From: Candidatus Altiarchaeales archaeon
GTDB lineage: Archaea; Altiarchaeota; Altiarchaeia; IMC4; SCGC-AAA252-I15
NCBI GenBank assembly: GCA_014727915.1
Contig: WJMO01000006.1
Location: forward strand, 256,001-320,000
Length of the DNA: 64,000 bases
Direction of reading: 5' to 3'
Shown here: piece after piece, positions 1 through 64,000 of the stretch
Numbering within the stretch: the first letter of the stretch is position 1
How the letters are laid out: every line of letters begins with the position of its first letter
Translations under genes and position numbers: made by a program
The notes under the pieces: model-generated
What the model was told of the DNA's origin: nothing
Seen by the model: only the letters and a program-made list of their open reading frames with translations
The model's database searches: none

Positions 1-1
1 G

Positions 2-670
2 CTAGTAGAGCAGGACACGCCCATAAAATTGGAGTATGTGGAGAACAGGAACAACCCCCCGGACTTGAGCAGGAACGTGGACTTGGGATTCGCGCCCGGC
101 CTGGAACACTATGGGGCCGTTGAGGACAAGTTCTTCGACTTGACCGAGGAAGAATACCAGCTGGCGCGGAGGATCGAGTCGGGGGAGTTTGAGATGATAT
201 TCTTCGGCCCGAAGTCCTGGGATTCCCAGATAAACTATGCGTTCAAGAACGCCAGCAGGGAGAGCACCGAGGGGTACTGTATCATATTCCTGCCCGCATT
301 CAACGACGTGAAGACCATCAGGCACTGGTCCACGATGATATTCAACGAGACCAGCTACTGTGACGACCTCAGGGACAGGAGCTTCAAGTACGCTTACGAG
401 ATATTCGACGGCGTCTGCGAGAAGGACCAGTGGGCTGCTGATTACTTGCTGGGGAGTGTGATGTCCATGAACTTCGTGGAAATGGACGGCAGAAGGGCGA
501 ATATAAAGCTGAGCAAGAAGTGCGTCGGAGGGGGGGACCTGATAGACCGGATGCACAGCGTGGGTTCGGGGGAGATGATAAGGACTCCTGCCTTGATCTT
601 CCTGGTGCTGGCCTGGACCGCCGTGCACATGCAGGGGAAAGGCGGTAAGCGAAGGAAGAAGAGGTCTTGA
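2..670 (+). CDS. Hypothetical membrane-anchored protein, 5'-truncated by the window edge
   Basis: The frame is open from base 2 (CTA GTA GAG CAG...) into the 29..670 ORF. It ends in a hydrophobic segment (PALIFLVLAWTAV) followed by a basic tail (KGGKRRKKRS), typical of a C-terminal anchor. Confidence 0.7.
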   Translation, partial: LVEQDTPIKLEYVENRNNPPDLSRNVDLGFAPGLEHYGAVEDKFFDLTEEEYQLARRIESGEFEMIFFGPKSWDSQINYAFKNASRESTEGYCIIFLPAFNDVKTIRHWSTMIFNETSYCDDLRDRSFKYAYEIFDGVCEKDQWAADYLLGSVMSMNFVEMDGRRANIKLSKKCVGGGDLIDRMHSVGSGEMIRTPALIFLVLAWTAVHMQGKGGKRRKKRS

Positions 671-700
671 TTTTTATCGCTGCCTTAGCATATTGATTAC

Positions 701-1771
701 GTGAAGTCAGAGCTTTCTAGCGTCGACCTGAAATTCCTGGTCAGGGAGTTGAGGGAACTTCTGGTGGGAGCGAGGGTTGACAGGGTCTATCAGGTGGGTG
801 AGCGGGAGCTTGCCTTCAGAATGTACGGGAAGGGCGGTTTGGATTTCATTTCGGCTTCTAACTTCATGTGCGTTACAAAGTACAGGAGGCCTGCTCCCAG
901 GCAGCCCAGCTCGTTCGCGATGCAGCTGAGGAAGAACCTGAAGGGAAAGTCGGTAAGGGATGTGAGACAGCACGGGTTCGACCGTATAGTGGAGGTGAAA
1001 TTCGACGAGCACATCCTGGTGTTCGAGCTCTTCAGCAAGGGCAATGTCATACTATGCGACAGTGGGATGAAGATCATGGGTTTGCTGGACTGGCAGAAGT
1101 GGAGGGACCGGACCCTCGGCGTCGGTAGGGTATACGAGTACCCCCCGCCCGTGAAAGACCCCCAACTCGTGGACGAGGACGGTTTCAGGGAGGTGATGTC
1201 ATCATCCGAGAAGGGTGTTGCGTCTACGCTGGCCACCAGGTTCAGTCTTGGAGGGTACTATGCGGAGAAAGTCTGCGGCGATGCTGGGATAGACCCGGGA
1301 GCAGCATATGATGAGGTGGACCATGGAATGCTGTGGAGGGCCTTCCAGGATTTCATAGACTCGCTGGAGGCGGATGCCAACCCTGTCTTGGAGGAGGATA
1401 ACGTCCTGCCGTTTGGAGGGGGTGAGAACAGGTTCCATAGCTTTAACGAGGCGGTAGACGAGTACTTCAGCAGGATGGAAAGGGAGGATAAGGAGTTCAA
1501 GGTCGAAGCTGGGATAGAATCAAAACGTGAGAGGCTGGAGAAGCAGCTGGAGAACCAGTTGAGAGCCTATGAGGAGGCTTCCTCCGGTGTAGACGAGGAG
1601 AGGGCGAAGGGCGACCGCTTATACCAGAGGATGTCAGAGCTTAACCTCGCATTGGACAGGATCAGGGAGCTGAAGAGGAAAGGCTTGGACGATGAGGACA
1701 TAATGGAGGAGCTCAAAGACATGGGGTTCATAAAGGGTTTGGAAGGCCACAGGCTCAAGTTGGATTTATAG
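701..1771 (+). CDS. rqcH: NFACT/Rqc2 (RqcH, FbpA-like) family protein, N-terminal domains only
   Basis: LSSVDL..LVREL, FAMQLRKNLKG, VRQHGFDRIV, LVFELFSKGNVILCD, the HhH region LGGYYAEKVC and SFNEAVDEYF, then a coiled coil. It is 356 aa and ends before NFACT-R/C. Confidence 0.85.
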   Translation: MKSELSSVDLKFLVRELRELLVGARVDRVYQVGERELAFRMYGKGGLDFISASNFMCVTKYRRPAPRQPSSFAMQLRKNLKGKSVRDVRQHGFDRIVEVKFDEHILVFELFSKGNVILCDSGMKIMGLLDWQKWRDRTLGVGRVYEYPPPVKDPQLVDEDGFREVMSSSEKGVASTLATRFSLGGYYAEKVCGDAGIDPGAAYDEVDHGMLWRAFQDFIDSLEADANPVLEEDNVLPFGGGENRFHSFNEAVDEYFSRMEREDKEFKVEAGIESKRERLEKQLENQLRAYEEASSGVDEERAKGDRLYQRMSELNLALDRIRELKRKGLDDEDIMEELKDMGFIKGLEGHRLKLDL

Positions 1772-2098
1772 CTAGTAGGTCGCTGAGCTGATGCACTTGC
1801 TGAACATCCACTCGTCGTTTTTTATCCTCTGGCATAGGTTCGGGTCGCCGGCGCAGTCGGCAACCTTGTAGATGCACTGATTGTATAGGCCCTCTTCCAG
1901 TATTTCCTCGCAGAGCCTGAAGTCACACTTCGATAGGGCTATCCTGGAGTAGCAGTTCTCCCTTGGCATGCTGGGCTCGATCTCGTTGCAGGCCTGGAGT
2001 TCCGGCCTTTTTGACAATGTTTCATGCCTGCCCTCGGCGGTTGATTCCATGCAACCGCACGCGAGAATCAGACTCAGCAGTATAAATGCTGATTTCAA
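1772..2098 (-). CDS. Small lipoprotein with Cys repeats
   Basis: Lipobox-like ILACGC after a hydrophobic stretch. Repeats of C..I......CY..IA....D..LC. GGTGG RBS-like sequence upstream of the TTG start. Confidence 0.7.
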   Translation of the reverse strand: MKSAFILLSLILACGCMESTAEGRHETLSKRPELQACNEIEPSMPRENCYSRIALSKCDFRLCEEILEEGLYNQCIYKVADCAGDPNLCQRIKNDEWMFSKCISSATY

Positions 2099-2149
2099 TT
2101 AGACCACCACAGTCGATATATATTGAAATGAGGCGAATATAAAAGGGAT

Positions 2150-4411
2150 ATGAAGGTTGAGAGCCTGTTAAAGAAGAGCCTTTGGCATGTGGCTGCGGCT
2201 GCCTTCACGGTCTCGCTCGGGCTGAGGCTCGTTATCGGTTACGTGTTCCAATCCCATTTCGGTTGGCATTCGGTGAACCACCTGGAGACCTGGCTGTACA
2301 CGGGCGTGATGGAAGGCACCCATCTTACGGGATACCAGCTGCTGGACCCGACGGTCTGGCTGCTCAGAATCATTGGCATGGCAGTGCCCGACGGGCTAAG
2401 CCTATATGCGGTGATGTTCACCGCTGTAGTCCTGGCATCCCTGACAGCCGCTCTGATAACGGTTTTCATCGGAATGTTATACGACAAGAGAACAGGTTTT
2501 GTTGCTGGGCTCATCTACGGGGGCATGATAGAGCCTCTCGCGCTCAGCCTTTCAGGTTTCACACACGACCACATGCAATTGCCGATCGTGGTGGTCACAT
2601 TCATCATCGCGTTGAAAGCGGTTCGTTCCACGGGCCGGGAGAGGAGGGCCTGGGGTTTGGGCTACCTGGTTTTGGTGTTCATTGCAAGGTATGTGAACGA
2701 GATAGTATATGTGGGTGCGGGAGCGACTGCACTCTACATCTTCTATGAGGCCTTCAGACCATGGGTTGAGGACAGATACGGCAGGAAAACAGGTTCGAAG
2801 GTCTACCCCGCCATGATAGGGCTGCTTGTTTTGTCGCTGGTGTTCTTCACGAATGTGGTGCCTTTGATAACAGACTACCTGGTGGGTAAGATGGAAGCGC
2901 TGCCACAGGGGTGGGGCGGCAGCGCCGACGTTATGCCCCTTTCACTGATCACATTCTGGCTTAGATATAATATACTATTGTTCCTACTGCCCGCGGGCCT
3001 CGCTGCAGGATACAAGAGAAGGGACACATATGGGATCTCCCTGATGCTCTTCGGTTTTGTGATAGCCACAGTAATGGACCGGGGCACCAGGGTAAGCGAC
3101 GTGGGAGTGGCCATCCTGTCCGCCTATGCGATAGTCGACTGGAACCTCAAGCCCAGGAGGAAGCCCGGTTTCGTTAAGAGCCTGCCGGAGTTCATGAGAA
3201 GGAGGTACATGTGGTGGCTGACATCCCTGTATTCTGTCGGTTTGTTCGCTTTCATGAGCTCCTGGACCGTGCTCAGGACCGAGTACTTCATGATCTACAC
3301 GGCCGGGGGCGCGACCATATTGTACTCCCTCTACACGCTCAAGAAGGACAAGCTGCTCGTATACGCTGTCTCGACTGTGCTGTTGGTTGGTTTGATGGCC
3401 AACACGGCCTATGTTTACAACGTCGAACCCCGGAGGATAGTGACTGAGACAGAATACCAGGTCCTGCACTGGCTGGGAGAGAACAACCGCGGCGGGAAGG
3501 TGCTGGCAGGATGGGACAGGGGCTACATGGTGGAGGCAGTATCCGGTTTGGAGGCGGTCTCAACCCCACATCGGATAGACGAGGACGTGCATGAGATGCT
3601 CTGGTTCATCGACCGACACGCTGCCGTCAGCCTGAGGAAGGAGGGCGTCAGGTACGTCCTATTGAACAGCGAGAACTTCAACGTCATAGGTGACGGTGTG
3701 GACATGGCATACCGTCTGACTGGAGGACTGCTAATGGAGCCCGACAAGGTCCCGCCTATGGAGCTGACGAACAGGTTCACCATATACAAGCTCAGGACGA
3801 AGACCGCGGACAGGCACTTCAAGCTTTTGAAGGAGGAGCACGACCCAGTCACAGGCATGGACTTCCTGCTATATGAGATAACCGAAGAGCCTACGGAGGA
3901 GGAGATGACCAATTCCATGGTGAGCGCAGTAGCAGCCAACATAGGAAGCGACAAGATAGCGTTGATAGACGTGGAGCTGATAAGGCCCAACGGGAAGGTG
4001 TACAAGAGCACTACCAACGACACGTTCGAAGCCGGCGAAGTGAGGGAGGTGATGTACACCGGCCGTAAGAACTTCAGGGAATACGACTGCAGGCTGTCAG
4101 CCAGGCCGATCAAAGGCGAACTCTGGGGCTATGTGGGAGAGCTGACGTTCGTCAACAAGGCGGAGGCCAGGTACGTTGAGATAAGGGCCTTGCTCGTGGA
4201 GCGGCAGTCTGATACGGAAAGCGGCATATTCACGAAGGTGGTGCACTTCAAGGAAGGTCAGAAGAAGACCATACAGTACTCGTTCGAGAACGTGGACCCC
4301 GACAGGGAGTACATGCTCAGACTTGACCCGCGGGATGGGCTGGAGGTCATAGAGGACGAGTCAACACCGCCGACGGTGGAGGCGGTCATCTTCTTAGCCA
4401 CATTCTGCTAG
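2150..4411 (+). CDS. STT3/AglB-like GT-C membrane protein (oligosaccharyltransferase-like, divergent motifs)
   Basis: About 13 TM segments followed by a soluble domain with LHWLGENN..GKVLAGWDRGYMVEAVSG (WWDYG-equivalent). GFTHDH lies at the DxD/DHD position. Confidence 0.7.
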   Translation: MKVESLLKKSLWHVAAAAFTVSLGLRLVIGYVFQSHFGWHSVNHLETWLYTGVMEGTHLTGYQLLDPTVWLLRIIGMAVPDGLSLYAVMFTAVVLASLTAALITVFIGMLYDKRTGFVAGLIYGGMIEPLALSLSGFTHDHMQLPIVVVTFIIALKAVRSTGRERRAWGLGYLVLVFIARYVNEIVYVGAGATALYIFYEAFRPWVEDRYGRKTGSKVYPAMIGLLVLSLVFFTNVVPLITDYLVGKMEALPQGWGGSADVMPLSLITFWLRYNILLFLLPAGLAAGYKRRDTYGISLMLFGFVIATVMDRGTRVSDVGVAILSAYAIVDWNLKPRRKPGFVKSLPEFMRRRYMWWLTSLYSVGLFAFMSSWTVLRTEYFMIYTAGGATILYSLYTLKKDKLLVYAVSTVLLVGLMANTAYVYNVEPRRIVTETEYQVLHWLGENNRGGKVLAGWDRGYMVEAVSGLEAVSTPHRIDEDVHEMLWFIDRHAAVSLRKEGVRYVLLNSENFNVIGDGVDMAYRLTGGLLMEPDKVPPMELTNRFTIYKLRTKTADRHFKLLKEEHDPVTGMDFLLYEITEEPTEEEMTNSMVSAVAANIGSDKIALIDVELIRPNGKVYKSTTNDTFEAGEVREVMYTGRKNFREYDCRLSARPIKGELWGYVGELTFVNKAEARYVEIRALLVERQSDTESGIFTKVVHFKEGQKKTIQYSFENVDPDREYMLRLDPRDGLEVIEDESTPPTVEAVIFLATFC

Positions 4412-4420
4412 AGCCGATTA

Positions 4421-6178
4421 TCAGGGTATGGGTGAGACGTCGCTGACGAACCCCGTTCCAACCTGCCCCTGGGAGAACAGGAAGTCGAACATCAATGGCA
4501 TTATGACCGCCGTCAAAGCCACCAGCCAGGACATTATGACGAAATCGAGGAAAGCCGCGTACTTGGTGCCGCCGTCCACCATCTTTATGGAGTACGCCGA
4601 GAAAGCCGCATGTATGACCAATACCACGAACAGCATGTCCTCCACCAGGGGTATGTTTATCTCGCCTATGGAGGGCAGCAAGCCCATCATGAGGCTTCCC
4701 ATGGACGGGGTCTGGGCTATCGACGCGAAGGACTGCTTGAATGTGTTGTCCAGTATGCCCACCATCCTGAGGGTAGCATATGCGGCGCCAGTAACGCCGA
4801 GTATCGTTCCATAGTAGACTCCCTTGACGCTGGATGCCAGCTGAAGCCGCAACTCCCTGAGAGACAGTAGTTTGATGAAGTTGTCGCTGATTATCTGGCT
4901 CGCCTCCTCCGGGTCGCCGCCGAGGTTTATCACCTGTATGAATATGCTCCCGAACTTCTCTATCATGTTGCTGCCCGTCTCCCCAGCGAAGTACATCCAG
5001 GACTGGAACTTGTCGCACCTCACCCTCAAACGAGCGTAGAGGCTCTCCACAGGGTCGTTCAAGACGCCGAACTCGTGGATCCTCAGGGGTCCGAGCGTGC
5101 CTACGAGGCTGCCGCCCCGCGCAGAGAGGGAACCACCAAGAGACCTTATGAACGCGGGGAAGGCCTGGTCTTTCTTGATGACGGCAGATTCCAGCCTGGA
5201 GCCCAACACGCCGATCCCGGCCAGCGGAGAGAGGGACAGTGCTATGAGCAACGGTGTCGGGGCGCCGAACGGGCGGAACCACAGAAGGGGGATCGCAAGG
5301 ACTATGCATAGTATGAATATGGGTATCATCACTGCCCTTATACGCCTGTACTCCGGCGCCTTGATGGGCAGATGGTGGCATATTAGGTCATGTGTTATGA
5401 AGCTGTCTATGAACACCAGAGAAAGTATGTCTATGAAGAACAATGCGACGCCGCTCAACGCTACCAGGACGTATATGCTGTAGCCCATTATCAGCGGCAG
5501 CATGAAGGATATGGCCATCATGAAGGACACCGCGATGGTCAGGGAGACGAGAGCGTCCTGTATGAGGCTCAGGGTCTGGAGGCTCTGCTTGTACTCGGTG
5601 GAGTAGTCTTCCATGACCGCGGACTGCTCCTGCTTGAGGAACAGGTCGACACGCTCCCCGAAGTCGAATGCGGCGCTCATCCTGTCCAGGAAGTTGCCCA
5701 GTATCTTCGAGGGTACGAGGGTGGAAAGCTTACGGCAGGTCCTTACCAAACCAAGGTTCCAGTAGTCTGCTAGGTAGGCGACCTTCTCCATGACCTTCGC
5801 TATCTCCCCGTACTCCACCCTCTGAGAGGAGAGCCTGAACAGCTGGCGGCGCTTAACGTGGAGGGTTGAAAGAGATCCGGTGTATGTGATGAAATAGTGT
5901 ATGTTCTCGTGTATGTTGACCTTGATTCGTTCGATGACATAGTAGGGGTAGATGAACACGGACGCGAAGCCAAGAAGCAGGATGCCAAAGGGCAGCAGGA
6001 AGAGCAAGGGGGTCAATCCCCCGAGGTCGAACATGCCTCCGTAGAAGTTAACCAGGATGAGCGTCGAGAAGAAGAGCAGCAGGGTTATGGCGAGGACCGG
6101 GGCCACCAGCTTCATGAAGAAGTCGTCTAGTGTGTTGTATCCTGCCAGCCGGGTCGCCTCTTCGAAGTCCAAATCCAT
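4421..6178 (-). CDS. flaJ: Archaellum assembly platform protein ArlJ/FlaJ
   Basis: 585-aa polytopic protein with two T2SS-F-like halves (FLDRMSAAFDFGE..FLKQEQ; SWMYFAGETGSNMIEKF..GGDPEE), directly downstream of the ArlI-type ATPase. Confidence 0.85.
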   Translation of the reverse strand: MDLDFEEATRLAGYNTLDDFFMKLVAPVLAITLLLFFSTLILVNFYGGMFDLGGLTPLLFLLPFGILLLGFASVFIYPYYVIERIKVNIHENIHYFITYTGSLSTLHVKRRQLFRLSSQRVEYGEIAKVMEKVAYLADYWNLGLVRTCRKLSTLVPSKILGNFLDRMSAAFDFGERVDLFLKQEQSAVMEDYSTEYKQSLQTLSLIQDALVSLTIAVSFMMAISFMLPLIMGYSIYVLVALSGVALFFIDILSLVFIDSFITHDLICHHLPIKAPEYRRIRAVMIPIFILCIVLAIPLLWFRPFGAPTPLLIALSLSPLAGIGVLGSRLESAVIKKDQAFPAFIRSLGGSLSARGGSLVGTLGPLRIHEFGVLNDPVESLYARLRVRCDKFQSWMYFAGETGSNMIEKFGSIFIQVINLGGDPEEASQIISDNFIKLLSLRELRLQLASSVKGVYYGTILGVTGAAYATLRMVGILDNTFKQSFASIAQTPSMGSLMMGLLPSIGEINIPLVEDMLFVVLVIHAAFSAYSIKMVDGGTKYAAFLDFVIMSWLVALTAVIMPLMFDFLFSQGQVGTGFVSDVSPIP

Positions 6179-6179
6179 T

Positions 6180-7832
6180 TTAAACCGGGAAGGGGAGGCC
6201 CTCCTTGCCCTTGTAGTAGTAGGACTTGATGATCTCCCACACGTCGAAGTAGTTGAATATTCCCTCGCTTATCATCTTGTTCAGTATGGCCGCGCGGAAC
6301 TCTAGCTCGTCGTAGATTCCGCGGACGTCCTTGTATCCGAGTAATCTGGCGATCTTTTCCTCCAGGATGTAGCTGTTGTGGTATCCGAGGAAGCCGAACT
6401 CGTCGGTTGCCGGAACCCACTCGAAGACCGTTGCCGTGCCCACCTTGCCGAGCTCGTCATAGAATTTGATCAGCTCCGTCACCGAGAGGACACGACGGAC
6501 GAACTTCCCGTGCAAGTAGACTGCCTGCTGGATCAACACCACATTGAGGTTGTCGATTGCGGATATGGGGACGTTTATGGGGTGGCCGGTCATACGCTGT
6601 ATCATCTTGTGGGGGTCTCCGGCGTGGAAGGTGCTCATCACCGGGTGGCCGGTCTGCATGGCCTGGAATGCGATGTTACCCTCCTTCTCACGGATCTCGC
6701 CGACGATGATGTAGTTGGGTCGGGACCGAAGGGCCGCCACGAGCAGGCGCATCATGTCCACATCCGTCTCCTTACCCGACTCCCTCGTTACGAGGTGCTG
6801 CCACGCAGGATGGGGCATCGTGACCTCCGGGGTGTTCTCAACGCTGTAGACCTTCGCGTCAGGTTTTATGAAAGCGCTCAACGCGTTCAATGTGGTTGTC
6901 TTACCCGACGCGGTCTCCCCGCAGATGAATATGCTCATCCCGTTCTCCAGGCACAGCCACATGTAGGCCGCCAGCTCCGCTGGGAACGTGTGCCAGTTTA
7001 CGAGCTGTGTGACGCTGATGGGGACCTTGCTGAACTTCCGGATGGTGAAGCTGCTGCCCTCGAGGCTGACCTCCCGGCCGTAGATGAAGTTCACCCTGCT
7101 GCCGTCGGGCATGATGGCGTCCACGACAGGGTAGGCTTCGCTCACCGGCCGCTCCACCCGCTCGCTGGAGTCGAACACGTACTTGTCCAGCTGGAGATCA
7201 GTGTTGAATATGATGTTCGTAGCCACCATCTCGAATATCTTGTGGATGGTGTACACCCTCGCGACGCCGATGCAGTGTATGTCCTCGATGTAGGGGTCAC
7301 GGAGCAGAGGCTCGAGTATGCCGTAACCAACCCGCTCACGTATGAGGAAGTACTTTATCTTGTCATATTCGGCCTGGGTGAGGTTTATCCTGGATCCGCC
7401 GCCCATCTGGGACTTGAGGTTCTCGAAGAATCCCTTCTTCTCATCGGCCGCCACGGGCTTGCCCCCGACGGTCACAAGCTGGTTCATGAGGTTCACGAGT
7501 ATGTCGCTAAGGTCCTCTGTTGTGTCGCTGGTGTCCATGCTGTGGGCGATCTTGATCAGCTGGTCGGATATCTTGTTGAACATCTCCGTCTCCCGGGGCG
7601 TGAGCTGCGGCTCGACGGCGATGTACTGGGTCTCGTTCTCCCCCGGCCTCCGGAGTATGTGTATGAATATAGGATCGCCGACGGGGTACATTACGTTGGG
7701 AAAATCGAGGCCTTTGAGGCTCCTGTCCAACTGGACGTAGAAGTCGGGCTTCTCAAGGCCCTTGGTCTGCAAGTACTCTTTCAGGTGGGGGTTCCTGTTC
7801 TGCGCGTCGATGAACTCCTTCTCATCAGTCAT
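6180..7832 (-). CDS. flaI: Archaellum motor ATPase ArlI/FlaI
   Basis: ArlI-typical N-terminus (RNPHLKEY, NVMYPVGDPIFIHI), DPYIEDIHCIG, Walker A GETASGKTT, LRSRPNYIIVGEIR, QAMQTGH..STFHA. Confidence 0.92.
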   Translation of the reverse strand: MTDEKEFIDAQNRNPHLKEYLQTKGLEKPDFYVQLDRSLKGLDFPNVMYPVGDPIFIHILRRPGENETQYIAVEPQLTPRETEMFNKISDQLIKIAHSMDTSDTTEDLSDILVNLMNQLVTVGGKPVAADEKKGFFENLKSQMGGGSRINLTQAEYDKIKYFLIRERVGYGILEPLLRDPYIEDIHCIGVARVYTIHKIFEMVATNIIFNTDLQLDKYVFDSSERVERPVSEAYPVVDAIMPDGSRVNFIYGREVSLEGSSFTIRKFSKVPISVTQLVNWHTFPAELAAYMWLCLENGMSIFICGETASGKTTTLNALSAFIKPDAKVYSVENTPEVTMPHPAWQHLVTRESGKETDVDMMRLLVAALRSRPNYIIVGEIREKEGNIAFQAMQTGHPVMSTFHAGDPHKMIQRMTGHPINVPISAIDNLNVVLIQQAVYLHGKFVRRVLSVTELIKFYDELGKVGTATVFEWVPATDEFGFLGYHNSYILEEKIARLLGYKDVRGIYDELEFRAAILNKMISEGIFNYFDVWEIIKSYYYKGKEGLPFPV

Positions 7833-7836
7833 TTTG

Positions 7837-8568
7837 CTATGCCAGACCTCCGATGTCGATGATCATTCCCTGCCCCGGCTCGACACGGAAGGCGATCTGC
7901 GGGACTACCTGTATCTTGCTCCTCTTGAAGCGGTTGACTTCCATGTACTTCTTCGTCTCCCCGCCAAGCTGCTTTGTGCCGAACATCAGGTAGATGTCGG
8001 ACACTGAACGCAGCAGGGTCAGCAGGCTCTTGTTCAGCTGCTCGGGGTCGACGGTGAATATGACTATCTTGCCCTTGTTCGCAATCTTCTTGAAGAACTT
8101 TATAACGTCAAAGGCCTTCTCCTGGCTTATGTTCCCCTGGACCAGGAGGAACGAAAGCGTGTCGATGATGATTATCTTGCGCTCGTAGAGCTCCTTCTGC
8201 GCCAGCAACCTGTCCAGGAAGTCGGAGCGGAGCTTGCCGCCGCCGATGAACGGGAACATTGGTATGAACAGGAGCGTCTGGTTGATGACCCACTCGTCGA
8301 CCACGTACTGGAGGGATTCCATCTGCTCCAGGAAGTCCTTGGTGGAGAGCTCGGTGCTTATGTAGGTGGCGGAGGCGCCGTTGACGAGGAAGGCGTAGAG
8401 GAGTCTCTGCACGAGAAGGCTCTTGCCCATGCCGTCCTTGCCCTCGATGAGGACCATGGAACTGTAGGGCATGGCACCACCAAGTTTGGTGTGGAGCATG
8501 TCCCTTTTGATCCTTATGCTGATGTAGTCCTCGTCCTTCTCCTCCCCTTCACTGGGTTCCTCGGCCAT
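7837..8568 (-). CDS. flaH: Archaellum KaiC-like ATPase ArlH/FlaH
   Basis: RDMLHTKLGGAMP, Walker A GKDGMGKS, YISTEL, IIIDTLS and C-terminal IAFRVEPGQG. Start placed at ATG 8568 (MAEEP) with GGAG upstream. Confidence 0.88.
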   Translation of the reverse strand: MAEEPSEGEEKDEDYISIRIKRDMLHTKLGGAMPYSSMVLIEGKDGMGKSLLVQRLLYAFLVNGASATYISTELSTKDFLEQMESLQYVVDEWVINQTLLFIPMFPFIGGGKLRSDFLDRLLAQKELYERKIIIIDTLSFLLVQGNISQEKAFDVIKFFKKIANKGKIVIFTVDPEQLNKSLLTLLRSVSDIYLMFGTKQLGGETKKYMEVNRFKRSKIQVVPQIAFRVEPGQGMIIDIGGLA

Positions 8569-8593
8569 CTCCAATACCACTATTTGAAAGTTA

Positions 8594-8962
8594 TCATATA
8601 ATATCCCCTTCAGCCCCCTCCAAAGACCCTTTATCACCCTCAGAATCTTCTTTTTCAGGGCTTTTTTGGGGTTTTTTGACCGCCAGGACCATCTCGGACA
8701 TCTTTATTATCATCTCCAGGTTCTCCTCGATTGTGGATAGCCGGTCCTGGTTCTCACGCGTAAGATCCAAGGTCTTGGACATTGTAGTGTCCAGGTCGTC
8801 GGTTTTGGACTCTAACGTGTTTATTTTGTCGTTTATCTGGCGGTTAGCCTCCTTGAACTCCCTTATCTGCTCGGCGGTTATCTCTAACCTCACGGTCTGA
8901 ACGGACTTGTTGCCCCTGAAATACCCCCCTAACCTGTTGAAAAAGGACCGTATCATGTCCAA
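8594..8962 (-). CDS. Coiled-coil protein, ArlC/FlaC-like
   Basis: KINTLESK...RENQDRLSTIEENLEMIIKMSEMV resembles the FlaC coiled coil (ieenv..lm.lYEvV). It lies directly upstream of arlH. The usual NPF motif is absent. Confidence 0.5.
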   Translation of the reverse strand: MDMIRSFFNRLGGYFRGNKSVQTVRLEITAEQIREFKEANRQINDKINTLESKTDDLDTTMSKTLDLTRENQDRLSTIEENLEMIIKMSEMVLAVKKPQKSPEKEDSEGDKGSLEGAEGDII

Positions 8963-8998
8963 TGGACACCAAAATAGAATTGGATTCTGCGTATAAAA

Positions 8999-9724
8999 TT
9001 AGGTTGTGCCGCCGCAGATCAGAGAGTAACCGCGTTCAAGCTGTGATTTGCAGTCCTCCTGTTTGATGCTGCTCCTGAACAGCATGCACTTGGAATCGTT
9101 CTTCAACGTGAAGGCAACGCATAATATGCACTTGTCCCTTATGCCCATTAAGGCTATCTCGTTGTCGGGTATCATGAGGCAGTAGTCTGAGTTGTTAACT
9201 GCTATGCCGATGGAACCATAGCACTGGTATTTCTTCTGCAATGTGCTGAGCTGGTCACAGTATGTCAGGTTGTTCTGCCCCAACGCGAGGGTCTGGAAGC
9301 ATATGTCACGGGCGTCCACGTCCTTCTTCTGCCCGCAGAACTCCGTCCGGTTGAAGGACATCGCATACCTGGCAGCCAGGAACACCAAGCCGACGAGGAG
9401 CAGGACCATGAACCTGACGAACCATTTCATGAAGTTGCTGCGCTCGAATATGTGGATCCTGTCCTTGTTCTCCTGCACCGACCTGTGATAGCCTGGGACG
9501 TGTGTGACCTCCTTGACCAGCAGATCCTTCGCCCTCTCCAAGCCCACATGGTCTATGAAAACGTTCTTTATTATGTTGTTGAGGACTATCTTCTCCTGGT
9601 GCTTGTTAAGCTTGTCCTCTTCGATGCCCATCTTCTTGACCTCGCGGTTGACCCGCTCGACACCGTCAAGCCCTCCGTAGAGCATGTAAGCCTTCTTGCG
9701 GAGGTCCTCTATCTTAGGTTTCAT
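8999..9724 (-). CDS. Single-pass membrane protein: cytoplasmic helical domain, TM, extracellular Cys repeats
   Basis: TM segment WFVRFMVLLLVGLVFLAA followed by about four C-x-C(F/Y)..A....N..YC repeats. First gene of the arl operon. Confidence 0.75.
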   Translation of the reverse strand: MKPKIEDLRKKAYMLYGGLDGVERVNREVKKMGIEEDKLNKHQEKIVLNNIIKNVFIDHVGLERAKDLLVKEVTHVPGYHRSVQENKDRIHIFERSNFMKWFVRFMVLLLVGLVFLAARYAMSFNRTEFCGQKKDVDARDICFQTLALGQNNLTYCDQLSTLQKKYQCYGSIGIAVNNSDYCLMIPDNEIALMGIRDKCILCVAFTLKNDSKCMLFRSSIKQEDCKSQLERGYSLICGGTT

Positions 9725-9749
9725 ACCAGTAGAGATATGCGAAATGTGG

Positions 9750-9758
9750 TTTATATTT
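9750..9758. promoter_or_regulatory. Putative shared TATA box of a divergent promoter
   Basis: TTTATATTT (AAATATAAA on the minus strand) centred about 30 nt from both ATG 9724 (-) and ATG 9785 (+). Confidence 0.5.
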
Positions 9759-9784
9759 CCCGGGCCTTAATCACTATTTGGAAA

Positions 9785-10222
9785 ATGAGGAGGGGGCAGG
9801 CAGCCGTGGAATGGGTAGTCATACTTTCCGTTGCGATACTGATACTTGCGGTCATGCTGTCCTTCAACGAGGAGAACTACCTTTTCTTCAGGAACAACAT
9901 GAAGGTTAGCAAGGCTAAGGCCGCTTTGAACGAGCTGAAGAACTCCGCGGATTTCGTTTACAGCCAGGGAAGCGGCGCCAAAACCAGGGTTTACGTCACC
10001 ATCCCCGTGGAGACCAACATCACCATAGAAACCCTTTCAACCGGGACAGGTCAGATACAGGCCGAGGTCCTAGTGAACGGGGAGAGGGAGTACTTTGACG
10101 TCTACACCGAGGCTAACCTGAGCGGTAGCCTGCCCGAGAAGGGCGGAAGCTACTGCGTGGACATCGAATGCCTCGGCGAGGTGGTCAGCATAACGAGGAG
10201 CAGCGGATCATGCTCAACATAG
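9785..10222 (+). CDS. Type IV pilin-like protein (class III signal peptide)
   Basis: MRRG|QAAVEWVVILSV with Q+1, E+5 and a hydrophobic helix. The real start is ATG 9785 within the 9452..10222 ORF. Confidence 0.88.
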   Translation: MRRGQAAVEWVVILSVAILILAVMLSFNEENYLFFRNNMKVSKAKAALNELKNSADFVYSQGSGAKTRVYVTIPVETNITIETLSTGTGQIQAEVLVNGEREYFDVYTEANLSGSLPEKGGSYCVDIECLGEVVSITRSSGSCST

Positions 10223-10225
10223 CTT

Positions 10226-10651
10226 ATGAACTTGAAGATGAGAGTTAGGGGGCAGGTGACTGTAGAGTACGTTGTGGTTTTCGCCATCCTGATGCTGGTT
10301 TTCGTGGTGGCCTTCCACTCCGTGAGCGTGGAGCGGAAGCACGCCTCCCAGATGCTGTGGAGCGTGGACGCCCGGGAGAACACCTGGGACCTGGCGGAAT
10401 CCATAAACGCGGCCGTCATAGGAGGTCCTGGGACCAACATGACCATAACAATGCCTGGGAAGCTAGTGGGGGGAGTGAACTACACCATAACGGTCTACCC
10501 GCGCATGGTCGCGTTGGACATACCCTCCTATAACAGGGAGTTCACGTGGAGGATACTCACCAGCAACATAAACGGGTCTGACGCTGCGCTGACCCTCCAT
10601 AAAGGGGAGGTCACAATAATGAACAAAGACGACGTCATATACTTGAGCTAA
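10226..10651 (+). CDS. Type IV pilin-like protein (class III signal peptide)
   Basis: RVRG|QVTVEYVVVFAIL; several N-x-S/T sequons. Confidence 0.88.
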   Translation: MNLKMRVRGQVTVEYVVVFAILMLVFVVAFHSVSVERKHASQMLWSVDARENTWDLAESINAAVIGGPGTNMTITMPGKLVGGVNYTITVYPRMVALDIPSYNREFTWRILTSNINGSDAALTLHKGEVTIMNKDDVIYLS

Positions 10652-10652
10652 G

Positions 10653-11162
10653 ATGAAGAGGGGAGCGGCTTTCACGTTGGACATGATAATAGCGGTGTTC
10701 CTGTTCGTGGTCATACTCTTGGGCATCCTCTGGCTGTGGAGCGAGACATACAGGCAGGTCTACTACAGCGGGGACGAGAACGCCAGGTTCCGAAAGTCGG
10801 TTGACGTCTCCGACATACTCGTGAAGTCGGGTGGCACACCCGCCAACTGGTACCTGAACGAGGAGGTGACGACAGCCAACACGCATTCCATCGGACTGGC
10901 GGAGGAGGAGAACGTGCTGGACCGCGTCAGGATCGACAAGTTCAACGCATCGAACACAACAATACTGAGGACAATACTGGGACTGACGAGGGAGACGTTC
11001 GAGGTGACCATAACAGCCAACTGGACCACCACGCCGAACCTCCTGTACAATGTGAGCGACTTCAACAGCTCCTCCACCAAGGTGCACGTGGTGGAGAGGA
11101 TAGCATTGCTGGACGGGGAGAGGGTCAGGTTGAAGGTCAAGGTGGGGTACGCGAGAAGATGA
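10653..11162 (+). CDS. Minor pilin-like protein
   Basis: KRG|AAFTLDMIIAVFLF; SDILVKSGGTPANW..IGLA motif; five sequons. Confidence 0.8.
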   Translation: MKRGAAFTLDMIIAVFLFVVILLGILWLWSETYRQVYYSGDENARFRKSVDVSDILVKSGGTPANWYLNEEVTTANTHSIGLAEEENVLDRVRIDKFNASNTTILRTILGLTRETFEVTITANWTTTPNLLYNVSDFNSSSTKVHVVERIALLDGERVRLKVKVGYARR

Positions 11163-11548
11163 GGAGAGGGTTTGTTGTTTCGCTGGATGTGATGGCAGCC
11201 ACCATAATAGCGGTGGTGATGATAGTGGCGACATTGACGCTGCTCACAGAGCCCAGCAAGTACCCGGACGAGTACCTCTACAGGTATTCGGTGGACTTCC
11301 TGACTGTGGCGACTAAGGAGGGAAGCTTCTCCGACGGCATCTCGGGCAACTGGACCCCCGCGGAGGACCTGTTCGACATGGCCTCCAGCAACGTATGCTT
11401 CAACGTCACGCTGAAAGACCAGGATGAGAGCCTGGTATACAATTACACGAGGCCTTGCAGGAGCCCTGACTATGCGGTTGTTGGGAAGTACGTGGTGACG
11501 GACGGGGGCAGGAACTATCTTTCTGAGATGAGGATGTGGTACAAGTGA
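11159..11548 (+). CDS. Minor pilin-like protein
   Basis: RRG|FVVSLDVMAATIIAV; ATGA overlap with the previous gene. Confidence 0.8.
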   Translation: MRRGFVVSLDVMAATIIAVVMIVATLTLLTEPSKYPDEYLYRYSVDFLTVATKEGSFSDGISGNWTPAEDLFDMASSNVCFNVTLKDQDESLVYNYTRPCRSPDYAVVGKYVVTDGGRNYLSEMRMWYK

Positions 11549-12726
11549 GGGAGCGCGGATACCTTTTCACGGCTTTGACGTTCTTCATGCTAATATCAGT
11601 GTTCAGCCTGGCCTACTTCTACCATGGCATAAACGCGGACGGGCGGTACTTCGACGTGACGCCCATGAAGAACCGCGCCATAAACGACAACATCGGGGAG
11701 AACCTGGAGGAGACCCTCGGCCTGGACATATCAGTCAACAGAAGCGGCAACGTGACCGTGGAGTTCGAAGACTATATACCCTCATCGTATAATGTCACAT
11801 ACGCGGTCGTGAACTACAGCGACTACGTGAACACAAAATACAAGGCGTCGGTGAACTCCAACATAACATTGGACGTCACCCAGTTCAACCTCCTGTTCCC
11901 AATAGACCCCTACAGCTTCACATACGGGTGGGAGAACGACTTCAAGAGGGGGATACTAGCCTATAACACGTCATCCGACACTTCAACTTTCATAGGGTAC
12001 GACATAGTCGCAACGTTCGCCGACGACCGCATATACGATGTGATGTGGTTGGAGGGGGAGAACCTCACCGGCGGAGGGGACAACACAGCGAGCGGGAGCG
12101 CATCAGGCGGATACTACAAGAGCGGGATAGCAGAGCCGGACGTGTTGACGAGGACCGTGACCTCGCCACTGACAACCAATTACACGTTGTGGGTGAGGAG
12201 CCTGGACAACCAGTCCACCGACCACCAGTTCATAGTCGGCGTCGGCGGGGTGAACTCGTCCTCCAACTTCGGGGAGCACACCGCGGGCGGGTGGGCGTAC
12301 GGGTGGGAGATGGGAGACAACTTCACCGTGACAGCCGGGCCGTTGGACGTTAAGGTCTATGGGCTGGCTAGCAACACGGCGGCGGTGGACGTCATCATGC
12401 TCGCCTCCGACCCTGACGTTGACCCAAACGACTACGGCGGCTTCGGGAGGCCGCCTGACACTCTGGAGGCCGGGGCGGACACTGGAGACCTGGACTTCAC
12501 GTTCCACATTGAATTCGACAACCTCAAATACTCCTACGCAGGGGACCTGAACAAATCGGGGGAGAGCACGTTCAACTTCACCTTCAAAGACAACGACAGC
12601 GTCAGGTTCACCATAGGAAAGTACGTGCACGATGGTTTGAGGACCGAGTCTTACAGGGCGAGGTTGAACAACAGCAGGAGCGGCAGCAGGGGAACGGTCA
12701 AGACGATGATGAGGTTCGAAACATAG
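11536..12726 (+). CDS. Minor pilin-like protein with an inserted carbohydrate-binding-like domain
   Basis: ERG|YLFTALTFFML N-terminal helix, an internal WLEGE...VDVIML jelly-roll-like segment, and many sequons. Confidence 0.72.
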   Translation: MVQVRERGYLFTALTFFMLISVFSLAYFYHGINADGRYFDVTPMKNRAINDNIGENLEETLGLDISVNRSGNVTVEFEDYIPSSYNVTYAVVNYSDYVNTKYKASVNSNITLDVTQFNLLFPIDPYSFTYGWENDFKRGILAYNTSSDTSTFIGYDIVATFADDRIYDVMWLEGENLTGGGDNTASGSASGGYYKSGIAEPDVLTRTVTSPLTTNYTLWVRSLDNQSTDHQFIVGVGGVNSSSNFGEHTAGGWAYGWEMGDNFTVTAGPLDVKVYGLASNTAAVDVIMLASDPDVDPNDYGGFGRPPDTLEAGADTGDLDFTFHIEFDNLKYSYAGDLNKSGESTFNFTFKDNDSVRFTIGKYVHDGLRTESYRARLNNSRSGSRGTVKTMMRFET

Positions 12727-12730
12727 AAGG

Positions 12731-13714
12731 ATGAAAGTCAAGGTTTTCGCATTGGTTGTGGTGTTGGCGTGGTTGGCAGCGTCCATCAGCCAGGAGCAGA
12801 CGGGGTCCTGCGTGCACCCCAAGAACTCCCCTGACAACCACATAACATGCAGTCTAGGATCGGGGGCGGGGACCGGCAACCTGCTGGTCACGGCCATATC
12901 AACCTCAGGAGACAGCGGACCATACAGCCCGCCCCCTGGATTCACGGTGGTAGACGACTACTCCGGGTCTAAGGTCTCCTGTGCCCTGGCCTACAAGGTA
13001 GCGGACGGGGGGGAGGACGAGTTCACCTGGAACTATGAGGGCAGCGAGATGTCGGTCGCGTGGGTGGGGGAATACAGCGGCATGAAGGGAGCCAACCCAT
13101 TGGACGAGCACAGCGAGAACGACAGCCGGGAGGGGACGGTCTCGTCCCTTGCCAGCGGGACCACCGGAGAAACGATAGTCGGGGACGAGCTCGCCATCGC
13201 AGCATTCGGCATAGGCAGCGGCAGCAAGGGAACAGGCAGGATATGGTCGGACAGCTTCACAGAAGATGAGTATGTAACGGGCGACAAGTCACCGGGCCTG
13301 GCGGTGGGGGAGAGGATACTTACAGACAGGGGACGGTTCCTGACGACGTTGACGTGGAGCCAGCCCGAAAGGGCCTGCGCTTCTATAGCGACTTTCAAAG
13401 CGGACGTTCCTGTCTGCGGGGAGTACGGGTGCGAGCCCGGCGAGGACTACATGAGCTGCCCTGTGGACTGCTGCGAACGGGACTGCACGGGAAGGCAGGA
13501 CAGCATATGCCGCATGGAGTGCATGGGATACAGCGGCTGCGGTCTGGTAAGCATCGAATGCGAGGGGAGCGTGTTCGGGCAGTGCGAGAGCCCGCTGAAG
13601 GAGTGCAGCGGGTGCAGGTGCAAGGTGGGAGAAGTAAGGGTGAACACCAACATACACCTTACCATAGGGGGAGCCTGGAGCAAGAGTGGCGTGGTATGGC
13701 TGGCACGCGGATGA
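12731..13714 (+). CDS. Secreted protein, beta-rich domain plus Cys-rich C-terminal module (putative adhesin)
   Basis: Sec-type signal MKVKVFALVVVLAWLAA, a GNLLV..PPGFT..YKVA..E..EYSG..PLD domain, and CG..GCEPGEDYMSCPVDC plus further Cys clusters. Confidence 0.72.
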   Translation: MKVKVFALVVVLAWLAASISQEQTGSCVHPKNSPDNHITCSLGSGAGTGNLLVTAISTSGDSGPYSPPPGFTVVDDYSGSKVSCALAYKVADGGEDEFTWNYEGSEMSVAWVGEYSGMKGANPLDEHSENDSREGTVSSLASGTTGETIVGDELAIAAFGIGSGSKGTGRIWSDSFTEDEYVTGDKSPGLAVGERILTDRGRFLTTLTWSQPERACASIATFKADVPVCGEYGCEPGEDYMSCPVDCCERDCTGRQDSICRMECMGYSGCGLVSIECEGSVFGQCESPLKECSGCRCKVGEVRVNTNIHLTIGGAWSKSGVVWLARG

Positions 13715-13777
13715 AACCCCCAAACTGTCTTGAAGGATGTTCAAATAATTTAAAATAAATCGTTCGTATATTGTTCT

Positions 13778-14155
13778 ATGACTACTGTGTCCAAGGAGAG
13801 GGTTGTGAGCCTCCAACTGAGGGACAGGAGCCTCATCGACACCGCAGAGATAAGGATAGACCAGGACCGGAACGTGAGACTGGACATAACAGGCACGGAA
13901 GGTCTGGAGCCTCAGATTATGCGTTTCGGGGACAACGCCAATTCTAGGGAGATCTGGTCGGCGCTCCCGGAGCCCGCGCGCGACGAGCTGGGAAGGGCCA
14001 TAGCCAAGGCGGAGCAAAGCTACAGGGGAGGGGTGCCAGGCCTTGAACTCGAACAATACGGCACAAAAGCAGTGGGTCGTTGGATTTCTGGCGGCGGGAA
14101 CTCCCAGATAGGATTGAGCGTTATGACCGACTCGAAGATGGTCGAGAGCGAATAA
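13778..14155 (+). CDS. Hypothetical protein
   Basis: 125-aa ORF that fills the gap, with an AT-rich TTTAAA element about 28 nt upstream; no recognisable motif. Confidence 0.55.
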   Translation: MTTVSKERVVSLQLRDRSLIDTAEIRIDQDRNVRLDITGTEGLEPQIMRFGDNANSREIWSALPEPARDELGRAIAKAEQSYRGGVPGLELEQYGTKAVGRWISGGGNSQIGLSVMTDSKMVESE

Positions 14156-14201
14156 CGTTCACAGATGATTTTATAACTCCCTAGTTCAATGCATATATGG
14201 G

Positions 14202-15941
14202 ATGGTGGACATCAGAACGCACGTCGACGTACTATTGGACGCTGTCAGGCGTGATGGGGTGGTGGACTTGGACAAGCTCACCAAGGAGGTGGGCGAGGAC
14301 AAGAAGAAGATAAACAACTGGCTCAAACAGTTGGAGAGCGTATTGCACGTAGACTACAGCATAAACCTCCTGAAGAAGCCCAGCGTGAAAGACAAGGAAT
14401 TGGAGCGCAAGTACGTGCCGAGCATAAGGGTGGATGTCAAAGGGGAGAAGATCGAGTCCTACAAAATCACCGTTGACGGCGTGCCTTCCGAGGTAAGCAT
14501 ACTGGACGTCAAAGGAGACGTGATGCGAACCTACAACGTCGACCTGCCAAGGATAGGGGACGGGACCCACGCCCTATTGGACAATGTGGTCAAAGAGCTC
14601 GCAGTCAAAGCCAGCATCAAGGTCGAGGAGATAGCGGACCCGAAGAAGGCCGCGGGCGTGAAGGAACGGTTCAGGGAGCAGGCTAAAGCCAGGATACTCG
14701 AGGAGATGCCGGTCACAGAGGAACAGAGCAAAATGCTCGCAGGCATCGTATTGCACAGGGTCTACGGCCTGGGAGACCTGGAGATGATACTCGGCGACGA
14801 CATGATAGAGGAGATCTGCGTCAACAGCAGCGGACTCCCGATAGTAGTCTACCAGCGGAAGCACGGCTGGCTCAAATCCAACATCATACTCCCAGAGGAG
14901 AAGGACATATTCGACTACGCCTCGCAGATCGGGCGGAGGGTCGGGAAGGACATAACCAACCTCAACCCTCTCATGGACGCCCGGCTCATATCAGGGGACC
15001 GGGTGGTAGCGTCCATGTTCCCAATATCATCCCAGGGCAACACGATAACCATAAGGAAGTTCGCCCGGGACCCTTGGACTGTCGTGGACTTCATGAGCCC
15101 CGAATACAACACCATCTCCCCCCAGATCGCATCGTTCCTGTGGCTGTGCATACAATACGAGCTGAGCGTCCTCGTAGCCGGGGGAACGGCCTCGGGGAAG
15201 ACGAGCATGCTGAACAGCCTCTGCGCATTCATACCCCCCGGGCAGAGGGTTGTGAGCATAGAGGACACGAGAGAGATACAATTGCCATCACACCTCCACC
15301 TCAACTGGATACAACTGACCACTAGAGAGCCTAACCCCGATGGCCTGGGCGGTGTTACCATGCTCGACCTCATACTGTCCTCGCTGAGGATGCGGCCGGA
15401 CAGGATAATCGTCGGGGAGATAAGGGACCGGAACGAGGCTGAGGTATTGTTCGAGGCCATGCACACCGGCCACAGCGTATACTCTACCATGCACGCGGAC
15501 ACATGCCAGCACGTCAGACGCAGGGTTACAGAACCCCCCATACAGATACCGGAGGCGGAATTGGAGGCGTTGCAGGTGATAATGACCCAGTACCGTGACC
15601 GCCTTCACGGGATAAGGAGGACCTTCGAAGTGGCGGAGGTCGTGCCAGGCACCAGGGAGCGGAGGCTGGAGCTGAAATACCTGTACAGGTGGAGGGTAAA
15701 GACGGACACGTTCGACAGGATAGACAAGAGCAGCAGAGTCGCCAACGACCTCAACCTATACACTGGGTTGAGCGCGAAGGAGATAGAGGAGGACCTGAAG
15801 GAGAAGGAGAGCGTGCTACAGTGGCTGCTTGACAACAGCATAAACAAGATGAACGACATAGGCCGGGTGATGAACATGTACTACACCGAACACGACGAGC
15901 TCATCACCGCAGTAGAGGGTGGCAAGGAGCTGGGAGAATAG
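14202..15941 (+). CDS. Type IV pilus assembly ATPase (TadA/CpaF/VirB11 family)
   Basis: GLGDLEMILGDDMIEEICVN, TITIRKF, Walker A GGTASGKTS, LRMRPDRIIVGEIR, AMHTGHSVYSTMHAD. TTTATAA lies about 30 nt upstream. Confidence 0.92.
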   Translation: MVDIRTHVDVLLDAVRRDGVVDLDKLTKEVGEDKKKINNWLKQLESVLHVDYSINLLKKPSVKDKELERKYVPSIRVDVKGEKIESYKITVDGVPSEVSILDVKGDVMRTYNVDLPRIGDGTHALLDNVVKELAVKASIKVEEIADPKKAAGVKERFREQAKARILEEMPVTEEQSKMLAGIVLHRVYGLGDLEMILGDDMIEEICVNSSGLPIVVYQRKHGWLKSNIILPEEKDIFDYASQIGRRVGKDITNLNPLMDARLISGDRVVASMFPISSQGNTITIRKFARDPWTVVDFMSPEYNTISPQIASFLWLCIQYELSVLVAGGTASGKTSMLNSLCAFIPPGQRVVSIEDTREIQLPSHLHLNWIQLTTREPNPDGLGGVTMLDLILSSLRMRPDRIIVGEIRDRNEAEVLFEAMHTGHSVYSTMHADTCQHVRRRVTEPPIQIPEAELEALQVIMTQYRDRLHGIRRTFEVAEVVPGTRERRLELKYLYRWRVKTDTFDRIDKSSRVANDLNLYTGLSAKEIEEDLKEKESVLQWLLDNSINKMNDIGRVMNMYYTEHDELITAVEGGKELGE

Positions 15942-15944
15942 GGT

Positions 15945-16832
15945 ATGAGAGTCTATGCCATGATACTCCCCCAGGAGGCGGGGAGGAAGCTGGGACGGCG
16001 TCTGGAGGACTTCGGAATCTTCCTCACAGAGTTCATGCCCGAGCTGAAGAGCGACATAGTCTACTCTTCCATCGACATGACCGCCGAAGAGTACATGGTA
16101 TCGTCGGTCGCGTCAGCCCTCCTCCTCGGCGCGCTGATGTTCACGTTCACATACATCCCGGTGTCGGTGTTGGAGCTCGCTCCAGGAAACGAAATGCTCT
16201 TCTCAGGGGTGCCGGCACTGGTCGTGATGGGCCTGGACTTCTTCGTCCTGTTGAGATACCCGAAGATACTATCCTTCAAACGGGCAGAACTAGTCGACAG
16301 AGACCTCGTCTACGCGTTGAAGGACCTCCTTCTGAACATAAGCGCGGGCCTGAGCCTATTCGAGAGCATAAAGAAGATATCAGACGCCGACTACGGTTTC
16401 GTCTCAAGGGACATGAAGACTGTCGTGGAGAACACCAAACAGGGCATGCCATTGGACGACGCCCTCGAAGACCTAGCGTTGAAGACATCCAGCGAGCACA
16501 TGAGAAACGCCCTATGGCAGACCATCAACGCCGTAAAAGCAGGGGCCAGCGTCAAAGACGCCCTGGCAGGCATCATAGACGCGCTTATGAGAGAGCAGAA
16601 GAGGAAGATAATGAACTACATACAGGAGCTGAACGTGCTCTCCATGATATACATGCTGTTCGCCGTGGCAGTCCCCACCATCATAACAACGGTGCTGGTC
16701 GTGCTCACGTCCCTGATGGGAACAGGAGTGGACGAGAACATATACATGTTCGTCATCGGAATATGCATACTGGTCCAGATTTTCCTAGTGGGCTTCATAA
16801 AGAGCAGGCGGCCAGTTGTGACCGTCCTCTAA
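15945..16832 (+). CDS. Type II secretion system F / TadC-like platform protein
   Basis: Two N-terminal TMs, DRDLVYALKDLLLNISAGLSL...GMPLDDALE, and C-terminal TMs; follows the ATPase. Confidence 0.88.
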   Translation: MRVYAMILPQEAGRKLGRRLEDFGIFLTEFMPELKSDIVYSSIDMTAEEYMVSSVASALLLGALMFTFTYIPVSVLELAPGNEMLFSGVPALVVMGLDFFVLLRYPKILSFKRAELVDRDLVYALKDLLLNISAGLSLFESIKKISDADYGFVSRDMKTVVENTKQGMPLDDALEDLALKTSSEHMRNALWQTINAVKAGASVKDALAGIIDALMREQKRKIMNYIQELNVLSMIYMLFAVAVPTIITTVLVVLTSLMGTGVDENIYMFVIGICILVQIFLVGFIKSRRPVVTVL

Positions 16833-17149
16833 GCCTCCGGCTTCCCGAAGAGGTTGGGGCTGCGCGGCTTCTTGTATCCCCGGTCGTGCACACGATAGGA
16901 GTCCTCGCCCAAACCCAGAATGCTTACCAGCTCGGACCTGGCGACTAGGAACCGGCTATGACCGAGGAAAGTTGATAGGTAGTTGGCAGTCAATCCCGTC
17001 ATCAGCTTCTCCTTCTCTTCGGCGGTCATGTGCTCCACGTCGGTTATGTTCATCTTCTTAAGCTCGTTGACGAGTATCAAAGCCCCAGACCTCCCAGACC
17101 ACTTTATCATGAAATCCAAAAGCTGCTTGCCTATCGCATGCGAAGCCAT
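16829..17149 (-). CDS. Small helical hypothetical protein (KaiC-associated)
   Basis: 106-aa ORF 4 nt downstream of the KaiC-like gene; similar to the N-terminus of 8999..9724. Confidence 0.7.
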   Translation of the reverse strand: MASHAIGKQLLDFMIKWSGRSGALILVNELKKMNITDVEHMTAEEKEKLMTGLTANYLSTFLGHSRFLVARSELVSILGLGEDSYRVHDRGYKKPRSPNLFGKPEA

Positions 17150-17153
17150 ATTA

Positions 17154-17861
17154 TCACTTGTACATCACCTTAAGCCCGTTGGAGGATATGTCATAGTCCA
17201 CGAAGTTCTTCACATGGTCCGACCCCCGCATCTTATGGACCTTTATCTGCCGCCCCCACTCCTCAGTCATCTTCAGCAACGTGACGGAGTCCGAGAGGAA
17301 GTCCTCCATCCCGAACCTGCTTATGTCATCAGACGCATAGCTTATCTCGGTTGTGAAAAGGGTGGTCGCGCCCATCTTCTTCAACGCCATCATGAACCTG
17401 AACAGCTCCGACCTGAATATCTGCTCGTCATGGTAGGCGATGGCAAGTGGAACGATGCTGTCCAACCCCACCCTTACGCAGTCGCTGTAGTTAATCTTTA
17501 TGAACTCGAACAGGTTGTCCAGCCTCAGGGGGCTCTCCTCGCTCTCCAGCTCGTCCTGGGTTGATATTACATTGGCCCTCAACGAGGACATGTCGCATAG
17601 TGCGAGCATCTCCTCACCGACCGAGTCCAGATCCAAGCCGATCGTCTTGCAGTCACGCTTGATCTGGGACATGGTCTCCTCAAGGGTTATGTAGACCGCC
17701 TTCTGACCGAACTTCTCCGCGCCGTTCAATAGATAGGACAGGGTGAAGAGGGTCTTGCCGGACCCGCTGCAACCCGCTATCAGGTTTATGCTCTCAGGTA
17801 TGTAGCCGCCGCCGAGCAGATTATCATAGCCTTCGATGCCTGTCTTAATCCTGTCACTCAT
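17154..17861 (-). CDS. KaiC/RAD55-family ATPase (single domain)
   Basis: RIKTGIEGYDNLLGGG, Walker A GCSGSGKT, YITLEE, LDSI, KVHKMRGSDH. Start at ATG 17861 with a GGTGA RBS. Confidence 0.9.
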   Translation of the reverse strand: MSDRIKTGIEGYDNLLGGGYIPESINLIAGCSGSGKTLFTLSYLLNGAEKFGQKAVYITLEETMSQIKRDCKTIGLDLDSVGEEMLALCDMSSLRANVISTQDELESEESPLRLDNLFEFIKINYSDCVRVGLDSIVPLAIAYHDEQIFRSELFRFMMALKKMGATTLFTTEISYASDDISRFGMEDFLSDSVTLLKMTEEWGRQIKVHKMRGSDHVKNFVDYDISSNGLKVMYK

Positions 17862-17935
17862 GAGATCACCTTTTGCCAGGTAACATATTAAGCGGCTATT
17901 ATAAAAGATGGGTAATATACATAAGATAATCGAAG

Positions 17936-18916
17936 ATGAAGGCATACTATATAGCTGCGAAATTCTTCCCGGAAGAAGTTAAGGAAGAGGTCCGGACGCT
18001 GCTACAATACTGCGGCAGCAGGATGAGCCCGGAAGTCTGGGTGGGAAGGGCGCTGCTGGTCAGCATGATGGTCTTCACCTTAGCCCTGTTCATAGTCCAC
18101 TATACGATAGAAGACTACTGGAGGGCCGTGTTACTGATGCTGTTGGCATTGACAATCTACCACATAACGACATACCTGCTGCTCTTCTACAAGGCGGAAG
18201 GCCGGGCGAGGGCGGTGGAGAGGGTACTCCCCAACTTCCTGCAGCTGGTGGCGGCGAACCTGAACTCGGGGATGACCCCCTTCCAGGCGTTCAAGGAGTC
18301 CAGCAGGATGGAATTCGGGATACTCAAAGACGAGATAGACAACACCATCGCGCTTTCCATGGGTACCATGCCATTCCACGACGCGCTGTTGGACATGCCT
18401 AAGAGGGTGAAGTCCACCATGTTCAAGAACGTCATCGAGCTGTTCGTGGAGGGGATGAAGACCGGCGGGCCGCTGGCCACCCTGCTGGCCGACATCGCCA
18501 AGGACATAAACGAGAACCTCGACCTGCGGAGGGAAATCGTGACACGCAGCAGGAGCTACATACTGTTCATATCCTTCATAGTCGTTTTCGGGTCGCCCCT
18601 GCTGACCGCGGTTTCCCTCCATTTCATACGCACAATAGACGAGGTCATCGGGGTCGTGCAGATGGAGATCCCGGAGATACAGAGCGTAGGGGGCATAAGC
18701 TTCGGCGAGCTCGTGCTCACCCCGGAGTTCCTGACCCGCGTGGGCATCGTGAACATCTCGCTCACCTCCCTGATAGCCAGCTGGCTTCTAGCGATAATCA
18801 GCCATGGGAAGGACAAGTACCTGTTCAGGTACGCTGTATTCCTCGTTCCCGCATCTATCGCGGCGTTCTTCATACTCGACTTCCTGATAAAGACGTTGTT
18901 GGGTTCACCGATATAA
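17936..18916 (+). CDS. Second type II secretion system F / TadC-like platform protein
   Basis: VERVLPNFLQLVAANLNSGMTPFQA..EFGILKDEI, GMKTGGPLATLL; TMs at both ends. Confidence 0.88.
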   Translation: MKAYYIAAKFFPEEVKEEVRTLLQYCGSRMSPEVWVGRALLVSMMVFTLALFIVHYTIEDYWRAVLLMLLALTIYHITTYLLLFYKAEGRARAVERVLPNFLQLVAANLNSGMTPFQAFKESSRMEFGILKDEIDNTIALSMGTMPFHDALLDMPKRVKSTMFKNVIELFVEGMKTGGPLATLLADIAKDINENLDLRREIVTRSRSYILFISFIVVFGSPLLTAVSLHFIRTIDEVIGVVQMEIPEIQSVGGISFGELVLTPEFLTRVGIVNISLTSLIASWLLAIISHGKDKYLFRYAVFLVPASIAAFFILDFLIKTLLGSPI

Positions 18917-18917
18917 G

Positions 18918-20036
18918 ATGAAGGTTGCACTGGTAAGCGAGTACTTTCCAATGAGCCCCGGCCGGGAGATGCGCGGGGGAGTGGAAGCCAGGACATACTT
19001 CGTGTCAAGACACCTCGCCAAACGCCATGACGTCAAAGTCTACAGCATCATGGAGGATGGGATGAGCGAGGAAAGCGAGTTCGAGGGCATGAGGGTGGCG
19101 AGGGTGAAGCCCGAAGTGTCCTATTCACAGTCGTCGTCTTTGGACAAGCGATTGATGTTCATGCGAAACGCCGCAAAGGAGATTAGGAAGGGAGGTTATG
19201 ACCTGGTGGACGGCTGCAGCGTCACAGGATACCCTCCCGCATGGTGGAGCAAGTGCAGGGGTAGGGTGATAACATACCACGACCTCTGGACAGGCAGATG
19301 GATCCAGAACATGGGTTGGAAGGGGTTGTTCGGGGAAGTGCTGGAAAGGTACGTCCTGTCAAGGAACTGGGACCACATAACGGCCGTCAGCCAGTACACC
19401 AAAGACAACCTCGTAGATTATGGGATAGACGCGGATAGGATAACCGTCGCCCACAACGGCATAGACTTGGAAGAGTACAAGAGCGTGAATTCTGAAAAAT
19501 ACGATTCGCCAACGGTCTGCGCTGTGGCCCGGATGGTGAAGTACAAGCGATTGGAAGACCTGATAAGAGCCCATTCGCTGGTGAGGGAGGAGGTAGAGGA
19601 CGCCAGGGTGAGGATAATAGGCACCGGACCCGAGAGAGAAAGGCTCGAATCATTGTCGGAATCCCTGGGAGTCTCCGACTCCGTGGAGTTCATAGGATAC
19701 GTGAGGGAGCACGCTGAAGTCCTGAAGACCATCAAGTCCTCCCATTGCCTCTGCCTGCCCAGCGCGGTGGAGGGGTTCGGCATAACCGTCGTGGAAGCCA
19801 TGGCATTGGATGTTCCTTATGTGGCGTCGGACATACCAGCGGTAAGGGAAGCCACGAGAGGCGGGGCTGGCGGATCTCTATACAAGCTGGGAGACGTTGA
19901 GGAACTGGCGGAAAAGCTGAAGGCCGCGCTAAACGGCGAGGTAAGGGGAGGGGTGAAGTTCATAGAGGAGTACGATTGGAGCAGGACGGCGGAGAAGGTG
20001 GAGGACGTCTATGAGAGAGTCGTTGAACGGAGTTGA
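18918..20036 (+). CDS. Glycosyltransferase family 4
   Basis: GGVEAR, AVSQYTK, HNGID, PSAVEGFGITVVEAMA (E-x7-E motif). Confidence 0.92.
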   Translation: MKVALVSEYFPMSPGREMRGGVEARTYFVSRHLAKRHDVKVYSIMEDGMSEESEFEGMRVARVKPEVSYSQSSSLDKRLMFMRNAAKEIRKGGYDLVDGCSVTGYPPAWWSKCRGRVITYHDLWTGRWIQNMGWKGLFGEVLERYVLSRNWDHITAVSQYTKDNLVDYGIDADRITVAHNGIDLEEYKSVNSEKYDSPTVCAVARMVKYKRLEDLIRAHSLVREEVEDARVRIIGTGPERERLESLSESLGVSDSVEFIGYVREHAEVLKTIKSSHCLCLPSAVEGFGITVVEAMALDVPYVASDIPAVREATRGGAGGSLYKLGDVEELAEKLKAALNGEVRGGVKFIEEYDWSRTAEKVEDVYERVVERS

Positions 20037-21597
20037 TAGCGGAGCCTGGATGCTAATAGCGCTTATACTTTCTTCCGCGCTCATGATACCCCAACTTGGA
20101 GACGCGTTCGGCGGATTCCACGGCATGAGCGAAGCCTACTTCACACAGCTTGGGCAGAGCCTCCTCGACAACCCGCTGAAGTATCCCACGAGGCCGGACG
20201 GGTCGGCACAGTCGGACAACATACTACTACCATACCTCCTGTACGTGAGCTTCAAGGTGTTCGGCGTGTCGGAGGCCAGCGCGCGATTTGTGGTGGTGGC
20301 GTTCACGCTCGCGGCAATCGCAGCAGTCTACCATATCTGCAAGAGGCTGTACGGTGCCAGGACGGCAGCATATGCGAGCCTCATACTGGCGGCTACTCCA
20401 ATGAATGTGCTAGTGGGTAGGAACGTCCAACCGGACACCGTATTCGTATCCCTCGGACTGTCAGCAGTCTGCCTGTTCCTCAAGGGCGGCAGACGCAACA
20501 CCATCCTGGCGGGCGCTCTCGCCTTCCTCTCCTTCCTGGCGAAGCTGCCGGGCATACTATTCACAATCGGCATAATAGCCTACGTCATATCCGAGAAGAG
20601 AAGCGACGTTCTCAACGACCCCCGGCTTAAAACTTTCCTAGTCACATCCCTCCTGATCATGATACCATACCTGGCGTACAACCTTGCCTTCCACCAGCAA
20701 GGCTTCCTGTCAGCGGTCACGTCAAGGGTGATGCTGGCAGCCTCGGAGGAGGGGAGCAACAACGGACCGGACATGATAGCCTACGAGACATTCTACGGAT
20801 TGAGCCCGCTGATAGCATTGGCATTCCTCGCCGGACTTGCATATTCCATTGCAAAGCATCGTGAAAATAACACCCTGCCCCTCATATTCTCCGCCATGTT
20901 CCTCCTGTTCTTCCTCGTCTACAACAAGCACAGCTACTACATCCTACCACTCGCGCCTTTCGCGGCGATGATAGCAGCGAATGCACTGGCGGGCATCAGG
21001 GAAAAACGTGTTGAAACCGCGCTCATGATATTGCTGGTCTTGTCCGGCGCGTTCTACAGCCTGCTGATGCTCTGCGGCAACAAGTACGGGTACAGGGAAT
21101 ACGAGAGGCTGCCGGGAATTTATGGTGAGGAGGACGCGGCCATAGCGGTGTCGGACCACATCTCCGACAACTTCATAGACCTCGTAACCTACTACAACCC
21201 CCGAGCGGAAGTGATCAGGCTGAAGAACGTAAGGGAGGGCGAGGACTGCCTTATGCCGTTGGACTACACCAGACCAACATATAACCTGCTACACCGTTCT
21301 GAACTGAGCCTGAACGCGTTGAACGAGGACATGAGAGCCCGACTGCTAGAGAGGAGCGCCGCATCCGACGTCTACGCCCTGTCATTCTTCGGCATCGTGT
21401 TCAGCGCCGAGCCAGCCAACCAGCACTTCTTCACCCACGGGAGGCTGCGGATGAACAGGGCAAAAGACGTCAGAGGAACAGGGCCGGTGAAACTCGGCGA
21501 AGCCCCCGAACTCTTCCTCGTCAAACTGAAAGAAGGAGAAAGACTCTACCGCCGCGAAGACGGAGCATACAGCATACGAGGCCGAGCAGGTTTTTAA
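20011..21597 (+). CDS. GT-C (GT39/ArnT/PMT-like) membrane glycosyltransferase
   Basis: EAYF, FKVFGVSEASAR, QPDTVF, FLAKLPG, YYILPLAPF; multiple TMs. Confidence 0.8.
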   Translation: MRESLNGVDSGAWMLIALILSSALMIPQLGDAFGGFHGMSEAYFTQLGQSLLDNPLKYPTRPDGSAQSDNILLPYLLYVSFKVFGVSEASARFVVVAFTLAAIAAVYHICKRLYGARTAAYASLILAATPMNVLVGRNVQPDTVFVSLGLSAVCLFLKGGRRNTILAGALAFLSFLAKLPGILFTIGIIAYVISEKRSDVLNDPRLKTFLVTSLLIMIPYLAYNLAFHQQGFLSAVTSRVMLAASEEGSNNGPDMIAYETFYGLSPLIALAFLAGLAYSIAKHRENNTLPLIFSAMFLLFFLVYNKHSYYILPLAPFAAMIAANALAGIREKRVETALMILLVLSGAFYSLLMLCGNKYGYREYERLPGIYGEEDAAIAVSDHISDNFIDLVTYYNPRAEVIRLKNVREGEDCLMPLDYTRPTYNLLHRSELSLNALNEDMRARLLERSAASDVYALSFFGIVFSAEPANQHFFTHGRLRMNRAKDVRGTGPVKLGEAPELFLVKLKEGERLYRREDGAYSIRGRAGF

Positions 21598-21636
21598 GGT
21601 CTCTGCGAATACTTTACCAAAAATGATATTTTTTCT

Positions 21637-22347
21637 GTGGTGATTGGATTGATTGATCGAGTTCCGAGCGGGATACCAGGCCTCGACGAACTCCTGGGAG
21701 GGGGTTTCGTCAAGCGGAGGCATATCGTCATCTGCGGGGGTCCTGGAAGCGGTAAGACGACACTTGGCTATGAGTTCCTGTACCGGGGGGCTGAAGAGTA
21801 CAATGAGAAGGGCTTGTTCGTTTCCCTTGAGCAGTCCCCGGAGAGGGTGGTGGAGGGCGCGAAGGCCCTCTTCAAGGAGTGGGACTGGGACAGCCACCTG
21901 GACAAGAACATCGTCGTGACGAGGATACAGTTGGAGGACTTCAACAACCTGAAGGACATAATAGGCAGCTATGTGAGGGAGCACGGGGTCAAGCGGGTAG
22001 TGTTGGACAGCCTCACGTTGCTGAAGCTGTACTTCAGGGGGGAGGACGCGTACAGGAACAACCTCTACGAGCTTCTGACGTTCATGGGCGACCTGGACTG
22101 CACCTCCCTGCTCACGTTGGAGAAGGAGATTAACAAGAGGAGCGAGGCCAACTACGACATGGAGGAGTTCGTGGCCGACGGGGTCATAAACATGTACCTT
22201 GTCCCCAAGGACATGGACCGGCTCAGGGTGTTGGAGATAATAAAGATGCGGGACACAGACCACAGCACCAAGCTCTGCCCGTTCAAGATAACACCCGAGG
22301 GGCTTATGATCTCGCCAAAAGCCAGGATGTTCGGCGGCATCGAGTGA
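21637..22347 (+). CDS. KaiC/RAD55-family ATPase (single domain)
   Basis: RVPSGIPGLDELLGGG, Walker A GGPGSGKT, FVSLEQ, RVVLDSLT, EFVADGVI, LEIIKMRDTDH. Confidence 0.92.
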   Translation: MVIGLIDRVPSGIPGLDELLGGGFVKRRHIVICGGPGSGKTTLGYEFLYRGAEEYNEKGLFVSLEQSPERVVEGAKALFKEWDWDSHLDKNIVVTRIQLEDFNNLKDIIGSYVREHGVKRVVLDSLTLLKLYFRGEDAYRNNLYELLTFMGDLDCTSLLTLEKEINKRSEANYDMEEFVADGVINMYLVPKDMDRLRVLEIIKMRDTDHSTKLCPFKITPEGLMISPKARMFGGIE

Positions 22348-22348
22348 T

Positions 22349-23245
22349 GTGACGATGGATCCGGGTTCTGGAGTCTACGCGTACCTTTTGAACAAGGTGA
22401 CAGGGTATTTCAGCGAGGTCAACGGCAGCCTCGCTGAGAAGGCGCTCCAGGACAGCAGGGGAATATTGGATGAAGCGAAGGTCAAGTACACCATAGACAA
22501 GGGGCTTATAACCATCACCGAATCCGAGGAGAAACACATCAATGCACTGTACGATTTCACCCTATCGGTTGCTGAGGTCTTCGAATCCAAGTACGGCGTG
22601 AACGAGGTGTGGGGTAAGCTGAAGAAGGTAATGGTCTCGGTGCTCGTGGACAACAAGACAGAAGTCAAAGAGTACTCGGTCGAGCTGCCAATAGCCAAGT
22701 ACAGGATAAGGTACATGAGACAGGACAATGTGGTCGGCTTCAGCACGGCCAAGATAATGGACAAGGACCGGTGGTTGGACGGGCAGGTGCTGGTCACAAA
22801 CCATAGGATGGTATTCCAGGAGACGAAGACCGACTATGAGGTCCCGCTCTCTGCGATAGCCACCATAGGGCGTGAGATATACCTGAAGGGGGTGAGTTCC
22901 CGGGAGCTAGGGGGCGTGATAAGGATGATAGACTTCAGGATGAAACCTGAGCTGCTCTCATGCGCCCTCTTCCTCGCCGAGAAGGAGTTCATGAGGGAGT
23001 TCATGAGGGTCGTGTCCATAGCTAGGGGAGAGTACGCGAGGTTGAACGACGTCGAGACTAGAGTGTTGCTGGCGCTATACAGGGAGGTTCCCGCCAAGGA
23101 GCTTCCCATGATATGCAACATAGGCGAGTGGGAGGCGAAAAAGTCGTTCGAGCGGATTTTGGACCTCGGGTTCGTGGACAAAGGCGGGCACCTGACTTCA
23201 TACGGGATAAACACTGCGGAAGGATACTTAAAACAGAACAGGTAA
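22349..23245 (+). CDS. CheF-like (DUF439) adaptor with an extra N-terminal helical domain
   Basis: W.DGQVLVTNHRMVF....YEVPLSAI (PH-like) and LNDVETRVLLALY..V...ELP......E....FERI.DLG.....LT..G (CheF C-terminal winged helix). Confidence 0.65.
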   Translation: MTMDPGSGVYAYLLNKVTGYFSEVNGSLAEKALQDSRGILDEAKVKYTIDKGLITITESEEKHINALYDFTLSVAEVFESKYGVNEVWGKLKKVMVSVLVDNKTEVKEYSVELPIAKYRIRYMRQDNVVGFSTAKIMDKDRWLDGQVLVTNHRMVFQETKTDYEVPLSAIATIGREIYLKGVSSRELGGVIRMIDFRMKPELLSCALFLAEKEFMREFMRVVSIARGEYARLNDVETRVLLALYREVPAKELPMICNIGEWEAKKSFERILDLGFVDKGGHLTSYGINTAEGYLKQNR

Positions 23246-23266
23246 AATGGTAAAAGCGGAGGATAT

Positions 23267-23971
23267 TTGGTTAAAATGACAGTTGATTTGGACAGGAGCA
23301 TAGTTGTGAACTTCAAGACGTACGAGCAGGCCACTGGAGCGAAAGCGGTGAAACTGGCTGGCATATGCGATGAGGTGGCGGAGGAGGCGGGAGCCAACAT
23401 AGTCGTCGCAGTGCAGGCTGTGGACATACGGGCAGTCGCCGAGGCAGTCTCGATCCCGGTGTTCGCCCAGCACATAGACCCTGTGAAGTACGGGAGCAGC
23501 ACAGGTTGGATACTCCCGGAGGCTGTATTGGAGGCAGGGGCAGTGGGGACTTTGATAAGCCACAGCGAGCACAAGCTTGCGGTATTCGACATAGAGCCCC
23601 GAGTGAACAAGGCGAGGGAGTTGGGTTTGACCAGCATAGTCTGCTCTGGCATGGAAAGCAACGAGGAAACGATCAAGGAGACCAAGGAGATAGCCGCCTT
23701 GAAGCCGGACTTCATCGCAGCCGAGCCCCCGGACCTCATAGGAGGTGACGTGTCTGTGACCACCAGGCCGGACCTAGTCAGGGGCGTGGTAGAAGCCGTC
23801 AAAGAAGTGGATCCTGACGTCAGCGTGCTTACTGGAGCCGGTGTCAAGACCGGCGACGACGTCCATGACGCGCTCGAACTAGGGACCAGGGGAGTGCTGC
23901 TCGCATCAGGGGTGACGAAAGCAGAAGACCCCAAGAAAGCGCTGATGGACCTGTGCAAAGGACTCGAATAG
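23267..23971 (+). CDS. tpiA: Triosephosphate isomerase, archaeal type
   Basis: VNFKTY, AQHID, HSEH, AEPPDLIGG, GAGV, GVLLASGVTKA. The start may be ATG 23276. Confidence 0.96.
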   Translation: MVKMTVDLDRSIVVNFKTYEQATGAKAVKLAGICDEVAEEAGANIVVAVQAVDIRAVAEAVSIPVFAQHIDPVKYGSSTGWILPEAVLEAGAVGTLISHSEHKLAVFDIEPRVNKARELGLTSIVCSGMESNEETIKETKEIAALKPDFIAAEPPDLIGGDVSVTTRPDLVRGVVEAVKEVDPDVSVLTGAGVKTGDDVHDALELGTRGVLLASGVTKAEDPKKALMDLCKGLE

Positions 23972-23974
23972 TTT

Positions 23975-24007
23975 GGGAAAAAGTATAAACTATTCATACT
24001 TTTCCCC
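23975..24007. terminator. Putative bidirectional terminator hairpin between convergent genes
   Basis: GGGAAAAAGTAT...ATACTTTTCCCC inverted repeat with an adjacent T-tract, between tpiA and the DUF460 gene. Confidence 0.45.
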
Positions 24008-24015
24008 ATTATTTT

Positions 24016-25029
24016 TTATTTTCTCTTTTTCCGGTATTCGGTGATTATGTCCTCTACCGAGGATCCAGTCTCTGAGAGCTCATGCAGTCTCTTGGCCGTT
24101 ATGTACCTGAACCCTCCGAGTTCTTCAAGCTCGCCGGACTCATAGGAGGGTATGTCGCTGTCATGCAATAGCTCCACTATCCTCTTCTTGGAGGTGAAGG
24201 CAACCTCAACCCCTTCAAGGGAGTCGGGACGATTCTCGATGAGTGTTAGACCTGCGAGCACATGGGGGTAGACGCCCACGGGAACGACGTCGCCCTGGGA
24301 GATCTTCTTCAGCAGAGCCCTGTATTTCTTCAAATCCCTGATCTGCGTCTTCAAAGAGCCGATTCTCTTCTCCACGTTCGAATCCCTCACATGAACCACC
24401 CTGCGAGAGCCTTTGGACTTATTCAACTCTGCCTTCAACTCATCCAAAAGGGAATCCCGTTCCAGTATCTCCCCCTTCAACGCCTTGACCCTCCTCTCCA
24501 GGGAGCGTATGCGCCTCTCCTCCGGGGAGGGAGTTTTAGCCCTCTCGGGTTTGGGTTTTTCGCCTTTAACCTCTTCCACAGGAGCAAACGCTTTCTTGGC
24601 GCGGCTTATGCTGTTGCCCTGGAGGACGAAATGCTTCACCCGGTCGCCGAGGCCAAGGGAGTCGATCTTCTCCAGCTTGTTCCTGTGCTTGCCATACGCA
24701 TACAATGCGGCGGCCAGGGAGTCGCGCTGATGGGAGTCGGATAGCTCATAATCCGAGGTGAGAGCCTGCTTTTCCGACACGGACAGGTCCTTCTCTGGAA
24801 CGTACATTCGAACCCCCAGGTTGGAAGCGACCTTAGAGACCATCTCAGGAGCGGGATTCACATCACAGGCAACCAGGGAGGGGGAGCCGAATCGTATGAT
24901 ATGGTTCAATATCCTGGACAATCCCATGTCCTTGCTGCTATGCACTTCGACCAGTTCGCCGCCTAGGTCCAACAGCGACACCCCGGAAGTGGTCCCAGGG
25001 TCGACGCCAACGATCAAATGCCTACTCAT
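24016..25029 (-). CDS. DUF460 domain protein (RNase H-like fold plus coiled coil)
   Basis: IVGVDPGTTSG..LDL.G, VACDVNPAPEMV, DLSVSEK, HQRDSLAAA, then a coiled coil. Confidence 0.85.
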   Translation of the reverse strand: MSRHLIVGVDPGTTSGVSLLDLGGELVEVHSSKDMGLSRILNHIIRFGSPSLVACDVNPAPEMVSKVASNLGVRMYVPEKDLSVSEKQALTSDYELSDSHQRDSLAAALYAYGKHRNKLEKIDSLGLGDRVKHFVLQGNSISRAKKAFAPVEEVKGEKPKPERAKTPSPEERRIRSLERRVKALKGEILERDSLLDELKAELNKSKGSRRVVHVRDSNVEKRIGSLKTQIRDLKKYRALLKKISQGDVVPVGVYPHVLAGLTLIENRPDSLEGVEVAFTSKKRIVELLHDSDIPSYESGELEELGGFRYITAKRLHELSETGSSVEDIITEYRKKRK

Positions 25030-26380
25030 CTACAAGTTTCCTCTGAGGGTTCTCAAGCGGGTATTCGCCCGTCAGACACGCAAGGCACAGGTCTCCCCTG
25101 CTGTGCCCTATGGCCTCCACCAGGCCGTCGACGCTCAGGTATGCGAGGGTGTCGGCGCCGATTGTCTTCCCGATCTCCTCGACGGACTTCTCCGACGCTA
25201 TGAACTCCCCGCTGGTCTGCATGTCGATGCCGTAGAGACAGGGGTTCCTTATGGGCGGGGATGCAATGCGGACGTGCACCTCCTTGGCCCCCGATTTCCT
25301 GAGGGATTCTATTATCTTCTTCAACGTGGTGCCCCGGACTATGCTGTCATCCAAAAGGACTATGCGCTTGCCCTCGACCTCCGACCTGATGGGGTTCATC
25401 TTCACCCTCACGCCAAGCTCCCTCTGCTTCTGGTCGGGTAGTATGAACGTGCGGCCAACATAGCGGTTCTTCATGAATGCCTCGCTGTAGGGTATCCCAG
25501 AGCCGTTAGCATAGCCTATGGCATGGGTTATGCCCGAGTCGGGAACGGCGCATACTATGTCGGCTTCGACCGGAGACTCCCTCGCGAGTATCCTGCCCAG
25601 GTCCCGCCTGACCTTGTATATTGGCCTCCCGTCTATCACGGAATCGGCCCTGGCGAAGTAGACGTACTCGAACATGCAATGGCATAGCCTGCCCTTCGGG
25701 CCCGAGTATGATTTCATCTGGTCCCCGAACACGACTATCTCCCCAGGCTTTACATCCCTTAAAAGCTCTGCGCCCACTGTGTCCAACGCGCAGCTCTCGG
25801 AGGCGAGATAATGGTGTTCGCCCTTCCTGCCGATGCATAGGGGGCGGACGCCGGAGGGGTCGCGGACGCCGATTACCATACCGTCATAGAGTATCGCGAG
25901 TGAATATGAACCGACAAGCTGCTTCATGGTGGCCTGGACGGCCTTTATGAAGTCACCGGTCTTGAGATGCTCTTGGGCTATCAGGTGGGCGATCAGTTCG
26001 GTGTCTGTCGTCGTTGTGAATGTGCCGCCCATCTCCTCGATCATCTTCTTGAGCCCCTCCTGGTTGACTATGTTCCCATTGTGGGCTATTGCGAAAACGC
26101 CCTTCAAGTAGTTTATCAGGAGCGGTTGGGCGTTCTCGGATTTGGAGTCTCCTGTGGTCGAGTAGCGTACATGGCCTATACCACAGTTCCCTGAGAGGTA
26201 GGCGTTGCGGAATACCTCGCTGACCAGTCCCATTCCCTTATGGATGCGGATCTTGTCGTTGCATGTGGCTATGCCAGCGGATTCCTGGCCTCTGTGCTGC
26301 ATGGCATGCAGGCCATAGTATATGGTCTCGAATACGTCCGTGTCAGATTGAAAGCCGAAAACTGCGCATTTCTCCTTCAT
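25022..26380 (-). CDS. purF: Amidophosphoribosyltransferase
   Basis: EKCAVFG (N-terminal Cys), QHRGQESAG, GHVRYST, HNGNI, CMFEYVYFAR, DDSIVRGTT, CLYGID, CLAC. Confidence 0.97.
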   Translation of the reverse strand: MKEKCAVFGFQSDTDVFETIYYGLHAMQHRGQESAGIATCNDKIRIHKGMGLVSEVFRNAYLSGNCGIGHVRYSTTGDSKSENAQPLLINYLKGVFAIAHNGNIVNQEGLKKMIEEMGGTFTTTTDTELIAHLIAQEHLKTGDFIKAVQATMKQLVGSYSLAILYDGMVIGVRDPSGVRPLCIGRKGEHHYLASESCALDTVGAELLRDVKPGEIVVFGDQMKSYSGPKGRLCHCMFEYVYFARADSVIDGRPIYKVRRDLGRILARESPVEADIVCAVPDSGITHAIGYANGSGIPYSEAFMKNRYVGRTFILPDQKQRELGVRVKMNPIRSEVEGKRIVLLDDSIVRGTTLKKIIESLRKSGAKEVHVRIASPPIRNPCLYGIDMQTSGEFIASEKSVEEIGKTIGADTLAYLSVDGLVEAIGHSRGDLCLACLTGEYPLENPQRKLVDE

Positions 26381-26429
26381 CTTCTGGAGGTAATAGTTTT
26401 TCTACAACCAGGTATAATAATATAAGCTT

Positions 26430-27584
26430 ATGGATTTCAGGAAGACCGGGCATGGAGTATGCCTCCCCGGTTTCAGGGCTGGAGGCGTGAAACGCGGCAA
26501 ATACGGGGTGGCGTTGATAGTATCGGACATCGTCTGCGAGGCAGCTGTTGTTTCAACCAGGAACAACGTAAAAGCAGCCCCCCTAAGATACAACAGCAGG
26601 ATATTGGAAAGCGGGGTGCAGGCTGTGGTGGCCAACTCCGGGAACGCCAACTGCTGTGTCCGGGAGGGAATCCGAGACGCTGAGTTGATGGCTGCTGAGG
26701 CTTCTGCGGAGTTGGGCGTCAAAGCAAGGGATGTTGCGGTGGCCTCGACCGGGATAATCGGCAGGAGGATGGACATGAAATCCGTGAAAGCCCTCATAGT
26801 AGAGGCAGCAGCCAAGATCAGTCCAACGCCCAAGGGTAGCCTCCAGGCCGCCAAGGCCATCATGACCACCGACAAGAGGATCAAGATGTACTCTGCAGAG
26901 TACAGGGGCATACGTGCGGGGGGCATATGCAAGGGCTCAGGCATGATATCACCGAACATGGCAACCATGCTGTGCTTCATCACAACCAACGCCTCATTCC
27001 CCAAGTCAAAGCTGTCGGCCGCCTTGAAAGAGGCTGTGGAGGACAGCTTCAACATGATAAGCGTTGACGGGGACATGAGCACCAACGACACCGTGCTGCT
27101 ATTGTCGAACCGGACCGAAAAGTGCAGTTACGGGGATTTCAAAGCCTTGCTGAAGCACGTTTGCGTCGAGATGGCGAAGATGATACCCCGGGACGGTGAA
27201 GGAGCCAGCAAGTTCATCGAAGTCGAGGTAAGAGGCGGCAGGTCCAATGCTGAGGCTAGGAAGGCTGTGAAGTCAGTGATCGACTCCACAATAACAAAGT
27301 GCGCTTTCTACGGTGAGAACCCCAACTGGGGCAGGATACTGTCTTCCATAGGTTCGGCTGTGAAATTCGACGAGATGAACGTGGACGTGACATTCCAATC
27401 GGGTAAGAAGTCCGCCAAGGTCTTTTCGGGGGGTAGATGCCGTCGGCTGGACAGTGCCAGGAAGATACTCGCCAACCGGAACATCCGGGTGGTTGTAGAC
27501 CTCCACAGGGGCAGGCACGGCGCCGTCGGTTGGATGTGCGACATCACCCCCGACTATGTGAGGATAAACGCGGAATACAACTGA
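26430..27584 (+). CDS. argJ: Ornithine acetyltransferase / N-acetylglutamate synthase
   Basis: NSGNANC, ASTGIIG, IMTTD, KGSGMISPNMATML (autocleavage site), VDGDMSTND, DGEGA, NWGRI. Confidence 0.96.
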   Translation: MDFRKTGHGVCLPGFRAGGVKRGKYGVALIVSDIVCEAAVVSTRNNVKAAPLRYNSRILESGVQAVVANSGNANCCVREGIRDAELMAAEASAELGVKARDVAVASTGIIGRRMDMKSVKALIVEAAAKISPTPKGSLQAAKAIMTTDKRIKMYSAEYRGIRAGGICKGSGMISPNMATMLCFITTNASFPKSKLSAALKEAVEDSFNMISVDGDMSTNDTVLLLSNRTEKCSYGDFKALLKHVCVEMAKMIPRDGEGASKFIEVEVRGGRSNAEARKAVKSVIDSTITKCAFYGENPNWGRILSSIGSAVKFDEMNVDVTFQSGKKSAKVFSGGRCRRLDSARKILANRNIRVVVDLHRGRHGAVGWMCDITPDYVRINAEYN

Positions 27585-27626
27585 AAGGTATTTATAGTAG
27601 TTAACGTTTATGTTGTTTGTTGTAAG

Positions 27627-28253
27627 ATGTATCGCATGTTCCGGAGCAGGGTGTTGGAGTATATCATATTGGCGAACGCGTTCATGTTCATCGTGAGACT
27701 GGCCGCTCCCGGTTTTGCCATAGACTATCTCGCCCTGACCCCGGCATATGTTCTGCGTATGCCATGGACGCTTTTGACGAACATGTTCATACACGCGGAC
27801 TTAATGCACATCTTCTTCAACATGTTCTTCGGCGTGTGGATGTTCGGAACATACCTGCAGAGGATAATAGGGGAGAAGGAGTTCACCAAAGTATACTTCG
27901 CGGGGGGTGTGGCTGCCGCCTTCTTCTACATATTCATGAGCCTGGCTTTCGGCATACCAGACCCGCGGACTGCGGCTGTGGGCGCCAGCGGAGCGGTCTT
28001 CGCCGTCATCGGCACGCTGGTGGTGTTGAAGCCGAACATGACCATCTACTTCAACTTCTTCTTCCCCATGCCACTGTGGGTGTTCGCCTCATTCTACTTG
28101 CTCTACAGCATCTTCGCGATCCCTGCGATGGGGGACGGCGGGGGAGTCGCTGTGACAGCTCACCTGGGAGGGCTGATAGCAGGGTTCATATTCGGGCAGA
28201 AGTACAAGAAAGGACACAGGGAGCCTGAGTACACTTACGTCAGATACTACTGA
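27627..28253 (+). CDS. Rhomboid family intramembrane serine protease
   Basis: PWTLLTNMFIH..HIFFNM, VGASGA (catalytic Ser), AHLGG (catalytic His). Confidence 0.93.
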   Translation: MYRMFRSRVLEYIILANAFMFIVRLAAPGFAIDYLALTPAYVLRMPWTLLTNMFIHADLMHIFFNMFFGVWMFGTYLQRIIGEKEFTKVYFAGGVAAAFFYIFMSLAFGIPDPRTAAVGASGAVFAVIGTLVVLKPNMTIYFNFFFPMPLWVFASFYLLYSIFAIPAMGDGGGVAVTAHLGGLIAGFIFGQKYKKGHREPEYTYVRYY

Positions 28254-29122
28254 TCGGCAACAAGAGTGACGTTCCCGTTGGCTTTGTTGAAGTAGACGTG
28301 CTTGCCACCGTTATTCCCGTATTCTCCCTCGTATAGGACCCACAAACCGGTAGACCGTCTTCCGGCATCTAGTATCTCGTCGAGGACCACATCATCGTAT
28401 GAGGTGAGGTAGGGGTCGTATCGGAGGGTCCAAACCATGCGCTTGCTGAAGTAGGTGGCATAGGAAGGGTTCAGACCGGACTCTGAAACCGCCTGGTCGA
28501 GCGTCTTGTAGTCGTCACCTGCCATGAAGGAGGCAGCCAGCAACAATGCGAGTATGAAGGCCCCTACGACTGCCGTCTTCCTCGCCTCCGATCTACTGTC
28601 TACCCTCCCTGAAGTGACCTCGACTATCCGGGAGGAGAAGAAGTAGACCAGGCCAAAACCGAACAATATGCCTGTCAACATCCTAATCTCATTGTTGGAC
28701 TCCCTCAGAGAGAGTATCGTCTGGGTCACGCCGTCAACCGCCAGGGGAGTCAGGGATGCAAGGAGGAACAGGGGGGACTTCATGGGCTTCGGCAGCCTGA
28801 CTTTCAGCAAAGGAGCCAATCCACCCATCATGCAGCCGAGGTATATTCCCGTGTCCCGGGCGCAGAATGGCATGGGGTAACCGCCGATGAACAGGGTTCG
28901 CTGGGGCATCTGATGACAGTTGGATGTGAGATATCCAAAGTTGTAGGCGAGCATTGACACGCCGAACAGCAGCCGGTTATCGGACGTTGCCAGGACTGGC
29001 GTCAGGAAGAACCATGCTAGTATGATGGCGTCCAACATCACATAAACTAGCAGGAGCATGTATAGGGTCTCCAGCACCGCGCGTCTCTCCAGCTGCCTTG
29101 CTATGAATGCGGGATATCTCAT
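28247..29122 (-). CDS. DUF2085 membrane protein
   Basis: CHQMPQR..PFCARDTGIY, DGVTQ, RESNNEIRMLTG. Confidence 0.85.
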   Translation of the reverse strand: MRYPAFIARQLERRAVLETLYMLLLVYVMLDAIILAWFFLTPVLATSDNRLLFGVSMLAYNFGYLTSNCHQMPQRTLFIGGYPMPFCARDTGIYLGCMMGGLAPLLKVRLPKPMKSPLFLLASLTPLAVDGVTQTILSLRESNNEIRMLTGILFGFGLVYFFSSRIVEVTSGRVDSRSEARKTAVVGAFILALLLAASFMAGDDYKTLDQAVSESGLNPSYATYFSKRMVWTLRYDPYLTSYDDVVLDEILDAGRRSTGLWVLYEGEYGNNGGKHVYFNKANGNVTLVADQ

Positions 29123-29652
29123 TTGAACCTGTTGTATGAGATCACATCGCCCCGATCTTTCCTGGGCTTGGGTTCAGGATCTTCATCCGCGTATCCGAAG
29201 GCTAGAAGGGCGAGCGGGTCGAACGGAGATTCAATACCTAGAATTTCCATGAACTCCCTCTTCCCGATGCCGTCCATGGGCGCGGTCATTATCAAACTAC
29301 CGAGTCCAGAGTCTGCCGCCTGCAATAGCATGTTCTCGCAGGCGAGCATCGTCGACAGCTCAGCCACCGGCTTAGACGAATCACAGCATGCCAGAACCAG
29401 GGACCCGCGGTCGATGAATGACGAATCCTGTTTGTAGAGTCCCATACGGTCCCTTGCCCTGTCATAGACCGCCCTCACCCTGGCCTTCAACTGCCTGTCG
29501 TCGACTGCAATGAACTTCCAAGGCTGCAGGTTCAAACCGCTGGGAGCCCACCGCCCAGCCTCCAATATCCCATCCAAAACATCCCTTGGAACCTCTTTTT
29601 CCTTGAATTTTCGGATGCTGCGGCGCTTAAGCGCCAGCTCTTGGAAATCCAT
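29119..29652 (-). CDS. Nitroreductase family protein
   Basis: RRSIRKF, WAPSGLNLQPWKF, ENMLLQA..GLGS, GY..E.P.PKPRK. Confidence 0.92.
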   Translation of the reverse strand: MDFQELALKRRSIRKFKEKEVPRDVLDGILEAGRWAPSGLNLQPWKFIAVDDRQLKARVRAVYDRARDRMGLYKQDSSFIDRGSLVLACCDSSKPVAELSTMLACENMLLQAADSGLGSLIMTAPMDGIGKREFMEILGIESPFDPLALLAFGYADEDPEPKPRKDRGDVISYNRFK

Positions 29653-29714
29653 GGAATACCATTTACCTTCTGTTTTTATAACAGCAACCCCAATATGTTA
29701 CTTGGTTGACGGTG

Positions 29715-29948
29715 ATGGATGTCAAGGTTTATTCTACGCCCACATGCCCCTGGTGCAAGCGCGTAAAGGAGTTCCTAAAGGCCAGGAACGTCGAATTCGA
29801 GGATGTTGACGTGGCAGGCAACCAGGAGGCCGCCCAGGAGATGGTGAAGAAGAGCGGGCAGATGGGCGTTCCAGTGATCGAAGTCGGTGAGACCATTATC
29901 GTGGGCTTCGACGAGGAAGCACTGAAGAAGGCATTGAAGCTGGAGTAA
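29715..29948 (+). CDS. Glutaredoxin-like protein (NrdH/YruB type)
   Basis: YSTPTCPWC, SGQMGVPVI, VGFD; ATG start at 29715. Confidence 0.93.
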   Translation: MDVKVYSTPTCPWCKRVKEFLKARNVEFEDVDVAGNQEAAQEMVKKSGQMGVPVIEVGETIIVGFDEEALKKALKLE

Positions 29949-29949
29949 A

Positions 29950-30147
29950 ATGGTGAAGTACGTTATCGAATTCAACAGGGATGCTTGTATCGGCTGCGGA
30001 GCCTGCGAGAAAGCCTGCGACAACTGGGTAATCCAAGAAGACGGCAAGAGCAAACCCAAAAAGGCGGAATTGGACGAGGTCGGGTGCAACAAGGACGCCG
30101 CCGACATATGCCCCGTCGCCTGCATAAAAATAAACGAGAAAAAGTAA
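29950..30147 (+). CDS. Ferredoxin (single Fe-S cluster type)
   Basis: CIGCGAC...C...CP motif in 65 aa. Confidence 0.9.
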   Translation: MVKYVIEFNRDACIGCGACEKACDNWVIQEDGKSKPKKAELDEVGCNKDAADICPVACIKINEKK

Positions 30148-30158
30148 ATAATGAAGGT

Positions 30159-30196
30159 TTGGGGTTTATCCAACCCCAATAAAAAAAATATTTTTT
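30159..30196. terminator. Hairpin plus A/T tracts between convergent genes
   Basis: TTGGGGTT-tatcc-AACCCCAA perfect 8-bp stem followed by an A8 tract and a T-tract. Confidence 0.5.
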
Positions 30197-30506
30197 AGTC
30201 TTCTAGGTCTTCGTTCAGGTCTGCCTGGTCGGAGTCCTCTGAGACTGTCTCCTCGTCCGCGCCGGTAGGCCCGCCGTCGTCGACCGTTATCACAGCCTGC
30301 AGTTTCTCGATTAACCCGTTGACTATGTCCTCCTCTGGCGGGAACCCTATGCCGCCCCTGTACCTCCTCTCGCCGTCTGGGAGGTAGTATCCCTTGGAGA
30401 TGTTCAGGAAAACAGCGTTGTCTGGTTTGACGCGCTTCTTGCTTACCTCTATGAACTTGTTGCGTCCATAGTCCACGTACTCGCTTGCAATTGTCTCGTA
30501 TTCCAT
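30195..30506 (-). CDS. PC4-like ssDNA-binding-fold protein with an acidic tail
   Basis: FIEVSKK....FLNISKGYY..DGE.....GIGFP resembles the PC4 fold; D/E-rich C-terminus. Confidence 0.6.
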   Translation of the reverse strand: MEYETIASEYVDYGRNKFIEVSKKRVKPDNAVFLNISKGYYLPDGERRYRGGIGFPPEEDIVNGLIEKLQAVITVDDGGPTGADEETVSEDSDQADLNEDLED

Positions 30507-30578
30507 TTCAAATACCTCTTCTATAGAGTCTAGTTTATAAGTAATATCCTTTATAATTTAAATAGGAGGGCTGGAAGG

Positions 30579-31004
30579 TTGGACAAAAGAGGTCAGGCTT
30601 CGCTGGAATACATGGTAATGCTGGCATTGTCACTGGTTGTCTTCTCCGCCGTGCTGTATGTAACTGGTATGCTGATAAGCACCAGCAGCATACAGGTGGG
30701 GGTGGACTCCGCCCACCGGGCGGTGGAGAAGATGAGGAGCTCCGCGGACTTCGTGTACGTCCACGGACACCCCTCAAGGACTGAAATAAACGTTTACATG
30801 CCTCCGAACATCGAGGAAGTCAGCATCCCGGAGACCAACAACAGCATACGCGCCCGCGTGTCGGTCGGCGACACCTACACGGACATATACAGCGTCTCCA
30901 AGGGAAGCATATACGGCGACCTATCGCAGCTGGACAAGGAAGGCTACTACGTGCTACGCGTTGAATCCACTTCAGAACACGACATAAACTTCACGCTGAT
31001 ATAG
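30579..31004 (+). CDS. Type IV pilin-like protein (class III signal peptide)
   Basis: KRG|QASLEYMVMLAL; SADFVY..G shared with 9785..10222. Confidence 0.88.
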   Translation: MDKRGQASLEYMVMLALSLVVFSAVLYVTGMLISTSSIQVGVDSAHRAVEKMRSSADFVYVHGHPSRTEINVYMPPNIEEVSIPETNNSIRARVSVGDTYTDIYSVSKGSIYGDLSQLDKEGYYVLRVESTSEHDINFTLI

Positions 31005-31008
31005 GCTC

Positions 31009-31983
31009 ATGAATAAACCATGGAAGAAGCGGGGACAGGTTAGCATAGAGTTCATGATAGTATTGGGGATAGTACTGACCATCTTCATAATACTGGGCTA
31101 CATCGTCTACAGGAACTACGTCAAGACAAGCGACCTTAAGGTCTACATATACGGCGTGCGATTGGCCAATCACATAGCGGACAACATAAACACCATAAAC
31201 GCCGTGGGAGAAGGTCACAGCACCTCCTTCAGCCTGCCGCCAAGCCTTTACGGAAACAGGGGATACAGCGTCAGCTTCTACGAGAACTCTTCAACCGTCT
31301 ATGTAGTGGGCACCAGCTTCTCACGCGGCGGGGGAGCGGTGACCTTCAGCAGCCCCATATCAACGGCGAACATCAACTGCCTGCTGGGAGAATGCAATAT
31401 GGGATGCAATACGAGCCGGGTGGAGCAGTGCATCGCCGTTAACCGGAGCCTTGACATACGGCTTGTGAAGTACCAGGGAGGGATCTACATGACACAGGAG
31501 AACAATGTCATGCAGGCCAGTTCGGAGGGGTCCATCTCACCATTCACGGGAGAGGGGGATGTTACCGTTGGCAGCATACCATCTTTCGTCGAGGTTGGAG
31601 AGGACTGGAACGTCATGTACGTCCACCATAACAGGTTAGACGACACAGTAAGCCTTGTGATAAGCCTCAACATCACCTCAGGGGATGCTGCAGAATACAA
31701 CATATATGATATGGTAGGTGAGGTGTTGGAGGTGCAATCCAACGAGGCAGACCCCCAGAACCCCGAATTCAGCCTTAGCCGGCCTTTAGAGGGAGCCTGG
31801 AACAATGACCTGGGAGGGCTTGGAGACGTTGACGGGGCTGTTCTGAAGTTCAGGGACGGATTCCACCTCTGCATAGAGTCCGGTAGCGGCACTATGACTT
31901 CCAGCGACTGGAAGGTGGTCAGCTCGGACGGCAGTAGCATGCTCTTGGACAAGGAGGAGGACGTGTGCCTAGCATACCCGTGA
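31009..31983 (+). CDS. Type IV pilin-like protein with a C-terminal extension
   Basis: KRG|QVSIEFMIVLGIV; paralog of 10226..10651 plus about 170 extra aa. Confidence 0.85.
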   Translation: MNKPWKKRGQVSIEFMIVLGIVLTIFIILGYIVYRNYVKTSDLKVYIYGVRLANHIADNINTINAVGEGHSTSFSLPPSLYGNRGYSVSFYENSSTVYVVGTSFSRGGGAVTFSSPISTANINCLLGECNMGCNTSRVEQCIAVNRSLDIRLVKYQGGIYMTQENNVMQASSEGSISPFTGEGDVTVGSIPSFVEVGEDWNVMYVHHNRLDDTVSLVISLNITSGDAAEYNIYDMVGEVLEVQSNEADPQNPEFSLSRPLEGAWNNDLGGLGDVDGAVLKFRDGFHLCIESGSGTMTSSDWKVVSSDGSSMLLDKEEDVCLAYP

Positions 31984-31985
31984 AG

Positions 31986-34277
31986 ATGGAGAGAGGACAG
32001 ATATTCACATGGGACCTGGTGTTCGGGATATCCGTATTCCTGATGACATTGTTCATCGTGACGCACGTGTGGAACAGCTCATACAACGACCTAAGGCACG
32101 CTGAAGAGGAGTATGAGATGAACTGGCTTGCAGAAACCATCTCAGAACAGCTTGTGAGAACGGCCGGGGACCCGCTGAACTGGAGTCAAGGGCACGTGTT
32201 CGCCTTCGGCCTGGCGGAGGTCAAGGAAGGCCAGAGCAAATACGACAGCAGAGTGCTGGACGCCGACAAGATGCTCAAACTGGTAAGCAACTTCGGAGAG
32301 GACTATGAGGCTGCCAGGAACAACCTGCTAGGATCGAGCAAATACGAGATATACATAGAGTTCTCATGCGTAAACCGATCGGACCTAACATGCCTTCAGG
32401 GGCTTTTCCTGGACGAAATCAACGACCCAGTATCATGTGAGAACTATGTAATCGGGGTGAAGGACATGGTCACCAGCAGCTACATATGGCTGGAGGCGGA
32501 GGATGAGTGGGGCAACTGGGAGGAATCCTACTGCTGGGAGGGGTGCAGCGGAGGCAACATGAGCCTGGTCCCCGACGGGATCGAAGCGGATCTGAGCATG
32601 GACCCAGGGCTGTACCAGATGTGGGCTAGGGTGGTAGACCAGCAGACGAGCGCAGAGATGGTAGTGGACGGGCTGGCACACCCGCTTCACCCGGATTCCG
32701 TGCCCGGGCCTGTCGGTTGGAAGTGGATAGGAGCTCAAGACCTCGGGAAAACAGCCAGGGTCCGCTTTGAGAAGACCGAAGGGGACATAGTAGACGCCCT
32801 GCTATTCACCACTGACCTCTTCTACGACCCCTCTCTGATAAACACCGAAGAATACGGGAACCCCGTTACATCCGACAAGTGCGTTATAGGGAAGGTCGGC
32901 AGGGGCCGCAACCACGTCACCGCAACCAAGAACGCTGTATTCGGGATGCCTGCAAAGGGCAGGGAGGTGATAACAGGGACGGCGGATAGGCTGGACAAGG
33001 AGTTGAACATGAAAGTCGTCGTCTGGACAGGCGAGGAACTGCCAGCCCGGGAGATGACAGGAACCGTAGGGACGAGCTCTACGACATCCACCACCCTGCC
33101 TAAATGGATAGACTGCGAGGGTAGCCCAACGCCCGTGGAACCGTTGGAGGAATGCGAGTACGATTCTCACTCCATAGACATAAGGAACATAACGCTATGG
33201 GGCCTCAATGGAATGAGCAGGGTCATCCGATGCGGGAGCGAGAAGAACCTCACAGTAAAGTGGCGTGGTAAGCACAGCAACCACCCCAACTACTTCGCAT
33301 TCTACCTTGACGACAGCCAACAGTACCTCGGGTCATGCCAGAGCGACAACACAGCGGAAGAGCTGATGGGAGAGGTCTACGACTATGTCATGAACTGCAC
33401 CATAGACATACCCGACGGGGACAGCTTCCCAGTCAAGGACGGATACCACGACTTCATAGTTACAGGCGAGGACTACGCAGGATACTGCCCGCCAAGCCCC
33501 GGCGAGTTCTACGCAGACGATGAGGAGTCGACGAGAGTGGACGTCACGGAATGCATGGACTACACTAGCCTATCCTGCTCTCAGACCTCAGGAGTCGCGC
33601 TTAGGTGCGGAAGCGCAAGCGGTACGGTCGAGGAAGTATACGACGTAGAAGTGAGCGAACTAAACTGCGGATTCTTGAACCAGGTGGTGGTAAGGTGGGG
33701 TGGAACCCACGGAGCAGACAAGGAGGTATACTGGACTTTCGTCGTCGACACAGGAGAGGGTTTCAAGTGCCTTGGAACCTGCAAGTCGTCGGTGGACCCA
33801 GAGGACGGGCCAGGCAGGGAAGACTATGAGATGACATGTGACCTGAACCTGAACAACCTGGACTGTCTCGGAGACCCATACAACATAGAAGGGGACTACT
33901 GGTTCTACGCAATCGCGGAATCAGACAACAGGGACTACTGCAGCCTGCCCAACAGTCCGGACGCTGAGGCGGTTGGCAGGACCGGTAATCAGGTGACGGT
34001 GAACTGCATCCTATCCGGGAGCTACGTGCTCGTGAAATACTACGTTGACGTGGCGGTAGCGACCGGGTCGGAGCTGTGGACGGACACCTCTGGGACATGG
34101 GAGGTGACGGCCACGGTCAGCCCGCTCGACCCGCCGACGGAAGGGGAGCACATGGCATTGATAGACGATATCGAACCCGGGGTTTACGAGTGGAACATCA
34201 AACTCTCCCCCGAGGGTGTGAAGCCGTTGACCAATGATTTCTTATACGATGAAAATCAAGAGTTAATAGTGGAGTAA
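31986..34277 (+). CDS. Large minor pilin/adhesin fusion
   Basis: MERG|QIFTWDLVFG at ATG 31986; SEQLVRTAGDPLNW..FGLA; CBM-like insert, Thr linker and a duplicated Cys-containing domain. Confidence 0.8.
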   Translation: MERGQIFTWDLVFGISVFLMTLFIVTHVWNSSYNDLRHAEEEYEMNWLAETISEQLVRTAGDPLNWSQGHVFAFGLAEVKEGQSKYDSRVLDADKMLKLVSNFGEDYEAARNNLLGSSKYEIYIEFSCVNRSDLTCLQGLFLDEINDPVSCENYVIGVKDMVTSSYIWLEAEDEWGNWEESYCWEGCSGGNMSLVPDGIEADLSMDPGLYQMWARVVDQQTSAEMVVDGLAHPLHPDSVPGPVGWKWIGAQDLGKTARVRFEKTEGDIVDALLFTTDLFYDPSLINTEEYGNPVTSDKCVIGKVGRGRNHVTATKNAVFGMPAKGREVITGTADRLDKELNMKVVVWTGEELPAREMTGTVGTSSTTSTTLPKWIDCEGSPTPVEPLEECEYDSHSIDIRNITLWGLNGMSRVIRCGSEKNLTVKWRGKHSNHPNYFAFYLDDSQQYLGSCQSDNTAEELMGEVYDYVMNCTIDIPDGDSFPVKDGYHDFIVTGEDYAGYCPPSPGEFYADDEESTRVDVTECMDYTSLSCSQTSGVALRCGSASGTVEEVYDVEVSELNCGFLNQVVVRWGGTHGADKEVYWTFVVDTGEGFKCLGTCKSSVDPEDGPGREDYEMTCDLNLNNLDCLGDPYNIEGDYWFYAIAESDNRDYCSLPNSPDAEAVGRTGNQVTVNCILSGSYVLVKYYVDVAVATGSELWTDTSGTWEVTATVSPLDPPTEGEHMALIDDIEPGVYEWNIKLSPEGVKPLTNDFLYDENQELIVE

Positions 34278-34281
34278 TGTC

Positions 34282-37200
34282 ATGAAAAGGGTGGTTTTTT
34301 GTGTTTTCTGGCTTTTAACCCTGAGCAGCCTAGCTTCGGCTGACGTCACATACACAATCCACCCCCAGGAGCACACGTTCAGGCCTGGGGAGACGGTCGA
34401 ATACTTCATAACAGTCAGCAACACAGGAGGAGCGACCGAGACTGTTGACTTCGACGTCACAGGACTGACCCCCGGATTCTCCTCTACGGTAGTGTACAGG
34501 GACGATGAAATACTAGCAGGAGCCTCCATAGTCGCCACTATGAGGATAACCGCCAACATCGGCGTCTCAGAGGGCACATACACCAACCAGGTAGTGGTGA
34601 CCCCCAGCAGCCAGGGACCGTTGAGCGTTGACAACATCATACTACCAGGGCGCGGGAACCCCGTGGTAGAGGGGGTGGTGAACTTCTGCCGGGACAGCGA
34701 CAACCTGGTGAAGATGTCCTGCTCTTCCACGGGATACTTCGACTCCGACGCCCTGTGCGGGGGAGCCCAGGTCGGGCATTGGGTCGAGTTCGGCGATGGA
34801 GTGGACGCGGGCAAGTGCACGGAGATCGTGGGGGCAACCTGCGGTAGCGAATGCTGGCCGCTAGGACACCCGTGTCTGGAGATAGGCATACCGGTAGTAG
34901 CGGAACAGGGCTACGCGTTCATGGTGTGGGAGAGCGGATTAAGCTGCAACGAGTTCGCCACAACAACCACCACATCAACGACAGTAACGACCACCTCAAG
35001 CACGGTGATAACCACGACCAGCACCAGCACCACGTCGACCACCATATACCAGCCGCCGACCGAGAACTGCTGCAACCAGGTCGACGACGACGGCGATCCG
35101 TGGATCGACGGCGAGGACACCGTAGACTGCCAGAAGGACAGAGGACTGAACGTGGGCTGGAACAACATATGCTGGGCGACTAGGTGGGACGACTACGCCC
35201 CCAGCTCGGACTACCAGTCCGGCGAGTACACCTGCCCGACGGACCACATCGTCTCGGAAGTCGAGATAATCCAGTACATGGAGGATTGCTGCGACTACTT
35301 CCGCATATACGACTCGAGCGACAGCATAGTACACCAGAGCAACGGAGATAACGGGTTCAGGACCATCGACGTCAGGGGGGCGAGCACCCAGAGCATATAC
35401 TTCGAGTTCACAAGCGACGGAAGCAACGAATACGACGGCGTGAGGGTGAACAGGATAGAATGCGAGCACGTGTCAGACCAGTGCCGGGACACGTGCATCT
35501 CGGAAGGCTACCTGGACGGACAGTGCAGGGGCATCGACCTCTCGGGCACATCATGCACCAGCTACCTACCGGACAGCTTCTGCGAAGTGGACTACCTTGG
35601 AGAGATGTGCTGTGAAGGGTTCTCCGACGGCACAGACTGCCCGGACAGCTCCTACGATTTCTTCGAGTCATGCTGCGAGACAAACGGAAAATTCCTGGGA
35701 GGCTACGACCCAATGGCCCCGTTGGACTGCGCCGGTGAGGGAGTAACATTCGAGTGCGTGGATGACAACAACTGCGACGGACTAGTATGCCTTGGGACCA
35801 CCCACATAGGGAGGACTCCCTGCCCGTTCCCCGACCAGCAGCAGTGCTGCTGCAGTGGAACGCCCCAGACCACAACCACTACGACCATAGTGTCCGCTCC
35901 GGAGGTCTGCTGCAACGACTACGACGACGACTACGACGGCTTGGAGGACGGAGAGGACGAGACGGACTGCAACGGAGACGTCACCCTGGAGGCTGGAGCG
36001 AACAGCGTATGCTGGTGGACGCGGTGGGACAACTACGCCTCTAGCTCGGACTACCAGTCCGGCCTCTACACCTGCCCGGCAGACCACATAGTTACAGACG
36101 TGGACGTCACGCAGGACATGGAAACATGCTGCGACTACTTTGAGATACTAGACGACACCGGAGCAGAGCTTCACAGCAGCTACGGCCACTTCGGGGACAG
36201 GGTGATAGACCTTTCCACGCACAAGAAGCAGAGCATAAGGTTCCACTTCACCAGCGACATAAGCCAGGAATACGACGGCGTGAAGATAAACTCGATAACA
36301 TGCGTGGAATACGTGGGCCCAACGACGACTTCGACCACATCCTCGACGGTGACCACATCAACCCTGCCCGGCGGATGCCTGGACATGGACGCGACACAGT
36401 ACTGCGCGGTGACTGGCGGGCGCACGTTCACGGGAGAGTACATAACACGCGTGGACATTCATGGAATAGACCGCTCTTCGGGGCAGGAACGCTACCTGGA
36501 CGCTACGGACAGCGTCACGGACCCGCTAGTGAAGACCGGAGTATACATGCTAAGGCTCTACTATCCGGCGGCTACAGGCCAGGCCGGCGACTGCTTCGCG
36601 GCCTGGTTCGACTGGAACCAAGACGACAACTTCGACGACGGAACGGAAAGGATCAGCCTTGGCTGCGCCCACACCGGCTCAGACCACATAGACGGTTTCG
36701 TCGGAGTACCATCGTCCGCGGTGAACGGGCCGACGATGTTCAGGATCATGGGCGAGGACGGCACACCCCCAGGCCCCTGCACGGACCCGAGCTTCAACGA
36801 GATAGAGGATTACTCGGCATGCATAACGGACACAGGAACCCCGGCAACGACAACGACAACGACATCCACAACCCTGCCAGGGCCCGAGCTGATAATATCG
36901 GACGTCATAGTTTCGCCGAACCCGCCGGTGGCGGGGCAGAACAACGACCTCCAAGTCACCGTAAAGAACCTTGGCGTGGTGGAGGTCACAAACACTGACC
37001 TTTACATTTCATTCAAGGCCCAGGGAACAAGCTGCGGATGGACCAGCAAGTTCGTCTCTTCACTACCTTACAACGGAGAGACCGTGTTCAGCGGGTTGTC
37101 CTACTTCATCGACACGGCCAGCGTAGGGAACGACCTGCTGATCGACGTCGACGTCAACCCCAACCTATGCGGGAGCGATAGGAACTATGTCAGCGAGGTC

Positions 37201-40200
37201 TTCGAGGACAACAACCAGTGGAATGCGGGCGCGGTAGAATCCCCGCCGATGCCGGACCTGATAATAACCGACGTGCAGCCGAGCCCGGACCCGCCGGAAG
37301 GGGACGCAACGAACAGCTTTGACGTGACAGTCAAGAACGTGGGAAGCGACAGCACAGGATCGGCCACAACATACCTTTCGGCTGATGTGGCCGGCACCAG
37401 CTGCCAGGAGACGAGCATATTCCTGAACGACCTCGCCCCGAACTCCCAGCAGACCTATACGATGAGCTTCTTCATCAACGCCGGAAGCGCGGGGCAGCCC
37501 ATATACTTCGACGTCGACTACGGGCCGAATCTATGCGGTTATTTCAGGAGCTACATCACAGAGGAGGATGAGACAAACAACGGATTCATAGGGCCGACCG
37601 TCCTGCCAGATACCATGGGATTGAGGAACCCTGGCTTCGAATCCGGGAGTGGCGCGGACGCGGACAACTGGGATGAAAGCTTCGCCAGTGCGGATAGGTC
37701 GAGCGACAGGTCGCATGACTCCACATATTCCATGAAGTTCATAGCCCCCAACACACCCCAGTCGGTGTTCCAGGAGACGGTTAGGGTTCTGCCAAACGTC
37801 GAATACCGCCTTGGAGGGTGGATATACGACAGCCTGACATCGGGTAACGCATACCTGGACCTGAACGACATAGGAGAGGAGTGCGAAGCCGGTTCGACGC
37901 TTAACGGCCAGTGGGAGCACGTGGAATGCACGTTCACAACGGGCAGCAGCAGAGAGATCGTCACCGTCCGTATGGTCACCGACGGCTCCATCGCAGGGAA
38001 CACAGGCAACGTATGGTTCGACGACCTGGAGCTGGAGCCTGCCGCGGCGGCGCCGGAGGTCTGCTGCAACGACGCGGACGACGACTTCGACTCGTTGGAG
38101 GACGGCGAGGACATGGTGGACTGCAGCCAACCAGCCGTTTCGCTCTCCCCAGGATCTAACAGCGTTTGCTGGTGGACGCGGTGGAACGACTACGAACCGG
38201 GTTCAAGCTACAAGTCCTTCACCTTCGAATGCCCGAGCGGATACCACGTGAGCGAGCTGAACATGGACGTCGACACCGAGGCCAACAATGACGTCATAAG
38301 CATCTACGACGACTACACAAACTTCCTGCTGGCGGAGAGGAGCGGGAGCAGGCCCTCGGAGACCGTCGACGTGTCCGAGTTCAAGAAGGGCAGCGTGCAC
38401 ATGTGGTTCAGCAGCGACAGCAACACACAATACGACGGGGTCAAGGTGAACACGATCACATGCGGCCAGAGCCTGGACACCTGCGACGCGGAATGCCTGT
38501 CAAGGGGTTTCGACTCCGGAACGTGCCGGCCCATAGACTTGTCAGGGACCTTCTGCAGGGAATTCCTCCCTGATACCTGGTGCACAATAGACGATCCGGG
38601 CGGGAACCTCTGCTGCGAGGGCCCCGCGGACACGGACCTGGACTGCGCCAACGACCCGTACATGTTCTACTCGGCATGCTGCGGGCAGAACGGGGAATAC
38701 CTGACGGAATACGACCCTATGGGTCCGGCTAACTGCGGCTTTGAGGGAAGCACCTTCTGGTGCGCAGCCACGGACCCTTGCAACGGCGTCTGCCTCGGGG
38801 ACAGACACATCGGAAGGACGCCCTGTGCGGACCCGGACAATGAGGTGTGCTGCTGCGCGGGCATCGGTCCCACGACCACAACATTGGGTGTGGCAACAGA
38901 GATCTGCTGCAACGACTTCGACGACGACACGGACGGGTTGGAGGACGGAGAGGACGAATCAGACTGCGACATGGACGTCAACCTGAACACCGGGACAAAC
39001 AACGTGTGCTGGTGGACGCGGTGGAACGACTACGCATTCGGCTCCAACTACGGGTCGGGATGGTACATATGCCCGGCGGGGAACATAGTGTCGGAGGTCA
39101 GCATAACCCAGGACATGGAAAGCTGCTGCGACTACTTCAGCATATACAATTCAGGCAATACAATCATAGATTCGAGCAACGGGCAGCAGGGAACTAGGAC
39201 TTTGGACCTGTCAGCGGACGGCACAGACAGGATAAGGTTCGAGTTCACAAGCGATGGGAGCGTCCAATATGACGGGGTGAAGGTCCACACGATCACCTGC
39301 TTTGAGCCCACGCCAGAGGACTGCTGCAATGGCATAGACGACGACACGGACGGGTTAATGGACGGGGAAGACGAGGCAGACTGCGGTGGGGGAGTGGCGA
39401 TGCTCAGCAACACCGTTAATCCGATATGCTGGTGGACGCGGTGGGACGACTACTCACCTTTCTCAGACTATAACTCCCCCGTCTACGAGTGCCCTTTGAA
39501 CAGCAAGGTGACGGATGTCGAGGTGGACCTGCAGACGGAGGGAGGTTATGACTACTTCAGGATATACGATGACGACGGGGACGTTCTCTTGGAGGAGTTG
39601 GACGGGCAGTTCGGACTGTATACCGCAGACATCTCAAGCGACGACGCCAGGAGCATCTACTTCAACTTCTACAGCAACAGCGGAATCGAATATGACGGTG
39701 TAAAAATCAACAGCATAACCTGCGCGCAGATGACGACTACCACCTCGACCACCCTGCCGACAGCGATAACCGAGGGCGTGGTGGACGAGTGCGACGACAC
39801 GGTCGACGGCGCGGGAACGTTCTGCGTCAGCGGGGAGGGCTTCAGCTCGGCAGCCCTGTGCGGCGGAGTCCAGGCAGGCGACTGGGTCGGATTCCACACG
39901 GGATACGAGAGCGGCAGGTGCCTGGAGGTGGACACGACATTCTGCACTCCCTGCTTCGGAGGCTCCAACGACTGCATATACTTCAACGAGGTCTTCCCCT
40001 TGACGATACAGCAGGGCGACCAGTTCAAAGTATGGGATAGTCTTACCGACTGCCTCGACGACGTGCCCGCGATACCCGCGGGGACCAACCTGGAGATAGT
40101 GAAGCTGGGCTCGAGCTGGGGGCAGATAGGCACGTACAACTCCGTGGACTTGAACGCGTATGTCAAGAACACCGGCACAGCCAACGCCGCCGCCACATTG

Positions 40201-43200
40201 TACGCGGACTTCCTGGTGGAGCACCCCAACGGCGACACCTGCCTCGCGGACACCCGAAGCACGGCATTGAACCCGAGAGAGGTCGGAAAGTTCACAGTAC
40301 TATGGGACACTGACATAGACGTGGGTACTAACACGGTGACTGCATTCATCGACAAGGACAACACCTGCGGCAGCGGCCATGACACGAACTCGGAGACTGA
40401 TGAAACAGACAATTCGATCGTCGAAACGTTCGACGTGGCAGGCCCCGACCTGGTGATAACCGACGTATCAACCTCCCCGGACCCTTTGGATGAGGGGAGC
40501 AACGACATCACCGTTACGGTCGAGAACATCGGTGGATCGACAGCATACGACCCGATAACGGTTAAGGTAAACGTTCCCGGGGAGCCGTGCGCCAGCGCGA
40601 ACACGTTCGGACAGATGGACCCGGGACAGACTGAGACGGTCAGCATAAGCGGGTACGTGCTGAGCGCCAACGCAGGAGGCCGGCAGCTGAATGCGTCAGT
40701 TGACGCTAACCCGGACGTCTGCGGCCAGGACAGCGACAACACCCCATACGAGGAGGACGAGAGCAACAACGAATACGCGGACGGCATAGTCGCCGGGGGA
40801 GGCCCCGACCTGCAGATAACCGACCTGCAGCTTAGCGACACAACACCCGCGAAAGGAGATTACATAACGTTCACCGCGACCGTGGAGAACACCGGGTCCT
40901 TCGAGACTACCATCGGTTGGATATACGTGGACATGGTCTTGGACGACGGGAGCTGCCTGTGCACGGGCAACGCATACGTGAACATGCAGCCGGGTGACGC
41001 GAGGACTTTCAGCTGCGGGTGGACCGTGAACAAGGTGGGGACGCGCACAATAACGGCCATCGTCGACGGGCCGAACGACGATAACAGCTGCGCCAACCAC
41101 GATTACATCGACGAGATGAGCGAGACCAACAACGGCTTCCCGTACAACGTGGACATCGCCGGACCCGACCTGGTCATCGAGAACTTCCAGATGACACCCG
41201 CAAGCCCAGCATACAACGAGCAGGTGACGTTGAGCGCGGACGTCCGGAACACCGGGACCACAGCCACGGGTTGGGGCACCAAGTACATCTACTTCTCGCT
41301 CGATGACGGGATATGCCCCAGCATAGGCAACACCTACAGGAACCTCGACATCGCCGCTGGAGGGGTAGAGTCTTTCTCCCGGACATGGAACGCAAACACG
41401 AGGGGAACACGCACGATAACAGCGTCCGTAGACTCTAAAACACCCTGCGCCAACTACGACAACACCCCCGAGACCGACGAATCGAACAACAACGCGACCA
41501 CCGCCCCCTTCCACATACCGGGTCCGGACCTCCAGATAAGCAACCTAGTCATAAGCGACATGACACCCGCCATGGGGGACAGCGTTACCTTCACGGCTAC
41601 CGTAGTGAACACCGGCGACGAAGCGACCAGCGGGAACAAGTACATCAAGTACGTGACGAACGAGAGCGAATGCCTCATCGCCACCTCGAAGAACGTGAAC
41701 CTCGCCGCGGGCGGAGGCACCGACACCATAACGGGGAACTGGAACGTGAACGTCGCTGGGAAGCAGACGATAACGGCGATGATAGACCGGAACCACGTTT
41801 GCGCCAACTACGACTACACCGACGAGACCGACGAGGGCAACAACAACTTCACGTCCACGCTGGTGGACATAACGCCCCCCGACCTGGTAGTGGAGAGCCT
41901 CGAGTTCATACCATCAGACCCGGGAATAGGGGAGAATGTGATACTGAGAGCGACCATCAGGAACGACGGCACCGCAAAGGCGGTTAACAGTATCTATGTG
42001 ATGTTCCAGAACGCCACCAGCTGCATAGGATACAGGAGCACCAGTTTGGACATCAACCCAGGGCAGAGCTACCAGATGTCTGATTACACCTGGAGCATGA
42101 AGTGGCCGGGCACCCAGACGATAACAGCCACCGTAGACAGGGACATCGCGGGATGCAATTGGAACTTCGACTACAACGCCGAAGCGGACGAGACAAACAA
42201 CGAGCTGGCGAACACGTTCACTGTTTTGCAGCCGGACCTGATAATAGAGTCCCTGCAGGTGGAGCCTGCGAGCCCCGGAACCAACGAGTACGTAACGTTC
42301 AGGGCTACCGTGGGGAACCAAGGACCGGGCACCGCAGGATACACTATACAGGTAGGATTCAAGAACGCTACAACCTGCATCGCGACCTCCCTCTCCTCCA
42401 ATGACATACCTCCAGGCGGGAGCCTCGACATAACGCACAGCAGATACTGGAGGTGGCCCGGGGCGCAGACCCTGACTGCCTACGTGGACACGGAAGTGCC
42501 AGCTTGCAGCTGGTACTTCGACAACCACCCCGACGAATTGGACGAAGGCAACAACGACTTGTCAACCACGTTCACCGTCCTCCAACCCGACCTGGAGATA
42601 GTCAACGTCGTCCCGGACCCTGACCCCCCGGCGCCGGGAGCCAACTACTTCGACATAACCGTCCGAAACAACGGGCCAGGGACCGCGGGCGGGAACATAG
42701 TTGTGACTTACAAGTCGCCGGGTACATCCTGTGTGTCAAGGTCCACCGGCACGGACATACCATCGGGCGGGGAGTACACGTTCAACAACCAATACTACAA
42801 CATGCAGGCCGCGAGCGCAGGGCAGGGTGTCATGTTCGACGTGGACAAGGCGGACAGCCTATGCGGCAACGACCAAGACAACAACATTGAGACCGACGAG
42901 ACCAACAACGAATACCAGATCGGCTCAGTATCCCTGCCAGACCTGGTGGTAAGCAACGTGGCCACCAGCCCGGACCCGCTTGCGGCAGGGCAGTGGAACG
43001 ACCTGGACATAACCATAGAGAACCAGGGAGCCGGGCCGACGGACAGCAGCTACATATACACGTCCGTGATAGCCCAGGGTTCGAACTGCAACAACTACAA
43101 CACCCCCTATAACCTACACCTCGCCCCCGGGGAATCATACACGTACAACGTACAATACTACATATACGGGTCAAGCTCTGGGGAGAACCTAGTCGCGTCG

Positions 43201-43299
43201 GTGGACGCGAGCCCCAGCGTCTGCGGAGGAACCAGCTACAACTACAACATAGAGTCGGACGAGACCAACAACCAGCACACCATCGGAGTGATAACTTAA
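34282..43299 (+). CDS. Giant (3005 aa) secreted Cys-rich multidomain adhesin-like protein (CUB-like repeats, GEVED-like, CBM4/9-like, CARDB repeats)
   Basis: Sec signal; five E.CCN..DDD.DG..DGED..DC / W.TRW / YDGV modules; AWFDWNQD..F..EIEDY; NPGFE..VWFDDLEL; about 11 PDL.I/V...E.dE.NN CARDB units; Thr-rich linkers. Confidence 0.9.
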   Translation: MKRVVFCVFWLLTLSSLASADVTYTIHPQEHTFRPGETVEYFITVSNTGGATETVDFDVTGLTPGFSSTVVYRDDEILAGASIVATMRITANIGVSEGTYTNQVVVTPSSQGPLSVDNIILPGRGNPVVEGVVNFCRDSDNLVKMSCSSTGYFDSDALCGGAQVGHWVEFGDGVDAGKCTEIVGATCGSECWPLGHPCLEIGIPVVAEQGYAFMVWESGLSCNEFATTTTTSTTVTTTSSTVITTTSTSTTSTTIYQPPTENCCNQVDDDGDPWIDGEDTVDCQKDRGLNVGWNNICWATRWDDYAPSSDYQSGEYTCPTDHIVSEVEIIQYMEDCCDYFRIYDSSDSIVHQSNGDNGFRTIDVRGASTQSIYFEFTSDGSNEYDGVRVNRIECEHVSDQCRDTCISEGYLDGQCRGIDLSGTSCTSYLPDSFCEVDYLGEMCCEGFSDGTDCPDSSYDFFESCCETNGKFLGGYDPMAPLDCAGEGVTFECVDDNNCDGLVCLGTTHIGRTPCPFPDQQQCCCSGTPQTTTTTTIVSAPEVCCNDYDDDYDGLEDGEDETDCNGDVTLEAGANSVCWWTRWDNYASSSDYQSGLYTCPADHIVTDVDVTQDMETCCDYFEILDDTGAELHSSYGHFGDRVIDLSTHKKQSIRFHFTSDISQEYDGVKINSITCVEYVGPTTTSTTSSTVTTSTLPGGCLDMDATQYCAVTGGRTFTGEYITRVDIHGIDRSSGQERYLDATDSVTDPLVKTGVYMLRLYYPAATGQAGDCFAAWFDWNQDDNFDDGTERISLGCAHTGSDHIDGFVGVPSSAVNGPTMFRIMGEDGTPPGPCTDPSFNEIEDYSACITDTGTPATTTTTTSTTLPGPELIISDVIVSPNPPVAGQNNDLQVTVKNLGVVEVTNTDLYISFKAQGTSCGWTSKFVSSLPYNGETVFSGLSYFIDTASVGNDLLIDVDVNPNLCGSDRNYVSEVFEDNNQWNAGAVESPPMPDLIITDVQPSPDPPEGDATNSFDVTVKNVGSDSTGSATTYLSADVAGTSCQETSIFLNDLAPNSQQTYTMSFFINAGSAGQPIYFDVDYGPNLCGYFRSYITEEDETNNGFIGPTVLPDTMGLRNPGFESGSGADADNWDESFASADRSSDRSHDSTYSMKFIAPNTPQSVFQETVRVLPNVEYRLGGWIYDSLTSGNAYLDLNDIGEECEAGSTLNGQWEHVECTFTTGSSREIVTVRMVTDGSIAGNTGNVWFDDLELEPAAAAPEVCCNDADDDFDSLEDGEDMVDCSQPAVSLSPGSNSVCWWTRWNDYEPGSSYKSFTFECPSGYHVSELNMDVDTEANNDVISIYDDYTNFLLAERSGSRPSETVDVSEFKKGSVHMWFSSDSNTQYDGVKVNTITCGQSLDTCDAECLSRGFDSGTCRPIDLSGTFCREFLPDTWCTIDDPGGNLCCEGPADTDLDCANDPYMFYSACCGQNGEYLTEYDPMGPANCGFEGSTFWCAATDPCNGVCLGDRHIGRTPCADPDNEVCCCAGIGPTTTTLGVATEICCNDFDDDTDGLEDGEDESDCDMDVNLNTGTNNVCWWTRWNDYAFGSNYGSGWYICPAGNIVSEVSITQDMESCCDYFSIYNSGNTIIDSSNGQQGTRTLDLSADGTDRIRFEFTSDGSVQYDGVKVHTITCFEPTPEDCCNGIDDDTDGLMDGEDEADCGGGVAMLSNTVNPICWWTRWDDYSPFSDYNSPVYECPLNSKVTDVEVDLQTEGGYDYFRIYDDDGDVLLEELDGQFGLYTADISSDDARSIYFNFYSNSGIEYDGVKINSITCAQMTTTTSTTLPTAITEGVVDECDDTVDGAGTFCVSGEGFSSAALCGGVQAGDWVGFHTGYESGRCLEVDTTFCTPCFGGSNDCIYFNEVFPLTIQQGDQFKVWDSLTDCLDDVPAIPAGTNLEIVKLGSSWGQIGTYNSVDLNAYVKNTGTANAAATLYADFLVEHPNGDTCLADTRSTALNPREVGKFTVLWDTDIDVGTNTVTAFIDKDNTCGSGHDTNSETDETDNSIVETFDVAGPDLVITDVSTSPDPLDEGSNDITVTVENIGGSTAYDPITVKVNVPGEPCASANTFGQMDPGQTETVSISGYVLSANAGGRQLNASVDANPDVCGQDSDNTPYEEDESNNEYADGIVAGGGPDLQITDLQLSDTTPAKGDYITFTATVENTGSFETTIGWIYVDMVLDDGSCLCTGNAYVNMQPGDARTFSCGWTVNKVGTRTITAIVDGPNDDNSCANHDYIDEMSETNNGFPYNVDIAGPDLVIENFQMTPASPAYNEQVTLSADVRNTGTTATGWGTKYIYFSLDDGICPSIGNTYRNLDIAAGGVESFSRTWNANTRGTRTITASVDSKTPCANYDNTPETDESNNNATTAPFHIPGPDLQISNLVISDMTPAMGDSVTFTATVVNTGDEATSGNKYIKYVTNESECLIATSKNVNLAAGGGTDTITGNWNVNVAGKQTITAMIDRNHVCANYDYTDETDEGNNNFTSTLVDITPPDLVVESLEFIPSDPGIGENVILRATIRNDGTAKAVNSIYVMFQNATSCIGYRSTSLDINPGQSYQMSDYTWSMKWPGTQTITATVDRDIAGCNWNFDYNAEADETNNELANTFTVLQPDLIIESLQVEPASPGTNEYVTFRATVGNQGPGTAGYTIQVGFKNATTCIATSLSSNDIPPGGSLDITHSRYWRWPGAQTLTAYVDTEVPACSWYFDNHPDELDEGNNDLSTTFTVLQPDLEIVNVVPDPDPPAPGANYFDITVRNNGPGTAGGNIVVTYKSPGTSCVSRSTGTDIPSGGEYTFNNQYYNMQAASAGQGVMFDVDKADSLCGNDQDNNIETDETNNEYQIGSVSLPDLVVSNVATSPDPLAAGQWNDLDITIENQGAGPTDSSYIYTSVIAQGSNCNNYNTPYNLHLAPGESYTYNVQYYIYGSSSGENLVASVDASPSVCGGTSYNYNIESDETNNQHTIGVIT
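35062..39723 (+). repeat. Five intragenic Ca-binding-like plus CUB-like modules
   Basis: Copies begin near 35062, 35902, 38056, 38899 and 39316. The DNA word GCTGGTGGACGCGGTGG recurs in four of them. Confidence 0.85.
40084..43296 (+). repeat. Tandem array of about nine CARDB-like domains
   Basis: Repeated PDL(V/Q/I/E)I...V.N.G...C...VD...C...E.DE.NN with a period of about 120 aa. Confidence 0.85.
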
Positions 43300-43334
43300 A
43301 AACTCGACTGTTTTTTAGGGATATATCCATTTAA

Positions 43335-44861
43335 TTGTACATGGGCGGCCATAAGCTCCGATGGGAACTGATAGCAGGGAATGGCTTGGGTAAGACTGCT
43401 AGGAAGGCTTTCAACACCCTCCCGTACCTAATACTCGTCCTTCAGGTCCTGACTTACATGCTCATATTCACGGCGACCACCTTCAACGAGTACAACCGGT
43501 TCTGGTACGGGAACTTCGACCTGGGAATACCAGACCAGGGCATATGGCTGCTGTCAAGGTTCCAGAACCCCTACCTGACGACCAGGGGGCTGCACCTTTT
43601 CGGAGACCACGCATCCTACATACACCTGCTCGTCGCGCCCATATACTGGATATGGGACGACGTCAAAGCCCTGCTGCTGCTGCACACTGCGGCGTTGGCC
43701 ATAGCGGCGGTTCCGGTATACCTGATCGCCCGGGACAAGTTCGGCAACAACTGGACGCCGCTGGTGTTCAGCCTCTCATACATCATGCTACCGGCGGTAC
43801 ACTACAGCAACCTCGACCAGGGATACCACTATGAGACTTTCATGGTGCCCTTCCTGCTCTTCGGATACTGGTTCCTCACACGCAAGATGTACAAGCCATA
43901 CTATCTTATGATATTCCTCTCCCTCATCTGCAAGGAGGAGATAGCAGTGTCCATAGTGCTGTTCGGGGTCTACGTTGCGTTGAAGCACGACCGGAAGGCG
44001 GGTGTTATTACCTCGGCTGCTGCATTGTTCTACCTGCTCATGGTGATGAAGGTGCTGTTCCCGATATTCAACCAGGAGGGGGCGTTCTATACCGACCGAA
44101 CCCTCGGCTCATACGGTAAGACGCCGTTGGACAAGGTGAAGAGCTTCACAAACACCACGTTGATGGAGAAGAAGCTGAACACCGAGAAGAACAGGGTTTA
44201 CGTGAAGAAGCTTCTGGAGTCAACAGGGTACATGGTCTTGCTGGAGCCAATAGCAATGGCGGCATCGGGATCGCTGTGGCTCAACATGCTCCAGGACTGG
44301 TCCTACGCCCACGAGATACAGTACCACTACGTCACGCCCATCATACCGTTCATATACATAGCCCTGATAAACGGGATTGGGAGGTTCAGGAGGAGCGAGG
44401 GTATTATGGCCATGCTCTTGTACCTGATTCTACTTTCCACGTTCTACGGGAACTACCATAACAGCCCCGGGCAGAGCACCCTACGCCACCCCGAGCGGAT
44501 GATGACCGAGATAGAGAACTTCGACGAGGTGACGGAGGAGAACGCCGGCATACTGGAGTTGATGGATTCCATACCGGATGACGCGTCCGTCTCCGCCACA
44601 TACGACTTCGTCAGCCATCTCAGCCACCGGAAGACCATATACATGTTCCCCAACCCGTTCAGGATAAACCTGTACGGGATAGAGGAGCGGGGCGTCCACC
44701 CCGACAAGGACGTCGACTACGTGCTGTTGGACATGCGGCTGATAGGGGACGAAGAGCAGAAGCACGGGTCCGTCAGCAAGGTCACGAAGAGCGGGAAGTA
44801 CGAGCTGGTGAGAGAGTACAGGTTCGTCCAGCTATGGAAGTACAAGGGAGAGCCCGAATAG
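43335..44861 (+). CDS. DUF2079 family membrane protein (GT-C-like)
   Basis: FDLGIPDQGIW, LFGDHAS, CKEE, YHY, IPDDASVSAT..FVSHLSHR..IYMFP. Start codon uncertain. Confidence 0.85.
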   Translation: MYMGGHKLRWELIAGNGLGKTARKAFNTLPYLILVLQVLTYMLIFTATTFNEYNRFWYGNFDLGIPDQGIWLLSRFQNPYLTTRGLHLFGDHASYIHLLVAPIYWIWDDVKALLLLHTAALAIAAVPVYLIARDKFGNNWTPLVFSLSYIMLPAVHYSNLDQGYHYETFMVPFLLFGYWFLTRKMYKPYYLMIFLSLICKEEIAVSIVLFGVYVALKHDRKAGVITSAAALFYLLMVMKVLFPIFNQEGAFYTDRTLGSYGKTPLDKVKSFTNTTLMEKKLNTEKNRVYVKKLLESTGYMVLLEPIAMAASGSLWLNMLQDWSYAHEIQYHYVTPIIPFIYIALINGIGRFRRSEGIMAMLLYLILLSTFYGNYHNSPGQSTLRHPERMMTEIENFDEVTEENAGILELMDSIPDDASVSATYDFVSHLSHRKTIYMFPNPFRINLYGIEERGVHPDKDVDYVLLDMRLIGDEEQKHGSVSKVTKSGKYELVREYRFVQLWKYKGEPE

Positions 44862-44875
44862 TAGAAAAAAACAGG

Positions 44876-47107
44876 CTATTTTCTTAAATAATTCATGATT
44901 TTATCAAAATAACCCCTGTATTCCGGTATCAGGGTGTTGTGTCTGTTTGATATGAGAACGTCGGCTGCGAACACCAGACAGGCCAGGGGGAAGTAGAGGA
45001 CCCACGAGTGCCATATGTTCAGCTCGTGGTTTATCTGCCAGTAGCCGACGACCAACAAAGGCATGAGCGCGGAATATCGGTTGTTGAGGAAGAACGCCAG
45101 TATTAGGAAGGGCATGCACCATAGGAGATACTGCTCGTGGATGACGTGGGTAGACACGAGGAATAGGGTGAACACCAACGCCCCCATCGTATACCGGTCC
45201 AATCTGATGAAAAGGGATGTTAGGACGATGAGCGCGAAGTAGGACCTGAACATGAGGTTCCTTATGGTAACGTAGTCTTCGAAACCCCACCCCTCCAATT
45301 TGGTCATCCAAGACATGCCTGCGGGCGGGCGGTCCAGGTTAGGGCCTATCAGACGCTCGTACACCAGCAGGGGATCGTCCACCAGGAAAGGCAGCATTAG
45401 GAGGAACGCCAGCAGCAAAGCCATGAAAGTCCTCTTGTAAAGCCTCTTCTGCAATATCAGCCATGGGAGCAATAGAAGCGCGAATTGTTTGTGCACGAGA
45501 GCATAACCATAGTAGAGAGAGAACCTCGAATGCTCGATGTTCTTCAACGCTAGGAGTATCAAGCCCAGTCCTAGAGCGTCTGTCTTCCCCTCTGAAGCGC
45601 CTATTCTAAGGACCTCGGGGTTGAAGAGGTAGAGGGAGACAGCCAACAACGCCAGGGTCTTGCTCTTGCCTCTGCCACGGAGTATGGACCAGATGCCGTA
45701 TGCGACAAGCAGGTCTCCAAGTACGGCAGGCAGCTTTATGAGATAGGGCAGGTATAGGGAGTTGAACCCGAACAATACCCTGATGATTCCGAGGGGGTAC
45801 ATGGCCCAGCCCGGGGGCTTGGTCAGGTATAGGTTCCCGTTGAAGTTGTAATCCGGATCCAATAGGGTCAGGTGGAGGTCGGTCTTGTGTATGAGGTTCT
45901 CGGTGTAATAGAGTTCCATGTCCTTGACGTCTATGTTGAGGAAGGTGGGCATTATGACGACCCGTATCATCATGGCGAAGATGACCACTGCGAGTATCAT
46001 CCGGTTCTCATGGACGATCCGGCAGAGGCCCCGTAGTGATTCGGAGAAGTCACGCCCTCGAACACAGACATACGAGTAATAGCATAGCACAATAAGAGAT
46101 AGCAGTGCGGTGACACGCCATTCGAACGCGTTAAGGCCGTGTTCGACGAAGAAATAGCCACCACCCCTGCCGCGTGTCCTGACGGCCAGGGTGTGGATTT
46201 CCTCATCCCCCAAATTCGCCCTTAACCTGTACCCTGAAGTGTACTGGACCCTGGACGCGCCATTGTCGAACTCTAGCTCTCCGTCCAAGTAGACCTTTTC
46301 TACGTTAAGGTCCGATACTATGTCGATTTCGACCTCCTCTGCGGAAGATGTGAACTTCACCACGTTGAAGCCGCCACCCCTGAAGAAGGGGAGATCCACC
46401 TCCCTGAAGCCCCTGAGGCCATACCAGGGCTGATACCACCCGCCACCCTCATAGCTGCTGTAGAACGACCCAACCACCTTGAACTCCCTCGCATTCTGGA
46501 ATATCATGAACGAGGAGAGGAGGAGCAGAAGCAGCGACAACACGAGGATAGCATGGGGCGCCATTCCCTCCAGGACATGCCCATAGTCCTCCAGGACCGC
46601 GCGGAATAATAGCAGGACGGATGATGCGAGGACAGCAAGCATGAGGAAGATAACCGGTGGTGATTCGCCCGCCAGGTTCAGCCTGCCCTCCCCCCCGCCT
46701 GTGTTCATCACGTGCAGGGCCAGAACATGACCGCCATCATCCTCTCCGCCGGATAGGTTGAGGTCAAGTCCTGCGCAGTGGGTGCATGAGCCGCAGCTGC
46801 TGTTGAATATCATGCGCCCGTCAAAGTATGCCTTGGATAGGCAGTCGTCAACCTTTATTATCCTGAAGACCCCACCGGCTGGGAGCTTGTCCATGTGTAT
46901 TCGAAAGTATCCCTCAAGGTTTTCGGTGTAGGAGGAAACGGGAAGCCACATGCCGTCGTCGAATGACCTATCCCGCCATCCGGGGACCCTGTCTTGGCTG
47001 TAGCGTATTTCATACGAGTATTGGCTTCGGTAGTCGTTGAGTGCGTATAAGCTGGCTACCATCAACACCATATAGAGCAGAACCTTCAGCTTCTTCCAAG
47101 AGCCCAT
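44876..47107 (-). CDS. GT-C (GT87/PIG-like) membrane protein with two N-terminal jelly-roll-like domains
   Basis: Start placed at ATG 47107 (MGSWKK), just after asnB. KPPG, IKLPAVLGDL, YLFNP, GKTD, HEQYLLW motifs; domain VDDC...CTHC...NTGGGEG. Confidence 0.75.
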   Translation of the reverse strand: MGSWKKLKVLLYMVLMVASLYALNDYRSQYSYEIRYSQDRVPGWRDRSFDDGMWLPVSSYTENLEGYFRIHMDKLPAGGVFRIIKVDDCLSKAYFDGRMIFNSSCGSCTHCAGLDLNLSGGEDDGGHVLALHVMNTGGGEGRLNLAGESPPVIFLMLAVLASSVLLLFRAVLEDYGHVLEGMAPHAILVLSLLLLLLSSFMIFQNAREFKVVGSFYSSYEGGGWYQPWYGLRGFREVDLPFFRGGGFNVVKFTSSAEEVEIDIVSDLNVEKVYLDGELEFDNGASRVQYTSGYRLRANLGDEEIHTLAVRTRGRGGGYFFVEHGLNAFEWRVTALLSLIVLCYYSYVCVRGRDFSESLRGLCRIVHENRMILAVVIFAMMIRVVIMPTFLNIDVKDMELYYTENLIHKTDLHLTLLDPDYNFNGNLYLTKPPGWAMYPLGIIRVLFGFNSLYLPYLIKLPAVLGDLLVAYGIWSILRGRGKSKTLALLAVSLYLFNPEVLRIGASEGKTDALGLGLILLALKNIEHSRFSLYYGYALVHKQFALLLLPWLILQKRLYKRTFMALLLAFLLMLPFLVDDPLLVYERLIGPNLDRPPAGMSWMTKLEGWGFEDYVTIRNLMFRSYFALIVLTSLFIRLDRYTMGALVFTLFLVSTHVIHEQYLLWCMPFLILAFFLNNRYSALMPLLVVGYWQINHELNIWHSWVLYFPLACLVFAADVLISNRHNTLIPEYRGYFDKIMNYLRK

Positions 47108-47109
47108 GT

Positions 47110-48975
47110 TTAAACACCGAACCTTTCCCTCCACATCTGGAACATAAGCAGAGTCCATATTTTCTTGCGGTGGTCTGCTCTGCCTGTGAAGTGCTCGTCG
47201 AGGAGGCCTTGGACGTGGTCGGGGTTGAATATGCCCTCCTCCTCCAGCCTCTCCCTGTCGAATGCCTTCAAAGCCAGCGGTTTGAGGTCTTTCTTCAGCC
47301 ATTCAGCCACGGGTATTCCGAACCCCTTCTTACTCCTGTCCACGATGTCTGCAGGTATACTGTCCCTGAACGCGTCCTTCAATATGGCCTTAGTCGTCAA
47401 GCCCCTGACCTTGTCCCCGTAGGGGATGGAGCACGCGTATTCTATGAAGTAGTGGTCTAGGAAAGGCGACCTGGCCTCCAACGACACTGCCATGCTCGCC
47501 CGGTCCAACTTCGCCAGGATGTCCCCGCCAAGGTAGAACCTGCTGTAGAAGTAGATAAGCCGGCCATCGAAGCCTTCAACCCCGGACCCGGCGAACGCAT
47601 CGTCGATGATGCCATAGGGGTCTTTTGACGTTCTGTTCTTAACATCCGCTGATAGCAGCTTCTCCTGCTCCTCCGGGGTGAAAGAGCCCAGCCAAGCCTG
47701 ATGCCGCCTCAAGCCATCGTATCCGTCCCCGGACACGAACCTCTTCAGCTTGAAGTCGAGGCTTATGTTGCTCGTGGAAACAGGTAATGAATCCGCAAGA
47801 CGCTTCAAAACCCTGCGGACAGGCAGAGGCATGATGCGGTAGTATCTGTGGATCTTTTCCGCCTGGAACGTGGGATAGCCGCAGAACAATTCATCACCGC
47901 CGTCGCCGCCCAACGCGACGGTAACATGCTCCCTCGTATACTTTGAGAGCAGGTATGTTGGTATGACTGAAGCGTCTCCGAATGGCTCGTCCAGGAAGCC
48001 GACCACCTCCTCCAGTATACCCAACATGTCATCCGCCTTGAGGAGGCGCTCATGGTGGTCTGTGCCAAAGTGTTCCGCAACCCTCCGCGCATGATTTGAC
48101 TCGTCGAATGACCTGTCTTCAAAGCCGATTGTGAAGGTCTTGATCCGGTCCGGGGGCACCAGCTCGGACATTAGCGATACTATGATGGATGAGTCAAGGC
48201 CGCCGCTCAGGAAGACACCAAGCGGGACGTCGCTCACAAGCCTCCGCTCAACCGACGACTTCAGCCTTGAGCGGATCCCCTCCAGCTTAGCCGAACGGCG
48301 TTCACCCGAGTCCTCGAATCTCATGCCCCAGTATCGTCCCACCTTGACGTTCCCATCCTCTAAGGTGAGGGTATGGCCTGGAGGCAGCTTCCGAACGCCC
48401 TCGATTATGGAATATGGCGCCGGCACGAATTCGAAGGCGAGGTACATCCGCAGCGCATCCAAGTCGATACTCCTTTCCAATCCGGGGTACTTCAACAGCG
48501 CCTTCAGCTCGGAGGCGAACAGAAACCCGTTTCCAAGGAGACAGTAGTAGAGTGGCTTCTGGCCCATCCGGTCACGGGCAAGCCACAGCCGGTCGTGTCT
48601 GCCATCCCACACGGCGAAGGAGAACATCCCATTCAACATGGTCACACACCCGACATCGTATTCTAGGTAGGAGTTCAACAGAACCTCGGTGTCCGACCCC
48701 GTCTTGAACGTGTGTCCTTTGCCTTCAAGTTCGGCCCGGAGCTCCCGGTAGTTGTATATCTCCCCGTTGTATACGAGCTGTACTTCCCCTGACTCATCAC
48801 TCATGGGCTGGTCCGCTCCCCCGCTGAGGTCTATGACCTTTAGCCTGGTGTGCCCGAGGGACATGCGGTCTGAGACGTATATTCCGGAGCTGTCAGGGCC
48901 CCTGTGAGCCAGTGAACCCCCCATAAGGGAAACGAGTTCCCTGTCCCCCCAGTTGAACCCGCAGATGCCGCACAT
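47110..48975 (-). CDS. asnB: Asparagine synthase (glutamine-hydrolysing) family amidotransferase
   Basis: MCGICG, HRGPD, YNGEIYN, RDRMGQKPLYY, FLSGGLDSS, GDGGDELFCGY, DRASMAVSLEARSPFLDH. Confidence 0.95.
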   Translation of the reverse strand: MCGICGFNWGDRELVSLMGGSLAHRGPDSSGIYVSDRMSLGHTRLKVIDLSGGADQPMSDESGEVQLVYNGEIYNYRELRAELEGKGHTFKTGSDTEVLLNSYLEYDVGCVTMLNGMFSFAVWDGRHDRLWLARDRMGQKPLYYCLLGNGFLFASELKALLKYPGLERSIDLDALRMYLAFEFVPAPYSIIEGVRKLPPGHTLTLEDGNVKVGRYWGMRFEDSGERRSAKLEGIRSRLKSSVERRLVSDVPLGVFLSGGLDSSIIVSLMSELVPPDRIKTFTIGFEDRSFDESNHARRVAEHFGTDHHERLLKADDMLGILEEVVGFLDEPFGDASVIPTYLLSKYTREHVTVALGGDGGDELFCGYPTFQAEKIHRYYRIMPLPVRRVLKRLADSLPVSTSNISLDFKLKRFVSGDGYDGLRRHQAWLGSFTPEEQEKLLSADVKNRTSKDPYGIIDDAFAGSGVEGFDGRLIYFYSRFYLGGDILAKLDRASMAVSLEARSPFLDHYFIEYACSIPYGDKVRGLTTKAILKDAFRDSIPADIVDRSKKGFGIPVAEWLKKDLKPLALKAFDRERLEEEGIFNPDHVQGLLDEHFTGRADHRKKIWTLLMFQMWRERFGV

Positions 48976-48981
48976 TTGAGA

Positions 48982-49911
48982 TCAGTCCAATACTTCCTCT
49001 ACAGAATAGAACTTGAACTTCGACCCTGAGAAGTACGCCCTAATCATTATCTCGCTCAGGAAGCCGAAGATTATCGAGAGCATGCCTGTAATCGTCAGCA
49101 GGATGCCGAGCATCAGGAGCGGGCCCGCCTCCAACCTCCCGATTATCAGCGCCTTGATTATCTGCTCAACGAATATCAGTCCTGCAAGCAGGTACTGTGA
49201 CACTCCGAAATTGCCGAAGAAGTGGAGAGGGCGTGTCGAGTAGTCGCTCCAGAACTTCACGAACAGCAGGTCGAACAACCCGTTGATGAGCCTTCCACTG
49301 GAGTATTTGGTCTTTCCGTGCTCCCGGGGTCGGTGGTTGACCTTGACCTCCCCTAGCTTGAAGCCCTTCCAGGTCAGGAGGGAGGGTATGTAACGGTGCA
49401 TCTCCCCGTACAATTCCAGCTCGGACACGGACTCTCGCGTATACGCGCGGAGGGAGCATCCGCTATCGTGTATCTCCTCCCCGGTGAGGAGCTTCCTCAG
49501 TCTGTTGGCGAAAGCGGAGGGAAGTGTCTTGGACAGGGGATCATGGCGCTGGTGCCTCCAACCGCATACCACGTCATATCCTTCATCCAGCTTTTCCAGT
49601 AGCCGGGGTATGTCCGCAGGGTCGTTCTGCAGGTCCGCGTCCATGCTGACTATCACACTGCCGCTCGCGTGGGTGAACCCCGCGTCTATGGCAGCTGTCT
49701 GTCCGAAGTTGCGCCTGAACTTCACGACCCGCACTTGCTCATGCATCTCAGAAAGACTTTTCAGGGCTTCATATGAGCCGTCGTCTGAGCCGTCGTCTAC
49801 GAATATTATCTCATAGGGGCTGCCCATCGAGTCAAACACCTTTTTAAGCTGGCTGTGGAGGGGCCCTATGCTTTCCACTTCATTGTAGACTGGTATGACG
49901 ACCGACAGCAT
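48982..49911 (-). CDS. GT2 polyprenol/dolichol-phosphate glycosyltransferase (ArnC-like) with C-terminal TMs
   Basis: SVVIPVYNE, VDDGSDD, RNFGQTAA, MDADLQNDP, DSGCSLRAY, GEMHRYIP. The start may instead be 49944. Confidence 0.92.
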   Translation of the reverse strand: MLSVVIPVYNEVESIGPLHSQLKKVFDSMGSPYEIIFVDDGSDDGSYEALKSLSEMHEQVRVVKFRRNFGQTAAIDAGFTHASGSVIVSMDADLQNDPADIPRLLEKLDEGYDVVCGWRHQRHDPLSKTLPSAFANRLRKLLTGEEIHDSGCSLRAYTRESVSELELYGEMHRYIPSLLTWKGFKLGEVKVNHRPREHGKTKYSSGRLINGLFDLLFVKFWSDYSTRPLHFFGNFGVSQYLLAGLIFVEQIIKALIIGRLEAGPLLMLGILLTITGMLSIIFGFLSEIMIRAYFSGSKFKFYSVEEVLD

Positions 49912-50061
49912 ATTGTCCTCTTCCGCGATGGCAACCACCCCCATTAAAGAATGATTTAATAGGAATATACCTTATTAGATAGTATGAGTTACGGTATATA
50001 TGCTGGACCCTCTATTCCTCGTTTTACAGCCTTCAAAGCCGCGATCACATCCTGATGGAAC

Positions 50062-53000
50062 ATGAAAAAGAAGAGAAGAAGCATGCAAGAGAGGATCTCC
50101 CTGTTTTTTCTCGTGCTCGCAGCAGCAGTGACAGCATACTCCCTACTGACCCACCTCAGCACCGAGGACGTTGGGGAGTTCCAGTGGTACTTCTCGGAGA
50201 ACGTGACCTGCAACGCGGACAGCAACCTCGGCCAGCCTGGCTGGGAGGAGATAAACGTGCCGTTCACGAGGCAGGAGTCGGGGAGGAATGTTTGCTTCCT
50301 TGGAGTGTCTCATTCCCTCAAAAGCGGGGACGATCTCAGCCTGGAAGTGAGGGTGGACGACAGCATCCGGGGCGTCTACCTGAACGGGGAGACCGCAAAG
50401 TCCATAAGGACCCAGGGCGGTTGGAGGAAGGTCGTGCTGACGGACAGCCTATTGGACGGGGAGAACAGACTGGTGGTCTCCGGGTATAACATAGCCAAGA
50501 ACGTGGACCTGAACGTCGTCAGGGAAACCCCAAACAACATGGGATGGTTGTGCCTGGGTCTCGTGTTCGCGTTCATATTGACAGCGAAAGACCTTGGCCG
50601 AAAACCAGGCTATCTCCTCTTCGCAGCCGCATTGATAATAGTCATATACCTGTTCCCCGCATTCGGGAGGTACAACTACTGGGGGATAGGGGACTGGAAC
50701 CAGTTCCAGACCTTCTACCAGTCGGCGAAGAACACCATAGTAAAATACCACCAGTTCCCTCTGTGGAACCCGTACATATGCGGGGGCAACGTCCAACTGG
50801 CCTATCCGCAGCCCGGGTTCCTGTCACCCTACCTCATAACGCTTCTCGTCTTCGATGTGGCCCACGGCATCAAGATAAACCTAGCCCTCTACTTCATAAC
50901 CGGCGTAATAGGCTGCTACCTCCTCTCCAGGAAGATGGGGTTGGGCGCCTATTCGACACTCCTGTTCTCCATGACCTTCGTGTTGAGCGGGTACTTCGCC
51001 CACCGCATAAACCAGGGGCACGTGCCCACGCTGATAATCGTCTACCTGCCCTTGATCGTGTACCTTTACTGGAAGACACTGGAGGACTTCAAATACGCCC
51101 CGCTTATGGCGGTGGTGGTCGCCCTCTACGTACTAGAGGCCCACCCGTTCCTCACCACGTTGGTGATGATGTTCCTCGTTTTCTACAGCGTCTTCCTCTC
51201 TGGGACGACCGCCGTGTCCATAACGTTGCGCGGGGAGAAGAGGAGGGCCAGGTCCTGGGCCAAGTACTTGCCTGCCGCGAAGCCGCTTACTGTCGCGGTG
51301 GCCGTGTCCCTGCTCGCAGCCATGCTAGTGGGTTTCAAGGTGGTTCCAGGGTTGGATTTCGCACATGACAACCCGAGGATGGTTTCGGACGACACCGGAT
51401 TCAACAGGGGGCTTTTGAAGGATGCGCTGCTGTTGGGTAAGAAGTCAGAGAACCGGCACTCCTGGGGTTGGCACGAGTACAACGGCTACATAGGGGTGGT
51501 CCCGCTGATTCTCGCCGTTTTGGGAATGCTATTGTCTCTGAGGAAGCCCAAACTTCTCGCTTTGATGATGTTTCTCGCGTTCATAACGATGTACTCCTTC
51601 AACGAGTACTCTCCGGTGAACCTGTGGGAGCTTTTCCACAAGCTGCCGTTGTTCAGCTCCCAGCACCTTCCCATGCGCTCCATAGCGTACATAACATTCA
51701 TACTCTCTTTTTTCGCGGGGTTGGGTTTGGACAGGATAGAGAGGGCCAACTCCCACCTGGCAAAGCTCGTTCTGGTCTTTGTCGTCGTCAACCTTTTCAC
51801 CGTTAACACAAACCTCATAGAGGGGACGTTCAGGTACACGCCGAGGATGGACTATGAGAGCTCTATCGGAGCCTTCCACCAGGCGGAGGACGTGGACGAC
51901 CGCGGAAGCCCCTCGGACAACATGTACTCCTTCGTGCTCCAGGACGTTGGGGTCACAAACTGCTACGCACCGGGGGGTTTGAACAACCATGCAACGCCCG
52001 TTCAGAGGGCTAACTACAGGGGGGAGGCTTATCTCATGGGCGGAAGCGGAAGCGCTCGGGTGTTTGCGTTCTCCCCCAACCAGGTGGACGTCATCGTGGA
52101 CACTCCGGCCCCGAACGTGGTGGTGATAAACCAGAACTACTATGAGGGCTGGTCCGCCGACGGCATAGCCGCGGAGAACACTAGGGGGCTGGTGTCTGCG
52201 AGGGTGGACGCCGGGAAGAAGATGGTGTCATTCTCCTACGAGCCTCCAGGGCTCAAATTGGGGGTGGCCCTCTCCCTGTTGGGCCTACTGTTATCTGCGA
52301 TCATCTACAGGGGCGAGCACAGGAAGATGATAGCCCGGGCTGAATGCTTCGTAAAAGAGCACCTTTTGGATTCGAAGCCTTTCAGGGGCATGGTGTTGGG
52401 GGTGCTGCTGGCTGCGGCCGTCCTATCGACGAACTTCATGGTCGGGGAGGTTATGCAACCCGACGACGTTTGGACGTTCTATACGGGCGGGGATGTTGAC
52501 GGATGGTACGAGCTCGGATTCGACGAGGCCGGGTGGGAGAGGCGGGGCCTTCCCTTCGAAGAGGATAACATAGGGCAGATACTCGCAAGGGGCACCGTCT
52601 ACGTGAGGGATGTGGAAAAGGCCTACGTGGAAATCGTGGGGGACGACTGCATCAGCGAATTCTACATAAACGAGAGGAAGGCCTATGAGACGAGGAGCTG
52701 CGGGCACATGACGCACTGCAACGGAAAGAGGTTCGACCTGAGAAGGCACGTGCAGCCGGGAGCCAACAAGTTCGCATTGAAGATACTGAACAGCGGAGGA
52801 GGCCCGGGACGGTTCAACATCAGATGGGAGGACAGGAGCCTGCGGACCAGGCTGTTCAGGGTTGACAGCCTCCCGTATACTCTGCTTTTACTATCACTTC
52901 TGTGGATCGCGTTCATCCACAGGGAGAAGCCCATGGAGTACCTCGCCAGGAAGGCTAGCAATGCTGTGAAAGCCTCTAAGAGGAGGAAGAGGAGGAAAAA

Positions 53001-55173
53001 GACGGTTGACAGCGTCAGAGATTTCAGGAAGGTAGTCTACGCACTGCTCTTAATATCCCTGATATCATCGGCCTATTTCGGTTTTGAGGCCCTAAACTCT
53101 TCGGATATAAGAGGTTCCTGGAGGTTCCAAACGGGAGCGGAGCCGAAGGGGTGGTACACTGAGGATTTTGAGGACGGGGCGTGGACTGCCGGGGAGCCGG
53201 AGTTCAGGAGAAGCCAGATATCACATATGCTGGTGAGGGGAGAGGTCAGGATAGACAGGGTGAAGGACGCGGTGGCGAGCATCGTGGGGGACGACTGCAT
53301 CAGCGAATTCTACATAAACGACAAGAGGATATTCGAGACGAGGGACTGCGGGCACATGACGCACTGCAACGGAAAGAGGTTCGACCTTACGGAACATGTC
53401 CGCAAGGGAGGTAACACGTTCGCGCTGAAGATACTGAACAGCGGAGGAGGCCCGGGACGGTTCAACATCAGATGGTTGAATAGGAGGAACACAACCCCTG
53501 CAGTGATATCGATGGCATTGTCCGCGATATTGCTACTTCTCATTTTACAGGATATAACCAAGCTGAAGAGAGTTGATGGATACATACGATTAATCGCGGG
53601 TAAGGCTGTCAAAGCCGCGGACAGGATGCTTCCAGTCCTGCTATTGGCCATAATATTGGGTGCGACATTCTTCACGTTGAAGCACGGTAACACCGGCTAC
53701 ATGGACAAGAAGGTGCGGGACGCCGTCATTGTCTCTTCCGCGGTGGCAGGTGTGCTGTTGGGGGCCGTCATTCACCTGAGGGGGGGCGAGGTGATCTCGG
53801 CCCGGACGTTCAAGGCAGTGTGCATCCTGGGAGCATTGTTCTATATGACGTTGCTATTTCTGCCAAGAGGGTTCAACGCGGACGCAGCCATGCAGTCAGT
53901 ATTCGCCTTCGACATACTCAAAGGGGAGAAGCTGACCCACTACAACGCCACGGGATACCTCGAATACCTGACTTTCATCTACCCCCTGCTGCCATTCTAC
54001 GCGTTGCTGGGGCACCAGGAAGTCCTGATAAAGGCGTTGATAGTCGCGTATGAGCTGGTTTTCATAGTCTTCCTCTACAAGCTGGTGAGACTGTGGTATG
54101 GTGTCAATGCCGCCAGGTACGCCGCGTTCTTCGCGCTGTTCTCCGGCGCCATGACCTTCGTGTTCTCACCATACCTGTCACCTGCAACTACGATACCCGT
54201 AATAGCGATATACCTCCTGGAAAGCGGCGGCAGGAAACGTCGCTTCCTCGGGTTCGTCCTGGGCGGAGTCTCATACTATTACTACTATCACATGCCATTC
54301 TACGTGATCCTAGTATATGTGGTGGTAGAGTTCATCTTCAACCCCGGGAGGATTCGGAGGGACTACACCGCATTGGCGGTCGCTGCGCTGATAGTCTTGC
54401 CCGGGTTCCAGGCCACCCTTGCCAACCCCTCCGCGGACAAGACGTTGAACGGCTTCCTTGTGGGAGCTGACACAAGCCACCTGGGATGGCACGAGTACAG
54501 GAAGGACCTGGAGGCCGTGTTCCAGTCCAACTACAAGCTCGCGACCATAAACCCTGTGCTCACAGCCCTAACGGCATTGTCCATCTTATACTTCATCTTC
54601 AAGGCCCTCGAATCAGGTGACAGGGTCAGATTCATATATGAGAACAAGAGTGCCGTTTTCGCGGTTCTCTTCTTCCTGATGCTGTTCCCCGTGCTGTTCT
54701 ACGCCCCGTACGTGCAGCCGAGGGTCTACCGCTTCGCATTGCCGGCGTTCTTCATACTCGCGGGGGTCTTCGTTGGCAAAGTCTCACGCCCGGGAGCGGC
54801 GCGTATCATGCTCGTGTCCCTGCTTGTCATCTACGCGGGAGTGGACGTCTACAACCACTTCGACTATGTGACGAGCAGGAAGTCCATAAGCCCAGGGGAG
54901 TTCGAGTACGGCCTTGGAGAGGCTTCGAGTTATCTGATGATGCAGAACCCCAGGAAAGTGTACGTGGACCATAGGATGGAGCATCAGCTGAGGTTCTACA
55001 GCGGGGATAAACTGCCGGTTAGGGAGGTTAACACGATGGGCAAATGCAGCTACTACGTGTTCTGGAGCAACAACAGGGAGAACACGTTCGACAGGCCCAA
55101 CCGGAAGGTTGTGAAGACCATCGACTACCCGTGGGGGGAGCCGGCCATAAGGATACACAGGGAGTGTGGTTGA
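50062..55173 (+). CDS. 1703-aa multidomain membrane protein: YfhO-like GT-C, three jelly-roll-like domains, second GT-C unit
   Basis: PLWNPYICGG, WHEYNGYIG, NQNYYEGW, FSYEPP (YfhO-like); duplicated IVGDDCISEFYIN..CGHMTHCNG domain; C-terminal NADAAMQ TM block. Confidence 0.8.
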   Translation: MKKKRRSMQERISLFFLVLAAAVTAYSLLTHLSTEDVGEFQWYFSENVTCNADSNLGQPGWEEINVPFTRQESGRNVCFLGVSHSLKSGDDLSLEVRVDDSIRGVYLNGETAKSIRTQGGWRKVVLTDSLLDGENRLVVSGYNIAKNVDLNVVRETPNNMGWLCLGLVFAFILTAKDLGRKPGYLLFAAALIIVIYLFPAFGRYNYWGIGDWNQFQTFYQSAKNTIVKYHQFPLWNPYICGGNVQLAYPQPGFLSPYLITLLVFDVAHGIKINLALYFITGVIGCYLLSRKMGLGAYSTLLFSMTFVLSGYFAHRINQGHVPTLIIVYLPLIVYLYWKTLEDFKYAPLMAVVVALYVLEAHPFLTTLVMMFLVFYSVFLSGTTAVSITLRGEKRRARSWAKYLPAAKPLTVAVAVSLLAAMLVGFKVVPGLDFAHDNPRMVSDDTGFNRGLLKDALLLGKKSENRHSWGWHEYNGYIGVVPLILAVLGMLLSLRKPKLLALMMFLAFITMYSFNEYSPVNLWELFHKLPLFSSQHLPMRSIAYITFILSFFAGLGLDRIERANSHLAKLVLVFVVVNLFTVNTNLIEGTFRYTPRMDYESSIGAFHQAEDVDDRGSPSDNMYSFVLQDVGVTNCYAPGGLNNHATPVQRANYRGEAYLMGGSGSARVFAFSPNQVDVIVDTPAPNVVVINQNYYEGWSADGIAAENTRGLVSARVDAGKKMVSFSYEPPGLKLGVALSLLGLLLSAIIYRGEHRKMIARAECFVKEHLLDSKPFRGMVLGVLLAAAVLSTNFMVGEVMQPDDVWTFYTGGDVDGWYELGFDEAGWERRGLPFEEDNIGQILARGTVYVRDVEKAYVEIVGDDCISEFYINERKAYETRSCGHMTHCNGKRFDLRRHVQPGANKFALKILNSGGGPGRFNIRWEDRSLRTRLFRVDSLPYTLLLLSLLWIAFIHREKPMEYLARKASNAVKASKRRKRRKKTVDSVRDFRKVVYALLLISLISSAYFGFEALNSSDIRGSWRFQTGAEPKGWYTEDFEDGAWTAGEPEFRRSQISHMLVRGEVRIDRVKDAVASIVGDDCISEFYINDKRIFETRDCGHMTHCNGKRFDLTEHVRKGGNTFALKILNSGGGPGRFNIRWLNRRNTTPAVISMALSAILLLLILQDITKLKRVDGYIRLIAGKAVKAADRMLPVLLLAIILGATFFTLKHGNTGYMDKKVRDAVIVSSAVAGVLLGAVIHLRGGEVISARTFKAVCILGALFYMTLLFLPRGFNADAAMQSVFAFDILKGEKLTHYNATGYLEYLTFIYPLLPFYALLGHQEVLIKALIVAYELVFIVFLYKLVRLWYGVNAARYAAFFALFSGAMTFVFSPYLSPATTIPVIAIYLLESGGRKRRFLGFVLGGVSYYYYYHMPFYVILVYVVVEFIFNPGRIRRDYTALAVAALIVLPGFQATLANPSADKTLNGFLVGADTSHLGWHEYRKDLEAVFQSNYKLATINPVLTALTALSILYFIFKALESGDRVRFIYENKSAVFAVLFFLMLFPVLFYAPYVQPRVYRFALPAFFILAGVFVGKVSRPGAARIMLVSLLVIYAGVDVYNHFDYVTSRKSISPGEFEYGLGEASSYLMMQNPRKVYVDHRMEHQLRFYSGDKLPVREVNTMGKCSYYVFWSNNRENTFDRPNRKVVKTIDYPWGEPAIRIHRECG
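52633..53475 (+). repeat. Intragenic direct repeat (648-bp offset) with three identical blocks
   Basis: 52633-52673 = 53281-53321 (41 bp); 52698-52739 = 53346-53387 (42 bp); 52778-52827 = 53426-53475 (50 bp). Confidence 0.92.
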
Positions 55174-55175
55174 AG

Positions 55176-55997
55176 ATGAGGGGGAAGACGTATGCGTTCG
55201 GCAAGAACTGGAAGGACTTCGTGGACAACCACTTGGACGATAGCAGGGTCGAGGAGGCTGTGAAGTCCCTCTCAGGCTTCATAGGCGGTGAGAACATTGG
55301 CGGAAGGTTCCTGGACATAGGATGCGGCAGCGGGCTCTTCTCGCTGGCAGCATACCGTCTGGGGTTCAACGAAGTCGTCAGCTTCGACGTGGACCCCCAC
55401 TCCGTCGCATGCTGCAAGTACCTCAGGGAGAGGGAAGACAACCCGGAGGGTTGGAGTGTCATGGAAGGCTCCATATTGGATGAGGAGTTCGTGGGGGGGC
55501 TGGAGTCGTTCGACCTGGTCTACTCATGGGGTGTGCTGCATCACACGGGGGACATGTGGAGGGCGATGGGTAACTCGTGCAAGCTCGTGAAGGACGGTGG
55601 CCTGCTCTACATAGCGATATACAACAAGACAGGCAATTGGGGCTTCCACGGCGACGGACGCTTCGGGCCTTCTAAATTCTGGGAACGGGAGAAGAGGCTC
55701 TACACCAGCATGCCATCCCCCATCCAGAAGATGATAGACTATGCCGTGATGGCGGGGCTGGCATTCACTTATGTCCTAAGCCTGAAGAACCCGCTGAGGG
55801 AGATAAAAGAGCATAGGAGGTACAGGGGCATGTCCTGGTCGGTCGACATAAGGGACTGGCTGGGAGGATACCCATACGAGTACGCCACCGCAGAGGAAGT
55901 GAACAGGTTCGTTGAAGACCGGGGTTTCGAGACTTTGAAGCAGGCAGTACATGGAGGACTCAGGAACAACGAATTCCTGTGCAGAAAACTCAAATAG
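55176..55997 (+). CDS. Class I SAM-dependent methyltransferase
   Basis: AFGKNW, FLDIGCGSGLFS, FDLVYSWGVLHHTG, DWLGGYPYEYA. Start placed at ATG 55176. Confidence 0.9.
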   Translation: MRGKTYAFGKNWKDFVDNHLDDSRVEEAVKSLSGFIGGENIGGRFLDIGCGSGLFSLAAYRLGFNEVVSFDVDPHSVACCKYLREREDNPEGWSVMEGSILDEEFVGGLESFDLVYSWGVLHHTGDMWRAMGNSCKLVKDGGLLYIAIYNKTGNWGFHGDGRFGPSKFWEREKRLYTSMPSPIQKMIDYAVMAGLAFTYVLSLKNPLREIKEHRRYRGMSWSVDIRDWLGGYPYEYATAEEVNRFVEDRGFETLKQAVHGGLRNNEFLCRKLK

Positions 55998-56046
55998 TTT
56001 GTAGAAAATTATAAATAATTTAAAAGAGACCGTATATTCTTTTAAA

Positions 56047-56751
56047 ATGGATGGTTACACAGTTCTCATACCGGTCTACAACGAGGAGGACATACTGGAG
56101 GATAACATCAGAAAGCTTATGGAGTACCTGGACGACCACATGCCAGGCTATCGGATAATCGTCTGCAGCAACGGGTCCACAGACCGTACGGACGAGATAG
56201 GGTCGGGTATAGACGATCCGAGGGTAAGCTTCATCTCCATACCAGAGCGGGGTGTTGGACGGGCTTTCAAGAGGATGGTCCTAGAGGCTGAGACTGATAA
56301 GCTCGTATCCATCGACGTTGATCTAACAAGCGATTTGAGGTTCATACCGGAGTGCGTGCGGCTCCTGGACGAGAACAGCATAGTGATAGGGTCGAAGAGG
56401 AAGGGAGAGCAGGAGCGGCAGCCGCACCGAACCCTCATAAGCAACGTTTTCATAAAGTTGGTGAAGGTGCTTCTGGGATTGAAGTACAGCGACTACAGCA
56501 TCGGCACCAAGGGGTGGAGGAAGTCAGCTATCTCCGAATACGTCGGGGGAATAGACCACGGATCGTCCTATGTTATAGAGCTGACATACTATGTGGAAGT
56601 GGGCGGCGGCGTGATAGCTGAGGTCCCGGTCTTCTGCTCGGACACCCGGGGAAGCAAGTTCAACATAGTAAATGAGATTTTCTACAGGCTCTACAATCTG
56701 CTGAGGTTGTGGGCCAGGGTAAAGCTGGTCAGAGGGCGAAGAACCTCTTGA
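56047..56751 (+). CDS. GT2 glycosyltransferase (Dol-P-sugar synthase-like)
   Basis: VLIPVYNEE, SNGSTDRT, IDVDL, IGSKR, GSKF. Confidence 0.88.
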   Translation: MDGYTVLIPVYNEEDILEDNIRKLMEYLDDHMPGYRIIVCSNGSTDRTDEIGSGIDDPRVSFISIPERGVGRAFKRMVLEAETDKLVSIDVDLTSDLRFIPECVRLLDENSIVIGSKRKGEQERQPHRTLISNVFIKLVKVLLGLKYSDYSIGTKGWRKSAISEYVGGIDHGSSYVIELTYYVEVGGGVIAEVPVFCSDTRGSKFNIVNEIFYRLYNLLRLWARVKLVRGRRTS

Positions 56752-58963
56752 GTTCCCTGTTCTTCCCAAGGTGGGCGTAGGCTATCACCGACACGGCCGA
56801 CAGGGTCAGTAGTATGCCGATCCAGTCCACCGGCGTCTTACCGTAGACGATCCTCACATGCTTTTGCGTCGGGTACACGAGCATGAAGGAAGGTGAGACC
56901 AGGTATATCTCGTCGGCGCCTTCCGGCTTCCAGCTCGGGTAGTAGGATATGCTTATTATGTGGGGTGCCCCCACGCAGTCCGTTGTGAACTCTATGACGT
57001 CCGATTGGACTATCTCCCGGACGTTGCACTCCCTGTTCAAAGGCGTCTTGGGCAGGCTATCGAGGTCTGCCATGGAAGGGTCTCGTATGACGTCTTGGAA
57101 AAGGCGCATATCGTCGGTGTCGGCGGACTTCTTGAAGGCTATTGGACTGTCTATCAGGTCCATGTTCCGGAACCACTGGTAGCTGATGTTCTTCCAGTCG
57201 CCGGTCTCGTATAGTACAGGCATGTATTCGGGAACTGTGACATACTGGTTGGGGTTGGTGGTGAGCTCCCACACCTCGAAGGGCTCGTCCCTGAAGGCCA
57301 TCCTCCACTCGGGGTGGAGCACCAACGCCTCCTTCAGCTTCTCGCTCCTGGCGACGAGGTACTGGGTGTTGAACATCTTCAGGTGTTCGGTGCCGTCCTC
57401 CAGGTTGAAGCTCGTGCACGGATAGACCGCCCAGAAGGGGCAGGACTGCTGCTCGCTCACCTCAGACTGTATGTAGAAGGTGAAAGGCGAGGTTATTATG
57501 GACTGCATGTACAGGCCTTCGAGTATGCTCCTGCCAGCGAACAATGGTATGCTCTCGAATGCGCGGACCGTGCCTGCGGCGTTGTGCTTGTCGTTGTGCT
57601 CGAACTTGGCGCGTGGGCTGCTGACATCGCCCCCCATGAAGTCGTTGGTGGACTTGAACTGCTTCCAGATGCTCTTCTTCTCGAAGCCCTCATAGTTCCA
57701 CTCCACCCAGTAGGGTGTGTACCCGCCGTATTTCCACGTCTTCATCTGTTCCATGAACTTCCCGGGGTGGAATTCTATCTTGTCGTCCTGCGAGGTTATC
57801 AGGACCTTGTTGCTGTTCACCCAGAAGACGGTGAGCAACACGACGATAAGCGGGAGTATCCATTTGCCCTTGAGGGGGCGGATGAACTGTGAGAGGCCAT
57901 ATGCCGCGAGCACCATGAGGGTCAGGTAGGTGAAGGGCAGGAACCTTATGTCTACCACGCCTATCTTGGGGGCGAGGACGAAGAACACCAGAGAGGTCAC
58001 GATGGAGTATGTCAGGAAGACCACGCGGGAATCCCGGCGGTATGCGCACATGAAAAGGCCGAAGCCGGAGAAGAACAGGAAAGGCCATAGGATGGGAGGG
58101 AGGACCTCCTCTGTTATGTTCCAGGGTATGTCGTATGATGTCGTGTATTTGAGCCTGAGTATGAGGGGTATTATCCAGAAGCCGGTGAGCATGAACGCCA
58201 GGGGAAAGGACTTTCCCATGTACTTGACACGCTCCAAAAGCCTCTTGGGGTTGCGGTCGTAAGATAGTATTAAGGAGGACAAAACCGCCCATAGCACGGT
58301 GTATACGTGGGTCAAGGCCACCAGTGCCAGGATGAACGCGTTGGCGAGCATGTGCTTGTTCCGCTGTATCCCATAATAGAGCACGCCGAAGAAGAGCATG
58401 GTGAGGGAGAGGCTTATGCTGTAGGAGAATTCCCCGGCCAGTGTGCTGGGTATGTTTCCACCCCACATGCTGTGGGACTCCTGGAACAGGAAAGGGAGGG
58501 TGAATATGGCGCCGAAGACGGGGGTGGGGAACTTGAAGCGCATCAGCTTCAAACTGGCGAATACCGTCAGAGGCAGTGAGAATATGCCTAGCACCGTAAC
58601 CAGCTTGAAGGATATCTGCAGGGGTATTATGTAGCCGAGCAGGGCTATCATCACGAAGGGCAGAGTGAAGTAGAACTGGAACAATGGCATGCCACCATAC
58701 CATCCCGGAAGCCAGCCTATAACGTGGCCCTTTGGTATGAGCTCTTCCTTGAGGAACTTGGCGGGATAGTAGTGTGATGCTGTGTCCCCGCCGGCTGTTA
58801 TGGTCTTCGCTAGCATAACGTCCGGTGTGAAGACCGAGACGAGGAAGCCATATATGACTATGAAGGCTATGATGTTCACTGCGAGCTCGAGGGTGAGGTT
58901 GAGCGTGCGTTTCCCCATCTGCAGTTCAACTCCCTTAGGCTTTCTCTTTGTTTTCTTCTTCAT
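56729..58963 (-). CDS. 6-pyruvoyl-tetrahydropterin-synthase-related membrane protein (GT-C-like)
   Basis: GGDTASH, GW..GWYGGMPLFQFY, GGNIPSTLAGEFSY, WNYEGFE.K, EGLYMQS, ISYYPSW. Confidence 0.82.
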   Translation of the reverse strand: MKKKTKRKPKGVELQMGKRTLNLTLELAVNIIAFIVIYGFLVSVFTPDVMLAKTITAGGDTASHYYPAKFLKEELIPKGHVIGWLPGWYGGMPLFQFYFTLPFVMIALLGYIIPLQISFKLVTVLGIFSLPLTVFASLKLMRFKFPTPVFGAIFTLPFLFQESHSMWGGNIPSTLAGEFSYSISLSLTMLFFGVLYYGIQRNKHMLANAFILALVALTHVYTVLWAVLSSLILSYDRNPKRLLERVKYMGKSFPLAFMLTGFWIIPLILRLKYTTSYDIPWNITEEVLPPILWPFLFFSGFGLFMCAYRRDSRVVFLTYSIVTSLVFFVLAPKIGVVDIRFLPFTYLTLMVLAAYGLSQFIRPLKGKWILPLIVVLLTVFWVNSNKVLITSQDDKIEFHPGKFMEQMKTWKYGGYTPYWVEWNYEGFEKKSIWKQFKSTNDFMGGDVSSPRAKFEHNDKHNAAGTVRAFESIPLFAGRSILEGLYMQSIITSPFTFYIQSEVSEQQSCPFWAVYPCTSFNLEDGTEHLKMFNTQYLVARSEKLKEALVLHPEWRMAFRDEPFEVWELTTNPNQYVTVPEYMPVLYETGDWKNISYQWFRNMDLIDSPIAFKKSADTDDMRLFQDVIRDPSMADLDSLPKTPLNRECNVREIVQSDVIEFTTDCVGAPHIISISYYPSWKPEGADEIYLVSPSFMLVYPTQKHVRIVYGKTPVDWIGILLTLSAVSVIAYAHLGKNRELKRFFAL

Positions 58964-59772
58964 TTTTTCACTTGCATGTACAGGAACATGCCCACTAGCA
59001 ATATGAGAGCGGCCATCGGCAGGTATTCTATGGTCTCCTCCTCTTCCTCCTCGACTACCTTGACCATCCCCCCTGAGAGTATGCTGTAGTGAAGGCCGGC
59101 CTCTTCGTATTCCAGGGATGCGAACACCACATAGGTGGAGCCTGGGAGGGCGCCAAATGCCTTTATTGGTATGGAAACGCTCCCAGTGCCCTGCGCATCT
59201 AGCGATATCTCTGTCTCATACTGGTCCGCGACTATCTCGTCCGGGAGATAGAGCCTGACGGAGACAGTTTGTGGCTTGGCGTCCAGGTTGGTCACCTCCA
59301 ATACAAGGTCCCGTTTCTTTTCGGGAGGAAGGCTCACCTCTTTTACGAGCCCCCGCACCTTCGTGGGTGCGGGCTGCTTGTAGTGCACCACGAACGGGTA
59401 GACCGTGGTGAAGGGGTATGCGTTGGCGTCAGCATAGTGTGTTTTGACAACTATAGGGTAGGTTCCAGGTATGTTTGATTCGTCTATTGATATGGAGAAT
59501 GCCTGGGTGCTGGGTGTGTTAGGCTGCAGTAGGCCTATGAACACTGGCTGGGCCTGAAATCCGTCGGGTAGAAGAAGGGATGCTTGGACATCGTATGCTG
59601 GCTCGTCGCCCAGGTTGGTGAACGTGGCCTTAAGGTCCTGGGAACCGGCTGAAATGACCGATATGGGCTCCACTGCCACATCTATCCGAATGTAAGCAGC
59701 CGATGAAAACCCGGCTAATAGCAGCATAAAAAACGCCGTGATAGTAAGTTTCCTCCTGCCCACACCAACCAC
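58960..59772 (-). CDS. Cell-surface Ig-like (COG1361/S-layer-like) protein with a C-terminal TM anchor
   Basis: Signal peptide; TNLGDEPAYDV, PGTYPI..HYADANAYPF; C-terminal hydrophobic segment plus KK. Start codon uncertain. Confidence 0.7.
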   Translation of the reverse strand: MVGVGRRKLTITAFFMLLLAGFSSAAYIRIDVAVEPISVISAGSQDLKATFTNLGDEPAYDVQASLLLPDGFQAQPVFIGLLQPNTPSTQAFSISIDESNIPGTYPIVVKTHYADANAYPFTTVYPFVVHYKQPAPTKVRGLVKEVSLPPEKKRDLVLEVTNLDAKPQTVSVRLYLPDEIVADQYETEISLDAQGTGSVSIPIKAFGALPGSTYVVFASLEYEEAGLHYSILSGGMVKVVEEEEEETIEYLPMAALILLVGMFLYMQVKK

Positions 59773-59819
59773 TTGCTTTTAATTAAAAACTAGTATTATT
59801 AAGTAATTTCTATTAAAAG

Positions 59820-61673
59820 ATGAGATACTACTCGAAAGCATGTTCTAGAGGCCTTCTTGGTGGTGGAATCGAGAACATGGTATTGTTAGCGTTGATTCTC
59901 GTGGCCAGCTGGGTCATACTCGGCGTAGTCCTGCCTAGGCTCGGGATACTCGAACCCCCCACATCTGAAAGGGGTTATGTGGGCTTCAGCGGGATCATAC
60001 CGGAACATGAGAGGCTGGGATGGCTGATAGACAACGAGAACGACAGGGGATTCTTCGTCTTCAGGAACATAGGCGACTCGACCGCAACCATAAGGCCTGG
60101 ATCGGTTGAGGTGACGATCGGGCAGTTGAAATGCGATCCCGCGCCCGCGGACGAGCCATTGTATGTGAAGCCGGGCGACAAGGCGTTGGTGGAGGTCAGA
60201 TGTCCGGAACTCAATGAGAGGTTCTCGAGGATAGGCCAGTACTACGAGGCCTATGTTAACATCGTATACGAGACGCCCGCGGGCATAAGGCACAACAGCA
60301 GCGGGATACTATATGGCCACATCGAGAGGACTGACCCGCGGTTTGAGCCTCCAAATCCCAGTATTACGGGCACAACGCAGCCGAGAATTCCCCAATGTTT
60401 CTACCATGAATGCAACGTTTCAGGCGGCATGGACTACTGGAACTGCGGGGACTTACTATCCCAGTTCGAATGCCTCTACTGCCCGCAAGAGCCGGACCCA
60501 GTGGATGGGAAGCATAAGTGCTGGTACACTGGGACTTGTGGTATGGAGTGCAACTCGGACAAGGAGTGCGACCAGTTCACGACAGACCCCTATCTGCTAC
60601 AGCTGAACAAATGCACGAAATGCAGTGAAGACCCGAACAGCCCAATAGACGATCCTAGGTTCATATGCCAGGAGGTCCCGGGAGTCATTACCTGCGGGCC
60701 ATGCCCACCATACGACGCAGGCTCGCTCGACAGCGCATGGTGCGACTACGAGGGATGCCGATACTGCTACTATGAATGGGTCCAGTTAAGCGAGCTGCCA
60801 GACGATGGGGTGATGAGATACAGGTGTGTTGAACAGGGTAACTGCGGAGATTCATGCATAGACTATGGTTTTGACGTATACCAGGAATGCCAGGAGAGAT
60901 GCGTTTTCTGCGAGCCGAACGAGGAGACCCCGGACCCTACAGACGGGACATGCGACCAGGGAAGCTGCGGGGAGCACTGTGGCCTGACCGGGTTGGACGA
61001 GTGCGATGAGGGTTGCATGTGGTGCAACAACACCGGGCCTAACCCCAGCTACACGTGCGAGATGGGAGACTGCGGGAAAGATTGCGACCCAACTAACCCC
61101 ATAGACGAGTGCCAGTTGGGGTGCGACATATGCTATGGGCCCAATCTCTTCGGGGAGTACAAGTGCGTTAAGATGGACATCGCTGCGGCGATAAACGCCA
61201 ACAACGGCACCGCATTTGGCAACGTGGTTAGGCCTAATGACCCCATATACGTCGACTTGGAGGGCGAGTGCGAGGATGGGATTGACAAGCTGCTTGTGAG
61301 CAATAGCATAAGCAACGACCCTGCCACTGAGCCGCCCATAGACTGCCAGGCGATAGCGGATCAGATAAACAGCGACCTGGGGGAGATAGACGACCCGCTG
61401 AGCACGGAAGTGAAGGACTACCTGCAGAACACGTGGGGCATAACGTGGATGTCCGCGCCACACCAGTGCGGAGGCGTAAGGATATGCAAGCACAGGTGGG
61501 AGACTTCGGAGGCTGACATAAACAGGTACTGCTACTTTGGGATAGCCCAGAAGTTCAGCTCTTCCGGGGATGGCAGATGGAGTCGGATAGTCGGCGACGA
61601 CATCATCGTGGGTTACATAGATGTCTACCTGGCATACCCAAAGGCGGAAGGTTACGTCCAGCCGCAGTTTTGA
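59820..61673 (+). CDS. Pilin-like N-terminal domain fused to Cys-rich repeats
   Basis: SRG followed by a hydrophobic helix, LGI..P..GF..I.P, IVY....H...G...G pilin-like domain, then about five CxxC..C..G.CG..C..EC repeats. Confidence 0.78.
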   Translation: MRYYSKACSRGLLGGGIENMVLLALILVASWVILGVVLPRLGILEPPTSERGYVGFSGIIPEHERLGWLIDNENDRGFFVFRNIGDSTATIRPGSVEVTIGQLKCDPAPADEPLYVKPGDKALVEVRCPELNERFSRIGQYYEAYVNIVYETPAGIRHNSSGILYGHIERTDPRFEPPNPSITGTTQPRIPQCFYHECNVSGGMDYWNCGDLLSQFECLYCPQEPDPVDGKHKCWYTGTCGMECNSDKECDQFTTDPYLLQLNKCTKCSEDPNSPIDDPRFICQEVPGVITCGPCPPYDAGSLDSAWCDYEGCRYCYYEWVQLSELPDDGVMRYRCVEQGNCGDSCIDYGFDVYQECQERCVFCEPNEETPDPTDGTCDQGSCGEHCGLTGLDECDEGCMWCNNTGPNPSYTCEMGDCGKDCDPTNPIDECQLGCDICYGPNLFGEYKCVKMDIAAAINANNGTAFGNVVRPNDPIYVDLEGECEDGIDKLLVSNSISNDPATEPPIDCQAIADQINSDLGEIDDPLSTEVKDYLQNTWGITWMSAPHQCGGVRICKHRWETSEADINRYCYFGIAQKFSSSGDGRWSRIVGDDIIVGYIDVYLAYPKAEGYVQPQF

Positions 61674-61686
61674 ACATGGTCTGAAG

Positions 61687-64000
61687 ATGCGAAGAGGATA
61701 CCTGGTAACATTGGACGCTATAATTTCTCTTAGTTTCATCCTCTTTCTCATGCTGGGTTTCATTGGGATACAGTACTTCGAATACGTTGGCAGGGGAGGG
61801 TCTTCGTTCGAGCATCTCCACTCCGTCGCGGAGAACGCAATAGACACCGTTAACAAGAAGGGAGTCCTGGAGGAGATTGGGAGGCAGTGGGCGTTGGGGA
61901 ACATGTCCTACGCCGGCAACCTTACAGAAGAGCATTTCGGTTCTCTGATACCAGGGCATGTGGGTTACAGGCTGGAGGCTGTGGACTCCAACGGGGTTCA
62001 TGTCATCTATGCGTCAGGCCCTGAACGGCCTGGGGAGGACAGATCCGAGGACGTTACAAGGGCTGTCAGGCTCCTATCGGGTTACAAGGAGGGCAGCCCC
62101 AGAGCTGGTTGGGCTGCCAGGGCATGGCTGGTAGAGAACATGAGCTGGATTACCAATCTTGTGTCGAACGAGAGCGTATGCTGTGAGGCGTGGGAGGAGG
62201 TGATGCTGGAATACAGCCCGGGGGACGAGCAGAACAACGCCTTTTTCATCATGATACCGGGAGACAGGAGCCTCTCAGGGGCTGAGTTGAACGTTAGCTG
62301 GGTCTATGGCAGCACGAGCACCACAACTTCGTCGACGACCACGAGCTCATCTACAACTTCGACCACCCTAGGAGGCTGCCATGAGTGCCCGGGTACGGAA
62401 TGCCCGATACCAGGGTGGTACGGGACTTCGGGAGACGACTACAACTATCACCAGTTCACAACGGACAGGGAATGCGACCTTGAGGTCATTATCTACACCG
62501 GACTGGCAAACAACCAGTTCGGAACCAACCTCTACGACCTCTATGCGAACTGGGAGGAGAACATGGCTGCCCCCGGCTGCGGCGGCCCCTGCAGTGGGGA
62601 CGGGGTATTCTACCCCGACTGCCTGTGCAAGTGCGCTCATCCCATGAGCGACCCCCAGCTTTGGCCGTGGGAGTGCAACACGCTCATAGACGGGGGGCTT
62701 GACACTTACAGGTCATGCATCGTCCCTGAGCTGCCTGCTGGAACATACCAGCTGATGGTGGACTGCTGGAGCCCAGGGGATATAGTCAACCTCTGCCCGG
62801 GTGACTATTACATCTACATCCAGTCTACCACGCCGGGTTGCCCGAACTATCAGCCTCCGGGGACCAGCACAACGGTCACGACCACGAGCACGACGGACAC
62901 GACCACCACCTCGACCACGATTCCGCTGCTGGCCAACGGGGAGAGGTGCACGGAGCATGGGGAATGCCAGTCAGGGAACTGCGCAGTGGACTATGACATG
63001 CCCCCGGGCGACGACTGCAGCACGTCCGAGGACTGCTGGTGCGCGCCGGCCGGCAACTGCGCCCACAGCGACGTGGCAACCTGCGACCAGTCATGCTATG
63101 AGGACTATTACTTCGACATGAAGGCTCCGGTATGTCGCTCGGACACGGGGGTGTGGAGGTGCGTCGGAGCAAGGTGGACGGAGGACTTCTGCCCGGTCTG
63201 CGGGTCGAGCGGTAATCCGATAGACATACCGTGCATCGGGATGTGGGAGTGCCAGGCTGGAAGCCCGTATGCAACGTGCGACGCGGGTTGCACGAAGGAC
63301 GGGGACGTCTGCGACTACTGCGGCGGAGGAACCAGCCAGCCCGACTCTGACTCATGGTTCAATGCGGTATGCTTCGAGGGATCGTGCAGGTGCGACATGG
63401 ATGGTGTCCTGCCGGTGGACGAGAACTGCGCGGGCGCAAGGTACGACTGCGACCTGTGCACCTCGTGCTACATACAGAATATGGGCTTCGATTGCCTGTT
63501 GGCTGGTGGGGATATGTGCTGTGACCCGAGGATGGGGCGGAACGACTACCGCGACGAGGTTCAGGACATCATCGGGCCCAACACGTGCACGGCGGACTTC
63601 TGTGACGGGGCGGGCAACTGTGTGATGGAGCCGCAGGTTGGCTGCAGCAGCAGGCCGAAGAAGATATACTACGAGTACCGTGGTTGGGATAGCTGTCCAC
63701 CTTCACAGTGGGACTATGACTGCATGGACGATGGCACACCGGACGGTAACAATACGAGGCTGAGCCACAGGCGATACACGCCGGGGTTGACATATGCAAG
63801 TACCTACGGGACCCACGAGGGCGGGGGATGGTACTGCTACCCGGAGGAGGTTTGGAGCTACACCAAGGGAGACGATGATGACGTGTCCATCGGGAAGTAT
63901 GAGGCGGGCTGTAATCCGTTCCAGACGAGCCAGTACGTCAAGCACGGGGAGTCGGTGAGGTTCAGCATGGACATCGAATCTGGTGTTACGGACATTAGGT
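61687..64000 (+). CDS. Minor pilin/adhesin fusion, Cys-rich, 3'-truncated by the window (absent from the ORF track)
   Basis: ATG 61687 gives MRRG|YLVTLDAIISLSFILFLMLG. I translated the frame to the window end (771 codons) without finding a stop; it has two Thr/Ser linkers and Cys-rich modules. Confidence 0.85.
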   Translation, partial: MRRGYLVTLDAIISLSFILFLMLGFIGIQYFEYVGRGGSSFEHLHSVAENAIDTVNKKGVLEEIGRQWALGNMSYAGNLTEEHFGSLIPGHVGYRLEAVDSNGVHVIYASGPERPGEDRSEDVTRAVRLLSGYKEGSPRAGWAARAWLVENMSWITNLVSNESVCCEAWEEVMLEYSPGDEQNNAFFIMIPGDRSLSGAELNVSWVYGSTSTTTSSTTTSSSTTSTTLGGCHECPGTECPIPGWYGTSGDDYNYHQFTTDRECDLEVIIYTGLANNQFGTNLYDLYANWEENMAAPGCGGPCSGDGVFYPDCLCKCAHPMSDPQLWPWECNTLIDGGLDTYRSCIVPELPAGTYQLMVDCWSPGDIVNLCPGDYYIYIQSTTPGCPNYQPPGTSTTVTTTSTTDTTTTSTTIPLLANGERCTEHGECQSGNCAVDYDMPPGDDCSTSEDCWCAPAGNCAHSDVATCDQSCYEDYYFDMKAPVCRSDTGVWRCVGARWTEDFCPVCGSSGNPIDIPCIGMWECQAGSPYATCDAGCTKDGDVCDYCGGGTSQPDSDSWFNAVCFEGSCRCDMDGVLPVDENCAGARYDCDLCTSCYIQNMGFDCLLAGGDMCCDPRMGRNDYRDEVQDIIGPNTCTADFCDGAGNCVMEPQVGCSSRPKKIYYEYRGWDSCPPSQWDYDCMDDGTPDGNNTRLSHRRYTPGLTYASTYGTHEGGGWYCYPEEVWSYTKGDDDDVSIGKYEAGCNPFQTSQYVKHGESVRFSMDIESGVTDIR

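Follow-up and report, generated by a model that had tools for sequence, protein, structure and literature searches.

The 64,000-nucleotide stretch of Candidatus Altiarchaeales DNA analysed here (the window) contains a conserved surface-filament supercluster, in which glycosyltransferase genes lie together with the core of an archaellum (cc122-arlH-arlI-arlJ) and a locus for an archaeal type IV pilus, and which also encodes a putative, tightly coupled two-protein signalling module: (i) KaiC_b, a single-domain KaiC-like ATPase forming the upstream half (21637..22347, + strand; PF06745, 192.7 bits), and (ii) a CheF-like adaptor of 298 aa (22349..23245, + strand; the database copy begins at ATG 22355). 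The module is the new result of the present analysis: KaiC genes within pilus and archaellum loci were known before, and literature searches retrieved no description of a CheF-like partner for such a KaiC. The pair may represent a new control route for archaeal surface filaments in an archaeon without chemotaxis genes.

The 298-aa protein is a divergent CheF relative, comprising a new N-terminal domain (residues 1-110), one PH-like domain (114-230) and a CheF-type, helical (winged-helix-like) C-terminal domain (234-297). Its family includes 37 cluster representatives among 1.84 billion at E up to 1e-3 (28 at E up to 1e-10); the profile used consists of 28 members, i.e., the window protein and 27 of the 36 other matches. 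The two best solved matches of this profile are CheF (7ovp_A, E 3e-5; 7od9_C, E 1.3e-4), both via the C-terminal domain, followed by MarR-type regulators (E 4.5e-3 to 5.6e-3). For the middle domain, 9 of the 28 members give a PF04283 match (best E 5e-5), none of which reaches the cut-off, and all seven sub-threshold matches from a six-frame PF04283 search of 61 genomes of the phylum are genes of the CheF-like family. In the AlphaFold2 model (pLDDT 94.7, pTM 0.90), residues 114-231 superpose on CheF residues 2-122 (Z 10.6, rmsd 2.6 A, 104 residues). The 18 % identity with CheF is the highest in the list of fold matches; the Z score is tied with those of many PH/PTB domains (Z 10-11.2), the fold match with CheF being no better than that with eukaryotic PH/PTB domains. 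The CheF relationship rests on signals in two separate domains, the succession of which agrees with that in CheF, and the CheF-like assignment made in the sequence-only reading was borne out as a distant relationship.

KaiC_b is located directly upstream of, and on the same strand as, 12 of the 15 CheF-like genes in the phylum; of the other three, one lacks KaiC_b and two have at most 200 bases of upstream sequence. Of the 49 genomes available for the order, 11 have an orthologue of KaiC_b (59-81 % identity in the ten other than the window genome) and all 11 also carry a CheF-like gene, while G038 (92 % complete) and G050 possess neither gene, though archaellum and pilus genes are present. For the KaiC_b/CheF-like complex, an ipSAE of 0.80 was predicted in three of three runs (best of three controls, 0.00), with a contact agreement of at least 97 % and a partner pLDDT of at least 87. 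Among 157 solved complexes, 116 attained an ipSAE of 0.80, compared to 2 among 215 mismatched pairs, a calibration which is only rough due to the use of own alignments; a protein closely related to the true partner can pass such a prediction too, and the genome encodes about 15 KaiC paralogues. The predicted interface involves KaiC_b residues 58, 67-72, 85-116 and 133-145, including T95 and R96 (invariant in KaiC_b), and runs through the most conserved motif of the CheF-like family, and it uses R175 and D195 (both strictly conserved throughout the family), Y178 (almost strictly conserved) and E176 (strictly conserved in the closest members); the C-terminal residues 274 and 282-292 also fall within it.

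Searches of the whole 1.81-Mb, 90.6 %-complete assembly yielded no match to the CheW domain and only three sub-threshold matches to MCPsignal (best 15.5 bits, cut-off 34.6). Canonical CheF was not found, the single sub-threshold PF04283 match being the CheF-like gene itself; two receiver domains are encoded elsewhere in the genome. CheW is likewise absent from all 21 family genomes (window genome and 20 relatives), among them relatives with ArlCDE, and PF04283 exceeds its cut-off in none of the 61 phylum genomes. The lack of che genes, previously noted for the window, thus extends to the assembly, and the earlier suggestion of a Che-independent input is strengthened.

The archaellum genes are encoded on the - strand. 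ArlI (motor ATPase; 6180..7832; NF058587, 706 bits, cut-off 550) and the KaiC-like ArlH (7837..8637; NF052589, 222.8 bits, cut-off 215) score above their cut-offs, whereas the platform protein ArlJ (4421..6178; NF004704, residues 18-566 versus profile positions 11-552 of 555) stays below (431 bits, cut-off 550); ArlJ orthologues (45-77 % identical) follow ArlI in eight relatives. The true start of arlH is probably the ATG near 8568, yielding ~243 aa as in relatives (orthologues of 232-283 aa). Across the phylum, ArlI exceeds the cut-off in 11 of 61 genomes. The 122-aa ArlC-like coiled coil cc122 (8594..8962) consists of a FlaC-type segment only, the ArlD/E domain and the membrane segment both being absent. 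Its match to Pfam FlaC_arch is sub-threshold (18 bits, cut-off 27.8), but the previous assignment is sustained by hhalign, in which a seven-orthologue profile aligns with the FlaC portion of ArlCDE proteins from relatives (probability 97 %, E 1e-10, 42 % identity, 55 columns). In a tblastn search of the genome with the relatives' ArlCDE, cc122 was the sole match with E < 0.5 (45 % over 51 aa, E 7e-8; all others at E of at least 0.57), and each of the eight arl loci examined in family f1 (window included) has cc122 upstream of arlH. ArlCDE, ArlF and ArlG were looked for in this assembly and not found. Convergent with arlJ is the gene of a 753-aa polytopic membrane protein with a soluble C-terminal domain (2150..4411, + strand), which matches no Pfam or NCBIfam family and has homologues adjoining arlJ in the arl loci of six relatives (L037, L040, L041, L042, L045, L046); a role in glycosylation would be a guess. 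The 241-aa protein p241 (8999..9724, - strand), likewise without a Pfam or NCBIfam family, has a helical N-terminal part in the cytoplasm, a single membrane segment and a Cys-rich outer part.

The pilus locus comprises on the + strand: (i) five prepilin-like genes (9785-10222, 10226-10651, 10653-11162, 11159-11548 and 11536-12726; 9785..12726 overall), (ii) genes for a 327-aa secreted Cys-rich protein and a 125-aa protein (12731..14155), both without Pfam or NCBIfam families, (iii) a TadA/PilB-like type IV pilus assembly ATPase (14202..15941; T2SSE 111.6 bits; PilB3_C only 23.8 bits, cut-off 27) with orthologues of 59-74 % identity in six family relatives, and (iv) two TadC-like platform proteins (15945..16832 and 17936..18916; T2SSF 62 and 56.7 bits). 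The prepilin-like genes were recognized from their N-termini, read by eye as a brief run of basic residues followed by G/A and a hydrophobic helix; they have no Pfam support, their order is kept in relatives, and one A24 prepilin peptidase is encoded outside the window (contig position C3:331367-331759). On the - strand follow KaiC_a (17154..17945; PF06745, 173.6 bits), a single-domain KaiC-like ATPase 27 % identical with KaiC_b, the true start of which is probably near 17861 (~235 aa), and its downstream partner h106 (16829..17149), a 106-aa helical protein. h106 is found after KaiC_a in the window, in four family loci and in G011, where the pair lies between arlH and arlI. The AlphaFold2 model of h106 (pLDDT 78.3) has 4-5 helices, and its fold search gave nothing above Z 6.8. 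A small helical domain formerly claimed to be common to two proteins, taken here as h106 and the N-terminus of p241, could not be established (BLASTP E 0.2 across the stretch concerned; profile-profile probability 24.8 %, E 7.9e-4, 47 columns); h106 versus the CheF-like protein gave E 9.6. The other five of the six features in the sequence-only list hold. The two type IV filament engines and three KaiC-superfamily ATPases (ArlH, KaiC_a, KaiC_b) of the sequence-only reading are confirmed; with ~15 strong single-domain KaiC paralogues in the genome, ~0.16 would be expected by chance per 19 kb, compared to two seen besides ArlH. Further + strand genes encode a GT4 glycosyltransferase (18918-20036; Glycos_transf_1, 122.8 bits), a PMT_2-type membrane glycosyltransferase (20011-21597; PMT_2, 74.7 bits) and, 22 bases downstream of the CheF-like gene, triosephosphate isomerase (tpiA, 23267..23971; PF00121, 118.7 bits), the position of which is conserved in five relatives, so that synteny here extends to housekeeping genes.

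A KaiC_b-CheF-like pair resides inside a pilus or archaellum cluster in all six family genomes possessing both ArlI and the pair, and in 6 of 8 ArlI-positive family genomes the arl genes adjoin the pilin genes in divergent orientation. The CheF-like gene is present in 8 of 11 genomes with ArlI over cut-off versus 4 of 50 without, a contrast overstating the association since the genomes are kin rather than independent. In G037, from which the pilus block is absent, tpiA-CheF-like-KaiC_b-GT4 is oriented divergently from p241-cc122-arlH-arlI-arlJ. In G039, the two engines are separated, the p241 gene travels with the pilin genes apart from arlH, and two further CheF-like copies occur elsewhere in the genome; a paralogue in G039:C1 is solitary, with a RIO-type kinase gene as its neighbour. 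The four genomes of genus g9 that contain the pair (57-87 % complete) show no ArlI at cut-off, no pilus ATPase orthologue and no Arch_fla_DE; neighbours of their pairs are a NurA-like gene and one that resembles AMP phosphorylase on reading by eye, with filament genes absent from the ~6-7 kb inspected on each side. The conserved gene order of these relatives also takes in tpiA, DUF460 and purF, so that the synteny may reflect shared ancestry and inherited gene order without functional meaning.

As a tentative but possible mode of action, the state of KaiC_b would gate an adaptor that has a type IV filament machine as its target. To dock on KaiC_b, the CheF-like protein would use the GREIY strand, a conserved element within its PH-like domain. 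Depending on its nucleotide or phosphorylation state, KaiC_b would hold or release the adaptor, and the released adaptor would act on the filament machine. The leading candidate target would be the cytoplasmic ring of ArlC type in an archaellum without Che input, represented by cc122 here and by ArlCDE in relatives. Homology, gene content, the adjacency and co-occurrence of the pair and the prediction of a complex are what is shown; state dependence of the binding, the target and any tie to the archaellum are inferred. In general, arlCDE is usually accompanied by cheF according to the available part of PMC13705601. A precedent is provided by the KaiC-like CirA, a product of the arl cluster in Haloferax described in the accessible text of PMC10983859 as repressing motility.

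Rather unlikely, the 298-aa protein could be a KaiC-controlled transcription regulator, its winged-helix-like C-terminal domain binding DNA under control of KaiC_b and setting the expression of surface-structure or other operons without motor contact. In 19 of 28 members this domain matches PF24409, a wHTH family (best E 4.2e-7), and it also matches MarR-type regulators; both would agree with such a role, as would the lowering of arl transcript levels by Haloferax CirA (PMC10983859, available part) and the survival of the pair in genomes without archaellum or this pilus. However, the best solved matches of the same domain are CheF, for the tail of which the available part of PMC9126983 reports binding of CheY-P and mentions no DNA binding; moreover, the domain is non-basic (median net charge of -0.5 for residues 234-298 and 0 for third helix plus wing, 28 members) and contributes to the predicted KaiC_b interface.

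It also appears doubtful that the module is just one of many general KaiC signalling pairs without special tie to motility or pili, its place in the supercluster being inherited order within one family. While the order shared with housekeeping genes, the number of KaiC paralogues in a 1.8-Mb genome, the g9 loci and the solitary G039:C1 paralogue favour this view, the pair is still beside the arl genes in G037 after loss of the pilus block, lies within filament clusters in 6/6 family genomes with ArlI and the pair, and has an archaellum adaptor as nearest characterised relative of its CheF-like partner. A circuit of the KaiC proteins and the CheF-like protein switching the cell between archaellum and pilus, as proposed earlier, is very improbable, despite the divergent arl and pilin genes and the regulation of archaellar motility by Haloferax pilins with involvement of a KaiC-like protein (PMC10983859, in the part available): the pair is kept without the pilus in G037 and without both engines in g9, hence engine switching cannot be its core role; furthermore, the engines are apart in G039, and G038 and G050 have both engines and no pair. 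The sequence-only reading stands with respect to Che-independence, the KaiC_b/CheF-like unit and the conserved neighbourhood, and is unsupported with respect to engine switching and to a path from the CheF-like protein to the ArlC-like protein or the motor. It had named a che cluster with canonical cheF elsewhere, an unconserved neighbourhood and missing interactions (predicted or measured) as counter-evidence; the assembly searches revealed no such cluster, the neighbourhood proved conserved, for a good part together with housekeeping genes, and a complex was predicted for an adjacent, co-occurring pair.

Several known systems are close to the module or to KaiC_a. Cyanobacterial KaiC is an ATPase of the RecA type, and a bound partner of the KaiB/SasA type reads its state. 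Archaeal KaiC proteins are framed likewise in the available part of Makarova et al. 2016 (PMC4858521). KaiC_a and KaiC_b differ in having one KaiC domain (~235 aa) instead of two, and the partner here has a PH-like fold, whereas the KaiB-type partner is thioredoxin-like (PMC4858521); the likeness lies in the ATPase/partner logic and implies no rhythmicity. The same source describes KaiC (arCOG01174) paired with an alpha-helical protein (arCOG03758) in archaeal pilus and archaellum loci; alike in context are the single-domain KaiC genes within a pilus locus with two tadC genes and the succession of KaiC_a and h106. As a difference, the fold search with h106 gave no DEATH-like match. A CheF-like partner is not named in the part available, which states that chemotaxis systems and other pili are unconnected. 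CirA of Haloferax volcanii, encoded on the opposite strand within the arl cluster, is a motility repressor and part of pilin-dependent motility control (PMC10983859); KaiC_a is placed likewise, in G011 between arlH and arlI, but the effect known for CirA concerns transcript levels, and no partner protein is named in the available text.

With CheF (PF04283; 7ovp, 7od9), the 298-aa protein shares the succession of PH-like and helical C-terminal domains, the superposition of the former on the first PH domain of CheF, and the encoding near archaellum genes. It differs from CheF by possessing one PH-like domain rather than two, by the new 110-residue N-terminal domain, by never reaching the Pfam cut-off and by its occurrence in a host family without CheA, CheW and MCP. 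Whereas CheY-P is bound by CheF's C-terminal tail (PMC9126983, available part), the fixed gene partner of the CheF-like protein is a KaiC-like ATPase, with contact predicted via the PH-like domain.

The KaiC-superfamily ATPase KaiC_b (21637–22347, plus strand) and the CheF-like protein of 298 aa encoded directly downstream (22349–23245, plus strand) are best described as a physical and evolutionary unit, which is the best-supported statement of this analysis. A profile of the CheF-like family has strong matches in 12 of the 61 species genomes forming the phylum comparison set, which together contribute 15 genes (another two, short matches of 45–50 residues at E about 9e-4, are not counted). 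KaiC_b lies directly upstream and on the same strand in 12 of these 15 cases, the exceptions being (i) one paralogue on contig C1 of genome G039, which has no KaiC_b, and (ii) two genes with at most 200 bases before the contig end. Of the 49 genomes of the order, 11 have a KaiC_b orthologue (59–81 % identity, whereas paralogues share roughly 27 %), and all 11 also possess the CheF-like gene. Both members are absent from relatives G038 and G050 despite the presence of archaellum and pilus genes. The predicted complex of the two proteins reached an ipSAE of 0.80 in all three runs (best of three controls 0.00). In the calibration, which is only approximate for our own alignments, this value was attained by 116 of the 157 solved complexes, compared with 2 of the 215 mismatched pairs. 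The runs share at least 97 % of contacts, with partner pLDDT of at least 87. The predicted interface comprises residues 127–133, 171–180, 195, 197, 202–203, 223, 274 and 282–292 of the CheF-like protein, including the GREIY motif of the family and D195, and residues 58, 67–72, 85–116 and 133–145 of KaiC_b, including the invariant T95 and R96. Gene neighbourhood, co-occurrence and predicted complex thus bear out the pairing proposed in the sequence-only reading. No solved structure is known to us in which KaiC binds a partner with a PH domain.

Between its Walker motifs, KaiC_b is shorter than, and different from, the other 14 KaiC paralogues of the genome. An alignment search with KaiC_b retrieved only KaiC proteins of other lineages (about 24–33 % identity) and no orthologous context, and PADLOC yielded two weak P-loop-type matches only (24.6 and 16.8 bits). 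A metagenome scan with six distant members of the CheF-like family as queries returned three contigs of 1.3–2 kb; one carries a divergent KaiC gene upstream, and the remaining two show nothing or do not extend far enough for a judgement.

Of 1.84 billion cluster representatives searched exhaustively with HMMER, 37 match the CheF-like family with E of at most 1e-3, and 28 of these with E of at most 1e-10. Its alignment was built from the window protein and 27 of the 36 other hits, leaving out six fragments of 75–228 aa (P0012, P0020, P0024, P0027, P0029, P0036) and three weaker hits that were partial or broken into several stretches (P0033, P0035, P0037); R175, D195, E79, P114, E236 and G286 are invariant across the 28 members. 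Used as a single query, the 298-aa protein retrieved only itself in a word-index search of proteins and no relative in a search of genome contigs, and the ESM Atlas provided no usable match to residues 1–112. PADLOC assigned no defence-system family to the CheF-like protein. The AlphaFold2 model (pLDDT 94.7, pTM 0.90) displays a helical N-terminal domain with a beta-hairpin (1–110), a PH-like domain (114–230) and a small helical C-terminal domain (234–297).

Two separate domains of this protein point to CheF. Within the middle domain, PF04283 (CheF) is matched in 9 of the 28 members (best E 5e-5; best score in genome searches 23.1 bits). Among the PH, PTB and GLUE domains retrieved by Foldseek, CheF ranks 23rd; residues 2–122 of CheF superimpose on 114–231 of the model with Z 10.6 and rmsd 2.6 Å over 104 residues. 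This Z is tied with those of many eukaryotic PH/PTB domains (10–11.2), the 18 % identity to CheF being the highest in the structural list. Via the C-terminal domain (profile positions 212–273), the family profile matches solved CheF structures 7ovp_A (250–308, E 3e-5) and 7od9_C (38–90, E 1.3e-4), the best 2 of 27 listed matches. The order of the two domains also agrees with that in CheF. Since these signals come from two separate domains, the 298-aa protein is a distant relative of CheF. The main rival explanation holds that its C-terminal domain acts as a transcription factor: MarR-type regulators follow next among the listed profile matches (E 4.5e-3), and 19 of the 28 members match the wHTH family PF24409 at their C-terminus. 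However, this domain is not basic (median net charge -0.5) and is most closely related to the tails of CheF.

The lack of chemotaxis genes noticed within the window extends to the entire genome. No CheW domain is matched in the whole assembly or in any of the 21 family genomes including this one, and matches to MCPsignal are sub-threshold only (best 15.5 bits versus cut-off 34.6). The two receiver domains of the genome are both located on contigs other than that of the window. One of them, in the stretch C12:171721–176976, is a stand-alone domain (98.8 bits) flanked by a protein of 1135 aa and a membrane protein of 497 aa, and a CheY-like input to the tail of the CheF-like protein is possible. 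A complete che cluster with a canonical cheF elsewhere would have spoken against the earlier proposal, but PF04283 does not exceed its cut-off in any of the 61 phylum genomes; the sole match in the genome under study is the gene of the 298-aa protein itself (17.1 bits versus cut-off 25), and all seven sub-threshold matches across the phylum fall within CheF-like family genes. CheW is present in 7 of the 61 genomes, where CheW/CheA-type genes belong to families f5 and f6; six of these genomes (genera g17, g18 and g20) have no ArlI above cut-off. Together with the lack of a canonical CheF in the phylum, this suggests that the Che systems of f5 and f6 act on something other than the archaellum.

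The gene order of the locus (C3:256001–320000 of an assembly of 1.81 Mb in 13 contigs, 90.6 % complete) was deduced from the ORF listing and Pfam/NCBIfam family scans. The archaellum genes arlJ (4421–6178), arlI (6180–7832) and arlH (7837–8637) are encoded on the minus strand. ArlI (706 bits versus 550) and ArlH (222.8 bits versus 215) exceed their NCBIfam equivalog cut-offs, and together with the arlH-arlI-arlJ gene order they identify an archaellum core; ArlJ scores below its NCBIfam cut-off (431 bits versus 550), yet matches over its full length and at the expected position. The arlJ gene of relative G037 (L040, G037:C136, 6887–8698) is broken into ORFs of 175 and 425 aa, which may reflect a frameshift, a sequencing error or a broken gene. 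Adjacent to arlJ, a polytopic membrane protein of 753 aa (2150–4411, plus strand) lacks Pfam and NCBIfam matches and has a large C-terminal soluble domain, a layout which we take to be reminiscent of archaeal oligosaccharyltransferases; its homologue adjoins arlJ in six relatives. On the other side of the arl genes follow a coiled-coil protein of 122 aa (cc122, 8594–8962, minus strand) and a membrane protein of 241 aa (p241, 8999–9724, minus strand). Four archaellin genes above the PF01917 cut-off are located on other contigs (two on C12, one each on C4 and C11).

Divergent from the arl side, five prepilin-like genes (9785–12726, plus strand), recognized by eye from their N-termini and without Pfam match, are followed on the same strand by two proteins without assigned role, a TadA/PilB-like ATPase (14202–15941) and TadC1 (15945–16832). 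The ATPase (T2SSE) and both TadC proteins (T2SSF) score above their cut-offs and the single A24 prepilin peptidase of the genome is encoded just outside the window, indicating an archaeal type IV pilus machine whose prepilins rest on the by-eye reading. Next to TadC1, a second KaiC-superfamily ATPase, KaiC_a (17154–17945), precedes the gene of a helical protein of 106 aa (h106, 16829–17149), both on the minus strand. TadC2, a GT4 glycosyltransferase and a PMT_2 glycosyltransferase then lead into KaiC_b, the CheF-like gene and triosephosphate isomerase (tpiA, 23267–23971) in a nearly gapless plus-strand run. A second surface-structure cluster (31009–43299, plus strand) encodes a protein of 324 aa whose class III signal peptide is recognized by Pfam (24.8 bits versus cut-off 23.7), a 770-aa protein without family and a 3005-aa protein in which seven CARDB repeats are accompanied by GEVED and DUF11 domains. 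Further on, ORFs of 808 aa (44876–47302, minus strand) and 1703 aa (50062–55173, plus strand) without Pfam match at E up to 1e-4 are neighboured by GT2 glycosyltransferases, a DUF2079 membrane protein and asparagine synthase.

Cc122 precedes arlH in all eight arl loci examined in family f1 (that of the window, which is included). The protein itself does not reach the Pfam cut-off for FlaC_arch (PF05377; 18 bits versus 27.8, E 0.0077). When a profile of seven cc122 orthologues is compared with six ArlCDE proteins of the phylum, it aligns with their FlaC segment (97 % probability in hhalign, E 1e-10, 42 % identity over 55 columns); on the strength of this profile match, cc122 is a short ArlC paralogue. 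An ArlCDE fusion protein of 525–557 aa is encoded at a second locus in four relatives (L049–L052: G051:C26, G040:C49, G038:C20, G034:C90), and in all but one of these relatives the next one or two genes encode proteins of about 148 aa that appear ArlF/G-like by eye. These loci adjoin glycosyltransferase-like genes (by eye), and that of G051 also holds an archaellin gene. Within the assembly under study, neither this second locus nor Arch_fla_DE was found, and tblastn with the relatives' ArlCDE (E below 0.5) matched cc122 only (45 % identity over 51 residues, E 7e-8). Since 9 % of the marker genes are missing from the assembly, arlCDE, arlF and arlG are either lost or merely unassembled. The arl loci of G008 and G011, which belong to the two other families, each encode a canonical ArlC+D/E fusion protein and two PF01917 (archaellin family) matches, taken as ArlF/G-like; that of G009 has Arch_fla_DE matches.

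Whether the pair of KaiC_b and CheF-like protein is tied to the two filament engines can be judged from the relatives. The arl and pilin genes are divergent neighbours in six of the eight ArlI-positive family genomes (that of the window, G051, G034, G038, G050 and G040), and the pilus block runs into GT4, PMT_2, KaiC_b and the CheF-like gene in five (that of the window, G051, G040, G039 and G034; GT4 is absent in G039 and PMT_2 was not found in G034). The neighbourhood, whose lack of conservation would have spoken against the earlier proposal, is conserved in relatives for this run, though the conserved gene order likewise includes the housekeeping genes tpiA, DUF460 and purF. Moreover, the arl genes and the pilus locus lie apart in G039, and the about 15 strong single-domain KaiC paralogues (at least 141 bits) and six type IV secretion-type ATPase genes in the genome under study, both very high densities for 1.8 Mb, count against a specific tie. 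The CheF-like gene is present in 8 of 11 genomes with ArlI above cut-off versus 4 of 50 without, a contrast that is overstated because the related genomes are not independent. As the core function of the pair, a circuit switching between archaellum and pilus, as suggested in the sequence-only reading, is improbable: G037 lacks the pilus block entirely, and tpiA, the CheF-like gene, KaiC_b and GT4 directly abut p241-cc122-arlH-arlI-arlJ there, a position that itself speaks for a tie. The four genomes of genus g9 (57–87 % complete) contain the pair with neither engine, i.e., no ArlI above cut-off, no pilus ATPase orthologue (best 45–52 % identity; none in G044) and no Arch_fla_DE, which speaks against a tie. 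The pair is followed there by a NurA-like gene of 330–337 aa with overlapping stop and start codons (L033, 8982–9974, minus strand; L036, 9007–10020, minus strand); the NurA nuclease domain is matched in one of the two copies (28.4 bits versus cut-off 21), and PADLOC assigned these proteins to no defence-system family.

An attractive reading is that the unit of KaiC_b and CheF-like protein would feed into the archaellum via an ArlC-type ring, because (i) the family possesses ArlCDE and neither a Che system nor a canonical CheF, (ii) arlCDE normally coincides with cheF (PMC13705601), and (iii) a KaiC-like protein represses motility in Haloferax (PMC10983859). The g9 genomes imply that input to the archaellum cannot be the only role of the pair. 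A joint reading would go further in supposing that a KaiC-type ATPase replaced CheA/CheY as input to a CheF-derived adaptor in a Che-less lineage, that this adaptor docks on the ArlC/ArlCDE ring, and that CheF may itself descend from such KaiC-linked PH adaptors; taken as a whole, this is rather improbable. If true, an ATPase or phospho-state timer, instead of a two-component chemotaxis pathway, would govern archaellar rotation or assembly.

These results address the control of archaella in archaea without chemotaxis genes and the function of the numerous KaiC-like ATPases of archaea. Both questions would become accessible to simple binding, ATPase and motility experiments through a defined module of two proteins that has a confident structural model, a predicted interface of invariant residues and a clear presence/absence pattern across genomes, and CheF, hitherto an isolated archaeal invention, gains distant relatives with a different input. 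The literature searched describes no CheF-like partner of a KaiC ATPase; a 2017 mBio article by Makarova et al., which reportedly presents KaiC-like ATPases in the role of signalling hubs, may be relevant here and may already include the partner family.

Compared with known systems, neither KaiC_a nor KaiC_b is of the circadian type. Bona fide circadian KaiC has two tandem KaiC domains in about 500 aa, whereas each of the two has a single PF06745 domain (ORFs of 263 and 236 aa; 173.6 and 192.7 bits, respectively, versus 26.6) and scores far below the TIGR02655 cut-off (118 and 92 bits versus 546). KaiC-family ATPases in archaellum and pilus loci, including a pair of KaiC (arCOG01174) and a small helical DEATH-like protein (arCOG03758), were described in 2016 (Makarova; PMC4858521). 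KaiC_a and h106 probably belong with this pair. The h106 model (pLDDT 78.3) has 4–5 helices; its best fold match (Z 6.8) corresponds to helical-bundle background, and no DEATH-domain entry appears among the 50 matches listed. PADLOC assigned neither KaiC_a nor h106 to a defence-system family. The small helical domain supposed to be common to h106 and p241 is unproven by sequence and profile comparison. In G011, a member of another family, arlH and arlI are separated by a KaiC_a-like gene and its small helical partner, both encoded on the opposite strand (L048, G011:C10, 7051–11122), which likewise speaks for a tie to the filament engines; the arl cluster is otherwise canonical, with an ArlC+D/E fusion protein, ArlF/G-like genes and archaellin.

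CheF has two N-terminal PH-like domains and a C-terminal tail binding CheY-P (PMC9126983), whereas the 298-aa protein has one PH-like domain preceded by the helical domain 1–110. CheF (PF04283) is expected together with CheA/CheW/CheY/MCP; the 298-aa protein stays below the 25-bit cut-off and has no Che context, its family of genomes being devoid of CheW. What it shares is the CheF-type helical C-terminal domain, homologous to the CheY-P-binding tail of CheF.
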